This document shows, piece by piece, positions 1 to 64,000 of a stretch of 64,000 nucleotides of DNA. Numbering within the stretch: position 1 is the first letter of the stretch; each line of letters begins with the position of its first letter. The translations under genes and the position numbers were made by a program. Below the pieces are notes generated by a model. The model was not told where the DNA came from. It saw only the letters and a program-made list of their open reading frames with translations, and searched no databases. Source of the stretch: Patescibacteria group bacterium (GTDB lineage Bacteria; Patescibacteriota; Patescibacteriia; JAHJFT01); contig JAQTTB010000001.1 of NCBI GenBank assembly GCA_028710985.1, positions 19,280 to 83,279 of the forward strand. Direction: 5' to 3'.

Positions 1-752
1 TTTGATGAAACCGCGCTTTTTTGCGTCCGCTCAACAAGAGACGCGCCGATTTTAAATCCGCGTGCCGCGAGCGCACTGTTCGCCAGTCCGCCCCCGAGTA
101 TGAGCCAATCCGCTTTTTTAACAAATTTTTTTATCAAATTAATTTTTGTGGAAATTTTCGCGCCGCCAAGAACCACAACAAGCGGACGCTTCGAACCCTG
201 TACCGCGCGCTCAAGATTCTCCACTTCATCCGCCAAATCAAACCCGGCATAACTCGGTAAAAACTTTGTCACCGCGGCCACACTCGCGTGCGCCCGGTGC
301 GAGGAGGCAAAGGCGTCATTCACGAAATAATCAAACGGTCGGGCGAGTTCCCGCGCCCAGTTCGCGCTATTTGCTTCTTCTCCGGCGTAAAAACGAATAT
401 TTTCAAGGAGCGTCACCTGGCCGTCCCAGGTTTCCCAGGCGTTGCCAAAAAATTCTGACCCCGGAATCGGAGCGTCGCAGAAATAAACTGATTTTTTTAA
501 AAGCTTCGAAAGCCGTGCTCCGATCGGCCGGAGCGAATATTTTGGGTTCCGCTTTCCTTCGGGCCTCCCAAAATGAGACACGAGCACCACGCCGCCGCCA
601 CGCGCTGTAAGATAACGAATCGTCTTAAGCGAACGCCGAATCTTAGTGTCATCCAAAATACGGCTGTGCGCAATCGGCACGTTGTAATCAACGCGAACTA
701 AAAAAAGCTCGCCCCTAATTTCTTTAATGTCCGTAATTTTTCTGAGTTTCAT
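1..752 (-). CDS. pgk: phosphoglycerate kinase, C-terminal end cut by window edge (absent from supplied ORF track)
   Basis: Own translation of the minus strand from ATG at 750-752: MKLRKITDIKEIRGELFLVRVDYNVPIAHSRILDDTKIRRSLKTIRYLTARGGGVVLVSHFGRPEGK..., open to position 1 (...KRPLVVVLGGAKISTKINLIKKF...ILGGGLANSALAARGFKIGASLVE). PGK N-domain and hinge motifs recognised by eye. Confidence 0.9.
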   Translation of the reverse strand, partial: MKLRKITDIKEIRGELFLVRVDYNVPIAHSRILDDTKIRRSLKTIRYLTARGGGVVLVSHFGRPEGKRNPKYSLRPIGARLSKLLKKSVYFCDAPIPGSEFFGNAWETWDGQVTLLENIRFYAGEEANSANWARELARPFDYFVNDAFASSHRAHASVAAVTKFLPSYAGFDLADEVENLERAVQGSKRPLVVVLGGAKISTKINLIKKFVKKADWLILGGGLANSALAARGFKIGASLVERTQKSAVSS

Positions 753-767
753 GCTGTTATTATATCA

Positions 768-1688
768 CTAGAAAGAGATATTCAAAACCGAAATTTCCGG
801 CGGATCAAAAAGCCTGGCTCTCGGCCCAATCTCTCCAAGTCCTGGTGTGACAAACATATTTTTGCCCTTCCACTCCAGGAGCCCCCGGGCATAAGTCCGC
901 GGCAAATCGGACGGCAATTCAACCACCGAACCGATATAAGGCAGCCTGATTTGACCGCCATGCGTATGCCCGGAAATCAGCAAATCAACTCGGAGCGGCG
1001 CCGGCAGATACCGCACCACGTCCGGATTATGGGCAAGTAAAATCACGCTTTGGCCCGGCCGCTGACCGACCAGTGCGCGGGTTAAATCCATGTTGCCAAA
1101 CCAGTAATCATCCACTCCGGCGATGTAAAATTCCCGACCGCTGATCTTTATCGTTGAACCCTGATTGCGTAAAAATATAATATTTAATTTTTGCAATTTT
1201 TCAACAACCCCGTCAATGCCCCCGCCCTGATAATCATGGTTTCCGGTAACCGCGAACACGCCGAGCGGCGCCTGGAGCTCTCCAAGTTTGGCAAATTTAT
1301 CAATCTGCCCATTGTCAAAAGAAATAAAATCGCCGACCAAAAAAATAATGTCCGGCCGCACGCGATTTACGCGACGCACGACATTGTCAATCAAATATTC
1401 ATCATTATATGGACCGAGATGAAAGTCTCCCAGCACCACGGCCTTAATCATATTCTCCCCGCTTCCGCTGCTGATCGGATAATCATAGTTGCGCGTCACG
1501 ATAAAACGCGGTTCAACGAAACTGCCATAAAAAACCGTGAGCCACGCAATTGCTAATGACAAAACAAAAAAATGAAATAACGCTCTTTTGTTTTTCTTTG
1601 CCCGATCGCGGAGCTCGAGAATACCGGCGCCCGAGGCGATCAAAAAAAAGAAAATTATTCCGTCAAATAGCAGATTTTCCCAACGCAT
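768..1688 (-). CDS. membrane-anchored metallophosphoesterase (calcineurin-like)
   Basis: 306-aa ORF with N-terminal TM helices, then MPE motifs GDFHLG, VGDFIS, GNHDY, AHNP, GHTHGG. ATG lies 3 nt after the gap stop. Confidence 0.8.
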   Translation of the reverse strand: MRWENLLFDGIIFFFLIASGAGILELRDRAKKNKRALFHFFVLSLAIAWLTVFYGSFVEPRFIVTRNYDYPISSGSGENMIKAVVLGDFHLGPYNDEYLIDNVVRRVNRVRPDIIFLVGDFISFDNGQIDKFAKLGELQAPLGVFAVTGNHDYQGGGIDGVVEKLQKLNIIFLRNQGSTIKISGREFYIAGVDDYWFGNMDLTRALVGQRPGQSVILLAHNPDVVRYLPAPLRVDLLISGHTHGGQIRLPYIGSVVELPSDLPRTYARGLLEWKGKNMFVTPGLGEIGPRARLFDPPEISVLNISF

Positions 1689-1691
1689 AAT

Positions 1692-2699
1692 TTATTTCCT
1701 GATCGCCTTACCGACAACTAGCGCCATTTCCGCGAGCCGGTGAGAATATCCCCATTCATTGTCATACCAGGCAATGATCTTTAAAAGATCTCCGTCAACA
1801 ACTTCGGTCAGGCTTAAATCAACGATCGAAGAATGATCGTTACCAATAAAATCCGACGACACCAGCGGCTCGTCGGTCACGTCAATGATGCCGCGGTAGT
1901 GCGGAGCCCCGGCCATTTTTTTCAAATGACTATTCACCGCCTCGGCGGTTGCTTTTTTCTTCAAGACGAAAGTAAAATCCGCGAGTGAAACCACCGGAAC
2001 CGGCACGCGAATGGACATGCCATCAAACTTGCCCGCGAGCGATTTTATAACCTTGCCGGTCGCGATCGCCGCGCCGGTTGTGGTCGGAATAATATTCTGC
2101 GGAGCGGTACGGGCGCGGCGCAAATCATTATGCGGACCGTCCACCAGCACCTGGTCCGAAGTCATTGCGTGGATGGTGGTCATATACGCCTTCTTGATGC
2201 CCCACTTCGCCTCAACAATCGCCGCAATTGGAGCGATGCAGTTTGTGGTGCATGAAGCATTATCAATTATATCTTCACCCTTATATTGATGCGCGTTCAC
2301 TCCCTGCATGTATGTATTCACTCCCTCGCCCTTGGCCGGCGCCGAAATAATTACCTTCTTCGCACCCGCGCTAAGATGCATCGCCGCCTGCTCTTTTGAG
2401 CGAAAAAAACCGGTGCATTCAAGCACCACATCAACTCCAAGCTTCCCCCACGGTAATTTACTCGGGTCCTTTTCCATGAATGCCCATACCTTCTTGCCGT
2501 CAACCGCGAGCGAATCCTTAGTGCTTGAAATCCTATGCCCCCATTTTCGATAAACCGTGTCGTATTTAAGCAAATGCGCCAGAGTCGCGGTATCAGTAAG
2601 ATCATTAATCGCCACGAACTCTATCCCCTTTTTGTCCCAGCCGGCCTTGAATGTTGTCCGGCCGATCCGACCGAAACCGTTTATTGCTACTTTTATCAT
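1692..2699 (-). CDS. gap: glyceraldehyde-3-phosphate dehydrogenase, type I
   Basis: 335-aa ORF with NAD-binding INGFGRIGR, catalytic-Cys motif ASCTTNCIAP and C-terminal WYDNEWGYS. Confidence 0.95.
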   Translation of the reverse strand: MIKVAINGFGRIGRTTFKAGWDKKGIEFVAINDLTDTATLAHLLKYDTVYRKWGHRISSTKDSLAVDGKKVWAFMEKDPSKLPWGKLGVDVVLECTGFFRSKEQAAMHLSAGAKKVIISAPAKGEGVNTYMQGVNAHQYKGEDIIDNASCTTNCIAPIAAIVEAKWGIKKAYMTTIHAMTSDQVLVDGPHNDLRRARTAPQNIIPTTTGAAIATGKVIKSLAGKFDGMSIRVPVPVVSLADFTFVLKKKATAEAVNSHLKKMAGAPHYRGIIDVTDEPLVSSDFIGNDHSSIVDLSLTEVVDGDLLKIIAWYDNEWGYSHRLAEMALVVGKAIRK

Positions 2700-2705
2700 A
2701 ATATT

Positions 2706-3326
2706 TTAGTTATTATTAATAAATGAAAAATTATATAAAACGTTATCGAAAATATCTTGAGAATCTTCGTTCAAAACCCGACTAATTAAATCAACCGACC
2801 ACAATTCGCCGTTCCTCAGGACAAATGCGCTCTGGATTACCGACCCGCCTTCCAAATCGGTTGAGGCTTGGATAATCACCGACGGCAAACCGCCGAGCGC
2901 CGCCGGATGGCGCGCGATGAGTGCATAGCTCGGATCGGATGATATATTCTGATTTAAATATTCGCTCACGTATTCATCGAGCCCTAAATCGGTCGTCACT
3001 TTACCCACCACGAGCCGCAAACCTCTCTCCCCCCGTTCCGGGGTCGTATTTGGATCCCAACTCGTGAATACCAAAAAATCCTCTTCTTGACCCTCAAACC
3101 ATTTGGACGGATGCTTAAATGAAATACTCTGATTTTTATAGCTCACAAATTCAATCGGTTCGAGCTCTTCAGATGGTTCCGAAACCGGCGCCTCGACGGA
3201 CAGGGGGGCCGGCAGCGTCTCCATGGCCGGCTCAAGGCGTGATTTTTGGAAAAAATAAAGACCCAGCGCCATGGCCAAAGCCAGGACGACGATGAATATC
3301 ACTCCGGCTCGTTCCGATCCTTTCAT
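2706..3326 (-). CDS. hypothetical membrane-anchored extracytoplasmic protein
   Basis: 206-aa ORF with one N-terminal TM helix (VIFIVVLALAMALGLYFF), an acidic Pro/Glu linker and a ~150-aa globular part. No family recognised. Confidence 0.5.
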   Translation of the reverse strand: MKGSERAGVIFIVVLALAMALGLYFFQKSRLEPAMETLPAPLSVEAPVSEPSEELEPIEFVSYKNQSISFKHPSKWFEGQEEDFLVFTSWDPNTTPERGERGLRLVVGKVTTDLGLDEYVSEYLNQNISSDPSYALIARHPAALGGLPSVIIQASTDLEGGSVIQSAFVLRNGELWSVDLISRVLNEDSQDIFDNVLYNFSFINNN

Positions 3327-3346
3327 AATGCATATATTTTATCATA

Positions 3347-3382
3347 AAACACCGCTATCGCATATACGCAATGGCGGTGTTT
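3347..3382 (-). terminator. rho-independent terminator after tsf
   Basis: 9-bp stem AAACACCGC/GCGGTGTTT (3347-3355 and 3374-3382). On the minus strand it is followed by UUUUAUGAU. It lies 25 nt downstream of the tsf stop. Confidence 0.6.
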
Positions 3383-3406
3383 ATTTATTTCGTATTTATC
3401 TATTAT

Positions 3407-3991
3407 CTATATCGAAATCCGACAAAATCGACGAATTTCCACTTTCTCCCCAAGCGTCACGATCCGGTCATTGATCAAGTCCGCAATCGTCTTATCTTCG
3501 TCCTTTATAAATACCTGGTTCATAAGGCAAACCTCGCTGTAATACTTGGCAAGCTTGCCCTCCATAATTTTATCCATGATTGCTTCGGGTTTTCCTTCGG
3601 CCACGAGTTCTTCGCGGTACATCTCCTTCTGTTTTTCCAGAATCTCCGCGGGAATATTTTCGGGCTTGAGATACAGCGGCTCGGTTGCCGCAACCTGCAT
3701 GGCAATGTCATGCGCCAGTTCTTTGAATATTTCGTTACGGGCAACGAAATCGGTTTCGCAAAGAATCTCAATCATGGCTCCGACCTTGCCGTTTGCATGT
3801 GTATAAGCGTGCACTATTCCTTCCTTCGTCACCCTTTCGGCGCTCTTTTTCGCCGCCTTGATCTGGCCTTTTTTCTTTAAAATTTTCACCGCTTCGTCGA
3901 TATCGCCAGCGGCTTCATCCAGCGCCTTCTTGCAATCAAGCATGCCCGCGCCAGTAATTGTACGCAATTTTACCACTTCTTGTGTTTCCAT
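3407..3991 (-). CDS. tsf: translation elongation factor Ts (short form)
   Basis: 194-aa ORF with the N-terminal UBA-like motif LRTITGAGMLDCKKALDEAAGDIDEAVKILKKKG. It directly follows rpsB, the conserved rpsB-tsf order. Confidence 0.9.
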   Translation of the reverse strand: METQEVVKLRTITGAGMLDCKKALDEAAGDIDEAVKILKKKGQIKAAKKSAERVTKEGIVHAYTHANGKVGAMIEILCETDFVARNEIFKELAHDIAMQVAATEPLYLKPENIPAEILEKQKEMYREELVAEGKPEAIMDKIMEGKLAKYYSEVCLMNQVFIKDEDKTIADLINDRIVTLGEKVEIRRFCRISI

Positions 3992-4012
3992 ATTTTTTAT
4001 TTTTATTAGTGC

Positions 4013-4732
4013 TTATTTTTTACTCTCCGGAGCCGCACCCCGCTTTGCCTCTTCCCGCCCCTCTTTCACCGCCTCGGCAACATACCGGGTCATGAGCTCA
4101 ATTGATTTAACCGCGTCATCATTTGCCGGTATGCAATAAGCAACGCCGGTTGGATCAATATTCGTGTCACAGAGCGCAACCAGTTTGACGCCGCGGTTAT
4201 CGGATTCGGCGCGCGCGGTTTTTTCGTATTTCAGATCAACCACGAAAATCGCATCCGGAATTTTATTGAGTTCCTGGATACCGCCGATTCTCTGGCGCAA
4301 TGTTTCAATCTCGCGCGCGAAAACCAATTGCTCCTTTTTTGTATATTTCTTAAGTTCGCCTTTTTCCTGGCGCTTCTGCAGATCACGGAACTTCCGGAGC
4401 AATATGAGAATCTCACTAAAATTCGTAAGCATTCCGCCGAGCCACCGCTCGGTAAGATACGGCGCCCCGCATTCAATGGCGTAGCGCTTCACGATATCCT
4501 TGGCCTGGCGCTTCGTGCCGAGAAATAGCACGACTCCGCCGCGCGCCACGGTTTGGCGCACGAAATCCAGAGCCTTCTCCAGGTATTTCTGCGTTTCCTC
4601 CAGATTGATGATGTGTACATTATTTCTCGCGCCGAAAATGTACGGTTCGGCTTTGGGATGCCATCGGCCGGTCTGGTGCCCAAAATGCACGCCGGCTTCA
4701 AGCATCTCCAATATTGTTGGTAGTTTTGGCAT
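4013..4732 (-). CDS. rpsB: 30S ribosomal protein S2
   Basis: 239-aa ORF: LLEAGVHFGHQTGRWHPKAEPYIFGARNNVHIINLEET..., plus a basic/acidic C-terminal tail. Confidence 0.95.
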   Translation of the reverse strand: MPKLPTILEMLEAGVHFGHQTGRWHPKAEPYIFGARNNVHIINLEETQKYLEKALDFVRQTVARGGVVLFLGTKRQAKDIVKRYAIECGAPYLTERWLGGMLTNFSEILILLRKFRDLQKRQEKGELKKYTKKEQLVFAREIETLRQRIGGIQELNKIPDAIFVVDLKYEKTARAESDNRGVKLVALCDTNIDPTGVAYCIPANDDAVKSIELMTRYVAEAVKEGREEAKRGAAPESKK

Positions 4733-4847
4733 ATTAAAAAAATATTCCTTTTTACCGCTGTCTCGGACTCGCTAAGGGGCCCCGTGGGGCAGGATCTTAA
4801 CTTACTCGCCCAAAACATGAGAGATTAATTAATTTAATTGTGGCTGT

Positions 4848-4876
4848 ATTATATATATAAGCCCCGACCCTGTCAA
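4848..4876 (-). promoter_or_regulatory. sigma70-type promoter of rpsB-tsf
   Basis: The minus strand reads TTGACA (4876-4871), 17 nt, TATAAT (4853-4848), about 115 nt upstream of the rpsB ATG. Confidence 0.6.
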
Positions 4877-4898
4877 GAGAGGGGTTGATATGTTAAAA

Positions 4899-4972
4899 TA
4901 GCTTGTAGGAAGTAGCTTGTAGCTTGTAGGACGCGACCTATTAAGATCCTACAAGCTACAAGCTACAAGCTA
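4899..4972 (+). repeat. hairpin built from tandem 7-nt AGCTTGT words in the leader of the 698-aa membrane-protein gene
   Basis: TAGCTTGTAGCTTGTAGGA (4913-4931) is the exact reverse complement of TCCTACAAGCTACAAGCTA (4947-4965), with a 15-nt loop. Extra word copies flank it (4899-4910, 4966-4972). It is preceded by an extended -10, TGTTAAAAT (4891-4899), and ends 2 nt before the ATG at 4975. Confidence 0.9.
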
Positions 4973-4974
4973 AT

Positions 4975-7071
4975 ATGCTCGTCACCCGCACAACCTATCT
5001 CATTACAATTGCCATCCTGATAGTACTGGAGGCCGTCTTCCAGCTATTGTGGCCCAGCCCGCTCTTCGGACTCCTGATATTTGCCGCCGGGCTCGGTCTG
5101 ATCGGGCTGGTTATCGGCGCGCGCCTCCTTCCGAACTGGCGCCGCGCCGAACAGGTGCTTTGGGGCGCAATGTTTGTTTTTTCAATGATTGCGATCGCGG
5201 TCGCGATTTTTTATTATTTCTGGTCCATGAATCCCTTGGCCCTCTCCCTCGCCTGGCTTCCGCCCGCGGTTGCCGGATTCTTTTCTCTGCCAACGCCGAT
5301 CATGATCAATGACGAAGAAAAGAAAAATTCTATTCTTGTAAAAATTCTTTTGGCCGCGCTTTTTATTATCATCACCGCCATCGTCCTCAAGACCGCCGAC
5401 CTGCTCTGGGATTCCGGCACGCTGGAAGCAATCCGCTCGCCATGGACCGTTGTTCCGAAAAACTTTTTTATTCTTTTTTATCTCGCCACTGCCGCCGCTC
5501 TTATCTTTCTCGCGAAATCCAAATCAACAAAATTCGCCTGGCTTACTGCCGGCGCTCTGACGTTCCTGTTTCTGGGCATCAATCTTTTTATTTACAAAAT
5601 CGGCTACGGCTTTGACCCGTTCATCCATCAGGCCACGGAAAAATACCTAGCCGAACACGGCACTATCACTCCAAAGCCGTTCTATTACATCGGCCAATAT
5701 TCATGGGTTGTGTTTTTAAATTACTTTACCCATCTCGGCATCAATCTGCTCGATAAGCTTCTCCTGCCCATCCTCGCAGCCGCCGCGCTGCCGGCCGCGG
5801 TCTATACCGGCCTGCGTCGGGGATTCGGTCTCGCGGAAAGCAAAAGCCGGCTCGCCGCGCTCCTCATCCTTCTCATTCCCCTCTCCTCAATGATCGCGAC
5901 CACGCCGCAGGGGCTCGCCAATCTTTTTACCCTGATAATCATTTTTCTTTCGCTCGCCCATCTCCGTTCCAAAACCCCGCCGCTCATACTTCTCGTTGTT
6001 CTTGCGGCCGCGACCGTGTTCATCCATCCGCTTTCCGGCATTCCGACCGCCATCTATCTCACCCTGATTGTAATAATTAAAATTAAAAAATCAAAAATCC
6101 GGATTCCGCTCGTTGCCGCGGCCGCGGGTTTAGGCGCCATTGCCCTACCCCTGCTTTTTATTTTGAATTCCCTGCTCTCCGGCACGGCGGTTGAAGCCAC
6201 TACCGCGATCCTCCAAAGTCCGGCCGTACTCTTTAGTAATCTCCAATTGCCGGCGTTTTATACCGCGAGCCACTTTTCAAGTATTTTGGATTTTATCTAC
6301 ATCTACGGATACAATCTCGCCTGGATTATTCCGCTCCTTGCCATACTTGCCATTATTTTTATCGCCCGCAAAAAAATTCCGTACTGGTGGCTCGCGCTCG
6401 TGATGTTTGCCATACTGCTGGTCAACTATTTTTTCTTACAAAATGCGGTTGAATTTTCTTTTCTTATTTCCTACGAGCGCGGCGCCTATGCCGAGCGCGT
6501 GCTTGCGCTCGCGCAATTTTTTCTATATCCGTTTTTCATTCTCGGCGTAATCGCCTGGGTTGGCCGGGCCTGGCGCGGACCGTGGGCCGTACGCGCGGTT
6601 ATTATTCTCTTTCTCGCCGCCTGCCTTAGCGCCTCCCTCTATCTCTCCTACCCGCGGCAAGACGCCCTGGAAATCTCAAAGGGCATTAATGTTTCAAAAA
6701 GCGATTTGGCCGCCGTGCAATGGGTTGAACGCGACGCACCGAATGATGAGTTCATCGCGCTCGCGAATCAAACTGTGGCCGCCGCCGCTTTGCATGAATT
6801 TGGATTTAAAAAATATTTTGGCGACAAATTCTACTATCCCATCCCGACCGGCGGCGAACTCTACCAGTATTATCTCAAAATGTCATATGAATCACCCTCG
6901 GCCGTAACCATGCGCCAGGCAATGGACTTGGTCGGAGTAAATTACGGATATTTTATCATCAACGATTATTGGTGGAATTCGGAAAAAATAATTGAAGATG
7001 CTAAACTCCAGGCCGGCTCGTGGCAGGAGATTGACGAAGGGAAAATTTATATTTTCAAATATAAAAAATAA
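4975..7071 (+). CDS. large polytopic membrane protein with C-terminal soluble domain (GT-C-like or polymerase-like; family not recognised)
   Basis: 698-aa ORF with more than 12 predicted hydrophobic helices, then a ~150-aa hydrophilic C-terminal domain (YPRQDALEISKGINVSKSDL...IYIFKYKK). No Shine-Dalgarno sequence is visible upstream. Confidence 0.6.
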   Translation: MLVTRTTYLITIAILIVLEAVFQLLWPSPLFGLLIFAAGLGLIGLVIGARLLPNWRRAEQVLWGAMFVFSMIAIAVAIFYYFWSMNPLALSLAWLPPAVAGFFSLPTPIMINDEEKKNSILVKILLAALFIIITAIVLKTADLLWDSGTLEAIRSPWTVVPKNFFILFYLATAAALIFLAKSKSTKFAWLTAGALTFLFLGINLFIYKIGYGFDPFIHQATEKYLAEHGTITPKPFYYIGQYSWVVFLNYFTHLGINLLDKLLLPILAAAALPAAVYTGLRRGFGLAESKSRLAALLILLIPLSSMIATTPQGLANLFTLIIIFLSLAHLRSKTPPLILLVVLAAATVFIHPLSGIPTAIYLTLIVIIKIKKSKIRIPLVAAAAGLGAIALPLLFILNSLLSGTAVEATTAILQSPAVLFSNLQLPAFYTASHFSSILDFIYIYGYNLAWIIPLLAILAIIFIARKKIPYWWLALVMFAILLVNYFFLQNAVEFSFLISYERGAYAERVLALAQFFLYPFFILGVIAWVGRAWRGPWAVRAVIILFLAACLSASLYLSYPRQDALEISKGINVSKSDLAAVQWVERDAPNDEFIALANQTVAAAALHEFGFKKYFGDKFYYPIPTGGELYQYYLKMSYESPSAVTMRQAMDLVGVNYGYFIINDYWWNSEKIIEDAKLQAGSWQEIDEGKIYIFKYKK

Positions 7072-7109
7072 AAAAGTACGAGTCGTCTATATGCAACCCG
7101 TACTTTTTT
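7070..7109. terminator. bidirectional terminator between convergent genes
   Basis: AAAAAGTACGAGT...ACCCGTACTTTTT forms a ~13-bp stem with one mismatch, an A-run on the 5' side and a T-run on the 3' side. It lies between the stop at 7069-7071 (+) and the stop at 7109-7111 (-). Confidence 0.6.
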
Positions 7110-8275
7110 TATTTTACCAACTCCAGCAATTTGCTGATATAATTTTCCAGTCCATATTCCGCCACCGTCTTCCGACAGGCCTCGCTCATGCCCGCAAGCC
7201 GCGCCGGATCCGCTATGAACGGCTTAATTTTCGCAAGCAGCTCGTCTTTCGCCCCCGGCGTAAAAGTCCACCCGTTCTCCCCTTGGCGCACGAGCTCCCC
7301 GGCTCCGCCAATGCGCGATACAAGCACCGGCACTCCGGCAGCCAGGCTCTCGGAGATTACGGCCGGCGAATTCTCGTAGCAAAATGACGGCACGATGGCG
7401 AGATCCGCCCCGGAAAAAAGTCGTCCAATCTCTTCACGCGGCCGCGGACCTAAAATATTTATTCGCGCATCGCCCGCGGCGATTTTTTTTATTTCTCCAA
7501 GATCCGAACCACCACCCGCAACCGCAAGATGCCAATCGCCGGGCAGATCCTTAAGGGTTTCAACCAGCCACCGCGCGCCCTTGTGTTTCTCAATCTGGCC
7601 GAGATACAGCAGATTAAGCCCGGGGTGCAATATTTTTTCCGCCATCCCTGCCAGGGGCGCGGGATTCGGCAAAACCTCAACGCGCGAGTCTTTAAAAAAT
7701 CCCTTATTTTTATAAAATTCCGCGAGCCAGCGCGACGGCGAAACAATGAGCCGCGGCGAACCAAAAAGCCGGCGCGAGTACGCTTCCCAGATCTTCCGCA
7801 CGAACGAACGCTCCGCCTTTGCTTCTTCCCCCCAGAGCATGAGTCCGTTCGGCGCAGAAAGCTGAATGTCGTGTGCCACGTGCACCCAGCGCTCGCTCTC
7901 TGCCTTGAGCGCCAAAACTCCGAGCATGCCCAGGCCCCTAAGATTATGGCTTACGATAAGATCCGGCACTTCTTCCCTAATCGCGCGCCGCATCATGCCC
8001 AAACCCGCAAGGCTCATGGCGTCCAGCGCGTGCCAGATCGCGCGCGCCGCAAAACCGTGCTCTCCGATATTTTTATACCAAAAAATATTAAGCGGAAAAA
8101 AGCGGCAAATTTTAATGCCATCCGCCTTGTCGCAGGCAAAACCGCGCGGACCGCTCGAGAGCACCGCCACCTCGTGCCCGGCATCGCGAAACCCGCGCGC
8201 CTGGAGTTCAGCCACCCGCTCGGCTCCGCCCCGCGCCTCGGGCGGATACAAATTTGAGACAATCAGAATCTTCAT
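7109..8275 (-). CDS. glycosyltransferase, GT-B fold, family 4-like
   Basis: 388-aa ORF with N-terminus MKILIVSNLYPPEARGGAERV and the C-terminal E-x7-E region CYENSPAVISESLAAGVPVLVSRIGGAGELV. Confidence 0.85.
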   Translation of the reverse strand: MKILIVSNLYPPEARGGAERVAELQARGFRDAGHEVAVLSSGPRGFACDKADGIKICRFFPLNIFWYKNIGEHGFAARAIWHALDAMSLAGLGMMRRAIREEVPDLIVSHNLRGLGMLGVLALKAESERWVHVAHDIQLSAPNGLMLWGEEAKAERSFVRKIWEAYSRRLFGSPRLIVSPSRWLAEFYKNKGFFKDSRVEVLPNPAPLAGMAEKILHPGLNLLYLGQIEKHKGARWLVETLKDLPGDWHLAVAGGGSDLGEIKKIAAGDARINILGPRPREEIGRLFSGADLAIVPSFCYENSPAVISESLAAGVPVLVSRIGGAGELVRQGENGWTFTPGAKDELLAKIKPFIADPARLAGMSEACRKTVAEYGLENYISKLLELVK

Positions 8276-9420
8276 AATTTAAAATATTGCCCACGCATCT
8301 TCCCGACGATTACCGGCCAGGTAAATTCCGCCTCAATCCTCTCGCGCGCCCGCTCCCCCATTTCTTTTACACTCTCCGGATCCGCGGCCATATCGTTAAT
8401 CGCCTTGGCAAGGCCGTTAACATCCTTCGGCGCCACCAGCGCGCCGGTTCTGCCGTCCTGCACCACATAGCGCACGCCCGGAAGACTGCTCGCGATCACC
8501 GGTTTTCCGCAGGCGCCGGCTTCGAGCGCCACGAGCCCGTAGGCTTCGGATTTATCAACCGAAGGAAATGTGAGCGCGTCGGCCAAATTATAATATTGCG
8601 GCAATTCGCGGTCATCCACTCCCCCGGCAAAAAATACGCGCTCCCCCAGGCCGGCGGAGGCGACGATCTGCTCAAACTCCGGCCGGCGGTCGCCGTCTCC
8701 CACGACAAGCAATTTAATCTTTTTATCTTTGACTGTCTTTACTGCCTCAATCAATTTATCCAGTCCCTTGAAATAATGCGCGCGGTCCAATCCGCCGACA
8801 AAGAGCAGGACAAAATCGCTGGCTAGAATATTATATTTTACGGCGAGCGTCTCCAGCCGGTGGCCGGGCGAAAAAAATTTCTCGTCCACCCCGAGATTTG
8901 AAACCACGAATTTTTCCGGATCCTGAGCCACGAATTTCGCCAGATCCCCGGCCTGGGCGTAATCAAGCGTGGATACAAAAACCTTATCCGCGGCCGCGAG
9001 AATCCGCCGCAAAAATAACCGCCGGTATAATCTGAAAAACAACCCTATTGCTCCCCTTCCTACCGTATCCATATGATACGTAACAACCAGTTTGTTCTTT
9101 TGTTCTTTTGTTCTTTTGTTCTTTTTCCAAAAAAGAGCCGCTTCCGCTCCGCCAAAAAACGGATAGTGCAAATGAACGACATCAAATCCGTCCAGCATGT
9201 CCGCAAGATGCGGCACCCAGGCGGCATTGCCGTAGCGGATGACCGGCTTAAGATAAATTACGTTAAAATCAAACTTCAGCCGCTCGGCTCCCCGGGGCGT
9301 CGGGCAAAACACCGTCACCTCGTCGCCGAGACGCGCGAGCTCGCGCGCGTGCGCGTATGCCACGTTGCCCATACCGCCGCGATAAGGAGGAAATGTCGAT
9401 GTGATTATCGCTATCCTCAT
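8272..9420 (-). CDS. glycosyltransferase, GT4-like, carrying an internal 8-nt x4 tandem repeat
   Basis: 382-aa ORF: MRIAIITSTFPPYRGGMGNVAY...KSEAYGLVALEAGACGKPVIASSLPGV. 4-nt overlap with the downstream GT4. Confidence 0.85.
   Translation of the reverse strand: MRIAIITSTFPPYRGGMGNVAYAHARELARLGDEVTVFCPTPRGAERLKFDFNVIYLKPVIRYGNAAWVPHLADMLDGFDVVHLHYPFFGGAEAALFWKKNKRTKEQKNKLVVTYHMDTVGRGAIGLFFRLYRRLFLRRILAAADKVFVSTLDYAQAGDLAKFVAQDPEKFVVSNLGVDEKFFSPGHRLETLAVKYNILASDFVLLFVGGLDRAHYFKGLDKLIEAVKTVKDKKIKLLVVGDGDRRPEFEQIVASAGLGERVFFAGGVDDRELPQYYNLADALTFPSVDKSEAYGLVALEAGACGKPVIASSLPGVRYVVQDGRTGALVAPKDVNGLAKAINDMAADPESVKEMGERARERIEAEFTWPVIVGKMRGQYFKL
9091..9122 (-). repeat. perfect octanucleotide tandem repeat (TTTGTTCT)x4; sense strand (AGAACAAA)x4
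   Basis: Four exact contiguous copies read directly (9091-98, 9099-106, 9107-114, 9115-122). They encode codons ~100-110 (KKNKRTKEQKNK) of the GT4 gene. The unit length is not a multiple of 3. Confidence 0.95.
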
Positions 9421-9450
9421 AAATTAATCAGCTTCGATGCCTTGTTTGGT

Positions 9451-9593
9451 TTAGTCAAAAGTTAAAAGTCAAAAGTCCAAAGTCAAGTCTAAAATTTTTT
9501 AGTCCAATCTCTCCAGCTGAATGTATCTATAACTTTTTGACTTTTAACTCAACTTTTAACTTTAGACTTTAGACTTTTAACTACAAAACAAAC
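9451..9593. repeat. intergenic inverted block of 7-nt periodic words (AAAGTYN x5 versus CTTTWRA x5-6)
   Basis: The left block, 9451-9494, carries GTTAAAAGTCAAAA (9461-9474) and AAGTCTAAA (9485-9493). The right block carries their complements: TTTTGACTTTTAAC (9535-9548, 14/14), GACTTTTAAC again (9572-9581) and TTTAGACTT twice (9561-9569, 9568-9576). It fills the 173-nt gap between two co-directional GT genes. Confidence 0.75.
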
Positions 9594-10712
9594 CTACCAA
9601 AATATAATTAGTCGTGCAATTAAAAAATAAAGATTAAACAACGGATTAGCGATTTTAAGCGCCCAATTATTAATTTCCTGATACTCAATCTTCCCTGTGA
9701 AATGACGAAGCACTTCTTTATCCCCGATACTTCTCGCGCGCGCGATTCTCGCGTGCTTGACGAAGAGATACGGCCAGTGCCACGGCGCGATCATCCAAAG
9801 ATATGCCTTAAGCTTCTCGCGCCACCAGCCGGACTTGATGGAAAAAATAAACTGCCCGAGCTCCATCGCGAGAAAGGCCGGCAGAAACACGAGCTGGGTC
9901 AGAAATTTATAATCGCAAAAATATAAAATAAAACGATTTCGCTCCATCCAGTAATATTTTGAAATACTCCGGCTGAATTCATATTCGTGATACACAACCG
10001 ACCGCGGCGCGAGCACGTTCACGAACCCGCCAAGCCGGAGCCGCCAGCCCAGATCCAGGTCTTCGTGATACGCAAAAAGTTTTTCATCAAAAAGCCCGGC
10101 ATCGCGCAAGGCGCCGATCTTGTATAAAACCCCGGCTCCGGAGCCGTAAGCAATTTCCGGAAGCCCGATAAAATCGCGTTCGCTCCGCGCCGCGCGCGAA
10201 CCGCCGCAAAATCCGAATCCCAGATAATGAATCATGTTGCCCGACGAATTAATGAGTCCGCGCTCGGGCCAGAGCGCGAGCAGAGACTGCACCGAACCGA
10301 TTTTCTGATTTGATTCCGCCGCATCGACGGCATGGCGCAAAAAATCCGGCTCAACCCGCGTATCGTAATTTATTAAATAAACATAATCAAAACCCTGCAC
10401 CTGCCTGCCGGTAGGCAGGGCCATTGCATACTCAATCGCGCGGTTGTTTCCGCCGGCAAAGCCGAGATTCGTGTTCATGGGCATAAAGTGAATCTTCGGC
10501 AGCCCCTGGGGCGGCGACTGCATTATCTCCAGAATGCGCTCGCGCGACCCGTCGGTTGACGCATTGTCAACAATAACAAGCTCAACCGCCTCCCGCGGAT
10601 AATCCAAGAGCGCGAGCGATTCAATCCAGGCATCTAAAAAACGCCGCGCCTTCCAGAGCACGGCGATAATTGCCACTCGTTTTACATCCTGATTATTCAT
10701 GCTTTTTTGCAT
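9594..10712 (-). CDS. glycosyltransferase family 2 (rhamnosyltransferase-like)
   Basis: VAIIAVLWKARRFLDAWIESL...VIVDNASTDGS, then DYVYLINYDTRV and YHEDLDLGWRLRLGG. The ORF-track start at 10838 is an extension overlapping the upstream gene. ATG at 10712 (MQKSMNN) or 10700 is more likely. Confidence 0.8.
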   Translation of the reverse strand: MQKSMNNQDVKRVAIIAVLWKARRFLDAWIESLALLDYPREAVELVIVDNASTDGSRERILEIMQSPPQGLPKIHFMPMNTNLGFAGGNNRAIEYAMALPTGRQVQGFDYVYLINYDTRVEPDFLRHAVDAAESNQKIGSVQSLLALWPERGLINSSGNMIHYLGFGFCGGSRAARSERDFIGLPEIAYGSGAGVLYKIGALRDAGLFDEKLFAYHEDLDLGWRLRLGGFVNVLAPRSVVYHEYEFSRSISKYYWMERNRFILYFCDYKFLTQLVFLPAFLAMELGQFIFSIKSGWWREKLKAYLWMIAPWHWPYLFVKHARIARARSIGDKEVLRHFTGKIEYQEINNWALKIANPLFNLYFLIARLIIFW

Positions 10713-11037
10713 CTTCACTCTTCTCTCCCACCGCGATTTCGCGGGTAATTTTTGTGATATTTTTTTCGATTGACTGAATTTTAATGAATATTCTGAACGC
10801 GAGATAAAATAACAGCACGATTGAAAGATATGTCGCAAGATCCGCGCCGCGCTCGACTCCGAACCAGGCCGCCGCCACGTCGGTTTTCTTTGGGATTACC
10901 GCCGCCGCGCTGACCGCAATCCAAAACAAAAGCCAAACCGCGAGCCATCCGGCGGTAATGTCTTTTGATCGGTACTTGCGGAACGCTCTCCAGGCCGCAA
11001 TCGCCGCAAATAATATAATAACCGCTTGAATTATCAC
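10693..11037 (-). CDS. small membrane protein, DUF2304-like (usual partner of polyprenol-phosphate GT2 enzymes)
   Basis: 114-aa ORF with a GTG start in a GTGA overlap with the upstream GT2 stop. Three TM helices plus the C-terminal amphipathic IFIKIQSIEKNITKITREIA. Confidence 0.65.
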   Translation of the reverse strand: MIIQAVIILFAAIAAWRAFRKYRSKDITAGWLAVWLLFWIAVSAAAVIPKKTDVAAAWFGVERGADLATYLSIVLLFYLAFRIFIKIQSIEKNITKITREIAVGEKSEDAKKHE

Positions 11038-11705
11038 AAAAATTTATTTAATAAATAATCCCAGACTATTTTTAACGAGCCGAGCGATCTCTGTCCTTTC
11101 GCCAGGCTTTCCGGCGTGTATTTAACCGTTACCGGCACTTCGACATATCTTAATTTGTTCCTTCCGATTTCGTCAAGAATTTCCGAAGCGTGAGCCATTC
11201 TGTCCTGGGTAATTTTAATCTTCTCGGCCGCCTCACGGCTCAATGCGCGGAATCCGTTATGCGTGTCTGTGACCCTAAGCCCGGAAGTCAAACGGGTAAA
11301 AATTATACCACCCATAAGCACGAGCTGGCGCAAAGCCGGCACATTGGATTTTTTTCCCAAAAACCGCGAGCCCAGCGCCACATCCGCCCCGCCAAGAATA
11401 ATCGGCTTCACCATCTCGTCAATCTCTTCGGCCAGATGCTGGCCGTCAGCATCATAATGCACGATAATATCCGCGCCCAGGCTCCGGAGAGTGAATTCGG
11501 TACCCGTGGCAAGAGCCGCCCCCTGTCCACGGTTAATCACGTGACGCAGTACCACCGCTCCGGCCGTTCTTGCGACTTCAGCCGTCGCGTCGGTTGAACC
11601 GTCATCAACAACTACGGCGGCATCAATATGCGGCTTTATATCTTCTATGACTTTCGTGATAGAAGCCTCCTCGTTGTAAGCTGGTATTACTGCTACTATT
11701 TTCAT
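11034..11705 (-). CDS. glycosyltransferase family 2, polyprenol-phosphate sugar synthase-like (soluble DPM1/GtrB-type)
   Basis: 223-aa ORF: KIVAVIPAYNEEASITKVIEDI...VVVDDGSTDAT...HYDADGQH. Confidence 0.8.
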   Translation of the reverse strand: MKIVAVIPAYNEEASITKVIEDIKPHIDAAVVVDDGSTDATAEVARTAGAVVLRHVINRGQGAALATGTEFTLRSLGADIIVHYDADGQHLAEEIDEMVKPIILGGADVALGSRFLGKKSNVPALRQLVLMGGIIFTRLTSGLRVTDTHNGFRALSREAAEKIKITQDRMAHASEILDEIGRNKLRYVEVPVTVKYTPESLAKGQRSLGSLKIVWDYLLNKFL

Positions 11706-11731
11706 AAAACTACTTTCGCATCAATATTATC

Positions 11732-11960
11732 GTCATTCCCGCGAAGGCGGGAATCCAGAAACAGTATACCTTGCGGATTCGATTTATAAACTGTCACACA
11801 AATCACTCCAAAGCGGATTGCAGTCTTCAATGAATTTAATCTTTTAGACCCTTTCCACTTATTGGAGGATGCAAATATAGAACTGCCGATAATCGGACAT
11901 AGCATAAATAAGTAGCCCCGAGATTAATTGGTTGTGGATTCCCGCCTTCGCGGGAATGAC
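11732..11960. repeat. MITE-like unit bounded by 26-bp perfect terminal inverted repeats, each a REP-type hairpin
   Basis: GTCATTCCCGCGAAGGCGGGAATCCA (11732-11757) is the exact reverse complement of TGGATTCCCGCCTTCGCGGGAATGAC (11935-11960). The arms are 177 bp apart. Each arm is itself a palindrome (ATTCCCGC-GAAG-GCGGGAAT). It occupies the gap between two co-directional genes. Confidence 0.7.
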
Positions 11961-11964
11961 AGTT

Positions 11965-12978
11965 CTAAATCCCAACCAACCCCTTCTGCACCCTTGAAAA
12001 ATCAATCGTCTTTTGAAGGCCCTCCTCAAGCCGCACGAGCGGAATCCAGTCTAGCCTCTCTTTGGCTTTGGTGATATCCGGAAGCCCAAGTTCGGTCATG
12101 AAAAGAAGCGGGGGTTCATGTTTGATTTCCGAGGATGAATTCACCATGGCGATTATTTTCTTTGCCACGTCGGCGAGCAGGAAATCCTGGTCCGATCCGA
12201 GATTCACGGGCCCGATATCCGCCGGCGCCTGCATCAGGCGCTTCAGCCCGTCAACAATATCCGAGACAAAACACAGGCTTGTTTTAAAACTTTCATCGCC
12301 GTAAATAACCAGTTCTTTGCCGTCAAGCGCGTCGGTGATAAAATCCGGTATCATCTGGCCGTCAAAAAGTTTCATGCGCGGCCCGTAGGTGCGGAAGATA
12401 CGCGCAATTTTCGCGTCGATCCCAAAAACTTGACTATAAGTCGCGACCATTGCTTCAGCGAAGCGCTTTCCCTCATCATAACAGGCGCGAGGCGAAATGG
12501 TTGAAACCCCGCCGATTTCATCTTCCCGAAAAGAAAGATGCTCTTCTTTGCGCCCTCCATAAATTACCGAACTGGATGTAAAGAGAAATTTTGCTTTGTA
12601 CTTCACCGCGATATCCAGGGCGTGCCTTGTTCCGACCGAGTTGGAAAGCGCGGTCTGCAGCTTAAATTCATCAAATCGTTTCGCCGATGTCGGACAGGCC
12701 AGATGATAAACTTCCTGAATTCCCTGAAAACGCAATTTGAACCTCTCAAGCTCGGGAAATGATTCCAGATCAAACGGTTCGTTGGTATCCAGCCGCAGAA
12801 ATTCAAAATCCGGATTCTGCATCAACCGGTCAATGTTTGATTCCGAGCTCGTCACAAAATTATCAATACAAATAACCTTGGCTTCATCCAAAAGCGACTC
12901 GCAGAGGTGTGAACCGATAAATCCGGCCCCGCCGGTGACAAGCACATTTTTCTTCTCAAATATGGGCGAAATTGGCAT
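11965..12978 (-). CDS. NAD-dependent SDR, UDP-glucuronate decarboxylase (UXS)-like
   Basis: 337-aa ORF: VLVTGGAGFIGSHLCESLL, VYHLACPTSAKRF, YDEGKRFAEAM (YxxxK). The usual STSEVYG motif is diverged to TSSSVIYG. Confidence 0.7.
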   Translation of the reverse strand: MPISPIFEKKNVLVTGGAGFIGSHLCESLLDEAKVICIDNFVTSSESNIDRLMQNPDFEFLRLDTNEPFDLESFPELERFKLRFQGIQEVYHLACPTSAKRFDEFKLQTALSNSVGTRHALDIAVKYKAKFLFTSSSVIYGGRKEEHLSFREDEIGGVSTISPRACYDEGKRFAEAMVATYSQVFGIDAKIARIFRTYGPRMKLFDGQMIPDFITDALDGKELVIYGDESFKTSLCFVSDIVDGLKRLMQAPADIGPVNLGSDQDFLLADVAKKIIAMVNSSSEIKHEPPLLFMTELGLPDITKAKERLDWIPLVRLEEGLQKTIDFSRVQKGLVGI

Positions 12979-13082
12979 AATTTTTGTATTTATTTTATCA
13001 AGTTTATATGTATATTTTAGACGAAATCACGCTTTTTGGCAAGGAGCGAGAATAATAATAAAACGAGCCGATTAAAGCCCGC

Positions 13083-13114
13083 TTTGTTCCATTGTTCTAT
13101 TGTTTTATTGTTCT
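13083..13114 (-). repeat. 8-nt periodic word array (sense AGAACAAT AAAACAAT AGAACAAT GGAACAAA) across the GtrA-like stop codon
   Basis: The plus strand reads TTTGTTCC ATTGTTCT ATTGTTTT ATTGTTCT. This is the same word family as 9091-9122 and 53967-54074. The stop codon is at 13097-13099. Confidence 0.8.
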
Positions 13115-13552
13115 CTTAAAAATGAATATTTTCTGAAAAAAGAAATTAATAAAATAGAGAATGGCATACACCACAAATTTTGCCGCCACGTCCCAGATTC
13201 CGAGGTAATGCACCGTGACAAACAGCAGGCCTTCGCCGATCAAAAAAACCACAAGCGCGTTAATCCAATAAACCGCATACTGCCTGACCACGCGCTTATC
13301 CGTATCGCCGAAAGTATAAGTCTTGTTAAACCAATAACCCACGATCGCGCCGAGCGTCATGCTCACAAAATTCGCCAAAAGATAATGTATGCCGAAAATT
13401 TTTGTGAGCAATAGATACGTCCCAAAATCAACGCCGGTCGCCCCGGTCCCCACGATCGTGAACCGCCACAGCTGTTTGATGGTTTGAAAAAGATTTGATT
13501 TTTGAGATATATTTTTGAGATTTGAGATTTGAGATTTGAGATTATCTTCCAT
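13097..13552 (-). CDS. GtrA-like family membrane protein (putative lipid-linked sugar translocase)
   Basis: 151-aa ORF with 4 TM helices: RFTIVGTGATGVDFGTYLLL...LANFVSMTLGAIVGYWFNKTYTF. Confidence 0.75.
   Translation of the reverse strand: MEDNLKSQISNLKNISQKSNLFQTIKQLWRFTIVGTGATGVDFGTYLLLTKIFGIHYLLANFVSMTLGAIVGYWFNKTYTFGDTDKRVVRQYAVYWINALVVFLIGEGLLFVTVHYLGIWDVAAKFVVYAILYFINFFFQKIFIFKRTIKQ
13514..13541 (-). repeat. perfect heptanucleotide tandem repeat (TTTGAGA)x4 in codons 4-13 of the GtrA-like gene
   Basis: Exact copies at 13514-20, 13521-27, 13528-34 and 13535-41, plus an isolated fifth copy at 13501-07. The array also lies in the divergent promoter region of the priming transferase gene. 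Confidence 0.95.
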
Positions 13553-13613
13553 ACTCTTGAAATTTTATCTAATATTAGTTAATATATGCCCACAAGCACA
13601 TATATTATCTCCT

Positions 13614-14993
13614 ATGACCGACACCATTGTCAAAGTAAAGAAAGCCCTGCTCGTGCTCGGCGACCTCGCGGCCGCCTATTCTTCGCTTTATCTTACCCTG
13701 CTTTTACGCTACCGCGACGGCCTGAATCTTGAAGCCTGGCAGAGCCATCTCGTCCCGTTCACCGCAATTTACCTTGCCTGGATTGTGGTATTTTTTATAA
13801 GCGACCTTTATAACCTGAACACCGCGCGAAACACCGTGGATTTCCGCCGACGCTTCTTCCAGGCTCTGGCAATCAACGCCCTGATCGCGGTCGCCTTCTT
13901 CTACCTCAATCCCGCCGTCGCTATTGCGCCAAAAACCAACCTTATTATCAACATCGCAGTTTTTGCGATTCTCGCCTACTTTTGGCGCGCGATTTTCAAC
14001 CTCGCGGCTTCACATTCAATTTTCGCGAACCGCGTGCTCTTTATTGGTTCACAGAAAAAATTTCAAGACATCATGCCCGACCTCGCACGAGGCGCCTATC
14101 ACGACTGGAAGGTCGTTGCCGTTGTCGACCCGCAGGAGATTAAAGAATACCGCCGCGACAACGTCAGTTTTTATAAAAACACCACCCCGCTTTCCGAAAT
14201 CATTAACCAGGAAAAAATCAGCACCATCGTGCTCGGCCTCTCCCCGGAAGAGCACCCGCGTCTCGGAAGAGAACTCTACGACTGTATCTTTGCCCATTCA
14301 ATCGCAGTCGTGAATTTGCCGAAATTTTATGAAATCGTCACCCAGCGCCTGCCGGCCGATTTGCTTTCAGAATACTGGTTTTTGGAAAATATCAAAGAAA
14401 TGGACAAAAAATTCCACGACTCGGCAAAGGCCATCGCCGATATCGCCCTCTCAATCGCCTTTGGCGCATTTTTCCTCGCCACCCTACCGATTATCGCGGC
14501 CGCGACACTGATCGACAGCGGCTGGCCAATTTTTTACACCCAGAACCGCGTCGGCCGCCGAGGCAAAATTTTCAAAATCATCAAATACCGCACCATGTAC
14601 CGCGATGCCGAGCTCCAGGGCGCGCTCTGGGCTAAGCGCAACGATGCACGCATTACCCGCGTCGGCCGCTTGCTCCGCAAAACCCGGCTGGACGAACTGC
14701 CGCAGATTATCAATGTCCTCAAGACCGACATGAGCTTCATTGGCCCGCGGCCGGAACGCCCGGAATTTGTAGCTGATTTGGAACGCATGATGCCGTTCTA
14801 CGCTCTCCGCCACTTAACCCGGCCCGGACTCACCGGTTGGGCGCAAATCAATTATGAATACGCCGCGAGCTACGAGGAAAATTTGAAAAAACTACAATAC
14901 GATTTATACTATATCAAGAACCGGTCACTCCTCTTGGACTTTAAAATACTTTTAAAGACCGCCGGGATTGTAATAAGCAGGAAGGGGCAATAA
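13614..14993 (+). CDS. polyprenyl-phosphate sugar-phosphate transferase (WbaP/EpsB-type priming enzyme)
   Basis: N-terminal TM helices, a central domain, and a C-terminal Bac_transf motif region: RDAELQGALWAKRNDARITRVGRLLRKTRLDELPQIINVLKTDMSFIGPRPERPEF...PGLTGWAQIN. The ORF-track TTG start at 13536 is probably an extension. ATG at 13614 (MTDTIVKV) is preferred. Confidence 0.85.
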   Translation: MTDTIVKVKKALLVLGDLAAAYSSLYLTLLLRYRDGLNLEAWQSHLVPFTAIYLAWIVVFFISDLYNLNTARNTVDFRRRFFQALAINALIAVAFFYLNPAVAIAPKTNLIINIAVFAILAYFWRAIFNLAASHSIFANRVLFIGSQKKFQDIMPDLARGAYHDWKVVAVVDPQEIKEYRRDNVSFYKNTTPLSEIINQEKISTIVLGLSPEEHPRLGRELYDCIFAHSIAVVNLPKFYEIVTQRLPADLLSEYWFLENIKEMDKKFHDSAKAIADIALSIAFGAFFLATLPIIAAATLIDSGWPIFYTQNRVGRRGKIFKIIKYRTMYRDAELQGALWAKRNDARITRVGRLLRKTRLDELPQIINVLKTDMSFIGPRPERPEFVADLERMMPFYALRHLTRPGLTGWAQINYEYAASYEENLKKLQYDLYYIKNRSLLLDFKILLKTAGIVISRKGQ

Positions 14994-15007
14994 AAAAATA
15001 ACAAAAA

Positions 15008-15037
15008 ATAGGTGTTTGCAGACACCTATTTTTTTAC
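15008..15037. terminator. bidirectional rho-independent terminator
   Basis: ATAGGTGT-TTGCAG-ACACCTAT, an 8-bp stem, is preceded by AAAAAA and followed by TTTTTTT. It sits between convergent stops at 14991-14993 and 15039-15041. Confidence 0.7.
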
Positions 15038-15038
15038 A

Positions 15039-15956
15039 CTATTTATTTTCCAATCCCCACCGTTCAAACAAATCTTTCATCCCGTCGATGAACTTTACCT
15101 GCGGCTCCCAGCCAAGAAGTTCTTTGGCGCGCCGGATGTCCGCCCGCGTATGCTTGGCCTCAATGCGCGGCGGCAAAAATACTTTTTCCCCGCCGAACAT
15201 GGCCGCGATTTCATTGACCGAATGGTTATCTTCGGCACCGATATTTATCACTTCGCCTTTCCCCACCTTCATGGATTCAAGCGCTAGAATATTGGCGTTA
15301 ACCACATCGTTTATATGCGTAAAATCGCGCGTCTGCTCACCGTCGCCGATTATGGTCAAGGGTTTACCGGCGTCATAGAGCTGCTTAAAAATACTCATTA
15401 CCGTCACATAGGCCCCCTTATCCGCCATGCCCTGGCCATAGACATTAAAATAACGTAAAGAAACCGTAGGTAGTTTGTAGATATTGGCAAAAATTTTCGC
15501 GTACAGCTCACCAATGTATTTCTGAAGGCCATATGGATGCATCGGTTGAGCCGGCAGTCCTTCGTGGAGCGGCAATGTCTCCTGCTCGCCATAAGCCGAT
15601 GACGAGGCGGAATAAACTAACTTCTTGACACCCGCATCACGGGCCGCGATTAACACGTTCAATGTTCCACCAACATTTGCTTCGTGCGTCTCCTGCGGCT
15701 TCTCGATTGAAAGCGGCACCCTCGGAAGAGCCGCGACGTGAAAAACCCCCTCAACGCCAGTAAAGTGCGGCTTTATCTCATCAAGTTTAGTTATATCGGC
15801 AAACACAAATTCCGCATCCGGATGCAAATTTTCTTTTTTACCGGTAGACAAATTATCAATAATCTTCACGGCGTAGCCGCGGCTGATTAATTCTTTTACC
15901 AAATTATGGCCGATAAATCCCGCGCCGCCAGTGACTAAAACTTTTTTATAATTCAT
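15039..15956 (-). CDS. NAD-dependent nucleotide-sugar epimerase (UDP-hexose 4-epimerase family)
   Basis: 305-aa ORF: VLVTGGAGFIGHNLVKEL, SASSSAYG, YGLQKYIGE (YxxxK). Confidence 0.85.
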   Translation of the reverse strand: MNYKKVLVTGGAGFIGHNLVKELISRGYAVKIIDNLSTGKKENLHPDAEFVFADITKLDEIKPHFTGVEGVFHVAALPRVPLSIEKPQETHEANVGGTLNVLIAARDAGVKKLVYSASSSAYGEQETLPLHEGLPAQPMHPYGLQKYIGELYAKIFANIYKLPTVSLRYFNVYGQGMADKGAYVTVMSIFKQLYDAGKPLTIIGDGEQTRDFTHINDVVNANILALESMKVGKGEVINIGAEDNHSVNEIAAMFGGEKVFLPPRIEAKHTRADIRRAKELLGWEPQVKFIDGMKDLFERWGLENK

Positions 15957-16004
15957 ATTACCGATCTTTATTTATTTAAATTATTGTAGCATAGACTGAA
16001 TCTT

Positions 16005-16033
16005 TTGACAAGGGCGGCTAATTCGGATAAAAT
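16005..16033 (+). promoter_or_regulatory. sigma70-type promoter of the flippase gene
   Basis: TTGACA (16005-16010), 17 nt, TAAAAT (16028-16033), 22 nt upstream of the ATG at 16055. Confidence 0.6.
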
Positions 16034-16054
16034 ATTGAATATTCATAAAGACCC

Positions 16055-17308
16055 ATGGAAATCAAATTAATAAAAATCGCTGAAAAATTTTTCAAAACCG
16101 ACATTAATTATTTAATTAAGGGCGGCTTTTGGCTTACTTCCGGGCAAATCCTTACTTCGCTGTCATCTCTAATTTTAGCAATCGCTTTTGCCAATTTGCT
16201 GGAAAGAGAATCTTATGGCACCTATAGATATATTCTTTCCGCAATCGGCATCATTTCGCTCTTTACTCTTCCGGGAATAAATACCTCTTTGATAAGATCG
16301 ATAGCGAATAATTTTTCCGGATCCTACCTGAAGGCAATTAAGACAAAGTTTAAATTTTCACTGATTGCCACTATAGCTTGCTTAATAGTCGGAATATATT
16401 ATTTTTATTGCCAAAATAATGAAATTGCCTTTTGTTTCTTTATTATTGCATCCATTATCCCTTTCAATAAATCATCCGAACTCTATTTGTCTGTACTGAA
16501 CGGCCAGAAAAGATTTAAACTCTATACTATTCTATATGCGAGTTCAAATATTATTGCAACGTTGTCAATAATCTTAACTTTATTTTTCACGGATAGTTTA
16601 GCGCTAATTTTAACGTCGTATTTCTTATCTTATACGATCCTGCAATTAATATTTTCTTTGTACGTAAAAAAATACCTAAACAACAATGAGGCTGATAATA
16701 CCGTTGAATATGGCATTCATTTGAGCATAATGGATGTAATCAAAACGATCGCCGGACATCTCGACAGGATACTCATATTCAACGCAATGGGACCGTTAGA
16801 GGTGGCTATTTACTCTTTTGCCGTTGTCCCGCATAGCCAGGCAAAAAGTTTCCTCGAAAATATTAAAGTCCTCGCTTTCCCCAAACTTAGCGCGTCCAAC
16901 GAGGAGGATATAAGAAAATTTTTACCAAAAAAAATTCTAAAAATGGAGCTCATAATCGCAATCTTGGTAATCATCTACATCTTCGCCGCTCCGACCCTAT
17001 TCCAAATATTTCTCCCGAAATACATGGATTCGGTCCTCTATTCCCAAGTGTACTTTATCTCGTTGATATTTTTCCCAAGAACAATTTTATCTACCGCAAT
17101 GACCGCAAAAATAAAAAAGAAAGAACTTTATTCCATAAGAATCCTCAGTCCAATACTAAGAATTATACTGATGGTCGTCGGATTAAAATTCTTTCAACTT
17201 TGGGGCGTACTCGTCGCGGGTATGGCGGCAAATGCGCTCATGATGTTAATCTACGGCTATTACTTTAAAAAAGCATTCAAGCAAATCACTTATCAATCAT
17301 CTCTCTAG
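16055..17308 (+). CDS. Wzx-like polysaccharide flippase (MOP superfamily)
   Basis: 417-aa ORF with ~12 TM helices and the typical N-terminal region (INYLIKGGFWLTSGQILTSLSSLILAIAFANLL). It is the first AT-rich gene of the island. Confidence 0.7.
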   Translation: MEIKLIKIAEKFFKTDINYLIKGGFWLTSGQILTSLSSLILAIAFANLLERESYGTYRYILSAIGIISLFTLPGINTSLIRSIANNFSGSYLKAIKTKFKFSLIATIACLIVGIYYFYCQNNEIAFCFFIIASIIPFNKSSELYLSVLNGQKRFKLYTILYASSNIIATLSIILTLFFTDSLALILTSYFLSYTILQLIFSLYVKKYLNNNEADNTVEYGIHLSIMDVIKTIAGHLDRILIFNAMGPLEVAIYSFAVVPHSQAKSFLENIKVLAFPKLSASNEEDIRKFLPKKILKMELIIAILVIIYIFAAPTLFQIFLPKYMDSVLYSQVYFISLIFFPRTILSTAMTAKIKKKELYSIRILSPILRIILMVVGLKFFQLWGVLVAGMAANALMMLIYGYYFKKAFKQITYQSSL

Positions 17309-18071
17309 AAAAAAGACTGTTGCGGGGATATATCAGCAAGATCTGAAATAGCAAATATACTATCGAAAAAATGATATATAGACCATACATCCATACTCCA
17401 TATCTAATATCGTACAAGCAAACCAATAATATCAATAAATACCATATCCATACGAAGTCGTAGATCATACTTACCGAATAGTTAAGAAATTTCATAAAAA
17501 CCTTTTTACCCGTAAAGAGGTTTTTATTATAATCCCTGAGGACATCCTGATGATTTTCAAGAGTAACTTTATATTTGATATGATGCCTCAACTTACCTAG
17601 CATTTTATAGTTAGTGAGCAATATGGAAAAAACAATGCTCGAAATTAATATCAGCATGTTCTGCGTAAGAACATAAAGAAAAACGCCCGTAGAAAAAGTC
17701 AAGGCAAACGGATAATAGAAATGAAATAATATCTCGTAATATATTCCCCTCTGAGTATAATGCTCACGATATCGGGCAATACCACCGTCTACCTTATCCA
17801 ACATTGATGATATTCTCATCAAAATAAGCTGGATAAAATATATCCAGAAAGGATCTACGGCAAATAACAGTAAATTAATAAAAAGGGAGATAATCAATAA
17901 CGCCACATTCAAAACGGACACGAAGTTGGGCGAAATTTTTGGAAAAATATTTAACAAAATAAATGTTATATACAAGGCCAGATAGCGTTCTGCGCGGTAT
18001 ATAATACCGCTCTTTTTTATTTTTTCCTGCTTGCCCAAGAAACATTTATCCCTCAGCTCAGAAAATGTCAT
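17286..18071 (-). CDS. polytopic membrane protein, CDP-alcohol phosphatidyltransferase-like with a degenerate motif
   Basis: 261-aa ORF. LDKVDGGIARYREHYTQRGIYYEILFH matches DG-x2-AR-x8-G, but the two terminal Asp residues are replaced (E, H). Its 3' end overlaps the convergent wzx-like gene by 23 nt. Confidence 0.4.
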   Translation of the reverse strand: MTFSELRDKCFLGKQEKIKKSGIIYRAERYLALYITFILLNIFPKISPNFVSVLNVALLIISLFINLLLFAVDPFWIYFIQLILMRISSMLDKVDGGIARYREHYTQRGIYYEILFHFYYPFALTFSTGVFLYVLTQNMLILISSIVFSILLTNYKMLGKLRHHIKYKVTLENHQDVLRDYNKNLFTGKKVFMKFLNYSVSMIYDFVWIWYLLILLVCLYDIRYGVWMYGLYIIFSIVYLLFQILLIYPRNSLFSREMIDK

Positions 18072-19177
18072 ATAAATTTAAATAATTTAATTAGTTTATC
18101 CGTCTGCTGTGATAAGGAAAAATTATCACGGACATGGGAAAATGCCGCCATCCCCATTTTATTTCTAGTTTCACTATCCAGCATTTTCTTTATAGCATTA
18201 CTGATTTGATCTTCATTGCCACGCTCAATAATAAACCCATTCACATTATCAAGCACTATCTTATTTATTCCCCCTACGGCAGTTGAAATAACCGGCAATC
18301 CACATGACATGGCCTCCAGTACGGCATTTGGACAACCCTCATTTTTAGAGTATAAAATAAAAATATCGGCCAATAGATACTGTTCTTTTAATTCCTCTCT
18401 ATCCAATAAACCGGTAAAAATAACTTTTTCTGCCAGCCCTAAATCAAGCGCAATTTTTTCGAAATGCTGCCGCAATTGACCCTCGCCGACGAGAACAAGT
18501 CTGGCGATAGGCAGACCCCGATCCACCATTTTTTTAAAAAAATAAATTAATTGTTCCTGGCCCTTGTTCTCATTTTTCATCGAGCCCACATTCAATAACG
18601 TTACCCGGTCAATTTTTTTACCTTTTCTTAATTCCCCCAATGCTCCTTCGGATATTTCAATTTCGACTCCATTATTAATAACAATCATCCGGTTTCGATA
18701 GAATGGCTGATACTTGACTAGGCTGTTCATTACTTCTTCTGAAACGGCGATTATCCTATAGCAACAAAAATTTAAAAAAACATCGATTATCCTTAAAAAC
18801 AAACTCTTTCGATCCGCCATCCCCGATTCTCGAATTAAAACCCTCAGCCTCGGATTAAAAATTTTCAAAAGTCTAGCAACGACGTTCGCCACATCTAGGG
18901 TAGAATAAACAAATTTTATATTGTTAGTTTTCACAAAAAGCAGGGTTCGATAAAATGATCTAACGTCAAATAAATACTTAAAATTAAAACTCACTACTTC
19001 ATTTTTTATTCGTAATTTGGAAACGAAGGTCTGTTCGGCGCGAAAAATCGTAGCAAAAAAAATATTAAATCCCTGCGCCGATAAATAGTTAGCCTGTTTT
19101 ATAAAATAAGTTTCGGCGCCGCCGACACCCAATCCGTTTATCAAAAGTAATATATTTTTAGTTGCAGATTCTTTCAT
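18068..19177 (-). CDS. glycosyltransferase, GT4-like
   Basis: 369-aa ORF: NGLGVGGAETYF...KNEGCPNAVLEAMSCGLPVISTAVGGINKIV. Confidence 0.85.
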   Translation of the reverse strand: MKESATKNILLLINGLGVGGAETYFIKQANYLSAQGFNIFFATIFRAEQTFVSKLRIKNEVVSFNFKYLFDVRSFYRTLLFVKTNNIKFVYSTLDVANVVARLLKIFNPRLRVLIRESGMADRKSLFLRIIDVFLNFCCYRIIAVSEEVMNSLVKYQPFYRNRMIVINNGVEIEISEGALGELRKGKKIDRVTLLNVGSMKNENKGQEQLIYFFKKMVDRGLPIARLVLVGEGQLRQHFEKIALDLGLAEKVIFTGLLDREELKEQYLLADIFILYSKNEGCPNAVLEAMSCGLPVISTAVGGINKIVLDNVNGFIIERGNEDQISNAIKKMLDSETRNKMGMAAFSHVRDNFSLSQQTDKLIKLFKFI

Positions 19178-19178
19178 A

Positions 19179-19847
19179 TCAGTTACACCGCACCACGGCC
19201 CATATTTCCCCCCAATTTATTTTGTAATCCGATATAGACATTCCGGCTGAATTCAGCTCTTCGGAAAAGTCATTAAAAGTATATTCAATAAAATGATTCC
19301 GATCCAATCGATATTCAAGTCCAAGCTCTTTTTTATACGGCACTAACCAATCCCGATTAATCATCGGCACGCGTATTAAAGCGATATCGCAAATATTTTT
19401 TATTTGCTTTAAAAGAGAAGTCCTATCATCTATATGCTCCAGTACATTAGATACTACGACGCGATCAAATTTTTCATTAAAACTATACTGTGTCGCATCG
19501 GCGACAATATATTCAACGTTTGGCAACGCGCAGTGCGATTTTGCATACTCAATACTGGTTTTATTCATATCAATCCCCACGACTCTTTTGGCCTTTTTGG
19601 CAATCTCGCGGGTCAAAATACCATTACCGCAGCCAATATCAAGGACGGTGTGCGATGGCTCGATATTATTTAGAAAAAAATCGTGATATTCAGTGAGGCG
19701 ATGCTTTGGATGTATCCCCCCCTCTCGCAATGAAGCGACCGTGACAATTTTATGCAATGCCCAATCGTGCAAATAAAATAATCGCCTCAGGATCCAGAGG
19801 GATAAATTTTTATTTTTAAACGCTCTTTTTAATAAATCCTTTAGCAT
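19179..19847 (-). CDS. class I SAM-dependent methyltransferase
   Basis: 222-aa ORF with motif I VLDIGCGNGILT, motif II VVGIDM, and VVVSNVLEHI. Confidence 0.8.
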   Translation of the reverse strand: MLKDLLKRAFKNKNLSLWILRRLFYLHDWALHKIVTVASLREGGIHPKHRLTEYHDFFLNNIEPSHTVLDIGCGNGILTREIAKKAKRVVGIDMNKTSIEYAKSHCALPNVEYIVADATQYSFNEKFDRVVVSNVLEHIDDRTSLLKQIKNICDIALIRVPMINRDWLVPYKKELGLEYRLDRNHFIEYTFNDFSEELNSAGMSISDYKINWGEIWAVVRCN

Positions 19848-20775
19848 ATTCTTTTAATGTGGAACTAATAATACTTTTTTTCTTTGAAAAAATCAGCATC
19901 TTTTCAAACAAATCATAAAAATGTTCCAATTCCTGTTCATTTTTCACATAAGGGCTTCCGCCGATCATCAGCTCGCTTGAATGCACCATAAAAACAGCTA
20001 CGGGAAAATTTTGTCTGAGTAAAGCTTCGAGCACAGACCTTATTTCATCAAAACTTGAGTTTGAGAATATCCTCAACCACCGCTGTTTAAAAAATAATTT
20101 ATTTAATACTTTTTTCAATAACGAATCCGGCAATAAAGCAAATGACCTAGAAATATATGAGGCCTCTCCAACGAAAGGTGAGGTAAACGCAACTGTCATC
20201 GGCACCTCCAATACCCCGTCCACTACCGAGGGCATCAGCGACGAACCGCGAAAATCCGGTCCCCGTCTATCGTGGCCGCCGGAAGAATTATTCTTCCATG
20301 ATATCTTTGGGGTTACCGAGCTGTCGGCGATATAGCCCAATTTATTCAAAAATCGCATTATCCGAATATCATAACCCCAGCGTCCGGCTCGATGAGTCTT
20401 TGGACTTATGCCAAAATTTTCCGCAATCGCCTTTGTTAAAGATGATAATTTTTTGTACAGCTCTTCGTCTTCAAGCTCATTAGGAAAACGATGCTTCAGC
20501 ATTTCCCATTCCCTGTCCTTCACACAAGGCGGTGTTGTCCAAGGATGCAAATGAGCCCCAACTTCCGCTGACCCGGAATCCTGAAAAGGCTTAAGAATAT
20601 TTACCGATTCTCTATCTACCGCAACCTCATAAGTTATAAAATATGTCGGTTTAAAGCGATATTTTTGGCAAAGCTCCTGGAAGCGAGGCAGAAATTTAAT
20701 ATTTTCAAGTGTAATTTCCTCAGATCTTTTCCACTGGTTGTCCGCCTCAACATCAACGGTTATTATTAATTTCAT
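19816..20775 (-). CDS. polysaccharide deacetylase-like (WalW/CE4-like) protein
   Basis: 319-aa ORF: MKLIITVDVEADNQW...VGAHLHPWTTPP...HRAGRWG. Recognised only by recollection of this family. Confidence 0.5.
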   Translation of the reverse strand: MKLIITVDVEADNQWKRSEEITLENIKFLPRFQELCQKYRFKPTYFITYEVAVDRESVNILKPFQDSGSAEVGAHLHPWTTPPCVKDREWEMLKHRFPNELEDEELYKKLSSLTKAIAENFGISPKTHRAGRWGYDIRIMRFLNKLGYIADSSVTPKISWKNNSSGGHDRRGPDFRGSSLMPSVVDGVLEVPMTVAFTSPFVGEASYISRSFALLPDSLLKKVLNKLFFKQRWLRIFSNSSFDEIRSVLEALLRQNFPVAVFMVHSSELMIGGSPYVKNEQELEHFYDLFEKMLIFSKKKSIISSTLKEYAKGFIKKSV

Positions 20776-22406
20776 ACATTTTTAAAACCCCTGATTCGCA
20801 TCCAATATTTGATAACGCTTGAATACACCTTGTAATAATAGTAACATTGTTTTCTTTCACCGCCAAATGCTTCCTTGAATTCAGCGATTGACCTGAGCCC
20901 CCTCTGATTTGAATCCGGACTTATGCCGCCTAAGTCAAAAATTTCATGATCCGTTAATTTCGCGTATCGAATTGCCTCCCAAACGATCATCCGATTTGCC
21001 TGCCCCACAATCTCGCACTGCTGGCTATCGGAAAAACGCAGTGAGGAAAGAGCCCAAGCACGAATATTCCTAGTATCGCTGATAAAAATACCGCCGGCGA
21101 TCATTTCGTTTTTATAATAAGCGGAAAAAAGTAAGCCGTTTTCTAGATAATGGTTGACTCTTTCGATGGGCAAACCTTTTTCTGAGCGAAAAATACTATA
21201 AATTCTTCTAAATTCCTTATGATTTAGGTCATTTTTTACGATAATCCCATTTCTTTCCCCTCTTTGAATCTGTTTACAGATATAATTTTTCCTCATCTTG
21301 CTCCAAATCGTTTCAATGCTCTGTCTTAAATCAATTACCGTGGTTAAACCCGCTCGTTTATGAAAATCTGGCTTATCAATATTGTGATAGGAAAAAAAAT
21401 TGATCATTCCAACGCCTGGAATGTCTTGCGGATCCTCAAACCATCGCCAGCACTTTTTTAAAAAATTAGTGTCAAATAAACCATAGCAAATCCGGCTAGA
21501 AATTACCGGCTTATGCGCCTTTATTAATATAAGATGTGAAAAACCTCTGATTATCGGCAAGTGTTCAGCGAGGCGAAAAAGCGTTGGATAAATTTTTTTT
21601 AAAAAACCCATCCTCTGTTCAAACGGAAGCGCTATGTCAATGAAACTAACATTGTCGATAAAAAAATTTTTGTTAAATAAATTTATTATATCTTTCGCGG
21701 AAAAATAATAATAATAAATACCCGAAGGATGAACTCCCTCTTTTGGTAATTTCTTTAATCTCCTCCTTAAATCAAGATGATACGCCGATAAAATCAACGG
21801 CTTGCCCGGCGCAAGGGTGAAATTAATGTTTTGGAGAAACTGATTACGATACGCATCGGATGGCAAATGCTCTAAGACTTGGGCAGAGAAAGCAATATCA
21901 AAAAAACCTTTTGCTGTTTTAAACGACGTTACGTCAGCCCAGACCAAACCAACATTATTGGATTTTAATTTGCACGAAAGTATCTCCAGCGAATTAAACG
22001 AGATATCCACCCCCAATAAACAACTATAATCAACAAATTCCTCTGTAAAACGACCTGTTCCGCAGCCATACTCAATTATTTTTTTTCCCGATACGTCGCC
22101 GACTTGCGCAAGCGTTGAGGGAATTTCCCTATCATGCCTCGCAGACAATCTAGCGTCATAACCGCCAGCTTGCGCATCTCTAACGGCTATCTCAGAACCT
22201 ATTTTTTCATCATTGACCGTCTGCTCCGGCAATATAAACAAAATCCCATTTTTAATTTGATATGCTTTCCCACAACGAACGCATTTTAGAAAACCATTAA
22301 ATATTGCCTCGTCATTGCCGCTTTCCATGCCACCAATTTCAAGACGAGCGTTATCAGATTGACAGACCAGGCAAGCAATAAGTTTTTTCGAAAATCCTAT
22401 CCTCAT
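20772..22406 (-). CDS. three-domain fusion: Trm112-like zinc ribbon + SAM methyltransferase + FemAB/GNAT(Acetyltransf_6)-like domain
   Basis: 544 aa. CLVCQS...CVRCGKAYQIKNGILFILPE (zinc ribbon). IIEYGCGTGRFTEEF...FDIAFSAQVLEHL (methyltransferase). The C-terminal ~200 aa read IRAWALSS...QANRMIVWEAIRYAK...DLGGISPD...GLRSIAEFKEAFGG (FemAB-like). Confidence 0.6.
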   Translation of the reverse strand: MRIGFSKKLIACLVCQSDNARLEIGGMESGNDEAIFNGFLKCVRCGKAYQIKNGILFILPEQTVNDEKIGSEIAVRDAQAGGYDARLSARHDREIPSTLAQVGDVSGKKIIEYGCGTGRFTEEFVDYSCLLGVDISFNSLEILSCKLKSNNVGLVWADVTSFKTAKGFFDIAFSAQVLEHLPSDAYRNQFLQNINFTLAPGKPLILSAYHLDLRRRLKKLPKEGVHPSGIYYYYFSAKDIINLFNKNFFIDNVSFIDIALPFEQRMGFLKKIYPTLFRLAEHLPIIRGFSHLILIKAHKPVISSRICYGLFDTNFLKKCWRWFEDPQDIPGVGMINFFSYHNIDKPDFHKRAGLTTVIDLRQSIETIWSKMRKNYICKQIQRGERNGIIVKNDLNHKEFRRIYSIFRSEKGLPIERVNHYLENGLLFSAYYKNEMIAGGIFISDTRNIRAWALSSLRFSDSQQCEIVGQANRMIVWEAIRYAKLTDHEIFDLGGISPDSNQRGLRSIAEFKEAFGGERKQCYYYYKVYSSVIKYWMRIRGFKNV

Positions 22407-22408
22407 AT

Positions 22409-23521
22409 TTATCCTAAAATCTTCATTAAATCATTATAAAACCGATCGGGGTTATACTGATTCTTTATCAATTCAAAGCCGGCATTTCCCATTTTTATTA
22501 AGTTGTGCTGATCCGAAATAGTCAGGCGAATCTTATCTATTAAATCGACCAAATTTTTACTTTCAAAGATGTAACCATTCACGCCATTCTCAATATATTC
22601 CTTCGTTCCATTTTCGCTCGAACTAATAACCGCCAGTTTGCAACTCATTGCTTCAACTATCGAAAAAGCCGCGGCTTCACCATAGCTCGGTAAAATGAAT
22701 ACATCATTTACTTTATATTCTTCATAAACATCCTTCCAATTAATATCAAATTTCACCTTCACAATTTCCGATAAATTATTAACTTTAATGTACTCTAATA
22801 ATTCATTTGTATATTCATTCTCATCCCTTTCGCCGACTAATGTAAGATTAATATTAAAATTATCTTTTAATTTTTCAACGGCCTTAACTAATAAAATCTG
22901 ATTCTTGCGCTCTTGGAATTTACCTACGCAGATAATATTAACCCATCCGCCAATAAAATACTCCTTGTTGAAGTCAAGCGCTTCATGAACAAATGGAATA
23001 TAAAAAAGATTCTTATTCTTACTTGCATAAGCGTCGTTACCCCTCAATGGAGTAATTACCGACGCCTTCCACAAAAAACCAACCAGCCAAATCGAGAAAC
23101 TCTTGATTTTTTTTCTAAATTTTTCAATTTGAATTAAAAAAATAATTTTTTTAACACCCAGGAACCGACTTAGAAGCGCGCCAAGGATTGAATAAAGACT
23201 ATCAATATTTTTTATCAGCACAACGTTCGGCCGATATTCCTTTATCAAATGATATAGTGAAAATATGGGTGGATAGCTATATCGTATCTCGAACCGATTC
23301 TTAATTGTGCGTCCACCCCGCTTATTGAATATTCTATTAAATAGCTTAAAAATATTCGAATATCCAACAACTCGCGGTTCTAGAATATCATAGCATTCTG
23401 ATTTTCCGCGATACATAACAAACATGGCCACTTCGTGTCCAAATGACTGAAGGGCCTCAATCATGTAGAAAAAATTTGTATGATATCGCGGGGTAAGAAA
23501 TAAAAATTTCATTGATTTCAA
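22409..23521 (-). CDS. glycosyltransferase, GT4-like
   Basis: 370-aa ORF: YGEAAAFSIVEAMSCKLAVISSSENGTKEYI. Confidence 0.8.
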   Translation of the reverse strand: MKSMKFLFLTPRYHTNFFYMIEALQSFGHEVAMFVMYRGKSECYDILEPRVVGYSNIFKLFNRIFNKRGGRTIKNRFEIRYSYPPIFSLYHLIKEYRPNVVLIKNIDSLYSILGALLSRFLGVKKIIFLIQIEKFRKKIKSFSIWLVGFLWKASVITPLRGNDAYASKNKNLFYIPFVHEALDFNKEYFIGGWVNIICVGKFQERKNQILLVKAVEKLKDNFNINLTLVGERDENEYTNELLEYIKVNNLSEIVKVKFDINWKDVYEEYKVNDVFILPSYGEAAAFSIVEAMSCKLAVISSSENGTKEYIENGVNGYIFESKNLVDLIDKIRLTISDQHNLIKMGNAGFELIKNQYNPDRFYNDLMKILG

Positions 23522-25191
23522 ATTTTTAAAATTTTATAATCCTTATTACTGAAAACTTCCTCCAGTCCGTCTGCTGAATTCGAACTATAGTATAAATCCA
23601 TATATTTACCGCGCGGCAAAAGAATATATGAACAATCAAGCCTAACGGCAAAATTTACAATCTCTTTGAAGTCAGCCGCTTTTTCAACGATCTGATTATA
23701 TGCCTGTCTCTCCTCATACCATCTTTTAGCATTTTCGAAATTTGAAGTAACCCAAATAGAACCTTCTTTTTCAGTCAGATTAGTATTCTGCCTACTTAAT
23801 ACTTTGAATTTAAATTCATTTTGAAAGTCATCAAAAACAAAAATCCGGTTCTCACTAACGGAAAGCGCGCTTTTTGCCCAAATTGCCGCCTCATAAAGAT
23901 TGTTAAAGTTATTTGTATTCGATTCATCCACCACGGGGGCTAAATTATATTTTATTCTTATGCCTTCGGGCACCAATGCCCTTACTACCGGCCTAATAAC
24001 GGGCGCAAAAAAATAAATTGGCGTAACCACAACGATCAAAGATAATGCTACGGACAGCCATTTTTTATTCATCCTAGAATAAAGCAAATAAACAACTAGA
24101 GCGAACTGCATGATTAGAATGAAGCCCAACACCCTCATTAGCCGAATGTGCTCCACGAAAAATGGCAGCTCTCCATTTTTCATTAAAAAATAATTAGTAA
24201 CATCAACACCGATAACGAATAAAATGGTTATAATCATCAGTATGGTGCTGATTTTATGAACTGCCCGTTTCTCCGAATCTAATGAGGACCCGTAGATACG
24301 CATGATAAAAAACGATAAAAAAAACATTAAGATCATTGTAAAACTATCCCACATCGAACGTTTAATTCTGGCCAAGTCGACTGTCGCGAGAAAACCGTTC
24401 GCTTCAAACCTATATTGAACAATTTCAGAATGCAAAGCAACGTCCTCGGCGCTCAAATACTCCTCGGCCGGAATCATGCCGGTACTCGAATTAGTAAAAT
24501 GGTTTATCAAAAATGGCAAAGCTACTATAAAATAAATGACAGCAAAAATAATTATCGGCTTGAAATATGCCCTATGTTGCTTCGCATAAAAAATCAAAGC
24601 GCCCAAGATAAATAAACCGATAACTACGCTTCCGACGGGCGGATATAAGTAAAGCAAAATGCCGGCAGATATTGCCAATAAAATATTATATTTATTATTT
24701 TTTAAACCATAAATTATCCAATAGTAGCTAAGCAAAAAATAAAAAGGAAAGGCGAATGTATTGCCGCGCAAATTCCCAAGATCGAGCAAGCCAATTCTTG
24801 TAAAGAATACATTACGCGGTACTACGCACAAAAGTCCCACCAATGCCGCTAGGGACCAGCTTTTAAATATTTTTTTAGCAATTAATCCGCTCGCAAGATA
24901 GGTTATGGCAATTATAAGAATAGTAAATAGATGATAGCTCACTAAATCATACTTCAAGCCTGGATTGAAATAATAAAAAACCGGGAACGCTGCATATAGC
25001 TCCTCCTGATTATAAGCCGACGGCACGTCTGTCCATACTCCATCATTTTTTTGTATCATCAATAATTGATAACACCAAAGATCGCTGCTCAAATCGCCAA
25101 GATTACTACCATAATTAGTAAAAATATAATAAAAAATTATGACTACAAGTATGATAGTAAAAAAAAGTTTAGAATTGAAAAATTTTAACAT
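23518..25191 (-). CDS. polytopic membrane protein with C-terminal soluble domain (GT-C-like or Wzy-like; unassigned)
   Basis: ~557 aa from ATG at 25191 (MLKFFNSK); the ORF-track TTG at 25224 overlaps the upstream GT2. More than 12 hydrophobic helices, then a ~170-aa hydrophilic tail. Confidence 0.55.
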   Translation of the reverse strand: MLKFFNSKLFFTIILVVIIFYYIFTNYGSNLGDLSSDLWCYQLLMIQKNDGVWTDVPSAYNQEELYAAFPVFYYFNPGLKYDLVSYHLFTILIIAITYLASGLIAKKIFKSWSLAALVGLLCVVPRNVFFTRIGLLDLGNLRGNTFAFPFYFLLSYYWIIYGLKNNKYNILLAISAGILLYLYPPVGSVVIGLFILGALIFYAKQHRAYFKPIIIFAVIYFIVALPFLINHFTNSSTGMIPAEEYLSAEDVALHSEIVQYRFEANGFLATVDLARIKRSMWDSFTMILMFFLSFFIMRIYGSSLDSEKRAVHKISTILMIITILFVIGVDVTNYFLMKNGELPFFVEHIRLMRVLGFILIMQFALVVYLLYSRMNKKWLSVALSLIVVVTPIYFFAPVIRPVVRALVPEGIRIKYNLAPVVDESNTNNFNNLYEAAIWAKSALSVSENRIFVFDDFQNEFKFKVLSRQNTNLTEKEGSIWVTSNFENAKRWYEERQAYNQIVEKAADFKEIVNFAVRLDCSYILLPRGKYMDLYYSSNSADGLEEVFSNKDYKILKI

Positions 25192-25192
25192 T

Positions 25193-26050
25193 TTATTTAC
25201 GTTGTTTAAATAGAAGATCAGCAATTAGAGAAATGAAAAATATGAGCACGGCGCTTAACATGAGGAATATGCTGAAATTACCAACAAAATTATCGCCTAC
25301 AAGATCATATATACCCTTGGCGAAACCGACTGTAAAGAATGCAATTCCAAACGGTATTAAAAATTTTAATGGTTGAAAATAGAAGGCAATTTTAAAAATT
25401 AAATTTATGTAAGTAAAAAAATTCCACGGCCTAATACCAGACTCGCCCACCCTTTTGTGATAGTCGATTGGCAGGAATTTGACTAAGTAATCATTCTTTA
25501 AAAACGCCATAGTAATGGTTGACGTAAATGAATATCGGCTGGGATACAATCCCCAAAACTCAAAACAGATATCTTTTTTGAAAAGCCTCATCCCCGAATT
25601 CAAGTCAGGTATTTTTCTATTGACAAGCCATCCCGCAAACCAATTTACAAATTTTTTCGGAACCCGTCTAATAAATTCGGTATGGTTAACCTTCGTCACT
25701 CTTGCACCGACAATCATGTCATAAGAATCCATGAACGGAAAAAAATCCGATAGCTTCTCTACGGGATAAGTGCCATCGGCATCGATAATAAAAATCCACT
25801 TGCCGGCTGCGGTTTTAATCCCCCTTTTCAAGGAGGCTCCGTAACCTAAATTATATGGATTGCGAATAATCTTTATATCTGATCGTGATTCTAATGTTTT
25901 CAGAGTGCCATCCTCGCTCTTATCATCAATGGCAATTATTTCAAAAGTATGTGATGTACACTTTTCGGCAACTCGTGCCAGTCCATCCAAAACATTCGCA
26001 ACCGTCGCTTCTTCGTTATAACATGGGATAACAATTGAAATTTCACTCAT
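25193..26050 (-). CDS. glycosyltransferase family 2 with C-terminal TM helices (GtrB/ArnC-like polyprenol-phosphate sugar synthase)
   Basis: 285-aa ORF: SIVIPCYNEEATV...IAIDDKSEDGT...IDADGTYP, with two C-terminal TM helices. Confidence 0.8.
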   Translation of the reverse strand: MSEISIVIPCYNEEATVANVLDGLARVAEKCTSHTFEIIAIDDKSEDGTLKTLESRSDIKIIRNPYNLGYGASLKRGIKTAAGKWIFIIDADGTYPVEKLSDFFPFMDSYDMIVGARVTKVNHTEFIRRVPKKFVNWFAGWLVNRKIPDLNSGMRLFKKDICFEFWGLYPSRYSFTSTITMAFLKNDYLVKFLPIDYHKRVGESGIRPWNFFTYINLIFKIAFYFQPLKFLIPFGIAFFTVGFAKGIYDLVGDNFVGNFSIFLMLSAVLIFFISLIADLLFKQRK

Positions 26051-26054
26051 ATAA

Positions 26055-26981
26055 TTATTTATTTATTGCAATTATTCGAATATTGGAGGTGGCATATAGA
26101 GCCCCGAGAACAAAATCAATTAACGAAAAAAATAGTGTTAAAAATAAATTATTTATATTAAACCAACCGGCAATTTTTTTATGTTTGTCATCGAAATAAT
26201 GATGCAATGACTGAATCCAGAAAGTCGGGCTCAGCAAAAATTGAATTCCAATAACAGCGAAATTGCACTCATTCAACAAACCCACGAGGATATTTTTATT
26301 AAAAATATGCCAATGTCGTGGTATATGATAGCCTCCCCAATATCTCTTTCTAAAAATTCTCGCATCTAGAGAATCGTAATTTGGGGTTTCGATAATAAGC
26401 AAGCCGTTCCGTTTAAGCATCCTCCTGGCCTTTAAAATAATTTCGCGTGGATTATGAAGGTGCTCAATCGTTTGATTCAAAATGATTGCGTCAAAATAAT
26501 CATAATAACCCCCCATTTCTTCGAATCTTCCTGCAATGAATTCGATACCATGCCGATTTAATATATCACCAGTTGCAGAATTAATATCATTGCCATACAA
26601 TTTCCATCCGCTACCCCTGTGTTTCTTAATAATTCTGAGCAATTCTCCGTTGCCGCACCCACCGTCGAGAATTCTAGCATCATCCGAAAGATTAGCAAGC
26701 AAAGGACGAACCTTCAATCTTTGCACAAAATTCCGCGCAATCTTTGTAATAAAATTTAACCCCTCTTCAAATTTATAAGGAAAATAATTTGCTGGATAAA
26801 TCTTTTCAATTTCTCCGACGGTCGGATTGGGATTTAGGTATATCACACCGCACTTTAAACACTTTACGTAACAATATTCCTGATCGGATGTGTGATATTC
26901 AAAATCTTTTCCATGCGCCCAAACTTTGTACAGATCCGATCCGCATACACCACGACAAGCTTTTTGGGTCCTTATTTCCAT
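26055..26981 (-). CDS. class I SAM-dependent methyltransferase with N-terminal Cys-rich zinc-ribbon
   Basis: 308-aa ORF: CRGVCGS...CLKCGVIYLNP, then ILDGGCGNGELLRIIK and FDAIILNQTIEHL. Confidence 0.8.
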   Translation of the reverse strand: MEIRTQKACRGVCGSDLYKVWAHGKDFEYHTSDQEYCYVKCLKCGVIYLNPNPTVGEIEKIYPANYFPYKFEEGLNFITKIARNFVQRLKVRPLLANLSDDARILDGGCGNGELLRIIKKHRGSGWKLYGNDINSATGDILNRHGIEFIAGRFEEMGGYYDYFDAIILNQTIEHLHNPREIILKARRMLKRNGLLIIETPNYDSLDARIFRKRYWGGYHIPRHWHIFNKNILVGLLNECNFAVIGIQFLLSPTFWIQSLHHYFDDKHKKIAGWFNINNLFLTLFFSLIDFVLGALYATSNIRIIAINK

Positions 26982-27080
26982 ATTTTTTTATAATCCACCG
27001 GAAACTGCTTCTCATAAATTGGCAATAAATAATCAAATTTTCCCCACTGATATCCGAATCTCTCTTCAGAACCCATACAT

Positions 27081-28913
27081 TTATAATTCAAGCTTATTTT
27101 TACGGTAAAATTTTACAAAACTTATCAAACCCCACAACTCTCTACTATAATCTTTCTTATTCCCCATATGATCCGCAACCATTTTTTCAATCGCTTTACC
27201 ATTTAAAAATGCTATATCCGCAATATTCTTTTTATCTAAAATATCCATCATGAAATCCTTTAATTCATTCTTCAGCCAATCCGCGATCGGAAAGCTGAAT
27301 CCCTGCTTCTTTGTATAAATTAACTTTTTCGGTAAATACCTCTCTAGAAGCTTTTTTAAAATATACTTAGTGGTGATACCGCGAATTTTTAATCCCGGCG
27401 CCAAGGAATTGCTAAACTTTATTACTTCGTTGTTCAAGAAAGGAACACGTACCTCTAAAGAATTAGCCATGCTCATTCGATCGACCTTGACTAAATACTC
27501 CCCTTCCAGCACGGTTTTCTGATCAACATACAATAGCTGATTCAGCACATCTTCCCCCTCCACGACTTTAAAATACTCTGCAAAATCGTCGCAAACATTG
27601 TTAAAAAAATCTTCAACTAGGATATCCGCATTATGCATTATTCTATAATAAAAATGAGATTTTGTAAATGGATACTTGGCCGCATAAACAAACCTTTTTA
27701 ACTTATAATCAAAGCTCATTTTTCTGTAAGAAGACGGCAAATAATGAACCATTTTTTCCACCAATGTTTTTATGGGCAGGTGGCGATAAATTTGACTAAT
27801 TCTAGGCAAATAATAGATAGGGTAACCCCCAAATAACTCATCCCCGCCGTCGCCGGATAAGCAGACTGTCGCTCGCTCTTTTGCAAAATGGCACAAGAAA
27901 TATGTGGGAATCGCGCTGCTGTCACCAAAAGGCTCCTGAAAATAATCAAAAATATCCGGAATGGCATTTATGACCTCCCTCTTCTCTAGATAAATCGAAT
28001 TATGATTAGTGCCAATAATCTTTGCGATTTTACTGGCGTTCTTTGATTCGTCATAAGAATTCTCACCGAAATTAAATCCAACCGTAAATGTATTCAGGTT
28101 TCCTACATGCTCCTTGGCGATGGCGGTGATTAAACTAGAATCAACGCCGGAGGATAAGAATACCCCCAATGGCACATCGCTGACCAAGGATTGTTCGATT
28201 GATTCATCGAGCACGCACCGTAGGGCATCGATTGAATTATTAAGATCTTGATAATTATTTGTAAATGTCGGTTTCCAATATTCCTGAATATTAATTTGCT
28301 CTTTCTGCAAATCAAAAATCGCAAAACTAGCCGGTGGCAATTTAAAAACGTTTTCAATTATGGACTCATTGCCATAAATGTAATTTTGATAAAAAAATCT
28401 TCTGACTGCCCTTAAATTAATTTTTTTGTTGATCTGGAGCGATGCCAGCTCAGAGGCGAATTGAAATATCCCGTCATGAAAACTATAGTAAAGTGGTTTT
28501 ATTCCCATTCGATCTCTGGCCAAAATTAATTGATTTTTAACTTCATCGTAAATTGCCAGGGCGAACATGCCATCGAATAATTTGAAGGCTTCTGGTCCAT
28601 ATTTAATATAGGCCCTTAATACAACCTCCGTATCGGAATCGGAGAAATAGTCACCGGGCAAATCTTTTTTTAATTTTTTAAAATTATATACTTCACCATT
28701 GTAGACAATCGCATAGGCGCCAATTCTCATGGGTTGGCTCGCCCTTTGAGAAAGATCAATGATAGAAAGACGCCGGTGTCCTAATTTGACCCTCTGATCT
28801 TCGGATATAAAAAAACCTGCCGCATCCGGACCGCGGTGGAGCATTGAATCTCTTCTCTTCAAAAAAATTTCCTTATCAAATTTCGATGAATATTCTCCGA
28901 TAATTCCGCACAT
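27081..28913 (-). CDS. asparagine synthase (glutamine-hydrolysing)-family amidotransferase
   Basis: 610-aa ORF with the N-terminal nucleophile MCGIIG, a GATase-II domain and the PP-loop LSSGVDSSLITA. Confidence 0.9.
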   Translation of the reverse strand: MCGIIGEYSSKFDKEIFLKRRDSMLHRGPDAAGFFISEDQRVKLGHRRLSIIDLSQRASQPMRIGAYAIVYNGEVYNFKKLKKDLPGDYFSDSDTEVVLRAYIKYGPEAFKLFDGMFALAIYDEVKNQLILARDRMGIKPLYYSFHDGIFQFASELASLQINKKINLRAVRRFFYQNYIYGNESIIENVFKLPPASFAIFDLQKEQINIQEYWKPTFTNNYQDLNNSIDALRCVLDESIEQSLVSDVPLGVFLSSGVDSSLITAIAKEHVGNLNTFTVGFNFGENSYDESKNASKIAKIIGTNHNSIYLEKREVINAIPDIFDYFQEPFGDSSAIPTYFLCHFAKERATVCLSGDGGDELFGGYPIYYLPRISQIYRHLPIKTLVEKMVHYLPSSYRKMSFDYKLKRFVYAAKYPFTKSHFYYRIMHNADILVEDFFNNVCDDFAEYFKVVEGEDVLNQLLYVDQKTVLEGEYLVKVDRMSMANSLEVRVPFLNNEVIKFSNSLAPGLKIRGITTKYILKKLLERYLPKKLIYTKKQGFSFPIADWLKNELKDFMMDILDKKNIADIAFLNGKAIEKMVADHMGNKKDYSRELWGLISFVKFYRKNKLEL

Positions 28914-28919
28914 AGATAC

Positions 28920-29399
28920 TTAATTCTCTTTAAAGCAAAAAACGAATCTTTTATTAATTAAAAATGTAAAAAAGGACATTAATAATCCGACCAGGGCAAC
29001 GGATAAAAGGTAATAAAAACCTAAAATAGTTGTTAGCAAATAGACCAAAGTGAAGGTAATTAATCCTATTGCGCCATATATCGCGAGATAACCAAGGTAC
29101 CTTGCAACATAACCTGATTTTCCATGACCAGAAAATGTAAATAATGAATTCATTATAAAACTAAAAGTCCAGGTAATAAAAGTTGCGATTACAAAAGATA
29201 ACATGTACCAAAAATGCAGTGATTCAGTAAAAATGAAAGTTAATAATAAATTCAACAAAAAAGAACTGACTCCAATGATGAAAAATATCGGATATCTCCT
29301 AAAGATATTTATTATATTCAAAGCCATCTTGAAAAAATTAATAAAGTCACGCTTCAACAATTTTCTTTTTACGACCTCCGAATTTCCATGAATTGCCAT
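28920..29399 (-). CDS. GtrA-like small membrane protein
   Basis: 159-aa ORF with 4 TM helices, ending in FLINKRFVF. The start may be the internal ATG at 29327 (MALNIINIF), because 29399 overlaps the upstream gene by 53 nt. Confidence 0.6.
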   Translation of the reverse strand: MAIHGNSEVVKRKLLKRDFINFFKMALNIINIFRRYPIFFIIGVSSFLLNLLLTFIFTESLHFWYMLSFVIATFITWTFSFIMNSLFTFSGHGKSGYVARYLGYLAIYGAIGLITFTLVYLLTTILGFYYLLSVALVGLLMSFFTFLINKRFVFCFKEN

Positions 29400-30783
29400 T
29401 TCTCATCTGAATATAAATTGAATTCAAATCAATTTCTGAATTACTTCTCAACCATCGTTCGATAAGATCCCTTGATAAATATGTAGTTGTTGGCGTTACC
29501 AATTGGTCAAAAACAATGTGGTGAAAAAAAATAAAGTTCTCCTCGGAAATCCAAACGGTATATTGATATAATGGTAATTTTTTTACAAAAGAAATACTTT
29601 TAAGTATATTGATTATTTTAGAGTAAAGAAAAAATAAAATAGCCAATGGGCCAGCGATAAAATATTTATTTAACCACCATGGTGTATGACAAACAATGCG
29701 ACGAAGTCGATCGATGACGTTTATTATTATCCAATTGCCTTCTTCCGCATAAACCCAGCAATGAAAACGACCGCCGGGTATAGTATTTTTAATTACAAAA
29801 TTAAAACCCAACTCCGGCTCCTTTAAATGATGGAGAACGCCAATACAATAAACAACATCGAACCCACCTTCGCTGAATTGTAAAATATCATCCTGAATAA
29901 TCCTATATTTTGTATTTTTGATATCTTCTAAATTTTTTCTCGCCGAATCGACGGAAGCACCTAAGTCAACCCCAACCATTTCACGCGGCTGCCAATTTGC
30001 TAAATGCACCATCAGGCTGCCATTGCCGCAGCCGAGCTCTAATATTTTATTTCCAGAAAAATCATTCTTGGTCAGTGGATGCATCCAATCCTCGAACTGT
30101 TTAAATGTATATATTGAACCAGCGACCAGATGATTCCACGATTTGGCAAATGCATCTGCCGTACCCTGATCCGGACTAGCAATAGCTTCATTCAGCTCCT
30201 TGGAGTGTGATTTTACACAAACGAATTCAAACGAAATCTCATCAAATCCCCCAACCCAAAAGCACCATATTCTGCTGCAAAAAACCTGGTTAAAATTAGC
30301 TAAACCGCTAATAAATTTATCTACTATTTTCAGTAGTTGCGTGGAAATTTCGCCATAACCCAAATATTGCAATAAATGCGGAAAAGCCATCCACCGCAGT
30401 TCCATTCTTTTCAGCCTAAATTCGACGCCGATATATCCAGATGAAGTATACTTTTCATTAAAGTAAAGGGGGAAAGCAACATCAAAACCGTGTGCATGTT
30501 GAGCGTGCGTAAAGCCGCGAGAAAAATGCGGCACTTTCAATTTTAAAATGCCGCCGTCTCTTAAAATTCTGTGCATCTCTTTCATCACCTCGAACGGTTT
30601 ATCGAGATGCTCCAAAACATGATAAGCCTCAATCAAATCAAAGCTATTCGATTCAAATGGATAAGGCAAACTGTTCAGGTCATGGATAACATCCGGTGAA
30701 ACTAACGGATTGATGTCAACATTGATATAATCGCTCTTTTTTGACGCACCGCATCCTAAATTTAATTTGTTCGTACTTTTCAT
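29347..30783 (-). CDS. tandem double SAM-methyltransferase with C-terminal membrane segment
   Basis: 478 aa. Domain 1: LNLGCGASKK...FDLIEAYHVLEHL. Domain 2: ILELGCGNGSLMVHL...FDVVYCIGVLHHL. Then the hydrophobic segment FIAGPLAILFFLYSKII. Confidence 0.7.
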   Translation of the reverse strand: MKSTNKLNLGCGASKKSDYINVDINPLVSPDVIHDLNSLPYPFESNSFDLIEAYHVLEHLDKPFEVMKEMHRILRDGGILKLKVPHFSRGFTHAQHAHGFDVAFPLYFNEKYTSSGYIGVEFRLKRMELRWMAFPHLLQYLGYGEISTQLLKIVDKFISGLANFNQVFCSRIWCFWVGGFDEISFEFVCVKSHSKELNEAIASPDQGTADAFAKSWNHLVAGSIYTFKQFEDWMHPLTKNDFSGNKILELGCGNGSLMVHLANWQPREMVGVDLGASVDSARKNLEDIKNTKYRIIQDDILQFSEGGFDVVYCIGVLHHLKEPELGFNFVIKNTIPGGRFHCWVYAEEGNWIIINVIDRLRRIVCHTPWWLNKYFIAGPLAILFFLYSKIINILKSISFVKKLPLYQYTVWISEENFIFFHHIVFDQLVTPTTTYLSRDLIERWLRSNSEIDLNSIYIQMRNGNSWKFGGRKKKIVEA

Positions 30784-30800
30784 AACTGGATTTAAAATGT

Positions 30801-31754
30801 CTAAAAATTAATTTTAGATTTTAAAACGTACGGTTTCTCCCCTCGCGATTCATAATAAGTGCGCATGATCAATTCCGCTAAAACACCCATGGCGATAAGC
30901 TGTATGCCGACAATGATAAATAAAGCAGTCAATATCGGCAATGGAGTCTCCACGAAACTTCTTAATCCAAAAATTTTAAGCACAATCGCAGATAGGCCGG
31001 CCATAATCCCGACAAAAAGCGCGATAAACCCCATCCCTCCAAAAAAATGCATCGGCTTATTCAAATACTTTTCAAAAAATTTTATAACTACCAAATCCAG
31101 TAAAACTCTAAAAATTCTAGATAAACCATAATTGCTCCGACCGGCTTTTCTTGGACGATAGTTTACCTCCACTTCTGTCAGATTAGCGCCTTGGCGTACG
31201 GCATAAGCCGGTATAAACCGATGCATTTCTCCATAGAGGGAAAACCCGTGTAATATTTTTTTTCTATATGCCTTCAATGTGCATCCATAGTCATGCAACT
31301 TAACATTAGTAATTCTTGAAATCAACCAGTTCGCCATGAGGGAGGGCAGTCTACGACTTAATTTATTCTTTTGCCAACGCCCGCGACGCCACCCGGAAAC
31401 AACGTCATACCCGTTATTAATACGCTCCAAGAGCCTTGGAATATCGGCCGGGTCATTTTCTAAATCACTATCCATGGTCACGATTATATCACTGCTCGCA
31501 TATTCAATCCCGGCTTGAAGCGCGGCGGTTTGTCCGCGATTTACCGCAAAACTTAAAACCTTAATTTTATTATTATCGCCCGCTAGTGATTTTAACACGG
31601 CCAAAGAATTGTCGCTCGACCCATCGTCAACCAGAATTATTTCATAATCATAACTATTCCTCTCCATTACGGACACGATCTCTCGGACCAATTCCAATAA
31701 ATTTTTTTCCTCATTATAGACTGGTATAACAATCGATAAATGCATATTTCCCAT
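30801..31754 (-). CDS. glycosyltransferase family 2, GtrB/ArnC-like polyprenol-phosphate sugar synthase
   Basis: 317-aa ORF: SIVIPVYNEEKNL...ILVDDGSSDNS...TMDSDLENDP, with two C-terminal TM helices. Confidence 0.85.
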   Translation of the reverse strand: MGNMHLSIVIPVYNEEKNLLELVREIVSVMERNSYDYEIILVDDGSSDNSLAVLKSLAGDNNKIKVLSFAVNRGQTAALQAGIEYASSDIIVTMDSDLENDPADIPRLLERINNGYDVVSGWRRGRWQKNKLSRRLPSLMANWLISRITNVKLHDYGCTLKAYRKKILHGFSLYGEMHRFIPAYAVRQGANLTEVEVNYRPRKAGRSNYGLSRIFRVLLDLVVIKFFEKYLNKPMHFFGGMGFIALFVGIMAGLSAIVLKIFGLRSFVETPLPILTALFIIVGIQLIAMGVLAELIMRTYYESRGEKPYVLKSKINF

Positions 31755-33418
31755 TAAAATTTAATTAAAACAAAATATTCATTTTGCGATATGGGAAGAT
31801 CCCCTTGATCCCCTTCTTTCACCACTCCGGCTAACGCTGAGTTCGAACGCAATAGCGCATAATTTGCCCCATATTTACGACCAAAATCTATCAACTTAAC
31901 GATATCGTCACCGTGTAGGGCATTGTTTTGTTCTTCAAATACTCTGCGCCATTCTACCAATTGATTCTTGCCCGACATTAAATATGCGGATCCCTCTTCA
32001 AAGGAAGTAACTATATTAACCCTGCAGAAATAACGCAAATTAAAATCATTACTAATCACGGTATCCCCGTCGCCGACACCGCCGTTTTTAAGTTGCTGGC
32101 AAACTATATTATATATCTTTTCCTGGTCTTCAAACACCTTATTTTGAAATACCCTGGGTATATATTCCTCCTGATAATTCTCATAACCTAATAAAAATTG
32201 AAACCATTCGAAGCCAAAGGAGGAGCTCAAAAAGCCCAAAATGAGCAGGGCGGATAAGAAAATTACTCGAACTTTTTTTTGTAAAAAATATCTATTGCGT
32301 CTAAATAATTCTTCCAGTGAAACAGCCACTAATAAAAATATACCAAAGTAAACAAATTTAAAAAATCGACTAGTTTGCTGAAAAATAAACGGACCATCCA
32401 AATGGATCATCGCTATTTGTAGTATTGGAAAAAATACACTAAAAAATATTGAGAGCAGTATAAATAAAATTGACCACTTTGCGATAAGATAATCCAAGGA
32501 TTCTTTTATGATTAACCTCTTTTTCAAGAGGTACAAAACATATGCAACGAATGGCGCAAAGAAAACAAGAATAATTATCATATGCCGTATCCACATAAGG
32601 CTCTCCGGCGGATAATCCCATGGCGTCCTAAAAATTATCGCTTCCAAGAAGTCTAAGCTTGAGTATTCAACATTAGATAAAAATTTGGAATTTATTGCAT
32701 CTAAACGAAAAATTATTTCATACAACAGCAAGGATGAACCAAGAATAAATGCAGCTGACGCTGATGCGGTCTGTTTCAAAACACCAAAAAAATTATTGCG
32801 CCAAAATAAAAGAAATAAAGATATTACGAGAGCTAGAAAAGTAAAAAATAATATGCTTACCGGATGAATATAAGAGACTATACCGAGCAATAAGAACAAC
32901 GGCCAAATTTTCTTATTGTCGTAAATAAATTTAATAATTAATGCACCGATTATCCATAAGAATGGCATCGCCGTCGAACGTCCCAAAACTTCATAATTCG
33001 TGAGAACTCCGAATATTTCGTTCCCGACCGAAAAGCGCGGGGCAAGGGCTACTATAGCTACAACGATCGCGATTGAACGCCGTATGCCCAATATTCTAAG
33101 CGCAATATACGCCGAATAACCAGTAAAAAAAACCATAGAAAATAATAGTATATTGCGGCTGGTAAATGGATCAAAGAAATAACTCAACGCATTAATAATA
33201 TATGGATAAACGTAGTATCGATACGTCATCGTGGACAATAATTCATTTCCTGGATAAGAACTATCCATTAAAGCCCGGTTAGACGCCATAATGGCAATCT
33301 CATCGCCATTGAGTCTAAACGGCAGGGAAAAATTATAAACAACCGACAGAGCGGCAATAAACAAAAAAATCAATATTACACATAAATTGACGATTCCAAC
33401 ATTTTTACGCTCTGACAT
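31754..33418 (-). CDS. polytopic membrane protein with C-terminal soluble domain (GT-C-like; unassigned)
   Basis: 554-aa ORF with more than 11 helices and a ~150-aa C-terminal hydrophilic domain. Its stop overlaps the downstream GT2 start by 1 nt. Confidence 0.55.
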   Translation of the reverse strand: MSERKNVGIVNLCVILIFLFIAALSVVYNFSLPFRLNGDEIAIMASNRALMDSSYPGNELLSTMTYRYYVYPYIINALSYFFDPFTSRNILLFSMVFFTGYSAYIALRILGIRRSIAIVVAIVALAPRFSVGNEIFGVLTNYEVLGRSTAMPFLWIIGALIIKFIYDNKKIWPLFLLLGIVSYIHPVSILFFTFLALVISLFLLFWRNNFFGVLKQTASASAAFILGSSLLLYEIIFRLDAINSKFLSNVEYSSLDFLEAIIFRTPWDYPPESLMWIRHMIIILVFFAPFVAYVLYLLKKRLIIKESLDYLIAKWSILFILLSIFFSVFFPILQIAMIHLDGPFIFQQTSRFFKFVYFGIFLLVAVSLEELFRRNRYFLQKKVRVIFLSALLILGFLSSSFGFEWFQFLLGYENYQEEYIPRVFQNKVFEDQEKIYNIVCQQLKNGGVGDGDTVISNDFNLRYFCRVNIVTSFEEGSAYLMSGKNQLVEWRRVFEEQNNALHGDDIVKLIDFGRKYGANYALLRSNSALAGVVKEGDQGDLPISQNEYFVLIKF

Positions 33419-33430
33419 ATTTTATGAAAA

Positions 33431-34159
33431 TTATTTTCTACATATCGCCATCAACGAAACGCCGAATGGAAAATTAAAACGCTTCAATACAAACGCTTCC
33501 AGGGAAAACACCCAAAATAATATACGAGATAAGGGGCCGCCGCTGCCGACAAATTCGATTTTCTTAACAGAAAAAAAAGCTTTTTCGAAAAAACGGAAAA
33601 ATAATATTGGCAAAAATAAAATGGTATTAAAATACGAAGAACGTACAACGTGCAAACCCAAACTCCGTAATTTTACAAAAATTTGATTGTAGGTATAACG
33701 GCGAAAATGATGTCCCGCCTCATCGGCCCAGCCCCACAAAAAATTAAAAGCAGGAACAAAAATAATAATTATTCCTTCTTTTTTTACTACACGTTTCAAT
33801 TCACTAATAGCTTTATTATCATCAGACACGTGTTCTAATACATCGAGGCAAATCACAACATCAAAAAAATTATCTGGAAATTGAATATTCGTAATATCTC
33901 CCAAATCGACATTCTCTAAAAAATTTTGTTTACAAAAATTAACGGCCAACGGGCTATTATCAACGCCATAACAAACACCGAATTTTTTGAGCTCCTTCAT
34001 CAGCATACCCGTGCCACAACCGACATCGAGCATCTTCAATGCACCACTATGGTCAGAAAAAAAATTACTGATTATATCAGCTACAATTCTTCGCCTCACC
34101 CTATACCACCAATTATCTTTTTCAGCTGTATAAATTAATTTATAGACGTCAGATCGCAT
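33431..34159 (-). CDS. class I SAM-dependent methyltransferase
   Basis: 242-aa ORF: MLDVGCGTGMLMKEL...FDVVICLDVLEHV. Confidence 0.8.
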   Translation of the reverse strand: MRSDVYKLIYTAEKDNWWYRVRRRIVADIISNFFSDHSGALKMLDVGCGTGMLMKELKKFGVCYGVDNSPLAVNFCKQNFLENVDLGDITNIQFPDNFFDVVICLDVLEHVSDDNKAISELKRVVKKEGIIIIFVPAFNFLWGWADEAGHHFRRYTYNQIFVKLRSLGLHVVRSSYFNTILFLPILFFRFFEKAFFSVKKIEFVGSGGPLSRILFWVFSLEAFVLKRFNFPFGVSLMAICRK

Positions 34160-34166
34160 AACTTTA

Positions 34167-35237
34167 TTAAATATTCTTATCTGGATAAAAATTATCCATC
34201 AAACGCTCAATTAAAAAATCCAAACTATGCTCGCGGATTATAATTTCTCTCAATCCCTTGCCTAACGCCACCCGCCTGTCTACATCCATAGTCAATAAAT
34301 TTATCAATTTATTCTTAAAATCATTCACGTCATCCTCCTCAAAAACCATCGGCTCAGGCAAAACATCCTTTAGCGCCCTATTTGATACCAGCACCGGCAT
34401 TTCACAGGCCATGGCTTCAAAAATTGTCTTATCCATGCTCCCGCTCTGTGTAAAATTAACATAAAGCGCGTGTTGGTTATAAATGTTCGATGTCTCACGA
34501 TATGGCACGCCAGGATAAAAAGAAAGCATTCCTGCGCCCTCCAGCTCCTTGCCCGCTCCCCTGACTCTTTGATAATATTCCGCATCGGAATCGGTCGGAT
34601 CGCCATAGATACTCGCCGTAAAGCCAATTCCTTGGCCATGCAGATCAGACAAAGCGTTAACAAACATTTCGACTTTCTTAACTGGCGATATTCTCCCCAG
34701 AAACAATACGGATTTTTCATATTTCGCCGATGGATCGAAACCTTTAAATATATCTGTGTCGATCCCAACGGGCATAATCCTTGCTTTTTTATACCGCGAG
34801 CAAAACGAATTTGGTGAAGTGTAGAATACGTTATTGGAAAATAAGACGCCAAACCTAGTTATGATATTACCAATCTTGTGATTGTGCCATAGAAAAATTT
34901 TTTTATTAAAAATTCTCCACAATATACCGGCCATAACAATATATTCCGGATTCATATGGACAAAAATAACGTCGTAATCCCTAATTAGAAAAATAATATT
35001 TTTATAAAATTCGATAATATAGCCAACCCGACTCTTCCTTTTTTCCTTTTCCAGGGATATAACTCGCACATTGTTTGGCAAATTATATTTTCCTGACTCT
35101 AGACAAACTACGTTAACAGTATCAAACGATGGGCTAATCTTCATAATCCAGTTATGAAAAAATCCAAGCACTTTATCGTCCCTGTCAACCTTCTGAGTAA
35201 TAATTAGCAGATTTATTTTTTTATCGCCTTGTCCCAT
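34167..35237 (-). CDS. glycosyltransferase, GT-B fold (GT4/GT1-like)
   Basis: 356-aa ORF: LGRISPVKKVEMF...SGSMDKTIFEAMACEMPVLVSN. Confidence 0.75.
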   Translation of the reverse strand: MGQGDKKINLLIITQKVDRDDKVLGFFHNWIMKISPSFDTVNVVCLESGKYNLPNNVRVISLEKEKRKSRVGYIIEFYKNIIFLIRDYDVIFVHMNPEYIVMAGILWRIFNKKIFLWHNHKIGNIITRFGVLFSNNVFYTSPNSFCSRYKKARIMPVGIDTDIFKGFDPSAKYEKSVLFLGRISPVKKVEMFVNALSDLHGQGIGFTASIYGDPTDSDAEYYQRVRGAGKELEGAGMLSFYPGVPYRETSNIYNQHALYVNFTQSGSMDKTIFEAMACEMPVLVSNRALKDVLPEPMVFEEDDVNDFKNKLINLLTMDVDRRVALGKGLREIIIREHSLDFLIERLMDNFYPDKNI

Positions 35238-36337
35238 GTTTCGTTATAAAGTTTTAATGTCGCCTCCTTGCCCGGAAGTCGCTCTAACGCGTTCTTGGCA
35301 TTTTGACTAAACTTCATTTTTAATTCAGGGTTATTCTTTACTTTGACCAATGCGTCAGAAATCGCACTTATATTATTTACCGGGACCACGATACCATTCT
35401 CATAGTTTTTTACCACCTCTCCGGCGCAACCGACGTCGGTCATGATAACTGCGCAGCTGCAAGCCAGGGATTCAATAGCCACCCTGCTCCATCCTTCGTA
35501 TTCAGAGGTCAATAAAACACAATCCGCTCCCTTAAAAAAACTCACAACGTCCTGGGTCCAGGGAATGAAAATCACCGATTCACCCAAGCCCAATTCGCCT
35601 ACCAATCTTTTTAATTCTTTTTCCTGACTCCCCTCGCCAACAATGAGCAAGCCGCTCTTAGGACTTTTTTTTAAGAACATTAAAAATGCTTTTAAGGCAA
35701 CGTCTATTCTTTTTACCCTCTCCAATCGCCCCATAACCAGAGCGATAAAATCAAATTGTGAATATTTTTCCTTTAGATTAAAATCCGGCTCCTTTAATTC
35801 CAGACTTTTCCAAGGTGTGCAAATCGGCAGAACCGTTATCTTTTCTTGATTAATCCCTCTCTTGATTAAGTCCCGCTTGATTCTCTGACTAACCGCTCTG
35901 ATAGAATCGGCCTTTTTTATAATTCCCAAGCCAAGATACCATCGTAGATTGTTCAAAAAATTTTCTCCGCGCCAATGAGGATTACTAAAAAAATCGCCAT
36001 GGAGTTGAATATTCAAACCTAAACCGAATTTTCTTTTAGCGAAATATCCGATTAACCCGATGGCAAACGGGTCTTGAACCGAAACGACATTAATATTGCT
36101 GCGCTTAATAATGCTGGCTGCTTCCCTCCACAATTTTAACCAGCCAAAAAATTTATTATTAACTCCCACGGATCGTACGAATACGTTGTCGGTTAATTGT
36201 ATATTCGTGCTACAACCAGCCGGCAGCAAAATATAAAATTTATTACCAATAAAATTGGCGTAACTCTTAAATCTCTCCTGTGTCTCGCTACCCGACTTTA
36301 AAATTCTTGCATCGGTGCCAATTATCAAAATGTTCAT
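35213..36337 (-). CDS. glycosyltransferase, GT4-like
   Basis: 374-aa ORF: EYEGWSRVAIESLACSCAVIMTDVGCAGEVV. Confidence 0.8.
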   Translation of the reverse strand: MNILIIGTDARILKSGSETQERFKSYANFIGNKFYILLPAGCSTNIQLTDNVFVRSVGVNNKFFGWLKLWREAASIIKRSNINVVSVQDPFAIGLIGYFAKRKFGLGLNIQLHGDFFSNPHWRGENFLNNLRWYLGLGIIKKADSIRAVSQRIKRDLIKRGINQEKITVLPICTPWKSLELKEPDFNLKEKYSQFDFIALVMGRLERVKRIDVALKAFLMFLKKSPKSGLLIVGEGSQEKELKRLVGELGLGESVIFIPWTQDVVSFFKGADCVLLTSEYEGWSRVAIESLACSCAVIMTDVGCAGEVVKNYENGIVVPVNNISAISDALVKVKNNPELKMKFSQNAKNALERLPGKEATLKLYNETWDKAIKK

Positions 36338-37338
36338 TTCAGCTTCAAATTAATTGCTTTAATTATCGGCTTATTGGCAATGCTGCAGTTTTTGCATACC
36401 GGCAATTCCTGCTCAATGACTGCTCTTCTGATTTTTGCGTATTTATCGCTCTGCCAAATTTTATTAAAACTTCTTTCTTCAAAAACATTACCAACCACGA
36501 TGCTCCCCTCAAGATCGGTGCAGCATACACCCACATCACCGTTCCAAAGTATCACACTGCGCCAAATCCAGGGGCATGTCTTTGGCTTATCTATATTCAC
36601 GAGTCTACCCTCCTTCAGGCGATAGCGACTATTTTTTAAATCCGTTGGCAGAAACTCCAAGGCATTTGCTAGAAGCTTTTCCTGAAGTTCGGCCGTTGAC
36701 CCGATATTGAAAGAAGCGCTTTTAAACCACAGGGCGTCAACTCCGAGCTTGCGGCCCAAATCCTCAATCGCTCCCATCTCACGCTCATTGAACTTCATTA
36801 CCAAGAATTGAATAATAATCCTTGTCTTGCGGTTTTTGATGCCCGCTATCTGCCGCAGGGTTCCAACTATTTTATTAAAATCGCTATTGACACGATATTT
36901 CTGCTGCGTCTCGGCCGATGCTCCGTCCATGGCAAAAATCAAATTATCAATTCCATAGCCGACCGCCTCGCGATACCTTTCAACCGGCATGGTCCCATTA
37001 GTACTAACTGTCAATATATAACCGTGGTCTTTGAGATACTTCACCATCGCCGGAAACTCAGGATTGGCGAATGATTCGCCGGAAAAGTGCAAAGTAATTT
37101 TTTTGATGCTCCTGGGCAAATAACTTTCTATTTCCTCGAGCTGTTTCAAGGTTAAAAATCCTCTCGGCTTGGTTGACGTTCTCTGAATGCAAAACGGACA
37201 ACGCAAATTACAAAAACTCGAGGCCTCAATAATTATTTCTTTAAGCGGCCTAACCCTCCGAATCCAGGCATCTGGAAGCAATAACAGCGCTCTGTTGAAC
37301 AGAGTCGATTTACTTATTTTATCTTTCAGCCAATACAT
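36334..37338 (-). CDS. radical SAM enzyme with C-terminal SPASM-type Cys cluster
   Basis: 334-aa ORF: SSFCNLRCPFCIQ (CxxxCxxC). C-terminal CPWIWRSVILWNGDVGVCCTD...LPVCKNCS. Confidence 0.85.
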   Translation of the reverse strand: MYWLKDKISKSTLFNRALLLLPDAWIRRVRPLKEIIIEASSFCNLRCPFCIQRTSTKPRGFLTLKQLEEIESYLPRSIKKITLHFSGESFANPEFPAMVKYLKDHGYILTVSTNGTMPVERYREAVGYGIDNLIFAMDGASAETQQKYRVNSDFNKIVGTLRQIAGIKNRKTRIIIQFLVMKFNEREMGAIEDLGRKLGVDALWFKSASFNIGSTAELQEKLLANALEFLPTDLKNSRYRLKEGRLVNIDKPKTCPWIWRSVILWNGDVGVCCTDLEGSIVVGNVFEERSFNKIWQSDKYAKIRRAVIEQELPVCKNCSIANKPIIKAINLKLK

Positions 37339-38449
37339 ATCGTTTTATTATATTCAGGGTATCGGTCGCCGTATCTTTCCACGTGCGGTTTAATTCACCT
37401 TCTTTTATATCTGGACAAATTCTTTCATAATCAGATTCCTCGGCCAAACGAGCAATGTCTTTTTTTATTTCTTCGCGATCCATTGGATTAGTCAAAGTGG
37501 ATCTACCTTCAAAAATTTCTTCCATACCATTATCCCTGGTAATAATCAGGGGTTTCCCGAGTTTCATGCATTCCATGCCAAAATTCGGGCTGATTTCCGA
37601 AAACGAAGGCAGGATGCAGGCATAGGCCAATTTTATCCTTTCAATAACCCCTTGATGCGGAATGCCGTCAAATATTTTTATATATTCATCTGACCGGCTC
37701 TCTCGAACAATTCGTTTTAAATTATCTTTTTCGGGACCATCGCCATAAACACTCAAAAAAATCTTTTTTCCCTCGGTACGAAGCTCGACAAAAATTTTAA
37801 TTAAATCAGCCAGATTTTTTAATTTTATCAATCTGCCAGCAAATAAAAATATTTTATCCGGTTCAGCGTAACTCAATGACTGCCCTTTTAAAATCTGAGG
37901 GAATGGATTTAAAATAACGCTGCTCTTGGCCTCAATGAAAGGAAATACTTTCAAATAAATATTTCTCTGAAAATCGGTAGAAAAAATAATATGGGAACTG
38001 CGTGTTAAAACCAATTTAATAAGACGAAAGGCCATGCCACGCGTATATAAGTTTCTGCCGTAATATTCCGATAGCGTAACCCTTTGGCCGGATTCAGCCG
38101 CTTTCTCCCAAAGATAATCTCCACCGAGACGCAAAAATATTTTTTTTCTTAAATATACATTGGCAATTGCGGTTGGCAAACCAGCGCTCAATATATCAAA
38201 TGTATAAATGAGATCCGCCTTTCGTCCGTGTCGCAAGACATTAATAAAAAAGGTGAAATATCTAATATAAACACACGGCTTTCTTGAAACACCGTGGATT
38301 CTCATCCCCTCCACCGCATTTGGCTGGCCATATGTAATTATTTCGATCTCATGGCCTAATTTTTTTAGCTCCGCAGATAAATTTTCTACATACGTTGCTG
38401 GCCCGCCAATATCCGGTGGAAATATGCCCGTTGTGATCAATATCTTCAT
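37319..38449 (-). CDS. glycosyltransferase, GT4-like
   Basis: 376-aa ORF: MKILITTGIFPPDIGGPATYV...FSEISPNFGMECMKLGKPLIITRDNG. Confidence 0.8.
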   Translation of the reverse strand: MKILITTGIFPPDIGGPATYVENLSAELKKLGHEIEIITYGQPNAVEGMRIHGVSRKPCVYIRYFTFFINVLRHGRKADLIYTFDILSAGLPTAIANVYLRKKIFLRLGGDYLWEKAAESGQRVTLSEYYGRNLYTRGMAFRLIKLVLTRSSHIIFSTDFQRNIYLKVFPFIEAKSSVILNPFPQILKGQSLSYAEPDKIFLFAGRLIKLKNLADLIKIFVELRTEGKKIFLSVYGDGPEKDNLKRIVRESRSDEYIKIFDGIPHQGVIERIKLAYACILPSFSEISPNFGMECMKLGKPLIITRDNGMEEIFEGRSTLTNPMDREEIKKDIARLAEESDYERICPDIKEGELNRTWKDTATDTLNIIKRYVLAER

Positions 38450-39558
38450 TTTAAATATTTATCATATTCCCCGCTCACTTGCCGAACAACCTTATCCCAG
38501 TTGAATCTTCCCAACCCCTGAAAAGCATTATTTCTTAATCGTTCGCGCAGTTCCTGGTCGCTAAGAAGACGCTTTATGGCCGCAGCGATGGCTTCCGAAT
38601 CTCGCGGCGCAATTAAAAGCCCGGTTTGATTATCGGAAATAACATCCGGAATTCCGCCGACTCGCGTTCCTATAACTGGCGCCCCGCACGCCTGGGCTTC
38701 AATAAAGACAATACCTAAACCCTCAGCGAGCGATGGACAAATAAATATTTGAGCCTTGCCCATCTCCCTAAGTGTCTCTTCGTGCGGCAGTTTACCCAAG
38801 AGCGTAACCCTGCTCCCCAAATTCAATTCCTTTATCATCCGCTCAATTTCCTGTCTTTTATTTCCCTCCCCAACCATAACCAAATGAGCATTGGGAAATT
38901 CTTGAAAAACCGAGGGCAACGATTTTATTAAATAATCCAATCCTTTTTCCCAGGAGAGTCGCGCCACGCAGACGATTCTTCCCGGGATCGGTTCGGCCTG
39001 ACTTTGTTTTGCCAGCTCAAGGTCAACCCCATTCGGAATAATTACAACCTTGCCCTGATCGGTCCTCAATTTCTTCGCGCGTTCAGCAAGCGACGAGCTA
39101 ATCGCAGTTACAAGATCGGGCGTAGAGTGAATTCTTTTCCAAAGAAATGCGGGAATTTTCTTGCTCGGATCGTCCAGATCGCCGCTTTGTAAAGTCAGGA
39201 TTGTTGTAATTTTTTTATTAAAAATTGAAAAAAGCCACAACGCGATGCCGGCATAGCTCTCCATAACTGCATGAACCAAGTCCGGCTTTAATTTTTTGGC
39301 TAAAATTACAGCAAAAATCGGATACAGCCATTTATCAAAAGAACTGCCGATTCCAACGCGGTAGTACTTAAACTTGTCCCGCTGTTCAAATTTTGGCAGT
39401 TTCTTATCTAATCGAGCGCTGATGATTGTAAAATCATATTCTCCAGCCAGCCGTTCAACCACTTCTTTCACAAACATCTCCGCACCGCTGATAAATGGGT
39501 CGTAAAAGCAAGAAAAAATTACAATTTTTTTTTGTCCATTCATTCTATAAAAAATCAC
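38446..39558 (-). CDS. glycosyltransferase, GT4-like
   Basis: 370-aa ORF (GTG at 39558; alternative ATG at 39543, MNGQKK): LAEGLGIVFIEAQACGAPVIGTRVGGIPDVI. Confidence 0.85.
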   Translation of the reverse strand: MIFYRMNGQKKIVIFSCFYDPFISGAEMFVKEVVERLAGEYDFTIISARLDKKLPKFEQRDKFKYYRVGIGSSFDKWLYPIFAVILAKKLKPDLVHAVMESYAGIALWLFSIFNKKITTILTLQSGDLDDPSKKIPAFLWKRIHSTPDLVTAISSSLAERAKKLRTDQGKVVIIPNGVDLELAKQSQAEPIPGRIVCVARLSWEKGLDYLIKSLPSVFQEFPNAHLVMVGEGNKRQEIERMIKELNLGSRVTLLGKLPHEETLREMGKAQIFICPSLAEGLGIVFIEAQACGAPVIGTRVGGIPDVISDNQTGLLIAPRDSEAIAAAIKRLLSDQELRERLRNNAFQGLGRFNWDKVVRQVSGEYDKYLK

Positions 39559-40265
39559 TTAATTACTTTTTCCTGAATTGAACTATATTGACTACTCTTC
39601 AAAGCCTCCAGCCCCTTCATTTCGTTCTCCAGTCTTTTTATCATTTCCGGATGGGCATAGGCCTTATCAATTAACTCTTTCCATCGAGGCTCCTGCTCGA
39701 TTAATACATCTTCCGCGGAAATGAAATCCACGTCGACATCGCTATATATTGGATTGTCTTTCTGAAACTTTTTACAAAAAGCTTCCGATCTCGGAACATG
39801 ATAAGCATTCGTAACGATTAAAATATGGTTCCAAAAATTTTCCTTTGCTATCCTGAATAGTTCTTCAAAATTCTGCTTGGTATTTTTGGAAACTTTTTCA
39901 ACAAAAATCGATTCTTCCGGTATTCCTCTTCCCACTAACTCTTTTTTCATCAACTCACTTTCCTCCGGCGTCTCCGGTGGCTCGCTTTCAAGATAGTTAG
40001 GCTTTCCAGTGACAGTCAAAACGTTCTTTGCCGTGTCGCCCTTTTTAAAGAGATACTCCGTGGCAATAACTCTAATCCGGCCACCTAAGGCGCCGAATGC
40101 ATCGCCTTCGGAATAGGCCGTCGTGCGCCATCCGAATTTTTCATGCTTTCTCATTGCGCCACTCAACGTGATAATGGCGTCATAGCGATATTTATTTTCC
40201 TTTTCAACGTTAGTCTCATCAAATATTTCGCCGGTCACCGATGAGACTCCTTCGGATAATGGCAT
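39555..40265 (-). CDS. DUF218 (YdcF/ElyC/SanA-like) domain protein
   Basis: 236-aa ORF: AIITLSGAMRKHE...ILIVTNAYHVPRSEAF. Confidence 0.65.
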   Translation of the reverse strand: MPLSEGVSSVTGEIFDETNVEKENKYRYDAIITLSGAMRKHEKFGWRTTAYSEGDAFGALGGRIRVIATEYLFKKGDTAKNVLTVTGKPNYLESEPPETPEESELMKKELVGRGIPEESIFVEKVSKNTKQNFEELFRIAKENFWNHILIVTNAYHVPRSEAFCKKFQKDNPIYSDVDVDFISAEDVLIEQEPRWKELIDKAYAHPEMIKRLENEMKGLEALKSSQYSSIQEKVIK

Positions 40266-40267
40266 AT

Positions 40268-41254
40268 CTATGTTGCCGAATTATTATAGATACTTTTATA
40301 CCACTCATAAGTACGCCGCAATCCTTCGTCCAGTCCGACTTGCGGCAAGAAATCCAAAAGTTCCTTCATGCGCGTTACATCCGGACAGCGATAACGGATA
40401 TCAGCCCTTTTTCCTTCAACGAACACGGGTTGAAGATCTTCACGGCCCGAAATTTTGATAATCTTTTCCGCCAAATCCAATATCGTGGTCTGCCGACCCA
40501 TTCCAATATTTATAACCTGACCATTTGTCTTTTCCGTAAGAAGCGCCCGAACTTGTGATTCAATATTATCATCAATATAAATAAAATCACGCGTCATCAT
40601 ACCATCACCATAAACTGTGGGCGATTTACCATCCAAAACCTGACGGATAAACACTCCGGTTACAAATCCATAGGCCGAGGACTCTTGGCGCGGTCCGTAA
40701 ACATTAAAGAAGCGCAGGGCTGTGGCCGGCAGATTAAACTTATCGTTATATCCTAAAAACATATTCTCACCAATTAGCTTGGTCAATGCGTAAGTATCGC
40801 GCGAACGCGGATTATGCACTCCGTCCTCTTTCTCCGGCAAAGTCACCGGCTCACCATAAGCTTCGGATGACGATGAAAAAACAATCTTCTTAACACCCTT
40901 AATGAGCGACAACTCCAAAATATTTTTATATCCATCGATATCACGAAGCGGCAAAAGCGGATTTTCTTGAACTCGCTTCACTCCGACCACGGCTGCTAAA
41001 TGAAAAACATAATCAATCGGATTCATCAAAAAAACATCCCTGAGTTCTTCGTAGACGCAAACATCGCCTTCAATGAATTTAAAATTCGGATTTTCGCGAA
41101 AACTAGAAAAATTTTCCAGTTTGCCCGTGCTCAAATCGTCAATAACTATTACCTTAGCTCCTTCACGGAGCAAGCGATCCGTCAAGTGTGAACCCACGAA
41201 CCCGGCCCCGCCGGTCACAAGAACACTCTTGTCTTTTAGTTGAGAATAGTCCAT
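40268..41254 (-). CDS. NAD-dependent nucleotide-sugar epimerase/dehydratase; first gene of the long minus-strand operon
   Basis: 328-aa ORF: VLVTGGAGFVGSHLTDRLL, SSSSEAYG, YALTKLIGE. Confidence 0.85.
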   Translation of the reverse strand: MDYSQLKDKSVLVTGGAGFVGSHLTDRLLREGAKVIVIDDLSTGKLENFSSFRENPNFKFIEGDVCVYEELRDVFLMNPIDYVFHLAAVVGVKRVQENPLLPLRDIDGYKNILELSLIKGVKKIVFSSSSEAYGEPVTLPEKEDGVHNPRSRDTYALTKLIGENMFLGYNDKFNLPATALRFFNVYGPRQESSAYGFVTGVFIRQVLDGKSPTVYGDGMMTRDFIYIDDNIESQVRALLTEKTNGQVINIGMGRQTTILDLAEKIIKISGREDLQPVFVEGKRADIRYRCPDVTRMKELLDFLPQVGLDEGLRRTYEWYKSIYNNSAT

Positions 41255-41302
41255 ATTTTGAGTAGAATTAGCTGTTTTATTGACTTGAAATTAATATAAC
41301 AT

Positions 41303-41337
41303 TAGACTATTATATATATATTGAGTATAATCGTCAA
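41303..41337. promoter_or_regulatory. overlapping divergent sigma70-type promoters
   Basis: Minus strand: TTGACG (41337-41332), 17 nt, TATAAT (41314-41309), facing the 22-gene glycan operon. Plus strand: TAGACT (41303-41308), 17 nt, TATAAT (41326-41331), facing the four-helix-bundle gene. Confidence 0.55.
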
Positions 41338-41396
41338 GAACGAATTTTTGGCTATATCAAGAGAAAAAACAAAAAAAAGAAATAGAGAAAAAGACT

Positions 41397-41789
41397 ATGG
41401 GCGAAACTATCAAATCATTTGAGGACTTGCTCGTTTGGCAAGAGTCGCACAAGCTCATGATTGACGCTTATGGGTTCGCGGACCGCTATTTGCCGCCGGA
41501 AGAAAAATACAATCGCATTTCTCAAATAAAACGCTGTTCAAGCTCAATCCCTGCCAATATCGCCGAAGGTTATGGTCGATTTCATTTCTTGGAAAATATC
41601 CAATATTGCCGGCAAGCCCGAGGTTCACTTGATGAACTTAAAAACCACATCATCGCCGCCCGAGACCTAAAGCAGGCTCCTCCGGAAGAATGTGCCAAAT
41701 TTATCCAAAAATGCAATTATGTACGGGCTATCCTAAATAACTACATTAACAAAACTCATGATCTCTATATTGAAAATAAGCAAAAATAG
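41397..41789 (+). CDS. four-helix-bundle protein (23S rRNA intervening-sequence protein family)
   Basis: 130-aa ORF: FEDLLVWQESHKLMIDAYGF...RISQIKRCSSSIPANIAEGYGRFHFLENIQYCRQARGSLDELKNHI. Confidence 0.85.
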   Translation: MGETIKSFEDLLVWQESHKLMIDAYGFADRYLPPEEKYNRISQIKRCSSSIPANIAEGYGRFHFLENIQYCRQARGSLDELKNHIIAARDLKQAPPEECAKFIQKCNYVRAILNNYINKTHDLYIENKQK

Positions 41790-41854
41790 TATATCACCCG
41801 TTTGACCACATTTTTCTTCTTTTCTCTTTTTCCTTATTTCTCAATACAACCCTC

Positions 41855-43021
41855 ATGCCACCAAATTCCCCAAAAAAGAAATTATTGCATCTCATTACTC
41901 AACCAACGTGGGGCGGCGCCCAGCGCTATATTTTTGATTTGGCCTCAAGCCTCAAGGACGAATTCGACATCACGGTCGCGTCCGGCCCGCTTCGCCAAAG
42001 CGAAAGCGAGGCGAGCGAAATTAAGGATGGCCGCGAGCTCCTTGACCGTCTTGAGGCCCAGGGCATAAAGACACGTGTTTTCCCTCACCTTATCCGTGCC
42101 ATCAATCCAATAAGAGATTTGCAGGCTTTTATACAAATCTTCGTATATCTATACGCCAATAAATTCGATACCATCCACTTAAATAGCAGCAAAGCCGGCG
42201 TCCTCGGCTCCATCGCCGCTAATATTCAGTCGGTTCCGAAAATAATTTATACCGCACATGGCTGGGTTTTTAATGAACCCATGCCAACCTGGAAAAAGAG
42301 ATTCTATAAATGGGCCGAACGCCTGAGCGCCAAACATAAAACAAAGATTGTCACCCTTTCCCGTTTAGAAACCGAGATCGGGGTACTTGAGCGCATTGCG
42401 CCGGCTGAAAAATTTGTACAAATCTATCACGGCGTAAAACCGATTGAATTTCTTTCATCCGATCAGGCCCGCGACGAACTAAAAATACCGCGCCAGATTC
42501 CGGTAATCGGTTGCATTGCCAATTTTTATGAAACCAAGGGCCTGGAATATATCGTCAAAGCCTGGCCGCAAATCATCGCCGCAATTCCTGACGCCCAGCT
42601 CGTGATTATCGGCGATGGCGCGCTTCGAAAAAAACTTGAATCGCTGATTAAAAAATTAAATCTTGATGAAAACATTGCGCTTGCCGGCTCCCGGCCCGAT
42701 GCTTCAAAATATTTAAAAGCTTTTGATGTTTTCGCGCTCCCGTCGGTTAAAGAAGGCCTTCCCTACGTGATTCTTGAGGCCATGCAAGCCGGTGTTCCGA
42801 TCGTGGCGACGCGCGTCGGCGGCATTCCAGAGATGATTGAGGACGGCGCAAGCGGCCGGCTCGTCCCGCCGGCTGATTCGGCCGCCCTTGCAACCGCGAT
42901 TATAAAAATTCTGCAAAACAAAAATCTCGGCGAGTCATACGCCGAGAACGCGCGCCAAACGCTGACGCAAAAATTCAGCTTTGAAAGAATGATCGAACAA
43001 ACCCGATCGTTATACAACTGA
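41855..43021 (+). CDS. glycosyltransferase, GT4-like
   Basis: 388-aa ORF: KLLHLITQPTWGGAQRYIFDL...VKEGLPYVILEAMQAGVPIVATRVGGIPEMI. Confidence 0.85.
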   Translation: MPPNSPKKKLLHLITQPTWGGAQRYIFDLASSLKDEFDITVASGPLRQSESEASEIKDGRELLDRLEAQGIKTRVFPHLIRAINPIRDLQAFIQIFVYLYANKFDTIHLNSSKAGVLGSIAANIQSVPKIIYTAHGWVFNEPMPTWKKRFYKWAERLSAKHKTKIVTLSRLETEIGVLERIAPAEKFVQIYHGVKPIEFLSSDQARDELKIPRQIPVIGCIANFYETKGLEYIVKAWPQIIAAIPDAQLVIIGDGALRKKLESLIKKLNLDENIALAGSRPDASKYLKAFDVFALPSVKEGLPYVILEAMQAGVPIVATRVGGIPEMIEDGASGRLVPPADSAALATAIIKILQNKNLGESYAENARQTLTQKFSFERMIEQTRSLYN

Positions 43022-43028
43022 GCATCAA

Positions 43029-43263
43029 TAAAATCCCTCTCTGCCTCTCCCTTCCTGCCTGCCGGCAGGCAGGTTGCATACTTTTGGTTACAAAAGTATG
43101 TCCTGCTGAAAGCAAACAAGAGTGGTGCTAGAAAAGATAATTATTGCCCAGACAGGTGGCAGGCAAGAACTTAAAAATCCCAATATTAAAACAACTTGTA
43201 CGATAATATATAATAGGATTCCCCCGGTACATTGAACCTGGATTCCCGCCTTCGCGGGAATGA
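43029..43263 (+). repeat. mosaic palindromic-unit repeat, copy A
   Basis: In order: AAAATCCCTCTCTG..CTCTCCC; the 20-nt perfect palindrome CCTGCCTGCCGGCAGGCAGG (43053-43072); the hairpin CATACTTTTG-GTTA-CAAAAGTATG; a ~130-nt body; and the REP hairpin TGGATTCCCGCCTTCGCGGGAATGAC (43238-43263). 43051-43263 aligns with 56985-57198 at roughly 85-90% identity by eye. Confidence 0.85.
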
Positions 43264-43370
43264 CAAAAGTAAGGCAGGAATGACAAATGGCGCTAAGATT
43301 TTTATAGCAAGATTCCCGCCGGAGCCTGCCCTCATGCAAATGGGGGGGGTGGCTAAAAATATCGTCAACC

Positions 43371-43405
43371 AAAAAACCACTCCGACGTTACGTCGAAGTG
43401 GTTTT
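43371..43405. terminator. bidirectional terminator after the Wzy_C-TPR gene
   Basis: AAAAAACCACTCCGACG-TTA-CGTCGAAGTGGTTTT: ~11-bp GC-rich stem with one mismatch, flanked by an A-run and a T-run. It lies 12 nt downstream of the stop at 43417. Confidence 0.65.
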
Positions 43406-43416
43406 GAATTTTAATC

Positions 43417-45660
43417 TTATTGCCCCGCCTTCGCTTCTTTCTCGTCAATCATTTTCAGAAACTCATCCGTATCCGCGGATATTGAGGGATCCAACTGTTT
43501 GGCAATATTCGCGTACAACCGCGCGAGCTCATACTCCCCGACTTCAAAATATGCCGCCGCAATACCGGCATATAACCGCGGATCGTTTTCATCAATATTG
43601 TCAATCGCAAAATTATAAAGTTCAATCACCCTCGGCATATTGCCGGCTTTAGCATTAAGTTCAACCATCGCCGCCACTTCCGGAAGATTTACCGGATGTC
43701 CGCCGATTGATGCCGATTTTTCAAATGCCTCAAGTGCTTTATCTTCCCACTCGGCCTCATAGTATGCAATACCTAAATTCCACCATGACTCCGTGACATT
43801 GGGATCGAGGTTCACTGTCTCCAGATAATACTGGACAGCCTCATCGGTGCGGCCAAGATTCAAGAGCGCCTTACCGCGCACAAAACGCAACTGCTGACGA
43901 TCGGGAGAATACCTTAGCGCCTCATCAATGTCCGCGAGCGCCTGTTCATGGTGCGTCGGATCAATCTTACCAAGCTCGAGCTGAATCAAGCTCATGAGAT
44001 AATAATTATATATATTCATGGGATGAAGCGGCACAGTTGCCTTTAGCGCATCGTATGATCGCTCAAGATACTCAGCGAGCTCATCGCTTGGCATTTGCAT
44101 TGAGCGGCTAATTTGCGCCATCTCTCGGCTATAGTAAAGAGGAACCAAATCCGGATATTGGTTTGAGATAGCCATGCCTTTTTCAAATGCTGCGGCCGAA
44201 CCTTTATAATCCCCTGCCTGTGACGCAATCACTCCGCTCCGCACCCAGGTGGAAGCAAACGCGGTCCGAAAAGTAAATAAATACAAAACCGCAAACGAAA
44301 AAATTATCAAGACCGCGAGCCACGCTCCGGCAACGGCTGGAGTATTGATAAACAATCTTCCCTCTTTTTTCGGTTCGGTTGTCTCGCTCTGCCACCAGGC
44401 CAGGCAGAAATAAAACATAATCAATGCATTCGGCTGGTCAAAGATAAAAAGATTTTGCACGAAATATCCGATCAGAATTCCAATTGAGCCGCAATAAATA
44501 TGGGTATCGATTTTACCGCCCTTGAAGGCTTTGGTGAGCTGAATGATTATGAGAGCGAATAAGGCGAGATATGCCGCCGTACCGACCACGCCCGTATTAT
44601 TCAGCATATCCATCATCTGGTTATGCGCATGGTCAAACCATGTTTCGTAGAACGAAAACTCCAGTGACTTTGGATTGTAGTATTTATTGAAAGTATAAAA
44701 ATAATTTTCCGGACCCCAACCAAAAACCGGACGCTCCAAGAATCCCTTCCACGCGATTTCCCAAGCAATAAAGCGCGTCGCCGCCGTGCCACCGGTTAAC
44801 GAAATATCTCGGAAGCGATTGAGGCCGGGAACCTGCGCGGTCCAGGCCTGATCTTTAATCAGCCAAAATCCAGCCGACGCAAGGATTATTGCCAAAAATA
44901 TACCCGCGGAAATTATGCGGATCTTTTTATTATTTTTAAGTATTGCGTAAAGCGCGAGATACACGAGCCCGGCGAGAAAAACTCCAACCATTGCGCCGCG
45001 TGTTTCGGCGAAAAGAAAAGCCAAGAACTGTATTGCGAGCATGGCTCCCCACATTGCCTTGGTTGACCACCGCACGGCTTTTTGCAGAAGAACGAGCGTA
45101 ATGAACATAGTGAAAATCAAATACGCAGCCAAGAAAATCGGATTATTCATAAACGCGCCGGTACGAGCGCCGGTTTGCAGCACCAATTCCGGCGCCACGC
45201 GCTGGATAAAAGCGACAAACGACAGCGCCACGCTCACACCCACATTGAAAATTAAAACTTTTTTCCATTCGCGCCAGCCGCGGAAAACCGAAATTGCCAT
45301 AAAATAAAACAGGAGATAATGGAGAAGCGGCCAAAAACCGGTCATACGTTCGTGATAACTCCAGAAGCTGCGATTCGAATCAACGCCAAAAATCACGGCT
45401 AAAAAAAGTCCGATGAAATACGCCGCAAGCCCGTACATAATAAGCGACCGCCGCGGCCGGTATTCCGGCTTGCGCGCGAGAAGATATATATACCACGGCA
45501 ACGCGCTCATGAGCACGATCATAAGATAGACCGTCTTGCCAAAAATATACGGGTAAACCGTCCATGGCAAAAAAATAAACGGCATCACGAGAGCCGCATA
45601 TACGCTAATTTTTACCCACCAATATGCGATGCGGTCCATTGTTTCAAGATTGTTATTCAT
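43417..45660 (-). CDS. O-antigen ligase family (Wzy_C) polytopic membrane protein with C-terminal TPR domain
   Basis: 747 aa: FAETRGAMVGVF...RFIAWEIAWKGFLERPVFGWGPENYF...WFDHAHNQMMDMLNNTGVVG. The last ~250 aa are TPR-like (ALRYSPDRQQLRFVRGKALLNLGRTDEAVQYYLETVNLDPN...). Confidence 0.85.
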   Translation of the reverse strand: MNNNLETMDRIAYWWVKISVYAALVMPFIFLPWTVYPYIFGKTVYLMIVLMSALPWYIYLLARKPEYRPRRSLIMYGLAAYFIGLFLAVIFGVDSNRSFWSYHERMTGFWPLLHYLLFYFMAISVFRGWREWKKVLIFNVGVSVALSFVAFIQRVAPELVLQTGARTGAFMNNPIFLAAYLIFTMFITLVLLQKAVRWSTKAMWGAMLAIQFLAFLFAETRGAMVGVFLAGLVYLALYAILKNNKKIRIISAGIFLAIILASAGFWLIKDQAWTAQVPGLNRFRDISLTGGTAATRFIAWEIAWKGFLERPVFGWGPENYFYTFNKYYNPKSLEFSFYETWFDHAHNQMMDMLNNTGVVGTAAYLALFALIIIQLTKAFKGGKIDTHIYCGSIGILIGYFVQNLFIFDQPNALIMFYFCLAWWQSETTEPKKEGRLFINTPAVAGAWLAVLIIFSFAVLYLFTFRTAFASTWVRSGVIASQAGDYKGSAAAFEKGMAISNQYPDLVPLYYSREMAQISRSMQMPSDELAEYLERSYDALKATVPLHPMNIYNYYLMSLIQLELGKIDPTHHEQALADIDEALRYSPDRQQLRFVRGKALLNLGRTDEAVQYYLETVNLDPNVTESWWNLGIAYYEAEWEDKALEAFEKSASIGGHPVNLPEVAAMVELNAKAGNMPRVIELYNFAIDNIDENDPRLYAGIAAAYFEVGEYELARLYANIAKQLDPSISADTDEFLKMIDEKEAKAGQ

Positions 45661-45661
45661 A

Positions 45662-47620
45662 TTATTTTATTTCAACGGCATTAATATTGTCAAAAACGCC
45701 ACTGATAAAGCGCAGATTAATTTTATTATTATAAATTTCCGCGATGGCGATTCTCACCTCTCCGACAATATAGTCATAAAATGCTTTCAAGTCAAACTGA
45801 TTCGCCTGCGTCGCCCAGTTTGCGCTGCGGAGGAACGCGCCATTCCGATCGAATGATTTTATATATATATTTCCGTCTGTTTTATAAGTAACCAGTATCT
45901 CTTCTTCTTCGCCCGTATCCAAATTTTGCGTCGCAACGAATATTGGCCCCGTGATTTTCTCTGCCGCTTGAAAATTTGAAACCAAGACGCCACTCTTCCT
46001 AAATATCTTAATATGCAAAACACCGGCATCAATAAATCCCACGATTATTTCATCCGTGTCATCGGCATCAATATCTCCAGCCGTGACCGTAACGCCGCCG
46101 CGAAAACCAGAAGTATACGCCATAAAATTACCCTGAATTTCCCCTCTTTCATTAAACACTAGTATATGCGGACCGCCGCCCGGACCCGGCGCGGTGATAA
46201 TTTCATCGTTCACCGTCCGGCTGTCCACATTTCCGACGGCGATATTCACGCCACCGCGGAAAAGCGAATTATACGCAAAAAATTGTCCGTACAATTTCCC
46301 TGTCTCGCTAAAAATACGCACCTGCGGACCGCCGCCCGGACCCGCGCCGACCACAATTTCTTTTTGACCGTCATTATTTACGTCGCCGCTCTGAGCCGTG
46401 AACCCCTTTTTGAAACTATCCGGAAACACCGCGAAGCTATCTTTGACTTCCCCGCCGCTCCCAAGCTCACGGACAACCGGCGTAAAACCAAGCGGCGCAC
46501 CGATTACAAGCGATGAACCGCTCTTTGCCGCTTCAAGCGCCAACTCAAGCGCAGCGCGCGCATCCACGCGCGTTCCCAAGCCTCCGGCAAAATCCGGATT
46601 GATCCCGTCAATTATCACGCCGCTTTTTACCAAAATTTCATTGATTTCACGAGCCGAGAGCCCGGGCGCGATTGATTTCACGAGTGCGGACACGCCGGAA
46701 ACAATCGGCGCCGCAAACGAAGTGCCCGACCAATCGTCATCATAGAATGTATCAAAATCCGCAATTGCCGAGTTATAAACACGCGCGCTCCATATATCCA
46801 TGCCCGGTGCCGAAACATCAACGCAGGCTTTGCCAAAATTTGAAAATTTCGCTTTTTGATCCAACGTGTCGGTTGCCGCGACTCCAAGTACGTATATTTC
46901 ATTCTCATATTGATCAATGCACACCGGAAATTCATCGTACATATCCAAGTTCGAGCCGCCCGATTCGTCCGGCGTATTGCCGGCCGCCGCCACTACTACT
47001 ACTCCCGCTTCCCAGGCGCGGCGCACCGCAGTTGACATATCCTCGCTAAAATTAAAACCTACAAAACTCAAATTAATCACATCCGCACCATTTCGAATGG
47101 CGTAATAAATCGCTTTTGCCACATTGTCCGAGAATCCGTTACCCGTGGCATCGAGCACCTGAAGCGGCATTATCTTGCTCTCCCAGGTGATTCCGGCCAT
47201 GCCGTTCCGATTATTCCCTTCGGCTGCGATGATGCTCGCCACCGCCGTGCCATGGCTAATTCCCTCTTCCGCATATCCGTTGGAAAAATTCGGCAATATA
47301 TTTCCGTTATTATCCGAGAAATTCCATCCATTCACATCATCAATATAATCATTCTTATCATCATCGATTCCGTTTGCCGGAATTTCATCTTCATTGATCC
47401 AAGCATTGCCATCCAATTCCGGATGCGAAATATCCACGGCCGTATCAATCACTGCGACAATCACCTTCGGACTGCCGGTCGAAATATCCCAGGCGCGTTC
47501 GGCATCAATCTGACGCAAATACCACTGACGCGAAAAATCCGTATCGTTTGGGGTGAAAGCCTGCGCGCCTTGAACCGCAACGAATACAAAAATTATTGTG
47601 CAGAATATAAACTTTTTCAC
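45662..47620 (-). CDS. secreted subtilisin-like (S8) serine protease fused to FG-GAP/VCBS beta-propeller repeats
   Basis: 652 aa with a GTG start and signal peptide MKKFIFCTIIFVFVAVQGAQA. Catalytic triad: AVIDTAVD, HGTAVASI, SGTSFAAPIVSG. C-terminal repeats: FxAY...FRGGVxVxxGDxDxDxxDEIIxGxGPGGGPxxxVF. Confidence 0.9.
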   Translation of the reverse strand: MKKFIFCTIIFVFVAVQGAQAFTPNDTDFSRQWYLRQIDAERAWDISTGSPKVIVAVIDTAVDISHPELDGNAWINEDEIPANGIDDDKNDYIDDVNGWNFSDNNGNILPNFSNGYAEEGISHGTAVASIIAAEGNNRNGMAGITWESKIMPLQVLDATGNGFSDNVAKAIYYAIRNGADVINLSFVGFNFSEDMSTAVRRAWEAGVVVVAAAGNTPDESGGSNLDMYDEFPVCIDQYENEIYVLGVAATDTLDQKAKFSNFGKACVDVSAPGMDIWSARVYNSAIADFDTFYDDDWSGTSFAAPIVSGVSALVKSIAPGLSAREINEILVKSGVIIDGINPDFAGGLGTRVDARAALELALEAAKSGSSLVIGAPLGFTPVVRELGSGGEVKDSFAVFPDSFKKGFTAQSGDVNNDGQKEIVVGAGPGGGPQVRIFSETGKLYGQFFAYNSLFRGGVNIAVGNVDSRTVNDEIITAPGPGGGPHILVFNERGEIQGNFMAYTSGFRGGVTVTAGDIDADDTDEIIVGFIDAGVLHIKIFRKSGVLVSNFQAAEKITGPIFVATQNLDTGEEEEILVTYKTDGNIYIKSFDRNGAFLRSANWATQANQFDLKAFYDYIVGEVRIAIAEIYNNKINLRFISGVFDNINAVEIK

Positions 47621-47701
47621 AGGCTAAAAATTCATAAGTTATACGGATATGATACCATTTTTGCGCAAAAAATACACACTCATGCCATCCATCCCCAACC
47701 T

Positions 47702-47739
47702 AAATCCCGCCCCCGGGCGTCCCCAGGGGCGGGATTTTT
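47702..47739 (-). terminator. GC-rich hairpin terminator after the surface-protein gene
   Basis: AAATCCCGCCCC (47702-47713) pairs with GGGGCGGGATTT (47726-47737), with a 12-nt loop and flanking A/T runs. It starts ~40 nt downstream of the stop at 47778. Confidence 0.5.
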
Positions 47740-47777
47740 GAGTTACTGAATATTGCCGATTACTCGGCCAGTCAAGA

Positions 47778-50700
47778 CTAGAAGGTCAATACCACGTTTT
47801 CGGTGAGATCCTTGACGAGATACTCGTCAGTCCAATCACCGGTTGACAACGTATCTAATTGAGCGTTGTGCGGTATTGCCGCCTTGTCTGACCAGACAAG
47901 GTAAGCAGCAACTTCGCCACCCACTACACCGGTTGCATCCAAGTTCGGACCACGTACGGTGCCGACCGCGGCTGCATTCAGGTGATAGGTGTAGATGGTT
48001 GAGCTGCCAGTCTTAATAGTTACGTTAAGCGACTCGCTGGAGCCTGCACCGCCAACCGTACCCTTGAGGGTAAAGATGTGGCCGGAGCCAGAAATGCTCT
48101 GCTCTGTGCCGCTCGTGTAACTAATAAAGATTGTGCCCGAGGCATCGGTTGCGCCTTCAACAGTATTGCCGAGGTTATCAGTGATGGTAACCAAATCGGA
48201 AATATCTGTACCGTCCTGGAACCACTTCAAGGTATCAACCGTGAACGCACCGCTCTTAGTGAATTCGAATGTGAGTTTCGCGACACCCGCATCGCCTGCA
48301 CTGTCTGCGGTAACCTTGGTCTTGTAGAGTTCAATCGTACCGTTGGCCAGGCTCGAGCTAGCTAACGCTTGCTTGGCAAAAGTAAGCTTGGTCTTGCGGA
48401 TAACCATTGGGTTGCCCGCGAGGACCGCCGAGGCCGCCGCGTACACGCGCTCGCCGGACATGGCGCCCGTGCCCTTCACATTGTAACTATTGGTATAGTT
48501 CGCATCCCACTCGCCGGTCGTAACATTGTATTCAACCGCGAGTTTCGGGTTGTTGCCCGAGGTTGCGCCTGCGTCAATCGCGTTCAGCTTGCCAACCACC
48601 TGGAAGGTCACACTGCCGTCAGCCGGCACGGTGATCGGGGTGGAAAGCGTGATGTCGGTCGCCGTCGCCGAACCCGGGAACACATCCGTGCCCGAGGAGA
48701 CGATTACGCCGTCCTTCTGAATCGCGAGGTACTTGAAGTCACTATTTGCGCCGCCGCTATAGCGTTGCAGGCGGATCTTGTCAACGGAGATATTTTCGTA
48801 CTGTGAAGTAATCTTGGCTTGGGCAAAGGTTGTCCAAGCATCCTTACCGGCAATGACAATGTCGGTTGACGGATTTGATTCCGCCGCGATTGTCAATGTA
48901 CCGGAATTCTTCACAGTCTGGAAGATTGTCGGACCGTTGTTGATCGGATTGCTCCAAGTCACGTCGCCGTCAGTCGCAGTAACTGAATTGGCATCTGCGT
49001 CTTCGGCCGAAATATCGGTTTCGAGAGCAATACCGACCCAGAATGTGTCATCCGTACCGCCGGAAGTCGCCACTGAATCAAGTATTGCCTTGACAACCAA
49101 TGTCTTGGTTTCACCCGCCGGAATGCTATAGCTGAGACCGTCAAATGTGGCGGTACCCGCCGTTGCATCCGGGCTCTCGGCCGTGCCGAGCTGAGTCGTG
49201 CCATCCCACAGCGTAAGCTGGGTAATGACATCGTCCAGTTGAGCCGCGGTATAACCCGCACCGTTCACATTGCCCTGACCAGTGACTTTAACGCTCGTCA
49301 CTTTGATTGCGCTCTGTGAACCAGCTGTGAACACAAAACCAGATGAAGCAACATCTGATGTCTTCTTGACATAGGTGTCACTCACCGGAGTCGCGGCCAG
49401 CTGAACTGTCAGACTCGATGTCTTGACCGTCATGGTGTTGCCGGTAATAACCGCATTCGGCACGATTTGGGTTACAGCGAGATATTCGCCTGTGGCATTG
49501 TTCTTCACATAATCGGCAGCAAAGGCATTCAACTTGGCCACATATTGGCGATCGCTGTTGAACCAGGCGTTGTTTGCCACATCGGCCTTGAGGGCCAAAT
49601 TCTTGGTTGTGCCCGCGTTCACATAAAATGAATCGCTAACCACCCAAGTGCAAGTAGTTGCATCCTCACCACAGGCGGGACTTCCGCTTGAAAGTTGAGT
49701 CGGACCGGCGACAACTTCGCCGGAATCGGTATCAACTAATTTGATGTCAGTGAACAGATCTGTGGTGGATGCGTCAATGTAGTCATCACCATTGATACCT
49801 GCCAGTGTGAAGCTGATCTTGCGGACCTCGAGAGTGTTCTCGGCCGCAGTCATGCCAAACTGGAAGAAGATCTGATCCTGGCCGGCCTTTGGCATAGTGC
49901 CAGTCGCCGGACCATTGTAAGCGATCGTCAATTGACCGCCCTCGGTATTCGTGGTTACTGAATCGCCGCTATCAAAATCATCAATGTTCACTGCCGCGCC
50001 CCAGCCATAGGTATTATCTGTGGCATCGACATCGGTAGTGTACTCAAGATAGGTAATGATAGAGCGGCCGCCCTTGCCCACGACATCGGCCTTGACATAA
50101 AGAGTCTTGGTTGTGCCGTTGGAAATGAGATAAGGCGTGGCGAGGATAAAGTTTATCTTATCGCCGACAATTGTCGCTGTTTCGGCCACTAATTCTGTAC
50201 CAACATACAGCTTCAGGTTGGTAACGTCGCTGTTCACGACCGTACCGGCCTGAGCGATGCTGATTTGATTAAGCTTAATATCCGCGCTTGCGGCAGTAAG
50301 CTTAAATGAAGAAATCGTGGCTGCAAGTGATCCAACTGTTACGTTGGCCGGATCTGAACCTTCATTCACCGTCAGAGTGGCGGCATCCTGTGCACCAACC
50401 GTGAAGGTGTTGCCGCGTATCGGGAAACTGCCCGAAACCGTGGCGGTTGTGCCAACCTTACTCGTCGCAACGAGCTCTAGGGCATGTTCATCCGCAGCTA
50501 TTGCGGTTGAACTCAAATCGCCGCGGACCGTGAGATACTTGGTCGTGCCGGCGGTAATCGTCAAGTTCAGGTTGTTGAATTGAGCCTCGTTTGAGCTGGT
50601 ATTGATACTGCGACCGCTCGTCAGTCTTGTTGAACCCTCATAGAGGTAGACGTTCGTGAAGTCGCTCGCTGTACCAACGCCAAGGCGATGGAATGTCAGG

Positions 50701-51557
50701 GTATTAAGAATGACATTGCCGTCCGAGCTCGCGGTCACAGCGACCTTAATAAGCTGCACGCTTGACGAACCCTGGGCGACAGTTGCGCCCGCCGGGGTGT
50801 CAGAGGCCAAGGCCACGGCAAGACCGGTGCCTGTGCCGGAAACGCCGGCTACAAGATCCGTAATGCCCGCTTCACCGCCGGTAACCGCGGTTCCGTCCGC
50901 ATAAGTTACATCGGCCGCGACTGGGCTAATTACGAAACGCCATTGGAACATGTTGGCATCAAATGCCGCCTCGTTCGCAATTGCGCGCTTCTGACCATCC
51001 TGAATGTAGTAGACGGATGCACCAGAAGCATACTTAATCAAGCATCCATTCGGATGCACATAAGTGCTGATTGAGGTGCCGATTGAATAGTTGGTGAAGA
51101 ATGAATCCGGAACGTCAACTACCCAGCTGGCCCAATTTGTTCCCCAGAGTTTCTGGGCAACGGCCTCGGTCTCAACCCAATGCAAAACACCGCCGGTCGT
51201 CACGGCATAAACCTTGGGATCGGTGGTAATTTTGATTAGGAATGTACCTGGGCGGATTGTGATATTTCCGCCGATAGAGACTGCCGCGAGTTCCGCGTCA
51301 GTGATCTCTTTCAGGGTTGAGAAATCGGGGTACCATGAATAATAGGTGTTCTCGTTCGGGAAAACGTATCTCTTACCATCTGCTGCGTAATAATACACCG
51401 CCGGTTGGCTGGCCTTAATAAGGTCGCCTGCGGACAAGGTCGCTGCTTCCGCTGCCAAAGGCATTATGAAAGCCGCAAAACCGATTGACCACGCCATGGT
51501 GGTGATAACTACGCCAACGGTAAGGATCCTCTTTGAAATGCGTAGAACTTCAGTCAT
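47778..51557 (-). CDS. large secreted modular surface protein (S-layer-like or adhesin-like; family not recognised)
   Basis: 1259 aa with signal peptide ...FIMPLAAEA/AT. Three N-terminal ~60-aa modules: PAVYYYAADGKRYVF, PKVYAVTTGGVLHWV, ASVYYIQDGQKRAI. Then repeated T/S/A/G/V-rich ~100-130-aa modules ending ITAGTTKYLTVRGD, ISNGTTKTLYVKADV, VNAGTTKNLALKADV, IPAGETKTLVVKAIL. Confidence 0.7.
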   Translation of the reverse strand: MTEVLRISKRILTVGVVITTMAWSIGFAAFIMPLAAEAATLSAGDLIKASQPAVYYYAADGKRYVFPNENTYYSWYPDFSTLKEITDAELAAVSIGGNITIRPGTFLIKITTDPKVYAVTTGGVLHWVETEAVAQKLWGTNWASWVVDVPDSFFTNYSIGTSISTYVHPNGCLIKYASGASVYYIQDGQKRAIANEAAFDANMFQWRFVISPVAADVTYADGTAVTGGEAGITDLVAGVSGTGTGLAVALASDTPAGATVAQGSSSVQLIKVAVTASSDGNVILNTLTFHRLGVGTASDFTNVYLYEGSTRLTSGRSINTSSNEAQFNNLNLTITAGTTKYLTVRGDLSSTAIAADEHALELVATSKVGTTATVSGSFPIRGNTFTVGAQDAATLTVNEGSDPANVTVGSLAATISSFKLTAASADIKLNQISIAQAGTVVNSDVTNLKLYVGTELVAETATIVGDKINFILATPYLISNGTTKTLYVKADVVGKGGRSIITYLEYTTDVDATDNTYGWGAAVNIDDFDSGDSVTTNTEGGQLTIAYNGPATGTMPKAGQDQIFFQFGMTAAENTLEVRKISFTLAGINGDDYIDASTTDLFTDIKLVDTDSGEVVAGPTQLSSGSPACGEDATTCTWVVSDSFYVNAGTTKNLALKADVANNAWFNSDRQYVAKLNAFAADYVKNNATGEYLAVTQIVPNAVITGNTMTVKTSSLTVQLAATPVSDTYVKKTSDVASSGFVFTAGSQSAIKVTSVKVTGQGNVNGAGYTAAQLDDVITQLTLWDGTTQLGTAESPDATAGTATFDGLSYSIPAGETKTLVVKAILDSVATSGGTDDTFWVGIALETDISAEDADANSVTATDGDVTWSNPINNGPTIFQTVKNSGTLTIAAESNPSTDIVIAGKDAWTTFAQAKITSQYENISVDKIRLQRYSGGANSDFKYLAIQKDGVIVSSGTDVFPGSATATDITLSTPITVPADGSVTFQVVGKLNAIDAGATSGNNPKLAVEYNVTTGEWDANYTNSYNVKGTGAMSGERVYAAASAVLAGNPMVIRKTKLTFAKQALASSSLANGTIELYKTKVTADSAGDAGVAKLTFEFTKSGAFTVDTLKWFQDGTDISDLVTITDNLGNTVEGATDASGTIFISYTSGTEQSISGSGHIFTLKGTVGGAGSSESLNVTIKTGSSTIYTYHLNAAAVGTVRGPNLDATGVVGGEVAAYLVWSDKAAIPHNAQLDTLSTGDWTDEYLVKDLTENVVLTF

Positions 51558-51782
51558 AAATAATTTATATCCTTTTGAATTTAATTCTTATCACGCAAGC
51601 GGCCATTGGCCCCGACCTTTTAGCCTGCGCGTTAATTAACTCTGGTACAAGTTCCGACGCCCCAACATAAAGTTGGCGGTCGGAATCCCGACTTCCGCCT
51701 GCGGCGGAATGTCGGGACATCAGCCCATACCCCGGAAACGGCTTCCATAAAAACCGCCTTCGGGGTATTTCCGATGATTAAT
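51558..51782 (-). promoter_or_regulatory. 225-nt structured leader and promoter region of the surface-protein gene
   Basis: The minus-strand RNA would contain AUACCCCG...CGGGGUAU (51729-51768) and a 14-bp bulged hairpin UCCCGACAUUCCGCC-GCAG-GGCGGAAGUCGGGA (about 51684-51716). A GGAAC box (51655-51651) is a possible ECF-type -35. There is a weak SD, AAAGGA, before the ATG. Confidence 0.45.
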
Positions 51783-52991
51783 TTAATTCGTTACCGCTTT
51801 TGTCGTGGTTGCGGCTCCAGCCACTGCTGGCGTAGATGAAGTCTGAATTACGGGAATGATTGGGTCAGTCGATGAAACCCCAACCGGTTCGGTTATAATC
51901 GGCGTCTCGCTTGCTTCACTCTGATTTTCGGCTCCAACCGCCGAAGCCAGGGTATTCACTTCTTTTACCGCCGCAATCGCCCCGACTAAATCATTATTTT
52001 CCAAAAGTTCCCGTGCCTCCACAACTTTTTCCGCCAGTTGATCGGCAGTCGCGGTTGATGCTCCCGTTACCCCGATAACTTCACCCGTGCCGCTCGCCGC
52101 ACCAGTAATCACCTCTCCGGTCGAAGACGCGGCCTCCGAACCCACCGGGGTAGAAATTACCTCCGCGGTACCCGAAGCGCTCGTTACTCCAACCAACGCT
52201 GCCGCGGCTTCGGCTCTTTCCAGCTTGCTCGTAATTTTTTCAATTACTTCTTCCTCGGTGATTCCTTCGGCCTGACCCTGGGCGTGTTTCTCTACGATGA
52301 CTTCAACGGCCTTAACTGCCGTTACCTCAACAACCGCTTTCGCTTCTTGGACATCATTCTTATTGACATCGGAAAGCTTGTCCATGGTTTCCTGCAATTT
52401 ATTTTCAAACTCTTCAGATTTTTCATCAACGATTTTCGCCACCTCAACCGCCTTCTTTGAAGAACTTTTTTGTTTAATTTCTTCCAGATCATCCTGAACT
52501 GTTTTCATGCCTTTTTTAAAATCCGCCATGGACTTGGTTAGCTTTTCTTCCTTCCTTATATCGGGTTTCTCAATCAACTTAGTCGCTTCTTCCAGCCGCC
52601 GTCCGGCAAAATCAATGCGCAGTTTTGTTTTAACTTCCCGGGCCGGCGAAAGGGTTATTTGCGCGCCTTCGGAAAATAATTTTACGCCGTAAAGCGCATC
52701 ACCCGGCAAGCTGCCAAAAGACGCACTCACTGTCGCGGTCCAGCTGCCAAATACCAGAAATACGATAACCATGGCTGCGACAACCGGACGAAACGCCTTA
52801 GACCAGCCGGTGCTTACATCCACTGCCAATGAAAAATTTTCAAGCAGACTGCCGGTTTTCTCCGCCGCCGGCGCGTCCTGTCTTGCGTGAGCAAGCATGC
52901 TTTCGCGCGTTGACAATACCCAAGCCTCACGCGCTTTGCCGCCCGCTTTCGTCTTACCGAGATTATTCAATTGTTCTACCAATTTATCCAT
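51783..52991 (-). CDS. single-pass membrane protein, putative anti-sigma factor (DUF5667-like ectodomain)
   Basis: 402 aa. A ~75-aa cytoplasmic N-terminus, a TM helix (VVAAMVIVFLVFGSW), then SLPGDALYGVKLFSEGAQITL...KLRIDFAGRRLEE, a coiled-coil and an Ala/Thr/Ser/Gly-rich tail. It starts 9 nt after the sigma-factor stop. Confidence 0.5.
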   Translation of the reverse strand: MDKLVEQLNNLGKTKAGGKAREAWVLSTRESMLAHARQDAPAAEKTGSLLENFSLAVDVSTGWSKAFRPVVAAMVIVFLVFGSWTATVSASFGSLPGDALYGVKLFSEGAQITLSPAREVKTKLRIDFAGRRLEEATKLIEKPDIRKEEKLTKSMADFKKGMKTVQDDLEEIKQKSSSKKAVEVAKIVDEKSEEFENKLQETMDKLSDVNKNDVQEAKAVVEVTAVKAVEVIVEKHAQGQAEGITEEEVIEKITSKLERAEAAAALVGVTSASGTAEVISTPVGSEAASSTGEVITGAASGTGEVIGVTGASTATADQLAEKVVEARELLENNDLVGAIAAVKEVNTLASAVGAENQSEASETPIITEPVGVSSTDPIIPVIQTSSTPAVAGAATTTKAVTN

Positions 52992-53000
52992 TTATCGGGT

Positions 53001-53546
53001 TTATTTATTGTCTTGCTGCTCCATAATTTCACGTAATGCCGCGAGCGAGCGGTGAAGCAGAACCCGCACATTGTTTCCGCTTTTCTGCAAAATACTCGCG
53101 ATTTCGCCAGCTGTCATATTATCCAGATACTTCATCACCACAATCTCGCGATACTCATCCTTTAGTTTATTCAGCGCACGGTAAATCCTCGCCAAGTCAG
53201 ACTGCTTCTCCAGTTCCGCCAGTCCAACGATGTCCACTTCTCCGGCCGTCTCTTCCATGAGCTGAATATCGCTCTTTCTCTGCCGATAATGGTCAATGAC
53301 CAAATTCCGCGCAATTGTGTAGAGTAGGGCTCCCACACTTTTCACCGGCTGGCTGCCTGCAAGATAATCCCAGGCTTTTAAAAAAACCTCTGAACTCAAG
53401 TCTTCAGCTTCTTGTTCCGAGGATACTTTAAAAAAAATAAATCTATATATCTTGGCGCCGTAATCATCATATAACTCTGCAAATGCCCCTGCGTCCTGCT
53501 TCGCCTTGATCTTATAGACCAGTATTTTTTCTTTGAATTTATTCAT
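53001..53546 (-). CDS. RNA polymerase sigma factor, ECF (sigma-70 group 4) type
   Basis: 181 aa. Region 2: FAELYDDYGAKIYRFIFFKVSSEQEAEDLSSEVFLKAWDYL...IARNLVIDHYR. Region 4: EYREIVVMKYLDNMTAGEIASILQKSGNNVRVLLHRSLAALR. Confidence 0.85.
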   Translation of the reverse strand: MNKFKEKILVYKIKAKQDAGAFAELYDDYGAKIYRFIFFKVSSEQEAEDLSSEVFLKAWDYLAGSQPVKSVGALLYTIARNLVIDHYRQRKSDIQLMEETAGEVDIVGLAELEKQSDLARIYRALNKLKDEYREIVVMKYLDNMTAGEIASILQKSGNNVRVLLHRSLAALREIMEQQDNK

Positions 53547-53638
53547 CTATATTGACGATAAGATGATACGAATGTTACACAATCCGCCTTCATTTGTAAA
53601 GTCTTTTAGTCTCAAATTCGGTTAAATCACCCGTTTTC

Positions 53639-53667
53639 TTGACAAACTTTCAAGCTGCACATATAAT
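53639..53667 (+). promoter_or_regulatory. consensus sigma70 promoter of the small HTH gene
   Basis: TTGACA (53639-53644), exactly 17 nt, TATAAT (53662-53667). It is immediately followed by the palindrome AAGTCTA-N8-TAGACTT (53668-53689), a possible operator. Confidence 0.7.
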
Positions 53668-53702
53668 AAGTCTAAACTAGCCTAGACTTTTAATATAAGC
53701 CC

Positions 53703-53999
53703 ATGTCTTCATCCATTCGCTTATCCGTATCCGAAGCCGCCCGGCTTTTTGGCATTAGTGAAAAAACCCTGCGCCGCGCCATCATTAATAAGGAAATCAA
53801 CTATATCGTGGTTGCCGGCCGGTACAAGCTAAATTTTGAAAGCCTGGTCAAGTGGTCCCAGCAAAAAACCACGGTGCGCCGCAAATCCGAAAAATACGGC
53901 ATCGACCAATTTGTGGATAAATGGCGCCTCTCCGCCACCCTCTACTCCCCCAACCCACCCGCCACGGAACAAGAGAACAATTCAACAATACAACAATAG
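53703..53999 (+). CDS. small helix-turn-helix DNA-binding protein (excisionase/MerR-type HTH)
   Basis: 98 aa: LSVSEAARLFGISEKTLRRAIINKEINYIVVAGRYKLNFESLVKW. The C-terminal 11 codons are encoded by the SAACAA word array. Confidence 0.7.
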   Translation: MSSSIRLSVSEAARLFGISEKTLRRAIINKEINYIVVAGRYKLNFESLVKWSQQKTTVRRKSEKYGIDQFVDKWRLSATLYSPNPPATEQENNSTIQQ

Positions 54000-54074
54000 A
54001 ACGACCTATAAAAAAACAAGCGTTTTACCTATGCTTGTTTTTTTGTTGTATTGTTGAATTGTTGCGTTGTCCGC
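53967..54074. repeat. two facing 8-nt periodic word arrays around a bidirectional terminator hairpin
   Basis: 53967-54006 reads GAACAAGA GAACAATT CAACAATA CAACAATA GAACGACC. 54043-54074 reads TTGTTGTA TTGTTGAA TTGTTGCG TTGTCCGC. 53976-53996 and 54043-54063 are exact 21-nt reverse complements. The inner terminator is AAAAAAACAAGC-GTTTTACCTAT-GCTTGTTTTTTT (about 54010-54044). Confidence 0.9.
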
Positions 54075-55229
54075 TTACGCCGTTTCCAGCGCGAACTTGC
54101 ATTCCGGCTTCAGATCGAAATAAAGTCCGGAAATGTCGCGGCAGATGTCTTTCCAGTTATATTTTTCATTCACGAAAATCTTCGCGCGCGCGCCCAGCTC
54201 TTTCAGATTTTCGGTTTGCGGCAAATACGTCTCAAGCTTACGGATTAAATCTTCAACATTCTTATTTTCAAAACTGATTCCCGCTTCACTCACGACTTCC
54301 ATATTTTCCGGGATATCGCTCGCGATCACCGGCAAACCCCAGCCCATCGCTTCAAGCAAAGCGATCGGCAAACCTTCGGATTCGGACGGATGAACCAGCG
54401 CGTAAGCGTTGCCAAAAAGCGCATTCAACGGCTCGCCGTTCTGAAAACCGGTAAATACAATAGATTCGTCGCCGGCCGCCATCTCATGAAGTTCTTTCAC
54501 GTAATCATCTGTAAAAGCCGAGTCGCCGACGATCACGAGTTTTTTATTGCCAATTATCTCCGGATTACGGAATTTTAGAGTTTTATAAGCATCAATCAAA
54601 TAATGGGCGCCCTTATGACGCACCAGCCGCGAAACCATAATAATATACTCTTTAGGCTCAAGACCAAACTTTTTAAGATACTCGGTGTCGGCCGGATTCT
54701 GCATCCTAACGCCGTTCGGAATATATTGAGTCATGGAATCATAAGCTTCGGAGCAATACTGATTCAAAGTACGCGAAACCGTAATGGTGCGGTCCGCGAA
54801 ACGGCACGCTGACCATTCGCCAAGGCGAAGCATAGCGCGGGCAATAAATCCCCATTTTTGATGCTTGCGATCAATGCAGTGAAAAGTCACCACCACTTTG
54901 GTGCTGGGTCGCAAAATTTTCGGAAGCCACGAGAGTAGCGCCGGCCCGACGCCGTGAATGTGGATAATCTCAAAACCGCTCCGGCAGGCATGAATAATGC
55001 TCAAGAAAGTATGGCTAATGGCATCAAGATGCTTGGTCTTAAGGCTCGGGGTATAAATAAGATGCACCCCGTTAATCTGTTCCTCGTGGCCCTTTGAGTA
55101 CCACGGGCGACAGTATACAAAAACCTCCAGGCCGAGTTCAGCCAGGCCGCGCGAAAGCTCATCCACGTGGCGTTCAATACCACCGAAGATAGCCGGGATG
55201 CCTTTTTGTCCGATCATTGCTATTCTCAT
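54075..55229 (-). CDS. glycosyltransferase, GT4-like
   Basis: 384-aa ORF: MRIAMIGQKGIPAIFGGIERHV...ESEGLPIALLEAMGWGLPVIASDIPENMEVV. Confidence 0.85.
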   Translation of the reverse strand: MRIAMIGQKGIPAIFGGIERHVDELSRGLAELGLEVFVYCRPWYSKGHEEQINGVHLIYTPSLKTKHLDAISHTFLSIIHACRSGFEIIHIHGVGPALLSWLPKILRPSTKVVVTFHCIDRKHQKWGFIARAMLRLGEWSACRFADRTITVSRTLNQYCSEAYDSMTQYIPNGVRMQNPADTEYLKKFGLEPKEYIIMVSRLVRHKGAHYLIDAYKTLKFRNPEIIGNKKLVIVGDSAFTDDYVKELHEMAAGDESIVFTGFQNGEPLNALFGNAYALVHPSESEGLPIALLEAMGWGLPVIASDIPENMEVVSEAGISFENKNVEDLIRKLETYLPQTENLKELGARAKIFVNEKYNWKDICRDISGLYFDLKPECKFALETA

Positions 55230-55353
55230 ACCATGATTATTTGTAATGCGATTAATTTGTTATGTAATCTCATTAAATCCTCGTCTTGCCCGCCGAAATC
55301 CCGACCGAACGAAGTGAGCGTCGGGACGAAGGAGGGTCATTGCTATTCTCATA
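55214..55353. repeat. 17-bp direct repeat (TCATTGCTATTCTCATA) flanking a 106-bp insert that carries a REP-like hairpin
   Basis: Copies at 55214-55230 and 55337-55353, exactly 123 nt apart. The repeat contains the GT4 start (minus-strand ATGAGAATAGCAATGA). The insert contains ATCCCGAC-N15-GTCGGGAC (about 55298-55327). The upstream copy opens a 30-codon ORF, MRIAMTLLRPDAHFVRSGFRRARRGFNEIT*. Confidence 0.8.
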
Positions 55354-55413
55354 TTAAACAACCCACTATACCACATTTTTGCGTTTTTGTCAACTCTCGA
55401 GTCCGGCCAGCTC

Positions 55414-55442
55414 TTGACAAAACCCGCAATTTATGATATACT
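55414..55442 (+). promoter_or_regulatory. sigma70-type promoter upstream of the GC-rich lipoprotein gene
   Basis: TTGACA (55414-55419), 17 nt, TATACT (55437-55442). It leaves a ~215-nt leader before the ATG at 55665. Confidence 0.55.
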
Positions 55443-55664
55443 TTACCGTTAAAGTCAAAATGGAACAGTCGTATCTTATGACAAATTTTGGCTAAAGCAA
55501 GCCCTTTACAACCTTCTCCCAAGCGTCGAATCTACATTTTCTGGCTATTTTCAGCAATGGTTGGCACACAGTTCAACCCCACCTGCTCGGCTTATATTAT
55601 GCAGATTCATCGCTTAGGAGAAGCAAAACAACCTAAACGCAAAAAACACCGAGGAGGGTGTAAA

Positions 55665-56699
55665 ATGAAGAACTCCAGGATAGTGCTGATTCTCTGCGCC
55701 CTGGTACTGATGGCCTGCGAGACGAGGTACGTGGACGTGGGCGGCGAGCCCGACACCTCCATCGACACCGCGTCCGACAGCGTGGAGCTCTGCTCCGACG
55801 GCCTGGACAACGACATGGACGGCCTGGTCGACTGCAACGACAACGACGGCGACGAGAACTGCCCGCCGTGCGCGGACGCGTCAACCGACGCCGTGGCCGA
55901 CGAGATCGAGGACAGCGCAGAAACCGACGTCCCGCCCGTGGAGCTCTGCTCCGACGGCCTGGACAACGACTTCGACGGACTCGTGGACTGCAACGACGGG
56001 GACGACTGCTGCGATGAAGCAGTGTGCGTTACGAGCGAGCACTGCGCTTCGGAAGACGCTTCAAGCGACTCCGAAGAGGAAGCCGACGCAGTCTCCGACT
56101 CGGGTGCGGATTCGGATCCCGCCGAGGACCCCGTGCCTGACACTGATCCCGACACCGCCTCCGACCCGGATAGCGCAAGCGATCCGGACGCGGTCTCTGA
56201 CCCGGACGTGGTGGACGCCGAAGCCGACGCAGCTGACATCCTCCACTCCGGCCTGGCCACGTTCAAGTGGTGCCGGCCCATGACCATGGCGCGCCCCGAC
56301 CACATTCTCGCGGAATGCTTTGTCTGGGGAAGCCTCTATGAAAGCTGGGATGACTCCTGGGAGCTGGCAACCGGCTCTCCGGACTTCGTCGCACCGGCCG
56401 ACAGCGACTGCATCGAGTTCACCCTGCCAGATCTGGATTACACGCTCCTCGGAATAAGCGTAGAGTGCAACATCACTGCCTATTCCGACTCGGCGTACGG
56501 GCCGTGGGGACGCATCTACGCTCTCGGCGAGTGCACGTGCGGCGGCAGCTGTGTCGTAAAAGGCACGCTTACCGTCCGTTCCGGTCCCGACGCTGATGAC
56601 GCAACCGCCTTGGATCTCACGAGCCTAGTCGTGCAGAATCCGCGATGCGCGTCCCTGAGCGACCAGGCCGGCAACTACGTCCTCTCACCTATTCCATAG
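55665..56699 (+). CDS. GC-rich secreted lipoprotein with two TSP3-like Ca-binding Cys/Asp repeats and a poly-acidic linker
   Basis: ATG at 55665 is preceded by GAGGAGGG. Lipobox: [18 protein letters not shown]. Repeats: [29 protein letters not shown] and [24 protein letters not shown]. Then a D/S/P/A-rich linker and a ~160-aa Cys-containing C-terminal domain. The ORF-track TTG start at 55488 is rejected. Confidence 0.75.
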
Positions 56700-56718
56700 G
56701 GGGTTCGTCTCTCCCCAT

Positions 56719-56768
56719 GGGCAGGATAAGCAAGGTCCCCCCCTACCTTGCCCCTGCCCGCCTTTTTT
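56719..56768 (+). terminator. rho-independent terminator of the GC-rich gene
   Basis: GGGCAGG...CAAGGT-CCCCCCCT-ACCTTG...CCTGCCC forms a nested stem (56719-56759), followed by CCTTTTTT. Confidence 0.7.
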
Positions 56769-56809
56769 CAGCGAATCATGCAAATGATTCATTGAAAAAA
56801 GGCAAAAAT

Positions 56810-56844
56810 AAAAAACGCCCCGTGTTTACCGAGGGCGTTTTTTT
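56810..56844. terminator. second, bidirectional terminator hairpin
   Basis: AAAAAACGCCC-CGTGTTTACCGA-GGGCGTTTTTTT. Confidence 0.6.
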
Positions 56845-56984
56845 GTGCATCTTAGTCAGAACATGGGGTTCGGGGGCGCAACTGAGCATGGCGCTAGGAA
56901 GCAGTGAATTGCCTATTTGCCGAGAGCGAACCCGCCTGCCAACGCCTGGCGTAGGCCTGGCGGGCAGGTTTGCGACCCCGAAAC

Positions 56985-57384
56985 TTCCTGCCTGCCGGCA
57001 GGCAGGTTGCATACTTTTGGTTACAAAAGTATGTCCCGCTGAAAGCGAACAAGAGTGATGCTAGAAAACAATAATCAATACCCAGACAAGCGGCAGGCTG
57101 TGGCTAGAAAATCCCAATATTAAAACAACTTGCACGAAAATATTTAATAGGATTCCCCCGGTACATTGAACCTGGATCCCCGCCTTCGCGGGGATGACGA
57201 AGAGAGCACTTTGCCACTTACCGTCATTCCCGCGAAAGCGGGAATCCAGAAACAAAGCCCCTCCAAAATCCCTCTCTGACACGTCGCTCGCGAGCGACGT
57301 GTCTCTGTCTCCCCCTTCCTGCCTGCCGGCAGGCAGGTCAGCCACCCCGAAACTTTTTGGTTACTTTTTGGTTACAAAAAGTAA
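56985..57384 (+). repeat. mosaic palindromic-unit repeat, copy B (expanded)
   Basis: 56985-57198 parallels copy A, with the same palindrome, hairpin, body and REP. It is followed by an inverted second REP (57223-57248), then the AAAATCCCTCTCTG...CTCCC unit interrupted by the palindrome ACACGTCGCTCGCGAGCGACGTGT. A second CCTGCCTGCCGGCAGGCAGG follows (57317-57336), then the hairpin TTACTTTTT-GGTTAC-AAAAAGTAA. Confidence 0.85.
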
Positions 57385-57459
57385 CGCGCCGGAGGCAAGA
57401 GACCAGAGGTAAAAAGATGCAAGAAAAAAATGGGAGGCCCAAACGATTGTAGGAGGAAC

Positions 57460-57489
57460 AAAAAGACGTGCCTTTAAGCACGCCTTTTT
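57460..57489. terminator. bidirectional terminator after the 631-aa gene
   Basis: AAAAAGACGTGC-CTTTAA-GCACGCCTTTTT. On the minus strand it lies 10 nt after the stop at 57499 and is followed by a U-run. Confidence 0.65.
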
Positions 57490-57498
57490 ATAATATTT

Positions 57499-59394
57499 TT
57501 ATGGACGGACTTTTCCAAGACCCGCCGCCCGCGTGTCATGCGCAAGCTCGGTCGTAATCAACGGAGTGGCAAACGACAAATCTTTACCGATAAATTCATC
57601 ATGCGCCGTCACCTTTATCCAGTCAACGAGCGACGCCGCCGTGCCCGCCTGATCCGCGGTCGGCACAATTTCCACCTCAAAGCTCAGGCCGATCACGGCC
57701 CCGGATTCAGCTGTGGCCGAAAGCTCTTTAAGCGACCAGGTTATCATTCCGGTGTCCGGATTATAATTAATGCTGTCCCCGGCCGTCACGCTTGAAAGCC
57801 CGGCATATGTAACATTCGGGGCAAGTTTTGCCTGCAGAAACATGTTGGTCAGATCGCTTGTGGTTTTTGGCAAATTCCAGAAAACCCAATACTTGGTCGG
57901 TCTCTCGACCTTGGGCGGCATGGAACCACGGCCAAGCTGATCACCGGTTTCGGCCCAATAACGCGCGAATGCCTGACTCGCGAACGGCGTTATCATTTTT
58001 ATATCAATACGTCCAGTTTTATAAACCGCAGCCCCTTCTTCCCCTTCAACGCGGTAACTCGCCAAAACCGCGACAGGCATTGTTATATTCTTCTGCGACT
58101 CGAGCTGTGAAAAATCCGGATTACTTTTTAGATATAAGGCGCCGGATACTTTTTTTGTCTCGCCCGGCGCAAGGCCTGCCGCACTTTCTTTAAAATAAAA
58201 TCTTCCATCGCGAAATTCCATTCCCTCGATGCGCGCCGTATTTATTAAATAAGCATCGGCTTCAACCGCGAGAGCGACGTCGGAAAGCGCAAAGTCGCCA
58301 ATATTTTTATACGATACCACGACATCCATTTTCTCGCCCCAGCCGGCAACCGGTTCGGATGTATCATTTATACGTATAACCGCTTCAATCTGCGGCGGAA
58401 CAATCTGCGCCGAAGCGGCTAAAATCTCCTGGCGCGCTTTCTCTTCACCCGCGGTTACGTATGTTTCGAAATAAAAATTCGCGCGGCTGTCCGGACAGGC
58501 AAGATAGCCGCGAATTGTAATCTCACCCTCTTTCCCGGCCTCAAGGTCGCCAATTCTAAAAACATTTTCTAACATAGGGAGCGATGAACTCAAGTATTCA
58601 AACCCGGCGGGCCAATACGCGTGAACCTCAGCATTCACGAGAGCGGCGCTTCCTGTATTTTTATATTTAATCTTAACATCAATATCCTGATTATTTATCA
58701 GCTTTTCCGGAGCCTCAAGCTCGGCCCAGAACACGGAATCATCTATAGTATAGCTTGCGGTGAACGGCTTCTGCTCATTCTTGCCGTTCTCGGCCTGTGT
58801 GAATCCGAGCGTTGACCAGACGGTTTGTGAATCTCCAACCGTGCCCCAAACGCGTCCATGCAAACGCAGTCTCCCCTCTCCCCCTGGGGGCAGGGTTCCG
58901 ATATCCACAATATTTTTTGTTGCGTCGGTCTGCGCCGGAATCGTATCTAAAAGTTGAAAATTATTCGGCAGCCTGAAACTCCAATAAGCCTCGTCAAGTA
59001 TTGATTCCGAATCGTTCCGGTAAACCCAGACCACGCTCACTTCTCCGCCGCTCACGATCTCCTGCGGCATAACTGCGGTATCAATATGAATCTTGTCGGC
59101 AATCGAAGGCTTGTAAAAATAAATAAGTGTGACAAAAACCGAGAGCGCAATAATGAGTCCTAAAAGCGCCATATCCACCCAGAAAAGAATTTTGGCGCGC
59201 TTGTATTTGCCTTCATAGCGCGTTTCATAATGATCGCGAAGCCGCGAGGTAATGGCTTTCGCCGGCTGTAAGGCCACATTCAGTGTCCCAATAAAAATAT
59301 TACCTCGTCCTTTGTCGGCCGCGGATTTAAATTCCTGCGGAGTCATAACATCTTCCGACACATTGGTTAAATCAGTTGTTTTTTCTTCTGGCAT
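57499..59394 (-). CDS. single-pass membrane protein with repeated CARDB/DUF11-like beta-sandwich modules (hypothetical)
   Basis: 631 aa with a TM helix (ILFWVDMALLGLIIALSVFVTLIYFY). Repeated segments resemble IGTLPPGGEGRLRLHG, IGDLEAGKEGEITIRG and LAPGETKKVSGALYL. Confidence 0.55.
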   Translation of the reverse strand: MPEEKTTDLTNVSEDVMTPQEFKSAADKGRGNIFIGTLNVALQPAKAITSRLRDHYETRYEGKYKRAKILFWVDMALLGLIIALSVFVTLIYFYKPSIADKIHIDTAVMPQEIVSGGEVSVVWVYRNDSESILDEAYWSFRLPNNFQLLDTIPAQTDATKNIVDIGTLPPGGEGRLRLHGRVWGTVGDSQTVWSTLGFTQAENGKNEQKPFTASYTIDDSVFWAELEAPEKLINNQDIDVKIKYKNTGSAALVNAEVHAYWPAGFEYLSSSLPMLENVFRIGDLEAGKEGEITIRGYLACPDSRANFYFETYVTAGEEKARQEILAASAQIVPPQIEAVIRINDTSEPVAGWGEKMDVVVSYKNIGDFALSDVALAVEADAYLINTARIEGMEFRDGRFYFKESAAGLAPGETKKVSGALYLKSNPDFSQLESQKNITMPVAVLASYRVEGEEGAAVYKTGRIDIKMITPFASQAFARYWAETGDQLGRGSMPPKVERPTKYWVFWNLPKTTSDLTNMFLQAKLAPNVTYAGLSSVTAGDSINYNPDTGMITWSLKELSATAESGAVIGLSFEVEIVPTADQAGTAASLVDWIKVTAHDEFIGKDLSFATPLITTELAHDTRAAGLGKVRP

Positions 59395-59411
59395 ACAAGT
59401 ATGATACCAAT

Positions 59412-61469
59412 TTATTTAATCATGGACAATGTAAAAACCCCGGTTGTCTCGGCGATAATCTCATCGCGTCCATCATTGTCAATATCCGTCGCCGCAACGC
59501 CGACTCCGGAATTATCGTGCACATCATAAGCAAAAAATCCGCCGCCGTCGAGCGCCTGCCCTTTTTCGTTGAACACGCGCACATGCGGACCGCCGCCCAG
59601 GCCCGGACCAGTGATTATTTCATCCGCGCCATCGCCATCCGTATCCCCGGCCGCGACATTCACTCCGCCACGAAAATTTTTATCATAAGCGAAAAATCCC
59701 GGATTGATCAGGCGTCCGTCCAGCCCAAAAACGCGCACATGCGGACCCCCGCCGACTCCGGCTCCGGCAATTATCTCTTTCCAGCCGTCGCCGTTCAAAT
59801 CTCCGATCGTCACATTCACCCCGCCACGAAAATTTTTATCATAAGCGAAAAATCCCGGATTGATTAAAACGCCATCGCGGTTAAAAATTCTAATTTGCGG
59901 ACCGCCGCCATTTTCCGTTCCGGTGACGATTTCCATAAAACCATCCTTGTCCAAATCTCCGGCTGTGATATTTATGCCACCGCGATATTTATCCGTATAG
60001 GGATAGAACTGGGCATGCACCTTGCCGGAGGCATCATAAATCGTCACGCGATTTATATCACCGACCACGGTTTCGTCCTGACCGTCACTATTCAAGTCAG
60101 CAATCGCCACATTACTTCCGCCCCGGTAATCCGCTTCGTAGGCAAAAAAACCGGTGCGATAAACTTCGCCGTAACGGTTGAATATTCTTACAAAACTTCC
60201 GTTTGTGAATGTCGTGTTGGCAATTTTTTCGATCGGCCGAATCAGCACAATGCCGTCGCGCGGCGCGACAACTGTGCCGCTCACGATGGACCCGTCGTTT
60301 TTTTTCGGATCCTGGACACCGTGAATTTTTTCATATTCTCCAAAAAATTCGGTTGACTGGTTGCTGTAAGTAGAATTCACCAGCACCAAGCCGTTTTGAA
60401 ATTCGCGCTTCCACAAACCCTCCATTAAATCCGAACCGGAAGAAGTGAGGTTTTCCGCCGGACCCTTGGGAGCGCCGAGATATGCACCGTATTCATCATA
60501 CCACCAGGTTTGGCCGTGATCCTGGTCACCGAAATCAAAACTGTAATATCCGTCAAAAAGCATAGCGCTCGTATAACCGAAACGCATTGTCTTGTAATCA
60601 TTCTGGCTGCCGGTATTGTTCGTATTGGAATTTAGAATATTGGACGATGGCTGCTGCGATTCCGTGACGGCATCGCGGTAGTTTTTAAGCGCGTACGTCC
60701 AATCTTTGCTCGAAAAATTCTCAACCGTCACACCGTCGGTATGGTTTGCGTAATACGGGCCATCATTCAGCATCACGAGATATTTGGAGCCAATCGCACT
60801 CGCGGTTGCATCTAATGCTTTCGCGATTCCTTCTTTCCACAGGCGATTTGCGTCGCTTGATCCCGCCGGCTGACCGTCGCGGTTAAAATCAAGATTTCCG
60901 CCGGCAAAATATGTTACATCCTCCCAGCCATTATCAAAAAAAACACCATCCCATTTTCCCGAAGCGATAATTTCATTCTTAACAAAACTCGGCAAATAAT
61001 CATTCCAGCGTTGACCGGCAACCGAAAGGCATTCGTTCGTGATATTCATTATCCAATTGCCCTGCCAGAATGATCTTTTGTTTCCGGATGTATCAACGAG
61101 GTACCATTCATTTTTAATTCCCTGGGCCAATTTACGCCGCAGCGAACTTGAGGCCAGGCCGTCAATACTTTGTCGCACTTCAACGAGCGGAATATAAGCG
61201 AATATTTTTATATCCGGATTGATTCGCCTCATCGTGTCAATGGCGGAGGGATTGGATGTCTGGATATCCATGTCCAAAATCACCACATCCCATTCTGCAA
61301 GATCTCGCGCCTTGTCGTCTGCCACGCTCCAATGCAAAAAAATATTGGCCAACCGCGGCGCGTCCGTATTCAAAGGCGCACTTGCCGCCAAACCAGGCCA
61401 ACTAATAAATATAATTAACAAAATAAAAAAGCCTTGAACCCAAAACTTTAATTTACGGAGAATTTTCAT
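59412..61469 (-). CDS. secreted protein: TIM-barrel glycoside-hydrolase-like N-domain fused to FG-GAP/VCBS propeller repeats
   Basis: ATG at 61469 gives the signal peptide MKILRKLKFWVQGFFILLIIFISWPGLAASA; the ORF-track start at 61574 overlaps the upstream GT4. N-domain: WDVVILDMD...IFAYIPLVE...GVFFDNGWEDV (weak recollection of GH114/GHL-type). The C-terminal half has 6-7 repeats: FFAYDKNFRGGVNVxxGDLxGDGxxEIIxGxGxGGGPHVRVF. Confidence 0.65.
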   Translation of the reverse strand: MKILRKLKFWVQGFFILLIIFISWPGLAASAPLNTDAPRLANIFLHWSVADDKARDLAEWDVVILDMDIQTSNPSAIDTMRRINPDIKIFAYIPLVEVRQSIDGLASSSLRRKLAQGIKNEWYLVDTSGNKRSFWQGNWIMNITNECLSVAGQRWNDYLPSFVKNEIIASGKWDGVFFDNGWEDVTYFAGGNLDFNRDGQPAGSSDANRLWKEGIAKALDATASAIGSKYLVMLNDGPYYANHTDGVTVENFSSKDWTYALKNYRDAVTESQQPSSNILNSNTNNTGSQNDYKTMRFGYTSAMLFDGYYSFDFGDQDHGQTWWYDEYGAYLGAPKGPAENLTSSGSDLMEGLWKREFQNGLVLVNSTYSNQSTEFFGEYEKIHGVQDPKKNDGSIVSGTVVAPRDGIVLIRPIEKIANTTFTNGSFVRIFNRYGEVYRTGFFAYEADYRGGSNVAIADLNSDGQDETVVGDINRVTIYDASGKVHAQFYPYTDKYRGGINITAGDLDKDGFMEIVTGTENGGGPQIRIFNRDGVLINPGFFAYDKNFRGGVNVTIGDLNGDGWKEIIAGAGVGGGPHVRVFGLDGRLINPGFFAYDKNFRGGVNVAAGDTDGDGADEIITGPGLGGGPHVRVFNEKGQALDGGGFFAYDVHDNSGVGVAATDIDNDGRDEIIAETTGVFTLSMIK

Positions 61470-62694
61470 TTTTGAGTTTAAGCGATGACTCATATATCTC
61501 AAATATTTTTTTATAGTGATCCGCCGCGCCGTTTTCTTTCTCCACCCTCGCCCTCCCCTGTTTTCCGAACTCAATAAGTTTTTTCGGATTTTTTTCCGCG
61601 TCCAGGATTCTTGCCGCTAAATCGTCCGGATTTCTTGGTTCATAGAGATAACCGCTCATACCGTGCTCAACCATTTCCGGAATTCCACCAAGCCGCGACG
61701 CGATTATCGCCTTGCCGAGCGCTTGGGCCTCGAGCACGCCATATGGATAATTATCGTGCATGAGCGTCGGCACGATTACCGCGCGGCATCCGCCAATTTC
61801 AGCCTTGAGCGCGTCCGGCGCAAGATGTCCGAAAAATTCAATATTTTTCGCGCCGCTGGTTTTTACAAAATCCTTAAGTCCGTTCTCGAGCGGTCCGGAT
61901 CCGGCGATCTTCAATTTAATATTCTTGTGTTTGCAAAAAACGCTTACCAGATCGGAGACTCCCTTTTCGTGCGCCAGCCGCCCGGCATAGAGATAGTAGT
62001 CTCCGACTGCTTCGTGCGGCTCATATTCATCAAGGAAAACAAAGTTCGGCACTACCTCAATGCGCTTCACCCGTACCCCCCAATCCTTAATTTTTTTGGT
62101 AAAGAAACGGCTTGGGCTAACGTAGCAATCTACCACATTTTCGTATATTTGTCTAGTCTTGGCAATGGCCATTTCCGCGGCCGCGAGAGCGCTCGAGGCC
62201 AGCGAATTCTGCGCGCATCTGTAAATAATGGCATTGTAATATTTGTGTTTGAAACACCTCTCGCAGATTCTGCCGCGGGTGAATAATTTATAATTCGGAC
62301 AAATGAGTTTATAGTCATGGAGGGTCAGGATTTTTGGCGCCGGCGAATCGCGGAGCGCATCCAGCACCGATGTACTCAGCTGATGATAGATATTATGGAG
62401 ATGCACAATATCGGGTTTAAAATCCGCGAGCAGTTTTTTCAAATTACTGCGCGCTTCGAAATTATATAAATACCCTGCCGCCTTGCCGGCTTCTCTTAAG
62501 ATTCCTTCGCGGCGGGTGTAATCAACTTCGGAAACAAAATACTTGCTCCATACGGATTTATCATTTTCACGGCCCTTCATGGAGAAGAATGCGACTTCGT
62601 GGCCCTGCCGCTTCAGGAGCTCCGCTAGGTCAAAAAAATAAGTTTCCGCTCCGCCGCGCCGGTAAAAAAATTTATTAATTAATAATATTTTCAT
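61453..62694 (-). CDS. glycosyltransferase, GT4-like
   Basis: 413-aa ORF: MKILLINKFFYRRGGAETYFFDL...MHDNYPYGVLEAQALGKAIIASRLGGIPEMV. Confidence 0.85.
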   Translation of the reverse strand: MKILLINKFFYRRGGAETYFFDLAELLKRQGHEVAFFSMKGRENDKSVWSKYFVSEVDYTRREGILREAGKAAGYLYNFEARSNLKKLLADFKPDIVHLHNIYHQLSTSVLDALRDSPAPKILTLHDYKLICPNYKLFTRGRICERCFKHKYYNAIIYRCAQNSLASSALAAAEMAIAKTRQIYENVVDCYVSPSRFFTKKIKDWGVRVKRIEVVPNFVFLDEYEPHEAVGDYYLYAGRLAHEKGVSDLVSVFCKHKNIKLKIAGSGPLENGLKDFVKTSGAKNIEFFGHLAPDALKAEIGGCRAVIVPTLMHDNYPYGVLEAQALGKAIIASRLGGIPEMVEHGMSGYLYEPRNPDDLAARILDAEKNPKKLIEFGKQGRARVEKENGAADHYKKIFEIYESSLKLKNENSP

Positions 62695-63773
62695 AATTTT
62701 GTATACAGAGACTGGTATTCATACGCCATTTTCTGGATTGAAAATTCCTTCTCCGTGTAATCCTTGGCCTCTCTTGCCATAAAGAGCGCCTCGCTCGGAT
62801 GCTCGATCATCCATTCAATCGCCTTGGCAAGCGCCGCCTCGTCGCGCGGCGGAACAAGCAGGGCGTTCTTTTTATCTTGAAAAATATCTGCGAGTCCGCC
62901 GACCGCGGATGCGATTATCGGCAGGCCGCTCGCCGCCGCCTCGATCGCCGCGAGTCCCATGCCCTCCCAGAGCGACGGAAAAATAAAAATATCCGCTTGA
63001 GCAAGCAAACTCGGTACATCCTGACGGGCGCCCAGTAATTCGATACGATCCTCGAGACCTAATCCCCTCACGTCGGCAATAATCTTTTCCCGCAGTGCGC
63101 CCTCTCCGACAAGCCACAGCATCCACGGCGTGTCTTTTATTTTATAAAGCGCGCGCACCAAATATTCATGCCCCTTTTGCGGCTCAAGCCGCGCCACATT
63201 GATAAGAACCGGCGGTGATGAAAAGTTTTGTTTTTCCTTTTTTGAAAAACGCGAAAAATCAATACCGTTATATATAATTTTAATTTTATTACGCGGTGCG
63301 CCCTCATGCACCACGGCGTAATCCGCCACGGCCGGCGAGACGGCAATAATTTTTTTGAATATGCCGACCGTCATTTTTTTTATAATTTTCTTTAACATGC
63401 CTTCATTCAAATTCAAATTGTGTTCGGTCTTCACGATCGCCGGAACGCCGGCAAACCGCGCCGCGAGCCCGGCCCAGATATCCGCGCCAAAAAGATGCGT
63501 ATGCACGATTGCCGGTTTTTCTTTTTTGAATAACAGATACAGCGATAAAAAGACTCCAAGCCCCAGCCTGGTGCGCTTAACTAAAACGAGCGGCCTGATA
63601 CCCGCTGCGATAAAATCTTTTTCCAGATTGCCGCCGCGCACCATTGAAACGACTCTGACTTCAAAGATATTTTTATCCAATTTGGAAACCAAATCCAAAA
63701 CCAGCCGCTCCGCGCCTCCGTAGCCAAGAGTCGTAATCACCTGAATAATTTTAATTTTATCCCTCTTTTCCAT
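62691..63773 (-). CDS. glycosyltransferase, GT4-like
   Basis: 360-aa ORF: IKIIQVITTLGYGGAERLVLDL...LWEGMGLAAIEAAASGLPIIASAVGGLADIF. Confidence 0.85.
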   Translation of the reverse strand: MEKRDKIKIIQVITTLGYGGAERLVLDLVSKLDKNIFEVRVVSMVRGGNLEKDFIAAGIRPLVLVKRTRLGLGVFLSLYLLFKKEKPAIVHTHLFGADIWAGLAARFAGVPAIVKTEHNLNLNEGMLKKIIKKMTVGIFKKIIAVSPAVADYAVVHEGAPRNKIKIIYNGIDFSRFSKKEKQNFSSPPVLINVARLEPQKGHEYLVRALYKIKDTPWMLWLVGEGALREKIIADVRGLGLEDRIELLGARQDVPSLLAQADIFIFPSLWEGMGLAAIEAAASGLPIIASAVGGLADIFQDKKNALLVPPRDEAALAKAIEWMIEHPSEALFMAREAKDYTEKEFSIQKMAYEYQSLYTKL

Positions 63774-63783
63774 TTTCTAGTAT

Positions 63784-63803
63784 GGGTCGCATATATGCGA
63801 CCC
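63784..63803. repeat. 20-nt perfect palindrome GGGTCGCATATATGCGACCC between genes
   Basis: The sequence is self-complementary as read. It lies between the partial upstream gene's stop (63826) and the GT4 start (63773) and may act as a terminator or processing hairpin. Confidence 0.6.
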
Positions 63804-63825
63804 CTTCCTTATTTCGTTTTTTTCG

Positions 63826-64000
63826 TTATTTCGTTTTTTCCTCTTTTCTTTTTTTCTTCTCCAGATGCGGCCGCTCTTCGTGACGAAAAACTTTGGTCGC
63901 CGCGAGCGCCAAAGCGAGCGGAATCCATAACTTTGGGCTGTAATAATTTGTATTAAATAATTGATAAGTCATACTTCCCGCGGCCATCACGAGGCACGAA
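63826..64000 (-). CDS. C-terminal fragment of a membrane protein (N-terminal part lies outside the window)
   Basis: Own translation of the minus strand: ...SCLVMAAGSMTYQLFNTNYYSPKLWIPLALALAATKVFRHEERPHLEKKKRKEEKTK*, with the stop at 63826-63828. Not in the ORF track because it runs off the edge. Confidence 0.35.
   Translation of the reverse strand, partial: SCLVMAAGSMTYQLFNTNYYSPKLWIPLALALAATKVFRHEERPHLEKKKRKEEKTK

Follow-up and report, generated by a model that had tools for sequence, protein, structure and literature searches.

The palindromic units of BIMEs are GTAG-tagged REPs (Y/Z) that RAYTs mobilise and that occur together with defined motifs, and in E. coli the REPs of such elements stabilise the upstream mRNA. 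Very short elements occur elsewhere as GC clusters in fungal mitochondria, and Rickettsia palindromic elements reportedly lie within coding genes (Ogata et al. 2000). To our knowledge, the Rickettsia elements, the small repeats of cyanobacteria and the fungal GC clusters are all lineage-restricted, and longer or imperfect. The very small dispersed repeats of cyanobacteria are those of Elhai et al. 2008, as cited in PMC3116915. Members of the CGTC-1 REP family, among them Neisseria dRS3 and Rickettsia RPE-6, have an unpaired CGTC tag (TGTC/CCTC allowed), an AT-initial stem of 8 bp, a loop of 4 nt and a tail fitting CCA (Di Nocera, De Gregorio & Rocco 2013, PMC3733652). No dedicated transposase is known for CGTC REPs, they reportedly do not flank RAYT genes, and convergent spacers are their expected landing zones (PMC3733652). 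The dRS3 repeat is defined as ATTCCC-N8-GGGAAT, and NIMEs, which are dRS3 - RS - dRS3 arrays, have been described as Neisseria-specific (PMC1797815).

A repeated composite in two convergent spacers

We analysed a 64-kb stretch of DNA from a Patescibacteria genome (the window) in which a first-pass annotation had described two repeats, similar from end to end, on either side of a surface-protein segment. Global alignment confirmed this similarity: positions 43051-43267 (copy A) and 56984-57201 (copy B1) are direct repeats with 197/222 identical positions (88.7%) and an identical run of up to 53 nt, while blastn-short gave 89.8% across 215 nt (E 7e-67). A gap-free repeat search returned a left part (43051-43135 vs 56984-57068, 85 nt, 96%) and a right part (43132-43267 vs 57066-57201, 136 nt, 85%). 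The order of parts previously described is also common to both copies. It begins with PAL20, a perfect 20-nt palindrome (CCTGCCTGCCGGCAGGCAGG) present as an exact match at 43054..43073 in copy A and 56987..57006 in copy B1, followed by the hairpin hp2 (CATACTTTTG-GTTA-CAAAAGTATG), which has the same sequence at 43077..43100 (+) and 57010..57033 (+). Then come a body of about 136 nt (43101..43238, +, and, by alignment, 57034..57172, +), which in copy A is AT-rich, non-coding and carries a GGCAGGC half-site at 43158-43164, and a REP stem-loop (43239..43265, -, and 57173..57199, -).

Both copies lie at convergent gene ends, as had been stated. Copy A is placed between a GT4 gene, 41855-43021(+), and a Wzy_C-TPR gene, 43417-45660(-); copy B1 between an ORF at 55488-56699(+) and a DUF11 gene at 57499-59394(-). 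They are oriented alike relative to their upstream gene. In each case the composite follows the stop codon of the plus-strand gene and precedes a bidirectional intrinsic terminator found by a terminator scan. The first terminator (43373..43405) adjoins the Wzy_C-TPR stop codon and is self-complementary across 33 nt (DNA fold -12.6 kcal/mol, z -5.8), and the second (57460..57489) adjoins the DUF11 stop codon (DNA fold -8.3 kcal/mol, z -4.4). These spacers are the longest among the convergent spacers listed from the window's ORF tables.

The expansion described for copy B, with an inverted REP (57222-57248), a nested palindrome (57279-57302) and a second palindrome-hairpin unit, was present in all its parts. 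In addition, three-way alignment and folds delimited a third, diverged and truncated copy, B2 (57265..57440, +), which had not been reported. It consists of a flank L', the 24-nt palindrome at 57279-57302 flanked by a CTCTG duplication, an exact PAL20 (57318..57337), a variant hairpin hp2' (57360-57385) and a body-like remnant. Copy B2 shares its left flank with copy A: flank L of copy A (AAAATCCCTCTCTGCCTCTCCCTT, 43030..43053, +) is homologous to that of B2, and 43038-43074 is 95% identical to 57302-57338. An imperfect nested palindrome (56930..56969, DNA fold -16.6 kcal/mol, z -3.4) lies 5′ of copy B1. The 64-kb window contains three copies (A, B1 and the decayed B2), which the alignments show to be paralogous to one another, each a version of a lineage-specific composite built from small palindromic modules.

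REP, PAL20 and hp2 as modules

Tag, stem, loop and tail identified the right-end hairpin of the composite as a CGTC-1 REP, a member of the transposase-less family that includes dRS3 and RPE-6. The window has five REPs at three loci in 64 kb. In copy A, the plus-strand stem-loop ATTCCCGC-CTTC-GCGGGAAT lies at 43242 and reads on the minus strand as a TGTC tag, ATTCCCGC-GAAG-GCGGGAAT and a CCA tail; this REP is 100% identical over 27 nt to those at 11732-11758 and 11935-11961. Copy B1 carries a variant with a CGTC tag and the compensated stem ATCCCCGC-CTTC-GCGGGGAT at 57176, and the inverted REP (57222..57248, +) reads CGTC-ATTCCCGC-GAAA-GCGGGAAT-CCA. The REPs at 57173-57199 and 57222-57248 form a head-to-head doublet, and 57168-57252 folds as a single long hairpin (DNA fold -29.7 kcal/mol, z -8.1). 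The unpaired tag is CGTC in three REPs (11731, 57222 and, on the minus strand, 57196-57199) and TGTC in two (minus strand, 43262-43265 and 11958-11961). Stem and loop (8 bp, AT-initial, with 4 nt) take the form ATTCCCGC-N4-GCGGGAAT in four REPs and ATCCCCGC-CTTC-GCGGGGAT in the fifth, and a CCA tail follows GGGAAT on the tagged strand in 5/5 window REPs. The dRS3 consensus ATTCCC-N8-GGGAAT is matched by 4/5, copy B1 having the compensated ATCCCC...GGGGAT. Decayed REP fragments, iterating the half-REPs CAGGAATGACAAA and AGATTCCCGCCGGAG, lie 3′ of copy A (43276..43320, +), and the same iteration recurs in another locus (L289). Separately, we observed a previously unreported REP pair at 11731..11961 between two minus-strand genes, arranged as REP, 177-nt spacer and inverted REP in a NIME-like architecture.

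Outside the window, exact REP cores turned up in Azospirillum, Neisseria and Photobacterium, among others, as well as in more than 120 IMG/VR stretches and one Microcystis phage, and a unit nearly identical to the window REP sits upstream of gonococcal pilE. Among the REP stem variants in 2.4 Mb of fetched loci, 37 were doubly compensated vs 7 singly unpaired; the CCCCGC/GCGGGG stem of copy B1 was found 12 times in other loci, e.g. L161.

Three exact PAL20 matches occur in the window (43054, 56987 and 57318; chance expectation 0.00), and the RNA hairpin of the copy A palindrome folds at -14.6 kcal/mol. Exact PAL20 was present, with unrelated flanks, in 35 viral stretches and at least 120 GTDB species genomes that span about a dozen phyla. 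It is mostly extragenic, 23% of its sites vs 70% of random positions falling within open frames of at least 200 codons, and 7-nt duplications flank about 4% of its sites vs 0% in controls. It was also seen nested within REP loops and within PAL20 itself, and in a tRNA gene, while LPAGRQ in-frame insertions originating from it affect the window GT2 and also FtsK and GatB. In these contexts, PAL20 behaves as an independent micro-insertion. The GT2 case had not been noted before: a PAL20-like copy with 1 mismatch (10400..10419), inside the gene at 9594-10838(-), encodes an extra LPTGRQV, and this 7-residue in-frame insertion is missing from 13 homologues, one of them at 71% identity.

The hp2 hairpin (fold -13.0 kcal/mol, z -5.6) had no exact match in JGI metagenomes. 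The body had no further copies in the window beyond the A/B1 match and no Rfam match, and the spacers of other PAL20+REP arrays are unrelated. Neither hp2 nor the 136-nt body turned up outside these composites in the collections searched.

Some of these data would fit a composite miniature transposon, in which an enzyme from another locus would move a hairpin-bounded segment as a whole. At locus B, a 12-nt direct repeat read from the sequence (ACCCCGAAACTT; left copy 56975..56986, +, right copy 57344-57355) encloses 357 nt (56987-57343) that open with PAL20 and, 7 nt from their far end, contain PAL20 again. The 24-nt palindrome inserted with its CTCTG duplication, the 7-nt duplications at PAL20 sites and the REPIN-like fold of the REP doublet point in the same direction. 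However, neither copy A nor the 217-bp unit has a flanking target-site duplication, and the unit has no terminal inverted repeats, its ends being unrelated hairpins. Moreover, the window ORFs scanned (33-41 kb included) contained no transposase, integrase or RAYT domains, and CGTC REPs have no known dedicated transposase (PMC3733652). Three copies leave the order of events ambiguous, and the 12-nt duplication is a single ambiguous case. We consider movement of such a unit improbable.

Structural conservation, gene order and the bracketed block

The double change described in the REP stem was verified: 43244 T>C and 43259 A>G affect the two sides of one pair, which is the sole pair altered on both sides in the consensus folds of A/B1. 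Differences between the copies affected 2/56 stem positions vs 22/161 elsewhere (Fisher one-sided p 0.026), and the probability that the two stem changes would be partners and re-pair by chance is about 0.006. The proposed selection on structure stood in part. The REP hairpin is maintained by compensated changes, but this alone does not imply selection on RNA, since the pattern would arise equally from DNA-level hairpin recognition or from palindrome-templated correction.

Could the composite nevertheless be a selected cis-acting RNA that was duplicated as both upstream genes need it, acting either as a small RNA gene or as a 3′UTR module for stabilisation, processing or attenuation? The copies share their orientation 3′ of both plus-strand genes and 5′ of a bidirectional terminator, and they contain three stable hairpins (-13 to -15 kcal/mol) whose stems are conserved or compensated and cleaner than the body. 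The stabilising role of REPs in E. coli would agree with this, and the body holds a promoter-like site (43186-43214). Promoter-like sites are, however, abundant in this AT-rich stretch (34 found vs 16 expected), the consensus folds gave no covariation support outside the three hairpins of A/B1, and the window had no Rfam match at the gathering threshold (best sub-threshold scores of 19-29 bits vs thresholds of 44-80). Besides, the modules occur in unrelated contexts, coding genes included, and the orthologous spacers of relatives manage without the composite. An RNA function of this kind seems doubtful. The composite has no conserved ORF, the body ORFs being spurious only.

The block between the repeats (43268..56983, 13.7 kb) is context and not part of the element. 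Its gene content agreed with the first-pass annotation, Pfam giving Wzy_C-TPR, S8 protease, a 1259-aa protein, DUF5667, ECF sigma, HTH_17, GT4 and an acidic Cys-repeat protein. The repeats had been thought to mark a block open to deletion or exchange, and comparison with relatives spoke against this. At 52-63% amino-acid identity (the nearest relatives compared being distant, at about 60% protein identity), the complete gene order was kept across both junctions: IVP-GT4 >< Wzy_TPR-S8-1260aa-DUF5667-sigma-HTH-GT4-x >< DUF11-FG-GAP. Neither PAL20 nor the hairpin nor the REP was found in the relatives' equivalent spacers or in 95 kb of syntenic DNA; their spacers contained plain terminators or other repeats at both junctions. 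Since relatives keep this order without the modules, the repeats represent lineage-specific colonists of two convergent spacers. Judged by gene order, the 13.7-kb block is ancestral and not a swappable cassette, and its bracketing looks incidental.

Deletion, excision or exchange of the surface-protein block between the direct repeats, by homologous or site-specific recombination, would be favoured by their orientation, length (217 bp), identity (88.7%) and 53-nt identical run, and by the envelope and surface functions encoded in the block. According to the NIME hypothesis, surface genes next to dRS3 arrays are prone to exchange (PMC1797815), and the gene beside copy B diverges far more quickly than its neighbours (49% identity over 95 residues vs 63% for full-length Wzy_C-TPR). 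Against this, junction gene order is conserved in all relatives found, where the repeats are missing, no recombinase was found in the window, and both spacers are the longest convergent ones listed, which are expected REP landing zones. The recovered contigs show no alternative junction, though short-read contigs of the same organism end at repeat edges and thus speak neither for nor against structural variants. We judge such a role quite unlikely, although rare RecA-dependent deletion could occur across the 53 nt of directly repeated identity and, as the nearest relatives are distant, recent strain-level exchange of the block may have gone unseen.

It is far less probable still that the repeats are attL and attR of an integrated genomic island. 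Direct repeats do surround a multi-gene block with an HTH_17 gene (excisionase-like fold), but no integrase was found in the window and no tRNA at either end, and the repeats are mosaics of dispersed modules. Block GC is 0.44-0.61 per kb, mostly 0.44-0.55 with the 0.61 peak at the GC-rich gene; apart from the low-GC glycan region, the flanks have largely overlapping values. Synteny contradicts this reading: the HTH_17 gene and the entire block are in place in the relatives.

We therefore favour, at a probability of roughly 0.65, lineage-specific mosaics of hairpin modules that settled in two spacers of a conserved cell-envelope gene cluster and bracket the block incidentally. The modules would have inserted into the tolerant 3′ zone, and the composite would then have been copied from spacer to spacer, either as repeat arrays recombined homologously or underwent gene conversion, or by in-trans mobilisation of a segment bounded by two hairpins. 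Hairpins may have been retained because a propagation or recognition machinery needs the stem, or through palindrome-templated repair. As they have no U-tracts, any 3′UTR stem-loops that they form on transcripts of the plus-strand genes would be REP-like pause sites or stabilisers, not terminators.

Comparison with known repeat families

The window REPs resemble CGTC-1 REPs in tag, 8-bp stem, 4-nt loop and CCA tail (PMC3733652), in the head-to-head doublet, in occupying spacers of convergent or co-directional genes and in the lack of a linked transposase, and their stem core is identical to that of Neisseria and Azospirillum copies. They differ in their host, Patescibacteria lying outside the five phyla listed for the family (PMC3733652), and in being fused with other modules into a composite that is itself repeated. 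The first-pass annotation was right in calling the repeats mosaics of palindromic units, but its BIME comparison did not hold, the REP being of the CGTC-1 type and not a GTAG unit. As the REP belongs to the CGTC-1/dRS3 family, the nearest analogue is the Neisseria NIME and not the BIME.

With NIMEs, the composites share the REP type mixed with an AT-rich, RS-like body and GC-rich hairpins, an array length that varies by locus and adjoining surface-protein genes; the unit at 11731-11961 is laid out as dRS3-spacer-dRS3 with its 177-nt spacer. They differ in that only short arrays occur in the window and in giving no sign of exchange of the neighbouring genes; synteny is conserved, and one adjacent gene evolves fast. 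Copies A and B1 are not NIME units (an RS of about 50-150 bp between inverted dRS3), as their left end is PAL20 and dRS3 is confined to the right end. The mixing of palindromic units and short motifs in 3′ intergenic regions recalls BIMEs; membership was rejected, the tag being CGTC/TGTC instead of GTAG and no BIME motifs being identified. The inverted doublet at 57173-57248 folds as a long hairpin as in REPIN-RAYT systems, but there is no RAYT in the window ORFs scanned and the 217-bp composite does not itself consist of a REP doublet. Nor is it a MITE, since its ends are unrelated hairpins without flanking duplication.

PAL20 resembles Rickettsia palindromic elements, the small cyanobacterial repeats and GC clusters in being very short and hairpin-forming, nested in repeats and hairpin loops, and present in a tRNA gene and in frame in conserved proteins. 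It differs from them as a perfect palindrome of 20 nt whose sequence is the same in viral contigs and in about a dozen phyla.

Architecture of the composite repeats in two convergent spacers

Two full copies of a composite repeat, copy A (43051-43267) and copy B1 (56984-57201), lie in direct orientation on either side of a 13.7-kb block of envelope and surface genes (43268-56983). The direct repeat pair reported in the first-pass annotation was borne out by global alignment, in which 197 out of 222 positions agreed (88.7%) and identity was unbroken for at most 53 nt, and by blastn-short (89.8% over 215 nt, E 7e-67). Gap-free repeat finding resolved the match into 85 nt at 96% (43051-43135 / 56984-57068) and 136 nt at 85% (43132-43267 / 57066-57201). 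The order of parts described in that annotation was also common to A and B1: a 20-nt perfect palindrome, here termed PAL20 (CCTGCCTGCCGGCAGGCAGG, exact matches starting at 43054 and 56987), a middle hairpin with a GTTA loop, hp2 (CATACTTTTG-GTTA-CAAAAGTATG, starting at 43077 and 57010), an AT-rich body of ~136 nt and a right-hand REP stem-loop (starting at 43242 and 57176).

Locus B contains the extra elements that had been attributed to it, namely an inverted REP (57222-57248), a nested palindrome (57279-57302) and a second palindrome-hairpin unit. According to the three-way alignment, the last of these lies within B2, a diverged and truncated third copy that runs from 57265 to ~57440. B2 carries an exact PAL20 (57318), a hairpin one pair longer than hp2 (hp2', 57360-57385) and the left flank of copy A (AAAATCCCTCTCTG...CTT), while the 24-nt palindrome at 57279-57302 is an insertion within it, with a CTCTG duplication on its flanks. 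The B1 REP and the inverted REP form a head-to-head doublet, predicted to fold into a single long hairpin (-29.7 kcal/mol, z -8.1), and folding also gave an imperfect nested palindrome at 56930-56969. In addition, a 12-nt direct repeat (ACCCCGAAACTT, 56975-56986 and 57344-57355) encloses 357 nt, with PAL20 at one end and another PAL20 at 7 nt from the opposite end; it may be a target duplication. Decayed REP pieces follow copy A on its 3′ side (43276-43320). The 3′ half of REP (GGAATGAC[A/G]AA) is reiterated once 3′ of copy A (43256-43288) and several times in a metagenome contig (L289, ~620-700), which may be a trace of the copying mode of these repeats. Beyond these elements, no further copies of hp2 or the body, nor other partial copies, were found in the window.

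As proposed, both loci are spacers between convergent genes, GT4(+)/Wzy_C-TPR(-) in the first and the 403-aa acidic Cys-repeat protein(+)/DUF11(-) in the second. Each spacer has a bidirectional intrinsic terminator (43373-43405 and 57460-57489) adjoining the stop codon of the minus-strand gene, which places the composites between the plus-strand stop codon and the shared terminator. The terminator scan of both spacers found no U-tract 3′ of the repeat hairpins. The composite would probably be transcribed, in the form of 3′UTR hairpins. Coding potential was rejected, as the two 94-aa ORFs (43088-43372(-) and 57061-57345(-)) are in different registers and the palindromes translate into the usual spurious peptides. 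No window match to Rfam reached the gathering threshold, and the E-value mode returned chance-level matches only. An origin by segmental duplication was likewise discarded because the genes adjoining each copy are unrelated; the S8 protease and the GHL15/FG-GAP protein share FG-GAP repeats only. These repeats have a 156-nt period and are found at 46043-46363 in the S8 protease gene, inside the block, and at 59559-59933 in the GHL15/FG-GAP gene, outside it, with up to 80-84% nucleotide identity between them and 34-47% amino-acid identity otherwise.

The bracketed block and its counterparts in relatives

The gene content of the block matches the listing of the first-pass annotation. In the nearest relatives, at 52-63% protein identity, gene order is kept across both junctions: epimerase - 23S_rRNA_IVP - GT4 >< Wzy_C-TPR - S8/FG-GAP - ~1260 aa - DUF5667 - ECF sigma - HTH_17 - GT4 - acidic protein >< DUF11 - GHL15/FG-GAP. 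Wzy_C-TPR aligns with its relatives over its full length (63% identity) and the acidic protein in part only. Among the relatives, L279 has two plain terminators in the GT4/Wzy spacer and L281 an inserted PDDEXK_3 gene; in the DUF11-side spacer, L286 has a simple terminator and L284 different palindromes with duplications. Neither PAL20 nor hp2 nor REP was present in 95 kb of their syntenic DNA. The conserved order together with the repeat-free relatives indicates that the block is ancestral and that the repeats came later, as a lineage-specific addition to two tolerant spacers.

We favour, with a probability of about 0.65, the explanation that a composite built from selfish palindromic modules settled in both convergent spacers and that its position on either side of the block is incidental. 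The composite would have been copied from spacer to spacer, either by recombination or gene conversion among the arrays or by mobilisation in trans. A composite miniature transposon, compatible with this explanation as its copying step, is improbable as an account of its own. The two copies had also been suggested to mediate deletion or exchange of the block, which would make them a recombination cassette. There was no sign that the repeats move the genes between them; against a cassette stand the synteny kept in relatives and the window ORFs scanned, in which no recombinase was found (transposase, integrase and RAYT domains), so that we consider it unlikely, save perhaps at strain level. That the repeats are the att sites of an island is highly improbable. 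Short-read contigs of the same organism (SRR22315508/9) end 30-31 nt into each repeat, from either side. This is the expected graph break and is silent on variants. In practice, the modules of the composite break short-read assemblies.

Several features of the region are recorded here as observations. The DUF11-side spacer of L284 is expanded to 568 nt, with direct repeats at 11926-11951 and 12268-12293 and GC-rich hairpins at 11950-12060, a different repeat set indicating that this spacer collects repeats independently in different lineages. L281 and L282 carry the PDDEXK_3 gene, with flanking AACAGATT/AATCTGTT word repeats, in the GT4/Wzy spacer where the window has the mosaic. The 23S_rRNA_IVP (four-helix-bundle) gene at 41397-41789 is located upstream of GT4 here and in all relatives (L279, L281 and L282), and has low-complexity inverted stretches on its flanks, purine-rich and pyrimidine-rich. 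The glycan-biosynthesis region at ~16000-41000 (flippase, many GT and methyltransferase genes, asparagine synthase, radical SAM) has ~35-40% GC and the rest of the window ~45-55%. The gene of the acidic protein (55488-56699, 61% GC) encodes repeated motifs, with tandem 156-nt units at 55781-56004. It is the fastest-diverging of the cluster, as only 95 residues align, at 49%, with its positional counterpart in L284; no database record of the 403-aa protein was found. Finally, the convergent HTH_17 and GT4 genes are separated by a long AT-rich inverted repeat at 53969-54070 (34-nt arms, 85% complementary), which probably serves both as a terminator.

Distribution and sites of PAL20

When one genome per species (596 Gb) was scanned for exact matches, of which ~0.5 would be expected for a random 20-mer, PAL20 was located in at least 120 species-genome stretches. 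Among the matches listed, the hosts were many Patescibacteria classes, Omnitrophota, Bacteroidota (cultured isolates included), Planctomycetota, Verrucomicrobia, Gammaproteobacteria, Bdellovibrionales, Thermodesulfobacteriota, Thermodesulfovibrionales, Chloroflexi, Elusimicrobia and Ignavibacteria. IMG/VR held 35 stretches, with six copies on one 29.5-kb viral contig. The flanks were unrelated between sites, which were mostly extragenic (frames of at least 200 codons spanned 23% of them versus 70% of random positions). PAL20 often tips a longer hairpin, since flanking inverted repeats of at least 7 nt occurred at 9.4% of sites versus 1.6% of controls, and it was seen within REP-like loops (L022, L070, L094) and nested in itself (L021, L024, L045). 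Exact 7-nt flanking duplications accompanied about 4-5% of sites and 0% of controls, some of them in heptamer tandem arrays. Target-site duplication was set aside as the PAL20 mechanism because these duplications, enriched yet rare, are insufficient to define one. A link with the 23S_rRNA_IVP gene was also dismissed, as tblastn with the window IVP found such a gene beside PAL20 in one locus only (L053).

PAL20 also occurs inside genes. In the window, a copy with one mismatch (10400-10419) in the GT2 gene 9594-10838(-) encodes an in-frame 7-residue insertion, LPTGRQV, missing from 13 GT2 homologues, one of them 71% identical. The 9 nt directly 3′ of PAL20 in A and B1 (TTGCATACT) coincide with 9 nt found 4 nt past the GT2 copy, which there code for the conserved EYAM motif. 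Exact in-frame copies were found in FtsK, GatB and several membrane proteins (L016 5955, L107 3773, L046 2000, L074 5886 and L077 4279), read as LPAGRQ in the FtsK_SpoIIIE domain of a Saccharibacteria FtsK and in the GatB catalytic domain of another genome. Recurrent spurious peptides in annotations (VIPAKAGIQ, DSRLRGND, LPAGRQ) are a further product of palindromic modules. On viral contig L148 (2284), PAL20 occupies the variable loop of a tRNA-Met, and its in-silico deletion yielded a standard 72-nt tRNA-Met by ARAGORN. L148 was the only locus where this deletion recovered a standard tRNA, as L018, L040 and L102 hold 5′ tRNA fragments and L088 is cut by the contig end. By eye, L088 (67, Agriterribacter humi) has PAL20 within a tRNA-Arg(TCT), in its D-loop. 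In the three candidate-phyla genomes with fragments (L018 4041, L040 2127, L102 5992), it directly follows the fragment, always at the D-loop end.

The other modules were more restricted. The hp2 pattern had 0 exact matches in JGI metagenomes and the nested palindrome core 0 matches in IMG/VR. A PAL20-N(150-180)-REP pattern was present in 4 metagenome contigs whose spacers are unrelated, indicating that PAL20 and REP co-occur in arrays in other organisms. Judged by these searches, hp2 and the body are confined to this genome.

No match to PAL20 was found in the literature searched. Its nearest analogues are the Rickettsia palindromic elements in genes, the cyanobacterial very small dispersed repeats and the mitochondrial GC clusters. 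We tentatively suggest that PAL20 might be an undescribed, cosmopolitan, ultra-small mobile palindrome across bacterial phyla, possibly phage-carried and with no linked transposase, with spacers and hairpin loops as its main landing sites and further copies in-frame in essential genes (LPAGRQ) and in a tRNA loop. The window composites could then be a snapshot of PAL20-type modules and CGTC REPs assembling into NIME-like mosaics (after the Neisseria intergenic mosaic element) in a streamlined candidate-phyla genome. PAL20 is the part of the finding that merits following. An exact 20-mer in about a dozen phyla, viral contigs and in-frame sites sharpens the question of how transposase-less palindromes spread and stay identical, and offers a simple sequence for seeking fresh insertions.

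The REP stem and known mosaic families

The compensated pair noted in the REP stem is real (43244 T>C with 43259 A>G), and in the consensus folds of each strand it was the sole pair altered on both sides, long-range pairs being invariant. Differing positions amounted to 2/56 in stems versus 22/161 elsewhere (p 0.026), and the chance of two stem changes being partners and restoring pairing was ~0.006. As two composite sequences are too few for a covariation test, family-wide stem statistics were used. Specifically, the REP stem variants in 2.4 Mb of fetched loci comprised 37 doubly compensated and 7 singly unpaired cases, and the B1 form CCCCGC/GCGGGG, loop included, was found again in other loci, so the compensated change of B1 is typical for the REP family. 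Of the selection on structure that had been argued from this pair, the importance of the stem stands, whereas compensation does not separate constraint on an RNA from an enzyme-recognised DNA hairpin or palindrome-templated correction. A selected RNA element is doubtful, given that it is missing in relatives and that its modules occur in promiscuous contexts.

The REP agrees with the CGTC-1 family in all points, that is, an unpaired CGTC/TGTC tag, an 8-bp AT-initial stem, a 4-nt loop and a CCA tail (PMC3733652), and it is a member of this known family. CGTC-1 corresponds to Neisseria dRS3 and Rickettsia RPE-6 and has been reported from five phyla; its copies are mostly head-to-head dimers located where the neighbouring genes are convergent or co-directional, and no dedicated transposase was found (PMC3733652). 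Exact REP cores were detected in Azospirillum, Neisseria, Photobacterium, Sphingomonas and others, in >120 IMG/VR stretches and in one Microcystis phage; blastn of the composite against plasmids and phages matched the REP part only. Similarly, the gonococcal sequence upstream of pilE contains TCGTCATTCCCGCGAAAGCGGGAATCTAG...CTGGATTCCCACTTTCGTGGGAATGACGG (PMC7593972), which nearly matches the window REP units.

The likeness to enterobacterial BIMEs that had been drawn was not sustained, since the composite has the wrong tag family. NIMEs are repeat sequences of 50-150 bp between dRS3 inverted repeats, with dRS3 defined as ATTCCC-N8-GGGAAT (PMC1797815). The composite works alike but departs from this layout, as it has dRS3 at one end only. 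A separate unit at 11731-11961, between the co-directional GT2 and epimerase genes, consists of a CGTC-1 REP, a 177-nt spacer and an inverted REP, and shares the dRS3-RS-dRS3 layout of the Neisseria NIME unit. Altogether, most of the finding is unremarkable, a case of REP-type mosaic repeats in convergent spacers; new here are the host phylum, the particular composite and the micro-palindrome PAL20 with its cross-phylum occurrence. Patescibacteria now join the hosts of the CGTC-1/dRS3 family, far beyond the phyla listed for CGTC-1, and also carry a NIME-like mosaic, NIMEs having been regarded as confined to Neisseria.

Follow-up and report, generated by a model that had tools for sequence, protein, structure and literature searches.

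A conserved Patescibacteria cassette of sigma factor, DUF5667, large surface protein and Wzy_C-TPR genes resembles Gram-positive S-layer glycosylation loci

Surface-layer glycosylation (slg) loci are described from Paenibacillus alvei CCM 2051T (SpaA, WsfA-WsfP, WsfB) and Geobacillus stearothermophilus NRS 2004/3a (SgsE, WsaA-WsaP, WsaB) (PMC2943079). They include an asparagine-synthase homologue (WsfA), have a G+C content below that of the genome and carry monocistronic S-layer genes (PMC2943079). The O-oligosaccharyltransferase WsfB is a Wzy_C protein with a C-terminal TPR region, an extension also carried by PglL (PMC2943079), and O-oligosaccharyltransferase genes adjoin those of their acceptors in 21 of 31 cases (PMC3643930). 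We analysed 64,000 nucleotides of a Patescibacteria (Uhrbacteria-type) genome, hereafter the window, which shows all of these traits: adjacency to the presumed acceptor gene, TPR, asparagine-synthase homologue, low G+C and a monocistronic large gene. The original prediction for this DNA, made from its sequence, held that no characterised system was alike, overlooking the slg loci of P. alvei and G. stearothermophilus (PMC2943079). The Gram-positive slg system, in which WsfB also joins Wzy_C to TPR, is the closest known counterpart. The features of the cassette and its surroundings are as follows:

41855..43021, plus strand: convergent GT4 glycosyltransferase closing the conserved cassette (Pfam, synteny)
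43417..45660, minus strand: polytopic Wzy_C (O-antigen ligase family) protein with C-terminal TPR, 747 aa, candidate O-oligosaccharyltransferase (Wzy_C 3.8e-20, TPR_2 1.9e-17)
45662..47620, minus strand: secreted subtilisin (S8) with an FG-GAP-like C-terminal region, 652 aa, accessory gene (Peptidase_S8 2.6e-44)
47702..47737, minus strand: GC-rich terminator-like hairpin (AAAUCCCGCCCC...GGGGCGGGAUUU) after the large gene
47778..51557, minus strand: large secreted surface protein, 1259 aa (signal peptide, anchor modules, Ig-like array)
51558..51782, minus strand: leader of the large gene, 225 nt; two hairpins follow the anti-sigma stop, and the RNA motif comes next
51592..51631, minus strand: core of the RNA motif, helix P1 (CGCGCAGGC/GCUUGCGUG), 5' bulge and hairpin P2 (GGCC-AAU-GGCC)
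51783..52991, minus strand: single-pass membrane protein with a DUF5667 ectodomain, presumed anti-sigma, 402 aa (DUF5667 1.9e-11)
53001..53546, minus strand: ECF (group 4) sigma-70 factor, 181 aa (Sigma70_r2 6.5e-12, Sigma70_r4_2 7.3e-14)
53554..53579, minus strand: TGTAAC-N16-CGTC, an element resembling an ECF-type promoter, 7 nt before the start codon of the sigma gene
53703..53999, plus strand: divergent HTH_17 DNA-binding protein gene, 98 aa (Pfam HTH_17 1e-07)
54075..55229, minus strand: GT4 glycosyltransferase upstream of the cassette, kept in many loci (Pfam, synteny)

As sgsE does, the monocistronic gene of the secreted surface-layer-type protein adjoins a glycan cluster. The Wzy_C protein with its C-terminal TPR has the layout of WsfB; in other slg loci the TPR lies on a separate protein (WsaA), a split form that we found in one related locus, L092. 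A WbaP-type initiating transferase, the asparagine-synthase homologue (WsfA), methyltransferases and low-G+C glycan genes are likewise shared. The window differs from slg loci in its phylum, in having a new three-module domain instead of an SLH anchor, in the transferase gene being fixed directly behind the structural gene, and in the ECF sigma/DUF5667 pair and conserved structured leader RNA that precede the structural gene.

The five minus-strand ORFs from sigma factor to Wzy_C-TPR protein were all recovered exactly where the original prediction had placed them, with domains mostly identified through Pfam, and the profile search that it had proposed matched Wzy_C, TPR, Peptidase_S8, Sigma70_r2/r4 and DUF5667, with FG-GAP below cut-off. 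It had further read these genes as one unit whose order should recur in relatives. We compared gene order in about 70 independent species-level loci. The ECF sigma gene adjoins the cassette in 72/72 loci and the DUF5667 gene in 71/72; the Wzy_C-TPR gene lies directly 3' of the large-protein gene in 57 of 63 loci and inside the locus in 60 of 63, and an opposite-strand GT4 follows Wzy_C in nearly all. The conserved unit is thus ECF sigma, DUF5667 putative anti-sigma, large protein, Wzy_C-TPR and convergent GT4, and this cassette is preserved across hundreds of species. The conserved neighbourhood is real and four of the five predicted genes co-occur in these loci, but the protease, limited to 4 of some 80 loci plus the window's own subclade, falls outside it. 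A window packed with glycan genes gives any gene in it glycan neighbours, so that the five genes could in principle be merely co-located in a polysaccharide island without a specific functional link. The order of the conserved unit, however, stays fixed down to 30% identity while the flanking glycan genes vary from locus to locus, and it is still seen at 30-31% identity, including the L092 lineage (31%). With this order seen again in some 70 independent loci at species level, the grouping goes beyond chance; the synteny counts refute mere co-location, to which we assign hardly any probability.

The 1259-aa protein is, by its sequence, a Sec export substrate, with a clear, cleavable signal peptide at residues 1-37 (cleavage between AEA and ATL). 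Three alpha/beta anchor modules follow at residues 38-235 (50853-51446), and an Ig-like beta-sandwich array occupies residues 236-1259. The modular layout originally described, three N-terminal modules and at least four modules with a TKxLxV-type close, is borne out: the motif G(T/E)TKxLxV(K/R) occurs at residues 337, 481, 649 and 815, modules A-D are mutually similar (z = 5-9 vs shuffles), and the N-terminal modules are related to each other (z about 7 for m1-m3, about 4 for m2-m3 and weaker, about 2.5, for m1-m2). The protein had no match in Pfam, NCBIfam or PDB sequences. Its homologues (n=1146, more than 1100 of them full-length) all come from Patescibacteria, at least 580 species-representative genomes encode a relative, and clustering of the family at 50% identity gives 2284 groups, most of them collinear and with lengths of 1100-1450 aa. 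The mature protein has a mass of 127 kDa and a pI of 4.4 (family median 5.0), with 13.2% Thr (3.7 times background), 0.2% Cys (3 Cys) and 0.7% Met. This acidic, Thr/Ala/Val/Gly-rich composition with few Cys and Met fits the S-layer type, and signal peptide, pI and Thr content mark a secreted protein of cell-envelope type, in line with the S-layer-like protein originally proposed. Codon usage of the gene (ENC 45.3) gives no mark of high expression.

Structure prediction and a Foldseek search, the check suggested for this protein, gave confident all-beta AF2 models (pLDDT 85.7 and 90.4) that matched only Ig-like arrays, a fold type that adhesins share. The best matches were PrgB Ig-like domains, antigen I/II C-domains and SafA, i.e. 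adhesin stalks, together with integrin legs. The protein might accordingly be read as a wall-anchored, stalk-like adhesin for attachment to host cells or surfaces, glycosylated or not, that forms no lattice; Patescibacteria are mostly episymbionts, and Kuroda et al. assign a role in host attachment to proteins of a similar kind that are highly expressed. We consider this reading unlikely: many residues are invariant along the whole chain, and hundreds of species strictly keep length and collinearity through about 1000 residues, whereas host-specific adhesins are usually far more variable. Each locus also has a single copy, the model of the C-terminal half is a compact multi-domain body (pTM 0.76) rather than a rod, and the composition is S-layer-like. 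According to the models of one preprint, certain Patescibacteria proteins with lengths of 1131-1274 aa are hexagonal S-layer proteins (bioRxiv 10.1101/2024.05.28.596244), and cultured Paceibacteria are reported to have highly expressed proteins with a peptidoglycan-binding domain (PMC10936435). Likened by description, our protein falls in the size range of these candidates (1131-1274 aa) and, as they do, has Ig-like domains and a signal peptide, and one of its homologues has an N-terminal PG_binding_1 as the Paceibacteria proteins have a peptidoglycan-binding domain. In contrast to the window, none of these candidates is from Uhrbacteria, and the sigma/anti-sigma, Wzy_C-TPR and RNA-leader context appears in neither paper.

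The Wzy_C-TPR enzyme, the only Wzy_C protein in the window, has the composition originally described. Its Wzy_C domain (PF04932, 72.6 bits against a cut-off of 31.7) spans residues 207-365, TPR_2, TPR_8, TPR_1 and TPR_11 match at residues 570-650, and about 12-13 hydrophobic segments are present; only the thirteenth of these segments bears on whether the TPR domain would lie inside or outside the membrane. In 59 orthologues, R221, R282, R296 and H346 stay at or above 95% conservation, although orthologue identity is only 28%. Compared by position, not by structural superposition, their spacing fits the catalytic residues of WaaL (R215/R288/H338) and PglL (R224/R298/H349) (PMC3643930); the solved WaaL matches the full protein weakly (E = 0.002), a match that is lost with the membrane part alone. 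The predicted tie between enzyme and large protein is upheld by the gene's kept position across hundreds of species, and the enzyme retains the Arg/Arg/His of the WaaL/PglL family. The same catalytic residues and a Wzy_C gene beside, and in the same orientation as, a single substrate gene also characterize the pilin-specific O-oligosaccharyltransferases PilO/TfpO, PglL-ComP, PglS and TfpM (PMC3643930, PMC9829042), but here the enzyme bears a long TPR extension and would act on a multi-domain wall protein of 127 kDa instead of a small pilin, and the host is of monoderm type.

Sequence does not tell protein O-oligosaccharyltransferases from ligases (PMC3643930), and the Wzy_C family spans ligases, polymerases and protein transferases. 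The enzyme could thus polymerise a secondary cell-wall glycopolymer built by the island, or ligate it onto the envelope, with the N-terminal domain of the large protein binding this polymer and the protein itself not glycosylated by the enzyme; adjacency would then pair a receptor with its ligand, in the way of SLH domains and csaAB genes in Bacillus. The window pairs its single Wzy_C protein with a Wzx flippase, which normally partners a polymerase, and the two Wzy_C genes side by side in L092 would fit a polymerase plus a ligase. The three-module domain, which matched no known family and which we infer to be a new domain and putative cell-wall anchor, is also found in more than 600 other secreted proteins, including cupredoxin proteins, as expected of a general anchoring module. 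However, in one distant collinear homologue PG_binding_1, which binds peptidoglycan and no special polymer, takes the place of the anchor domain, and the Wzy_C-TPR gene still lies directly downstream. Anchor-domain paralogues elsewhere in the genome do not adjoin Wzy_C genes, Wzy_C with C-terminal TPR is the layout of the S-layer transferase WsfB, and the very high Thr/Ser content of the large protein offers plentiful O-acceptor sites. We regard this anchor-polymer reading as rather improbable.

The glycan genes of the window include an island with the following members:

7109..41254, strand not assigned: glycan-biosynthesis island (Pfam, composition)
13536-14993, plus strand: Bac_transf initiating phosphoglycosyl transferase (Pfam)
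16055-17308, plus strand: Wzx-like flippase (Pfam)
27081-28913: AsnB homologue (Pfam)

GtrA, GT4/GT2 enzymes, methyltransferases, radical SAM/SPASM proteins, epimerases and DUF218 are also encoded in the island, and its G+C is only 35-42% in the middle (16-40 kb). The 16 glycosyltransferases counted originally correspond to 12 of GT4 type, three GT2 and one Bac_transf, and the window has a lipid-linked glycan pathway that is complete from PGT and GTs to the Wzx flippase.

On balance, with odds that we put modestly in its favour, the locus encodes an S-layer (major surface) glycoprotein system of Gram-positive type in its Uhrbacteria/Patescibacteria form. The N-terminal modules would hold the large protein to the cell wall, and the Ig-like array would form the exposed layer. 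Bac_transf would start an undecaprenyl-phosphate-linked oligosaccharide, which the GT4/GT2 enzymes would lengthen and Wzx would flip; outside the membrane, the Wzy_C-TPR enzyme would move it en bloc onto Ser/Thr/Tyr of the large protein, which its TPR domain may recognise, as proposed for WsfB.

The sigma factor and its partner agree with the predicted ECF-type pair in Pfam domains and in a single TM. Sigma70_r2 and Sigma70_r4_2 make up the sigma protein with no further Pfam domain, and it scores 87.3 bits (cut-off 42.9) against TIGR02937 (sigma70-ECF, NCBIfam). The two genes are separated by 9 nt in the window. The partner has its TM at residues 70-88, with DUF5667 beyond it at 93-206; no Pfam anti-sigma or zf-HC2 domain matched, the HxxxCxxC motif is absent from the 69-residue N-terminal segment, and a literature search for DUF5667 returned no paper. 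SigW-RsiW and BldN-RsbN share the two-domain group 4 sigma factor, the downstream single-pass partner and, in several clades here, a GTAAC/CGTC-type promoter-like element before the sigma gene; unlike theirs, the present partner lacks a recognisable anti-sigma domain and has DUF5667 as its ectodomain. The promoter-like element TGTAA(C/T)-N16-CGTC is kept in the subclade loci L085-L087 and in the distant L073, L075, L078 and L082, and is not evident in the main-clade loci compared; it may serve autoregulation. The DUF5667 protein may sense the envelope and free the sigma factor, which would at least autoregulate. The pair had also been proposed to control the large protein. A search across loci found no ECF-type promoter upstream of its gene, so this part of the proposal lacks promoter support and synteny is what speaks for it.

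The leader and the GC-rich hairpin of the large gene were both found as described. The leader holds a new, previously undescribed structured RNA motif with two covarying helices, between which lies an invariant AAGGUCG bulge (51613-51619); an AUUCA box (51576-51580) follows the core, and an AUUCA-type box occurs at 55/77 sites vs 8% of shuffles. The motif is present in the leaders of all loci examined, its MFE architecture in 61 of 67 vs 4.5% of shuffled controls. Its helices are 95.8% paired with double changes at 10/10 pairs, and the covariance model (CM R1) scores 17.4 bits on the window leader. The bulge may be extended to AAGGUCG(A), and in the main clade alternative pairings would lie further upstream. 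Rfam gave no match at gathering score over the whole window and chance-level matches only for two leaders at E up to 10. With its bulge between two helices, the RNA might set mRNA stability or translation through some factor. At the other end, a strong hairpin with U-tract follows the large gene in 60 of 73 loci vs 25% of shuffles. We put forward as a tentative and rather speculative extension that the cassette specifies the S-layer glycoprotein of a major candidate phyla radiation branch, that the leader is a new cis-regulatory RNA class whose reader factor couples layer synthesis to the envelope state sensed by DUF5667/ECF, and that the three-module domain is a new wall-binding fold.

The ultra-small Patescibacteria account for much of bacterial diversity and almost none are cultured; to our knowledge, their surface molecules, through which they attach to hosts, are essentially unknown. 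The cassette offers as targets a candidate major surface glycoprotein, a candidate glycosyltransferase, a new putative wall-anchoring domain, a sigma/anti-sigma pair with the uncharacterised sensor DUF5667 and a new structured RNA. If the S-layer glycoprotein reading is true, O-glycosylation of the Paenibacillus/Geobacillus type extends to a deeply branching phylum, and the large protein could act as a marker or antigen for enriching Patescibacteria cells.

In Clostridioides difficile, the S-layer precursor SlpA is matured by Cwp84, a secreted cysteine protease that carries CWB2 repeats and whose gene is close to that of SlpA. The S8/FG-GAP protein is a possible analogue as an S-layer-processing protease and may trim or mature the layer in the window's subclade, but differs from Cwp84 in being a subtilase with an FG-GAP-like domain confined to one subclade. 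Its Peptidase_S8 domain (PF00082, 152 bits) covers residues 52-333, and the D/H/S motifs VIDTAVD, SHGTAVAS and GTSFAAP are readable in the translation, as expected for the intact triad originally reported; the reported fusion to FG-GAP repeats is less secure, with weak Pfam matches below cut-off. Only the window, L085, L086 and L087 have this gene between those of the large protein and Wzy_C, a position from which it is absent in the main clade; it is a subclade-specific accessory gene outside the conserved unit.

The HTH_17 gene sits divergently upstream of sigma in 46 of 72 loci, and in the window it is preceded by a perfect sigma-70-type promoter, TTGACA-17-TATAAT, at 53639-53667 (12/12 in the promoter scan).

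ORF translation and Pfam searches recovered the five minus-strand genes that the original prediction had joined into one surface-glycoprotein unit, each in its place and with the domains ascribed to it, and a sixth, divergent gene belongs to the same neighbourhood:

53001-53546, minus strand: ECF-type sigma factor, two domains, 181 aa (Pfam)
51783-52991, minus strand: DUF5667 protein, 402 aa, one membrane segment at residues 70-88 (Pfam)
47778-51557, minus strand: large protein, 1259 aa, without match in Pfam, NCBIfam or PDB sequences
45662-47620, minus strand: secreted S8 subtilase, 652 aa, with weak FG-GAP matches (Pfam)
43417-45660, minus strand: polytopic Wzy_C protein, 747 aa, with C-terminal TPR repeats (Pfam)
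53703-53999, plus strand: divergent HTH_17 gene with a perfect sigma-70-type promoter, sixth gene of the neighbourhood

No tRNA gene and no Rfam family was found in the whole 64-kb window. We surveyed gene order in 80 species-level loci of relatives, in which all ORFs were translated and scored against the window's proteins, counts being restricted to loci with sufficient flanking DNA. The sigma gene is adjacent in 72 of 72 loci and the DUF5667 gene in 71 of 72, and both are still found together with the large gene at 30% identity. The Wzy_C gene lies directly 3' of the large gene in 57 of 63 loci and inside the locus in 60 of 63, HTH_17 stands divergently upstream in 46 of 72, and an opposite-strand GT4 gene ends the block in nearly all loci. 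The conserved gene unit is real, without the S8 protease, which occurs in only 4 loci of the survey. Within the window's subclade, three more loci (52-69% identity) have the protease in the interval that separates the large gene from Wzy_C, and it is a lineage-specific accessory of that subclade. Small genes for four-helix-bundle 23S_rRNA_IVP proteins were observed at cassette edges in the window (41397-41789, plus strand) and in two loci of its subclade, L086 (17571-17951) and L087 (11976-12353 and 18337-18723); one of the L087 copies separates the large gene from the protease. Among the genome records with the cassette, many (TPA assemblies) bear the title "uncultured Gammaproteobacteria bacterium", and Methylomirabilis and Halanaerobium each appear once as a title; such titles are probably placeholder or mis-binned labels.

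The large protein, of which an identical copy is recorded for a "Patescibacteria group bacterium" genome, belongs to an extensive family. We detected 1146 homologues, nearly all of 1260-1340 aa with full-length coverage and 42-69% identity, and named, where a name is given, as Patescibacteria or Uhrbacteria. When one genome per species was scanned, a single-protein query matched nothing and an alignment query gave at least 580 encoding stretches. An exhaustive search of residues 236-1259 against 50%-identity cluster representatives returned 2284 clusters with E-values of 0.001 or below, 496 of which reached 1e-30 or below; most clusters are collinear across ~1000 residues and 1100-1450 aa long. 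Invariant residues are numerous along the entire chain, and the architecture is strictly maintained across this large family.

The protein begins with a Sec signal peptide (cleavage AEA|ATL), and its mature form has a mass of 127 kDa, a pI of 4.4, three Cys and 22% Ser+Thr, with Thr at 13.2%, 3.7 times the level of the neighbouring enzymes. No C-terminal anchor was found in it. The repeats described in the original prediction are genuine: the G(T/E)TKxLxV(K/R) motif recurs at residues 337, 481, 649 and 815, the modules that bear it resemble one another well above shuffled controls, and the three N-terminal modules of ~60 aa are mutually related. The AlphaFold2 models, one for each of two overlapping halves, were confident (pLDDT 85.7 and 90.4; pTM 0.76 for the C-terminal half) and showed three small alpha/beta modules at residues 38-235 and a chain of beta-sandwiches in the remainder. 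In Foldseek searches against the PDB, both halves matched only generic Ig-like arrays (PrgB, integrin legs, antigen I/II). An adhesin role for the large protein appears quite improbable to us, and the S-layer-glycoprotein reading is the best available one.

The N-terminal modules, which have no Pfam family, are shared with over 600 other Patescibacteria proteins. These are 150-350 aa long and join the modules to cupredoxin, Big_1, TSP_3 or CAP-like domains; one such paralogue is encoded in the window's own genome, and two are located in pentose-phosphate operons. In a collinear homologue, PG_binding_1 (residues 78-142) substitutes for them. From these comparisons we infer that the N-terminal region is a putative cell-wall anchor, and that anchors would have been exchanged during the evolution of the family. 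A distant locus (L089, 1987-7493) encodes a sigma factor, a weak DUF5667 protein (281 aa), a 302-aa anchor-domain protein and an overlapping 865-aa protein; in this lineage, the large gene seems to have been split into an anchor part and a body.

The large gene is preceded by a 225-nt leader (51558-51782) that is conserved at the nucleotide level although the proteins are only ~43% identical. AAGGTCG is present in every leader examined (69 of 69; 77 sites in another count); the 7-mer is not enriched window-wide (10 copies versus 6.3 expected). It occupies a bulge on the 5' side, flanked by an outer helix (P1) and a hairpin (P2), and the 3' side has hardly any unpaired bases or none; this architecture was obtained in 61 of 67 leaders folded singly, versus 4.5% of flank-shuffled controls, and the window's copy spans 51592-51631. 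Since a MAFFT alignment lost the helix register, we built a covariance model from seeds normalised in length, with GAAA standing in for the apex of P2, and drew all motif statistics from real sequences after the model search. Across related loci totalling 1.55 Mb, the model picked up ~45 real leaders and nothing convincing elsewhere. In the real-sequence alignment, 95.8% of cells pair, 10 of 10 pairs have changed on both sides, and the covariation score is 0.742 versus 0.23 in shuffles and at most 0.19 with partners slid, the pairing and covariation figures being somewhat inflated because the alignment was fitted to the structure. An AUUCA-type box follows 3' of the motif in 55 of 77 sites, versus 8% of shuffles, and the median distance from motif to start codon is 114 nt. 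Distant lineages retain AAGGTCG or AAGGGTCGA in their leaders, as in L089, where AAGGGTCGA is followed by a hairpin.

No Rfam family matches the leader motif. Over the 1.55 Mb of related loci, the covariance model placed sites only ahead of the large gene, so that no wider regulon was detected, and the motif is absent from the loci of the anchor-domain paralogues. Two other explanations of the conserved bulge were rejected. Long-range pairing of AAGGUCG with CGACCUU, a sequence found where the ORF encodes ATL/GDL, was discarded because codon choice at these sites follows gene-wide usage and complements of at least 7 nt occur in only 6 of 63 loci. AAGGTCGA is not the -10 element of an ECF promoter, since it lies anywhere from 18 to more than 24 nt from the conserved block upstream and its flanks covary as helices. 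The motif would be a putative binding site for a factor controlling mRNA stability or translation.

Leaders of the main clade (e.g. L015, 9742-9870) carry extra upstream helices (CAGGGCG/CGUCCUG, with a compensatory change in L007), and their G-rich segment ACGGGCGGGGGAA has alternative partners, the C-rich UUCCCCCGC, CGCCCGCUCGU or AUCCUCGCC; such alternative pairings could possibly form a conformational switch. We also observed in main-clade loci (L013, L007, L020, L034 and others) a conserved hairpin, AACCC-loop-GGGTT, ending 3 nt before the ATG, which may sequester the ribosome-binding site; in its place, the window's subclade has a plain AAAGGA ~13 nt upstream of the start.

In 60 of 73 loci, the large gene is followed by a strong GC-rich hairpin with a U-tract. 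With the leader upstream and this hairpin and U-tract downstream, the large gene gives the impression of a transcription unit of its own, closely bounded at both ends. Codon bias was uninformative as a proxy for its expression. An ECF-type element, TGTAAC-N16-CGTC, stands 7 nt ahead of the sigma start codon and is kept in the window's subclade and several distant loci, which would fit autoregulation of sigma. No element of this type was found ahead of the large gene, and a search across related loci revealed no ECF-type promoter common to the two genes. Control of the large gene by the cassette's sigma factor is therefore a candidate link, argued from the invariable adjacency of the genes.

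Orthologues of the Wzy_C enzyme are ~28% identical to the window's protein, yet R221, R282, R296 and H346 are kept, with a spacing that matches the residues essential in WaaL (R215, R288, H338) and PglL (R224, R298, H349) (PMC3643930). An anchor-polymer role for the enzyme is rather unlikely; assignment as a Wzy_C-TPR transferase has good precedent by analogy with the systems compared below. A solved WaaL was dropped as structural reference, the sequence match being too weak and unstable. The TPR domain would lie outside the membrane, judging from a thirteenth hydrophobic segment ahead of it.

Judged from its genes, the window encodes a full set for a lipid-linked glycan: a Bac_transf initiating transferase, 12 GT4, 3 GT2, a Wzx-like flippase, GtrA, six methyltransferases, an asparagine-synthase homologue, a radical SAM/SPASM enzyme and epimerases. 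The centre of this glycan island (16000-40000) has 35-42% G+C versus 48-56% in the flanks, a pattern also described for slg and O-antigen clusters in their strain-specific regions; it hints at lateral acquisition. The radical SAM/SPASM enzyme (36334-37338, minus strand) sits amid the glycosyltransferases; such enzymes are uncommon in glycan clusters, and this one could modify a sugar or a peptide.

The closest described system is the S-layer protein O-glycosylation of Paenibacillus alvei and Geobacillus stearothermophilus. There, WsaB and WsfB are transferases with a Wzy_C domain, and the TPR is C-terminal in WsfB, as in PglL, and found on a separate partner protein in the case of WsaB; an asparagine-synthase homologue and a WbaP-type initiator are part of the locus, glycan genes have G+C below genome level, and the S-layer gene is monocistronic and adjoins the cluster in Geobacillus (PMC2943079). 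Genes for pilin-specific O-oligosaccharyltransferases likewise adjoin substrate genes in 21 of 31 cases (PMC3643930). Our cassette differs in its phylum, its new anchor domain, a Wzx where the other has an ABC transporter, a transferase gene fixed directly behind the structural gene, and the ECF/DUF5667 pair and leader RNA; a literature search on this pair found no paper. In one relative (L092, 10524-14914, 31% identity), Wzy_C-TPR directly follows a PG_binding_1-bearing homologue, and a second Wzy_C gene without TPR accompanies it with a separate TPR_19 protein, which recalls the WsaA/WsaB split of Geobacillus. By description only, the family may be set beside Patescibacteria proteins of 1131-1274 aa modelled as hexagonal S-layer proteins in a preprint (bioRxiv 10.1101/2024.05.28.596244) and large proteins of cultured Paceibacteria that combine a signal peptide with peptidoglycan-binding domains and whose genes rank with the most highly expressed (PMC10936435). 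Overall, the earlier interpretation is partly supported; its claim that no characterised system has this composition does not hold, given the Wzy_C and TPR of WsfB, and the system is a variant of a described kind. What is new is the RNA motif, the anchor domain and the extent of cassette conservation in an uncultured phylum.

Several flanking genes deserve mention. At 55488-56699 (plus strand), a 403-aa, Asp/Ser/Cys-rich ORF without Pfam match, lying in a locally G+C-rich stretch and overlapped by an opposite-strand 232-aa ORF, has two CSDGLDND(M/F)DGLVDCND-like motifs and (A/P/V)(S/T)D(P/S) runs; its features suggest a secreted repeat protein of the calcium-binding type. Upstream of the cassette lie a DUF11 protein (631 aa, 57499-59394, minus strand) and a GHL15/FG-GAP protein (720 aa, 59412-61574, minus strand), the latter having an FG-GAP region similar to that of the S8 protease and ~670-aa counterparts ahead of the cassette in some 19 related loci. 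Its ORF overlaps that at 61453-62694 (minus strand) by ~120 nt, and its TTG start is probably over-extended.

Follow-up and report, generated by a model that had tools for sequence, protein, structure and literature searches.

Do tandem octamers built on an AACAA core form a distinct RNA element at the 3′ ends of bacterial genes, or does their position follow from something else? The question arises near 54 kb in the window, by which we mean the whole 64-kb stretch analysed, on both strands (128 kb), out of the 744-kb genome of a Patescibacteria MAG. The original prediction described four loci with such arrays, always in the sense of the local mRNA and at gene 3′ ends, and derived from this regularity an element acting at the RNA level.

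All four arrays are present, as confirmed by sequence inspection and by a regular-expression search of both strands (128 kb), in which ([GCA]AACAANN)n yields exactly four arrays, all with n of at least 4 and none with n of 2 or 3. With the three-unit pattern AACAANNNAACAANNNAACAA, 8 matches were counted where shuffles predict 0.00, which places the arrays far above chance. For the two-unit pattern, 12 matches were obtained against 0.24 expected from shuffles, all 12 inside the four arrays. Shuffles and TRF indicate an excess of head-to-tail copies over chance, as expected of long simple-sequence repeats. Searched at gathering score, neither the 64-kb window nor any of four related loci matched an Rfam family; with the threshold relaxed to E ≤ 5, the region 53600-54400 gave none either, only sub-threshold generic long-hairpin (miRNA-precursor) models. 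To this extent the motif is indeed undescribed, but its kind is known: long simple-sequence repeats (SSRs) of 5-11 nt and intergenic heptamers, e.g. TAACTGA, have been reported (PMC4679880).

The following features compose the 54-kb site:

53967..54006, + strand: left octamer array, GAACAAGA GAACAATT CAACAATA CAACAATA GAACGACC
54008..54046, both strands: inner hairpin from the terminator scan, A7CAAGC, an 11-nt loop and GCTTGT7
54035..54074, - strand: right octamer array, GCGGACAA CGCAACAA TTCAACAA TACAACAA AAAAACAA
53969..54070, both strands: whole palindrome, comprising an outer stem that is exact over 21 nt (53976-53996 / 54043-54063) and the inner hairpin

The 54-kb arrays form the opposite arms of a single long hairpin around a shared terminator-like element. 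Each arm is a tandem array with a period of 8 and 3.8-4.5 copies (TRF), and the arms pair as an inverted stem of at least 20 bp; the 21-nt exact complement between the facing arrays, noticed in the original prediction, is real. The ~100-nt palindrome folds as one stem-loop per strand (dG -47.9 kcal/mol with z -8.7, and dG -48.8 kcal/mol with z -7.4). Its left array codes for the non-conserved tail of the HTH_17 protein, EQENNSTIQQ, plus the stop TAG, and its right array begins directly past the stop of the GT4 gene (54075..55229, - strand). The two convergent stops (53997-53999 on the + strand, 54075-54077 on the - strand) are 75 nt apart and flank the inner hairpin. The arrays do bracket a shared terminator-like hairpin between convergent genes: for AAAAAAACAAGC-11 nt-GCTTGTTTTTTT the terminator scan gives 16 pairs, and the A-tract and U-tract are symmetric on both strands. 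Terminator-like hairpins similar in style are found at 7070-7109 and 15003-15034, also between convergent genes. The inner stem contains only 3 G-C pairs, weak by E. coli standards, and no U-tract follows the outer stem. As in bidirectional Rho-independent terminators, one stem-loop between convergent stops, with an A-tract on one side and a U-tract on the other, would act on either strand; the 54-kb site differs by its extra 21-bp stem of tandem octamers and its A/U-rich inner stem.

Since the two 54-kb arrays belong to a single inverted repeat, the four arrays represent three independent loci. Furthermore, both arrays read in the sense direction because of the symmetry of the palindrome and the convergence of the genes.

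On balance we lean slightly towards reading the 54-kb feature as a terminator palindrome with a slippage-born array stem, similar to those of rRNA intervening sequences (IVSs). The core would be an A7-stem-T7 bidirectional Rho-independent terminator common to the convergent HTH and GT4 genes. The outer 21-bp stem would consist of two inverted AACAAT-type octamer arrays, presumably born and turned over via replication slippage and homogenised within each arm. To judge from structure, transcripts from either side would have their 3′ ends at the inner hairpin and its U-tract, and an A-rich unstructured array would remain immediately 5′. In read-through RNA, the second array would be copied as well and the 21-bp extension would form. 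As IVS stems suggest by analogy, this long duplex may be an RNase III substrate or an exonuclease block, and its cleavage or blocking would cut off antisense read-through into the opposite gene. The stem probably strengthens termination in both directions, and RNase III is likely to act on it. Where an IVS stem encloses an S23p ORF, RNase III cuts mid-stem, a cleavage that is experimental for rRNA IVSs only (PMC4990558).

The other two loci belong to a GT4 and a GtrA gene, the latter carrying a second array near its start:

13083..13114, - strand: solo octamer array AGAACAAT AAAACAAT AGAACAAT GGAACAAA, spanning the GtrA stop TAA at 13097-13099
13060..13085, - strand: terminator-like hairpin, AAAGCGGGC-loop-GGCTCGTTTT and then ATTATTATT, adjoining the 13.1-kb array on its 3′ side
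9091..9125, - strand: perfect (AAGAACAA)x4.4 array inside the GT4 gene 8272..9420 (- strand), at codons ~99-110 of 382
13491..13543, - strand: solo heptamer array, (CAAATCT)n in gene sense, inside the first ~20 codons (~4-20) of GtrA

A position at gene 3′ ends therefore applies to the 54-kb and 13.1-kb arrays but not to the array at 9091-9125, which lies within a coding sequence. With two orientations forced by symmetry, one array in mid-gene and a single unforced 3′-end case (13.1 kb), the central argument from consistent sense and 3′ position to one RNA element is weak. The proposed role as a termination or stability aid does fit, as the 54-kb arrays lengthen a terminator-like hairpin and the 13.1-kb array adjoins one on its 5′ side, its last unit pairing weakly with the U-rich tail. 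The 13.1-kb array would be a solo, slippage-prone array just before the terminator at the GtrA 3′ end. Likewise, the 9.1-kb array would be solo and slippage-prone, tolerated in frame as a variable surface loop of GT4. It is translated as KKNKRTKEQKNK, a Lys-rich loop whose length differs among homologues. Degenerate period-8 arrays encode the loop in two orthologues of ~57-59% identity (AAGAAATA in L004, GGCAAAAA in L003); more distant metagenome GT4 relatives (26-46% identity) have no array, which limits it to one clade.

Slippage of 8- or 7-nt units, not multiples of 3, could in principle switch GT4 (9.1 kb) and GtrA (13.5 kb) by phase variation, as at SSR loci in glycosyltransferase genes of Haemophilus and Neisseria, where a unit of this kind also lies inside a surface-glycan gene. 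The perfect 4.4-copy octamer within GT4, the heptamer array among the first ~20 GtrA codons and the clustering of arrays in a glycosylation gene cluster would all suit such switching. The orthologous GT4 loop array, which persists although its unit has changed, is reminiscent of concerted evolution. However, copy numbers are low, about four here, and the arrays are mostly non-coding. Only those at 9091-9125 and 13491-13543 place a unit indivisible by 3 in the 5′ coding or promoter region; slippage cannot switch genes through the 54-kb and 13.1-kb AACAA arrays, which are located at stops or past them. Length variants did not turn up: Logan contig L001 has an identical 54-kb site, and 3 contigs encode the same GT4 protein in an allele look-up which matches exact proteins only and is blind to frameshifted alleles. 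The exact-protein look-up of GtrA found no record. Moreover, at 73-78% matches the arrays of the orthologues are degenerate and hence poorly slippable. We regard phase variation as very unlikely.

The AACAA arrays are not the special phenomenon they were taken for, since TRF and our own scan detect other period-7/8 arrays with unrelated units in the window. Overall, no fewer than 10 arrays occur there, each with a period of 7 or 8, and 7 belong to inverted pairs; the same two scans of the window found no strict arrays at periods 5, 6 or 9-12. Three of these arrays or array pairs are listed here:

4899..4972: heptamer-armed hairpin (TAGCTTG)n / (CTACAAG)n, 20-nt perfect stem, dG -42.1, z -6.7
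9442..9600: heptamer-armed hairpin (AGTCAAA)n / (TAACTTT)n, from the GT2 stop to the GT4 start, dG -51.6, z -5.6
63805..63860, - strand: purine-rich array of period 8/16 in - sense, directly 5′ of the hairpin GGGTCGCATATATGCGACCC (63784-63803)

The hairpin at 4899-4972 has an unrelated unit and belongs to the same structure class as the 54-kb hairpin. In the 9442-9600 hairpin, the repeats occupy 9453-9582. In 104 kb of independent Patescibacteria loci, 11 heptamer and 3 octamer arrays were counted and almost none at other periods. An inverted partner (at least 72% complementarity, within 600 nt) accompanies 11 of 28 7-8-nt arrays (~40%), compared with 0.5% of random segments. Array-armed hairpins, whose stems are inverted 7-8-nt tandem arrays, are common in this Patescibacteria genome. 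The loop at 54 kb contains no PF05635 ORF on reading of the sequence, being the 39-nt terminator hairpin, and the palindrome is, with a little more confidence than doubt, an ORF-less member of this class.

The suggestion that the arrays are slippage products agrees with this genome-wide habit of 7-8-nt simple-sequence arrays. STRR heptamers of cyanobacteria were reportedly described by Mazel in 1990. Both they and the long SSRs are short intergenic tandem arrays; here, ~40% form inverted pairs folding into hairpins, and AACAA(T)-core octamers stand out. Could the arrays be neutral by-products, i.e. functionless slippage debris in A-rich terminator flanks and unconstrained loops? They overlap non-conserved protein tails and loops only, they turn over fast between relatives, and the predominance of periods 7-8 recalls the long SSRs (5-11 nt), which, in Mrazek 2007 as relayed by PMC4679880, are short arrays, mostly heptamers, intergenic, patchy among phyla and attributed to polymerase slippage. 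Neither the frequent inverted pairing, against 0.5% in controls, nor perfect complementary arms of 20-35 nt would be expected of such debris, and we consider neutrality quite improbable.

Relatives differ by array unit and presence rather than by copy number. The HTH/GT4 junction is orthologous in L002 and lacks the arrays; in L141/L142 degenerate A-rich period-8 flanks surround a different terminator. The 9.5-kb hairpin is absent from L004, which has only a 12-nt spacer at that position, and the L004 GtrA orthologue does not contain the 13491-13543 heptamer array. In L004 and L003, arrays sit at the same two places, the 3′ end of GtrA and the GT4 loop, but are built of a different unit; at the orthologous GtrA 3′ position, L004 (4687-4714) carries an A-rich period-8 array, AAAACAGG x3.5. 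A Ca. Uhrbacteria MAG (L135) has an identical copy of the 21-nt arm sequence, at a site that is not orthologous. Orthology was rejected, as the gene before the L135 hairpin is not an HTH gene but codes for a hypothetical membrane protein within the SecE-NusG-L11-L1 cluster. The identity amounts to just two spacers (TC, AC), among the commonest in the sample.

Foldback-type mobile elements have ends composed of tandem repeats. A MITE- or REP-like remnant, or another non-autonomous mobile element, lying between the convergent genes could thus explain why the palindrome is present here and missing at the same junction in L002, and the arm found in L135 could be read in the same way. However, that arm matches through its two common spacers only, a search at the ends of the 54-kb and 9.5-kb hairpins revealed no target-site duplication, the 64-kb window contains no second copy, the unit differs per hairpin and no transposase is nearby. 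A mobile origin appears highly improbable.

A collection scan places AACAA(T)-core octamer arrays, among the matches listed, also in Patescibacteria, Bacteroidota and Chloroflexota; the scan (at least 120 rows) imposed AACAA and is silent on its frequency relative to other units, so an excess of AACAA is not inferable from it. Inverted pairs make up half of the Patescibacteria cases among the matches listed. In 75 imperfect arrays among these matches, position 6 varies in 22, position 7 in 47 and position 8 in 59, and between the arms of ~19 listed pairs, 92% of the core is conserved versus 44% of the spacer. The core AACAA(T) is therefore far better conserved than the spacers, which pure slippage combined with selection for pairing does not predict and which is equally unexpected of neutral debris. 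As to the predicted strand and 3′-end bias, the wider sample retains a sense preference of only ~2:1 (37 sense versus 18 antisense arrays between co-directional genes, among the matches listed), and many arrays of other genomes instead lie upstream of start codons, stopping within 30 nt of them among the matches listed. In L073, L079, L081, L120 and L133, AACAAT arrays end a few nt before the start codon; in the window, no AACAA array precedes one. Some (GTAACAAG)n arrays are similar to the 16S rRNA 3′ region GUAACAAGGUAAC, which we take as coincidence.

These properties bear on a further possibility, the main idea of the original prediction, namely that AACAA(U) words at 8-nt spacing form a single-strand RNA platform read by a putative protein, which would affect 3′-end stability or termination and, elsewhere, translation initiation. 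The conserved core with free spacers, within arrays and between arms, the core common to three independent loci in 64 kb and the recurrence of AACAA(T) arrays in the three phyla would be consistent with such a reader. In addition, the sense bias and the arrays near start codons, both among the matches listed, resemble the TAACTGA heptamers, intergenic direct repeats of Beggiatoaceae, Cyanobacteria and Bacteroidetes (MacGregor 2015, PMC4679880). Those sets are mostly forward, inverted in 1/170, and their binder is not known, an S1/Csp/CsrA-type protein having been proposed (PMC4679880). Both are fixed short words found in distant phyla, and AACAAT arrays elsewhere also end upstream of starts; the AACAA arrays of the window differ, having a period of 8 rather than 7 and no neighbouring start codon. 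Against a platform stand also the two symmetry-forced orientations out of four and the translated array. The hairpin architecture is built of many unrelated units (TAGCTTG, AGTCAAA, GGTGACA, CAGGAGT and others), and one reader per unit is unlikely in a ~0.75-Mb genome. No candidate binding protein was found, and the recurrence comes from the scan that imposed AACAA and is no proof of commonness over other units. We judge a platform unlikely. Ribbon-helix-helix proteins bind arrays of similar period, the MetJ metboxes being 8-bp and the omega heptads 7-bp. Operator or centromere arrays of this type are unlikely here, given a site between convergent genes and many unrelated units in the genome.

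The preferred reading, a terminator palindrome with an IVS-like stem, leads to a cassette elsewhere in the window:

41359..41842, + strand: IVS-like cassette of a purine array 41359-41394 (AAGAGAAA), a PF05635 IVP gene 41397-41789 and a pyrimidine array 41811-41842

The gene encodes a 23S rRNA intervening-sequence protein (IVP), and the flanking arrays of the cassette pair with each other in MFE and centroid folds. Among 10 IVP genes from plasmids, chosen by tblastn protein similarity only, inverted heptamer arrays flank 8, and the remaining 2 are partial cases. The 8 include a genuine 23S rRNA IVS, that of Azospirillum (L149), with stems of heptamer arrays. Inverted 7-8-mer arrays lie on both sides of the IVP genes in L055, L134, L028, L082 and L034, and are of AACAA type in the first three. 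Such regular association with IVP cargo is likewise not expected of neutral debris. ORF-less IVSs occur in rRNA. The 23S rRNA IVSs with an S23p/IVP ORF (Coxiella, Leptospira, Salmonella; PMC4990558) resemble these elements in their terminal inverted repeats and a 20-30-bp loop-closing stem, which the 41.4-kb cassette also has; the 54-kb hairpin differs in lying without an ORF in an mRNA 3′ region and not in rRNA. As far as sequence can tell, IVP cassettes in rRNA and between protein genes have the same array-stem architecture as the ORF-less hairpins. We incline modestly to a link between the two, which would be one of common architecture and not of homology. In the literature we found no direct description of IVS stems built of 7-8-nt tandem arrays or IVP genes with flanking tandem arrays, nor of octanucleotide repeats or CPR hairpins of this type. 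A diversity-generating (DGR) template or variable repeat, brought to mind by the AAC/AAT-rich sequence and the nearby Avd-like IVP, was rejected in view of the period of 8, the lack of a second ~100-nt repeat and the lack of a reverse transcriptase in the window.

A more far-reaching and tentative proposal, which we think rather unlikely, is that inverted 7-8-nt arrays are the cis-component of a widespread IVP (PF05635) system. Its genes would reside in hairpin loops within rRNA, operons and even cas operons, to be released by RNase III, and ORF-less hairpins such as that at 54 kb would be non-autonomous or decayed forms. The arrays would be made, bound or maintained by IVP, AACAAT being one preferred, core-constrained word.

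For annotation, such arrays call for caution, as they often supply the C-terminal tails and stop codons of Patescibacteria proteins. If the explanation is true, it would join three observations: 7-8-nt arrays in scattered phyla, the long palindromes of tiny CPR genomes and the IVP/S23p proteins, whose function has been unassigned since the 1990s. Inverted tandem heptamers and octamers would then be a simple signature for IVS-like elements outside rRNA and would predict intergenic RNase III processing sites in uncultivated bacteria. Furthermore, the function of PF05635 would become testable, e.g. as array binding.

A regular-expression search for ([GCA]AACAANN)n on both strands of the window returns exactly four arrays, each with n of at least 4, and none with n of 2 or 3. 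Tandem Repeats Finder assigns period 8 to all of them. The arrays (as delimited by the expression) and the genes concerned are:

53967-53998, plus strand: AACAA array
54033-64, minus strand: AACAA array
13082-13113, minus strand: AACAA array
9090-9121, minus strand: AACAA array
53703..53999, plus strand: HTH_17 protein gene
54075..55229, minus strand: GT4 gene
13097..13552, minus strand: GtrA gene
8272..9420, minus strand: second GT4 gene

The original prediction, which described sense-oriented arrays at the 3′ ends of genes at four loci, is largely correct. The sequence at the four places is identical to its reading, its gene calls (HTH, two GT4, GtrA-like) are right, and the arrays lie far above chance frequency. 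In comparison with dinucleotide-preserving shuffles, AACAANNNAACAANNNAACAA (three units) matches 8 times vs 0.00 expected and the two-unit pattern 12 times vs 0.24, all 12 within the four arrays. The 21-nt exact complement between the arrays at 54 kb is also present (53976-53996 / 54043-54063). However, these two arrays are the arms of one inverted repeat and both read in sense because the flanking genes converge; the independent loci are therefore three. The notion of a sense-oriented 3′-end motif is thus supported only in part. Orientation at 54 kb is forced by symmetry, and the array at 9091-9125 is internal to its gene (codons ~99-110 of 382 in GT4, translated as KKNKRTKEQKNK), which leaves the GtrA array as the sole unforced case. 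There, the stop codon (CAATAA) lies in the array, which continues into a terminator-like hairpin (13085-13060).

The arms at 54 kb comprise 34 nt at 85% complementarity, including the 21 exact nucleotides. The left array encodes the non-conserved C-terminal tail of the HTH protein (EQENNSTIQQ) and its stop codon TAG; then follow 13 nt, AAAAAAACAAGC, an 11-nt loop, GCTTGTTTTTTT and, directly after it, the right array, whose far end lies at the GT4 stop codon. The terminator scan reports the inner hairpin as a predicted terminator, and its A6-7/stem/T6-7 style matches 7070-7109 and 15003-15034, which are located between two other convergent gene pairs. For the whole region, a single stem-loop is predicted on either strand (dG -47.9 / -48.8 kcal/mol, z -8.7 / -7.4), and 0 of 200 shuffles fold as well. 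Rfam assigns no family to this region, with only sub-threshold matches to generic long-hairpin models, and the whole 64-kb window holds no tRNA, rRNA or any Rfam family at gathering score.

At 54 kb, Logan contig L001 does not differ from the window. The first relative (JGI contig Ga0309773_1000286; HTH 82%, GT4 59% identical) is syntenic at both regions and has no AACAA arrays at the HTH/GT4 junction, where a 228-nt spacer carries its own A/T-flanked predicted terminator. This spacer (L002 4283-4510), which replaces the palindrome, is G+C-rich, hairpin-rich and without an Rfam match. In a second relative (78%, L141/L142), degenerate A-rich period-8 flanks surround yet another predicted terminator. 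In the first relative, the orthologous position at the GtrA 3′ end is occupied by (AAAACAGG)x3.5, then (AATTAACC)x3.4. The GT4 loop of this relative contains (AAGAAATA)x3.9 and that of a third orthologue (L003, 57%) (GGCAAAAA)x4.8; the array is absent from more distant homologues (26-46%), and the loop is Lys-rich and length-variable across the whole family. The window's hairpin at 9.5 kb is also missing in the first relative, in which the GT2-GT4 spacer measures 12 nt. From these differences we conclude that the arrays turn over fast, occupy sites of unconstrained protein sequence and can change unit at a kept position. That the arrays serve phase variation of the glycan genes is improbable, and we give even less credence to a MITE-like element.

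The source is a Patescibacteria (CPR) MAG, of which 64 kb are covered here on a 744,538-bp contig. Tandem Repeats Finder and our own scan detected further arrays in the window, with unrelated units:

4899-4972: (TAGCTTG)/(CTACAAG) arrays
9453-9582: (AGTCAAA)/(TAACTTT) arrays
13491-13543: (CAAATCT)n array, first ~20 codons of GtrA
41359-41394 and 41811-41842: (AAGAGAAA) and its pyrimidine complement
63805-63860: purine-rich array

Under the strict criterion, window arrays have periods 7 and 8 only, with none at periods 5, 6 or 9-12. Seven of the ten window arrays are members of inverted pairs, and the pairs at 4.9 and 9.5 kb give long predicted hairpins (z -6.7 and -5.6). A further 104 kb of Patescibacteria loci were fetched via a GT4 protein and were therefore not chosen for repeats; among arrays of three or more copies there, 11 are of heptamers and 3 of octamers, and other periods are nearly absent. 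Of the 28 arrays in the window and these loci together, 11 are accompanied by an inverted partner (at least 72% complementarity, within 600 nt) vs 0.5% of 560 random control segments. The AACAA arrays are one case of this general array habit of the genome.

The GtrA array at 13491-13543 encodes NLKSQISNLKNISQKS; the L004 orthologue (first relative) is without it, and the exact GtrA protein has no match in the protein collection, which does contain proteins encoded next to it in this MAG. A REP-like dispersed palindrome, GTCATTCCCGCGAAGGCGGGAATCC, has 4 matches in the window vs 0.04 expected:

11732-11760: REP-like palindrome
11935-11960: REP-like palindrome
43243-43260: REP-like palindrome
57174-57250: REP-like palindrome

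A spurious-looking ORF (57061..57345, minus strand) translates it as ...VIPAKAGIQ, and a second palindrome, CCTGCCTGCCGGCAGGCAGG, occurs once on either side of this region (56987, 57318). The block 16000-42000 has a lower G+C content (0.35-0.42 vs 0.46-0.56 elsewhere) with nearly all genes on the minus strand, and may be a horizontally acquired island.

A species-representative genome collection was scanned for (AACAANNN)3AACAA, a sample ascertained on the core, which yielded at least 120 loci. By record title, about half of the matches listed are Bacteroidota, 13 Patescibacteria, ~8 Chloroflexota and the rest Proteobacteria or others, proportions that are non-quantitative. Among these matches, position 6, not imposed by the pattern, is T in most units, and 75 imperfect arrays vary at position 6 in 22 cases, 7 in 47 and 8 in 59. 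By crude ORF calls, most arrays listed are intergenic, in many cases at most 30 nt separate the array from the next start codon, and those in co-directional gene gaps are sense in 37 cases vs antisense in 18. An inverted array within 150 nt accompanies 8/16 listed arrays in Patescibacteria vs 5/59 in Bacteroidota; examples are L022, L054, L058, L067, L081, L102, L133 (two) and L135.

In L135 (Ca. Uhrbacteria) the arms match the 21-mer of the window exactly and enclose another inner hairpin; the locus is non-orthologous, and the shared spacers TC and AC are among the commonest. L133 (1500-2170, a Patescibacteria MAG) has two array-armed hairpins between r-protein genes and secY, upstream of the L15 and SecY genes; an identical start context, AACAATATAATTCTATG, comes after each of them and has no Shine-Dalgarno-like sequence. 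Some Bacteroidales arrays (L059, L074) have the unit GTAACAAG, a word shared with the conserved GUAACAAGGUAAC close to the 16S rRNA 3′ end, which may be a coincidence.

In ~19 clear short-loop pairs among the matches listed, the non-ascertained arm keeps 92% of the core (358/390) and 44% of the spacers (52/118); exceptions with perfect arms are the window, L135 and L055. The better conservation of the core exceeds what neutral divergence with one-arm ascertainment predicts and is the chief argument for a sequence-specific constraint. We consider it rather unlikely that the arrays are neutral debris. A sequence-specific RNA-binding platform, for which core conservation and the TAACTGA precedent speak, deserves slightly more weight but remains doubtful, as many unrelated units share one architecture.

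That architecture recurs around genes of the 23S rRNA intervening-sequence protein (IVP, PF05635), a four-helix bundle. In the window, such a gene (41397-41789; cassette 41359-41842) is flanked by complementary purine/pyrimidine arrays that pair together in MFE and centroid folds. In the collection sample, arm-to-arm gaps of ~416-435 nt proved to be IVP genes (L055, L134, L028), and IVP genes of the collection loci were confirmed by Pfam:

L055 1805-2280: IVP cassette with perfect 35-nt inverted AACAAAAG/AACAAAAC arrays
L134 4480-5010: IVP cassette
L028 148-650: IVP cassette
L082 1880-2460: IVP cassette
L034 100-700: IVP cassette

In the last two loci the gene is over 1 kb away from the recruiting AACAA array and has inverted heptamer arrays of unrelated sequence; array units around PF05635 genes are in general unrelated. 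For an unbiased sample, plasmid IVP genes were found by tblastn alone and ten were read (L144-L153). Eight have inverted heptamer arrays at both ends (Pseudanabaena, Anabaena sp. 90, Nostoc punctiforme, Geminocystis, Aulosira, Picosynechococcus, Stanieria and Azospirillum lipoferum) and two are partial (Calothrix, Nostoc 7120). On A. lipoferum plasmid AZO_p2 (L149), the cassette is a genuine intervening sequence (IVS) within a 23S rRNA gene, and its stems consist of GAGGACR heptamers. In three of the ten cases (L144, Pseudanabaena; L146, Anabaena sp. 90; L152, Picosynechococcus), the cassette lies between two neighbouring cas genes, twice at cas6/cas4 and once at cmr2/cmr3. PF05635 genes are thus regularly enclosed by inverted 7-8-nt tandem arrays. 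Terminal inverted repeats of IVSs with an S23p ORF form a ~28-bp stem that RNase III cuts mid-stem, as experiments demonstrated in Coxiella and, before that, in Salmonella and Leptospira (PMC4990558).

Bidirectional terminators, long SSRs and IVS hairpins are known ingredients. In the literature we found no description of tandem-repeat-armed hairpins as a frequent feature of Patescibacteria intergenic regions, of an AACAA(T)-core octamer common to several phyla, of IVP genes (in rRNA or elsewhere) between inverted 7-8-mer arrays, or of tandem heptamers or octamers as the building blocks of IVS stems or IVP flanks.

The results establish the structure, position, class and rapid turnover of the feature at 54 kb. 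For its origin and action, we lean slightly towards an account that combines slippage arrays, a predicted terminator, an RNase III/exonuclease stem, a terminator lead-in and GT4 loop expansion. Replication slippage would create the arrays, with later homogenisation within each arm; 5-11-nt ‘long SSRs’, predominantly heptamers, are usually explained by slippage (Mrazek 2007, as summarised in PMC4679880). The 13.1-kb array would be an A-rich lead-in to the predicted terminator and the GT4 array would have expanded a variable loop in frame. At 54 kb, transcripts of either gene would stop at the inner hairpin and U-tract, and read-through RNA would in addition form the outer stem of 21 bp, which, to judge by analogy with IVS stems, may be cut by RNase III or may block exonucleases; we propose that the convergent genes would thereby be insulated from each other.
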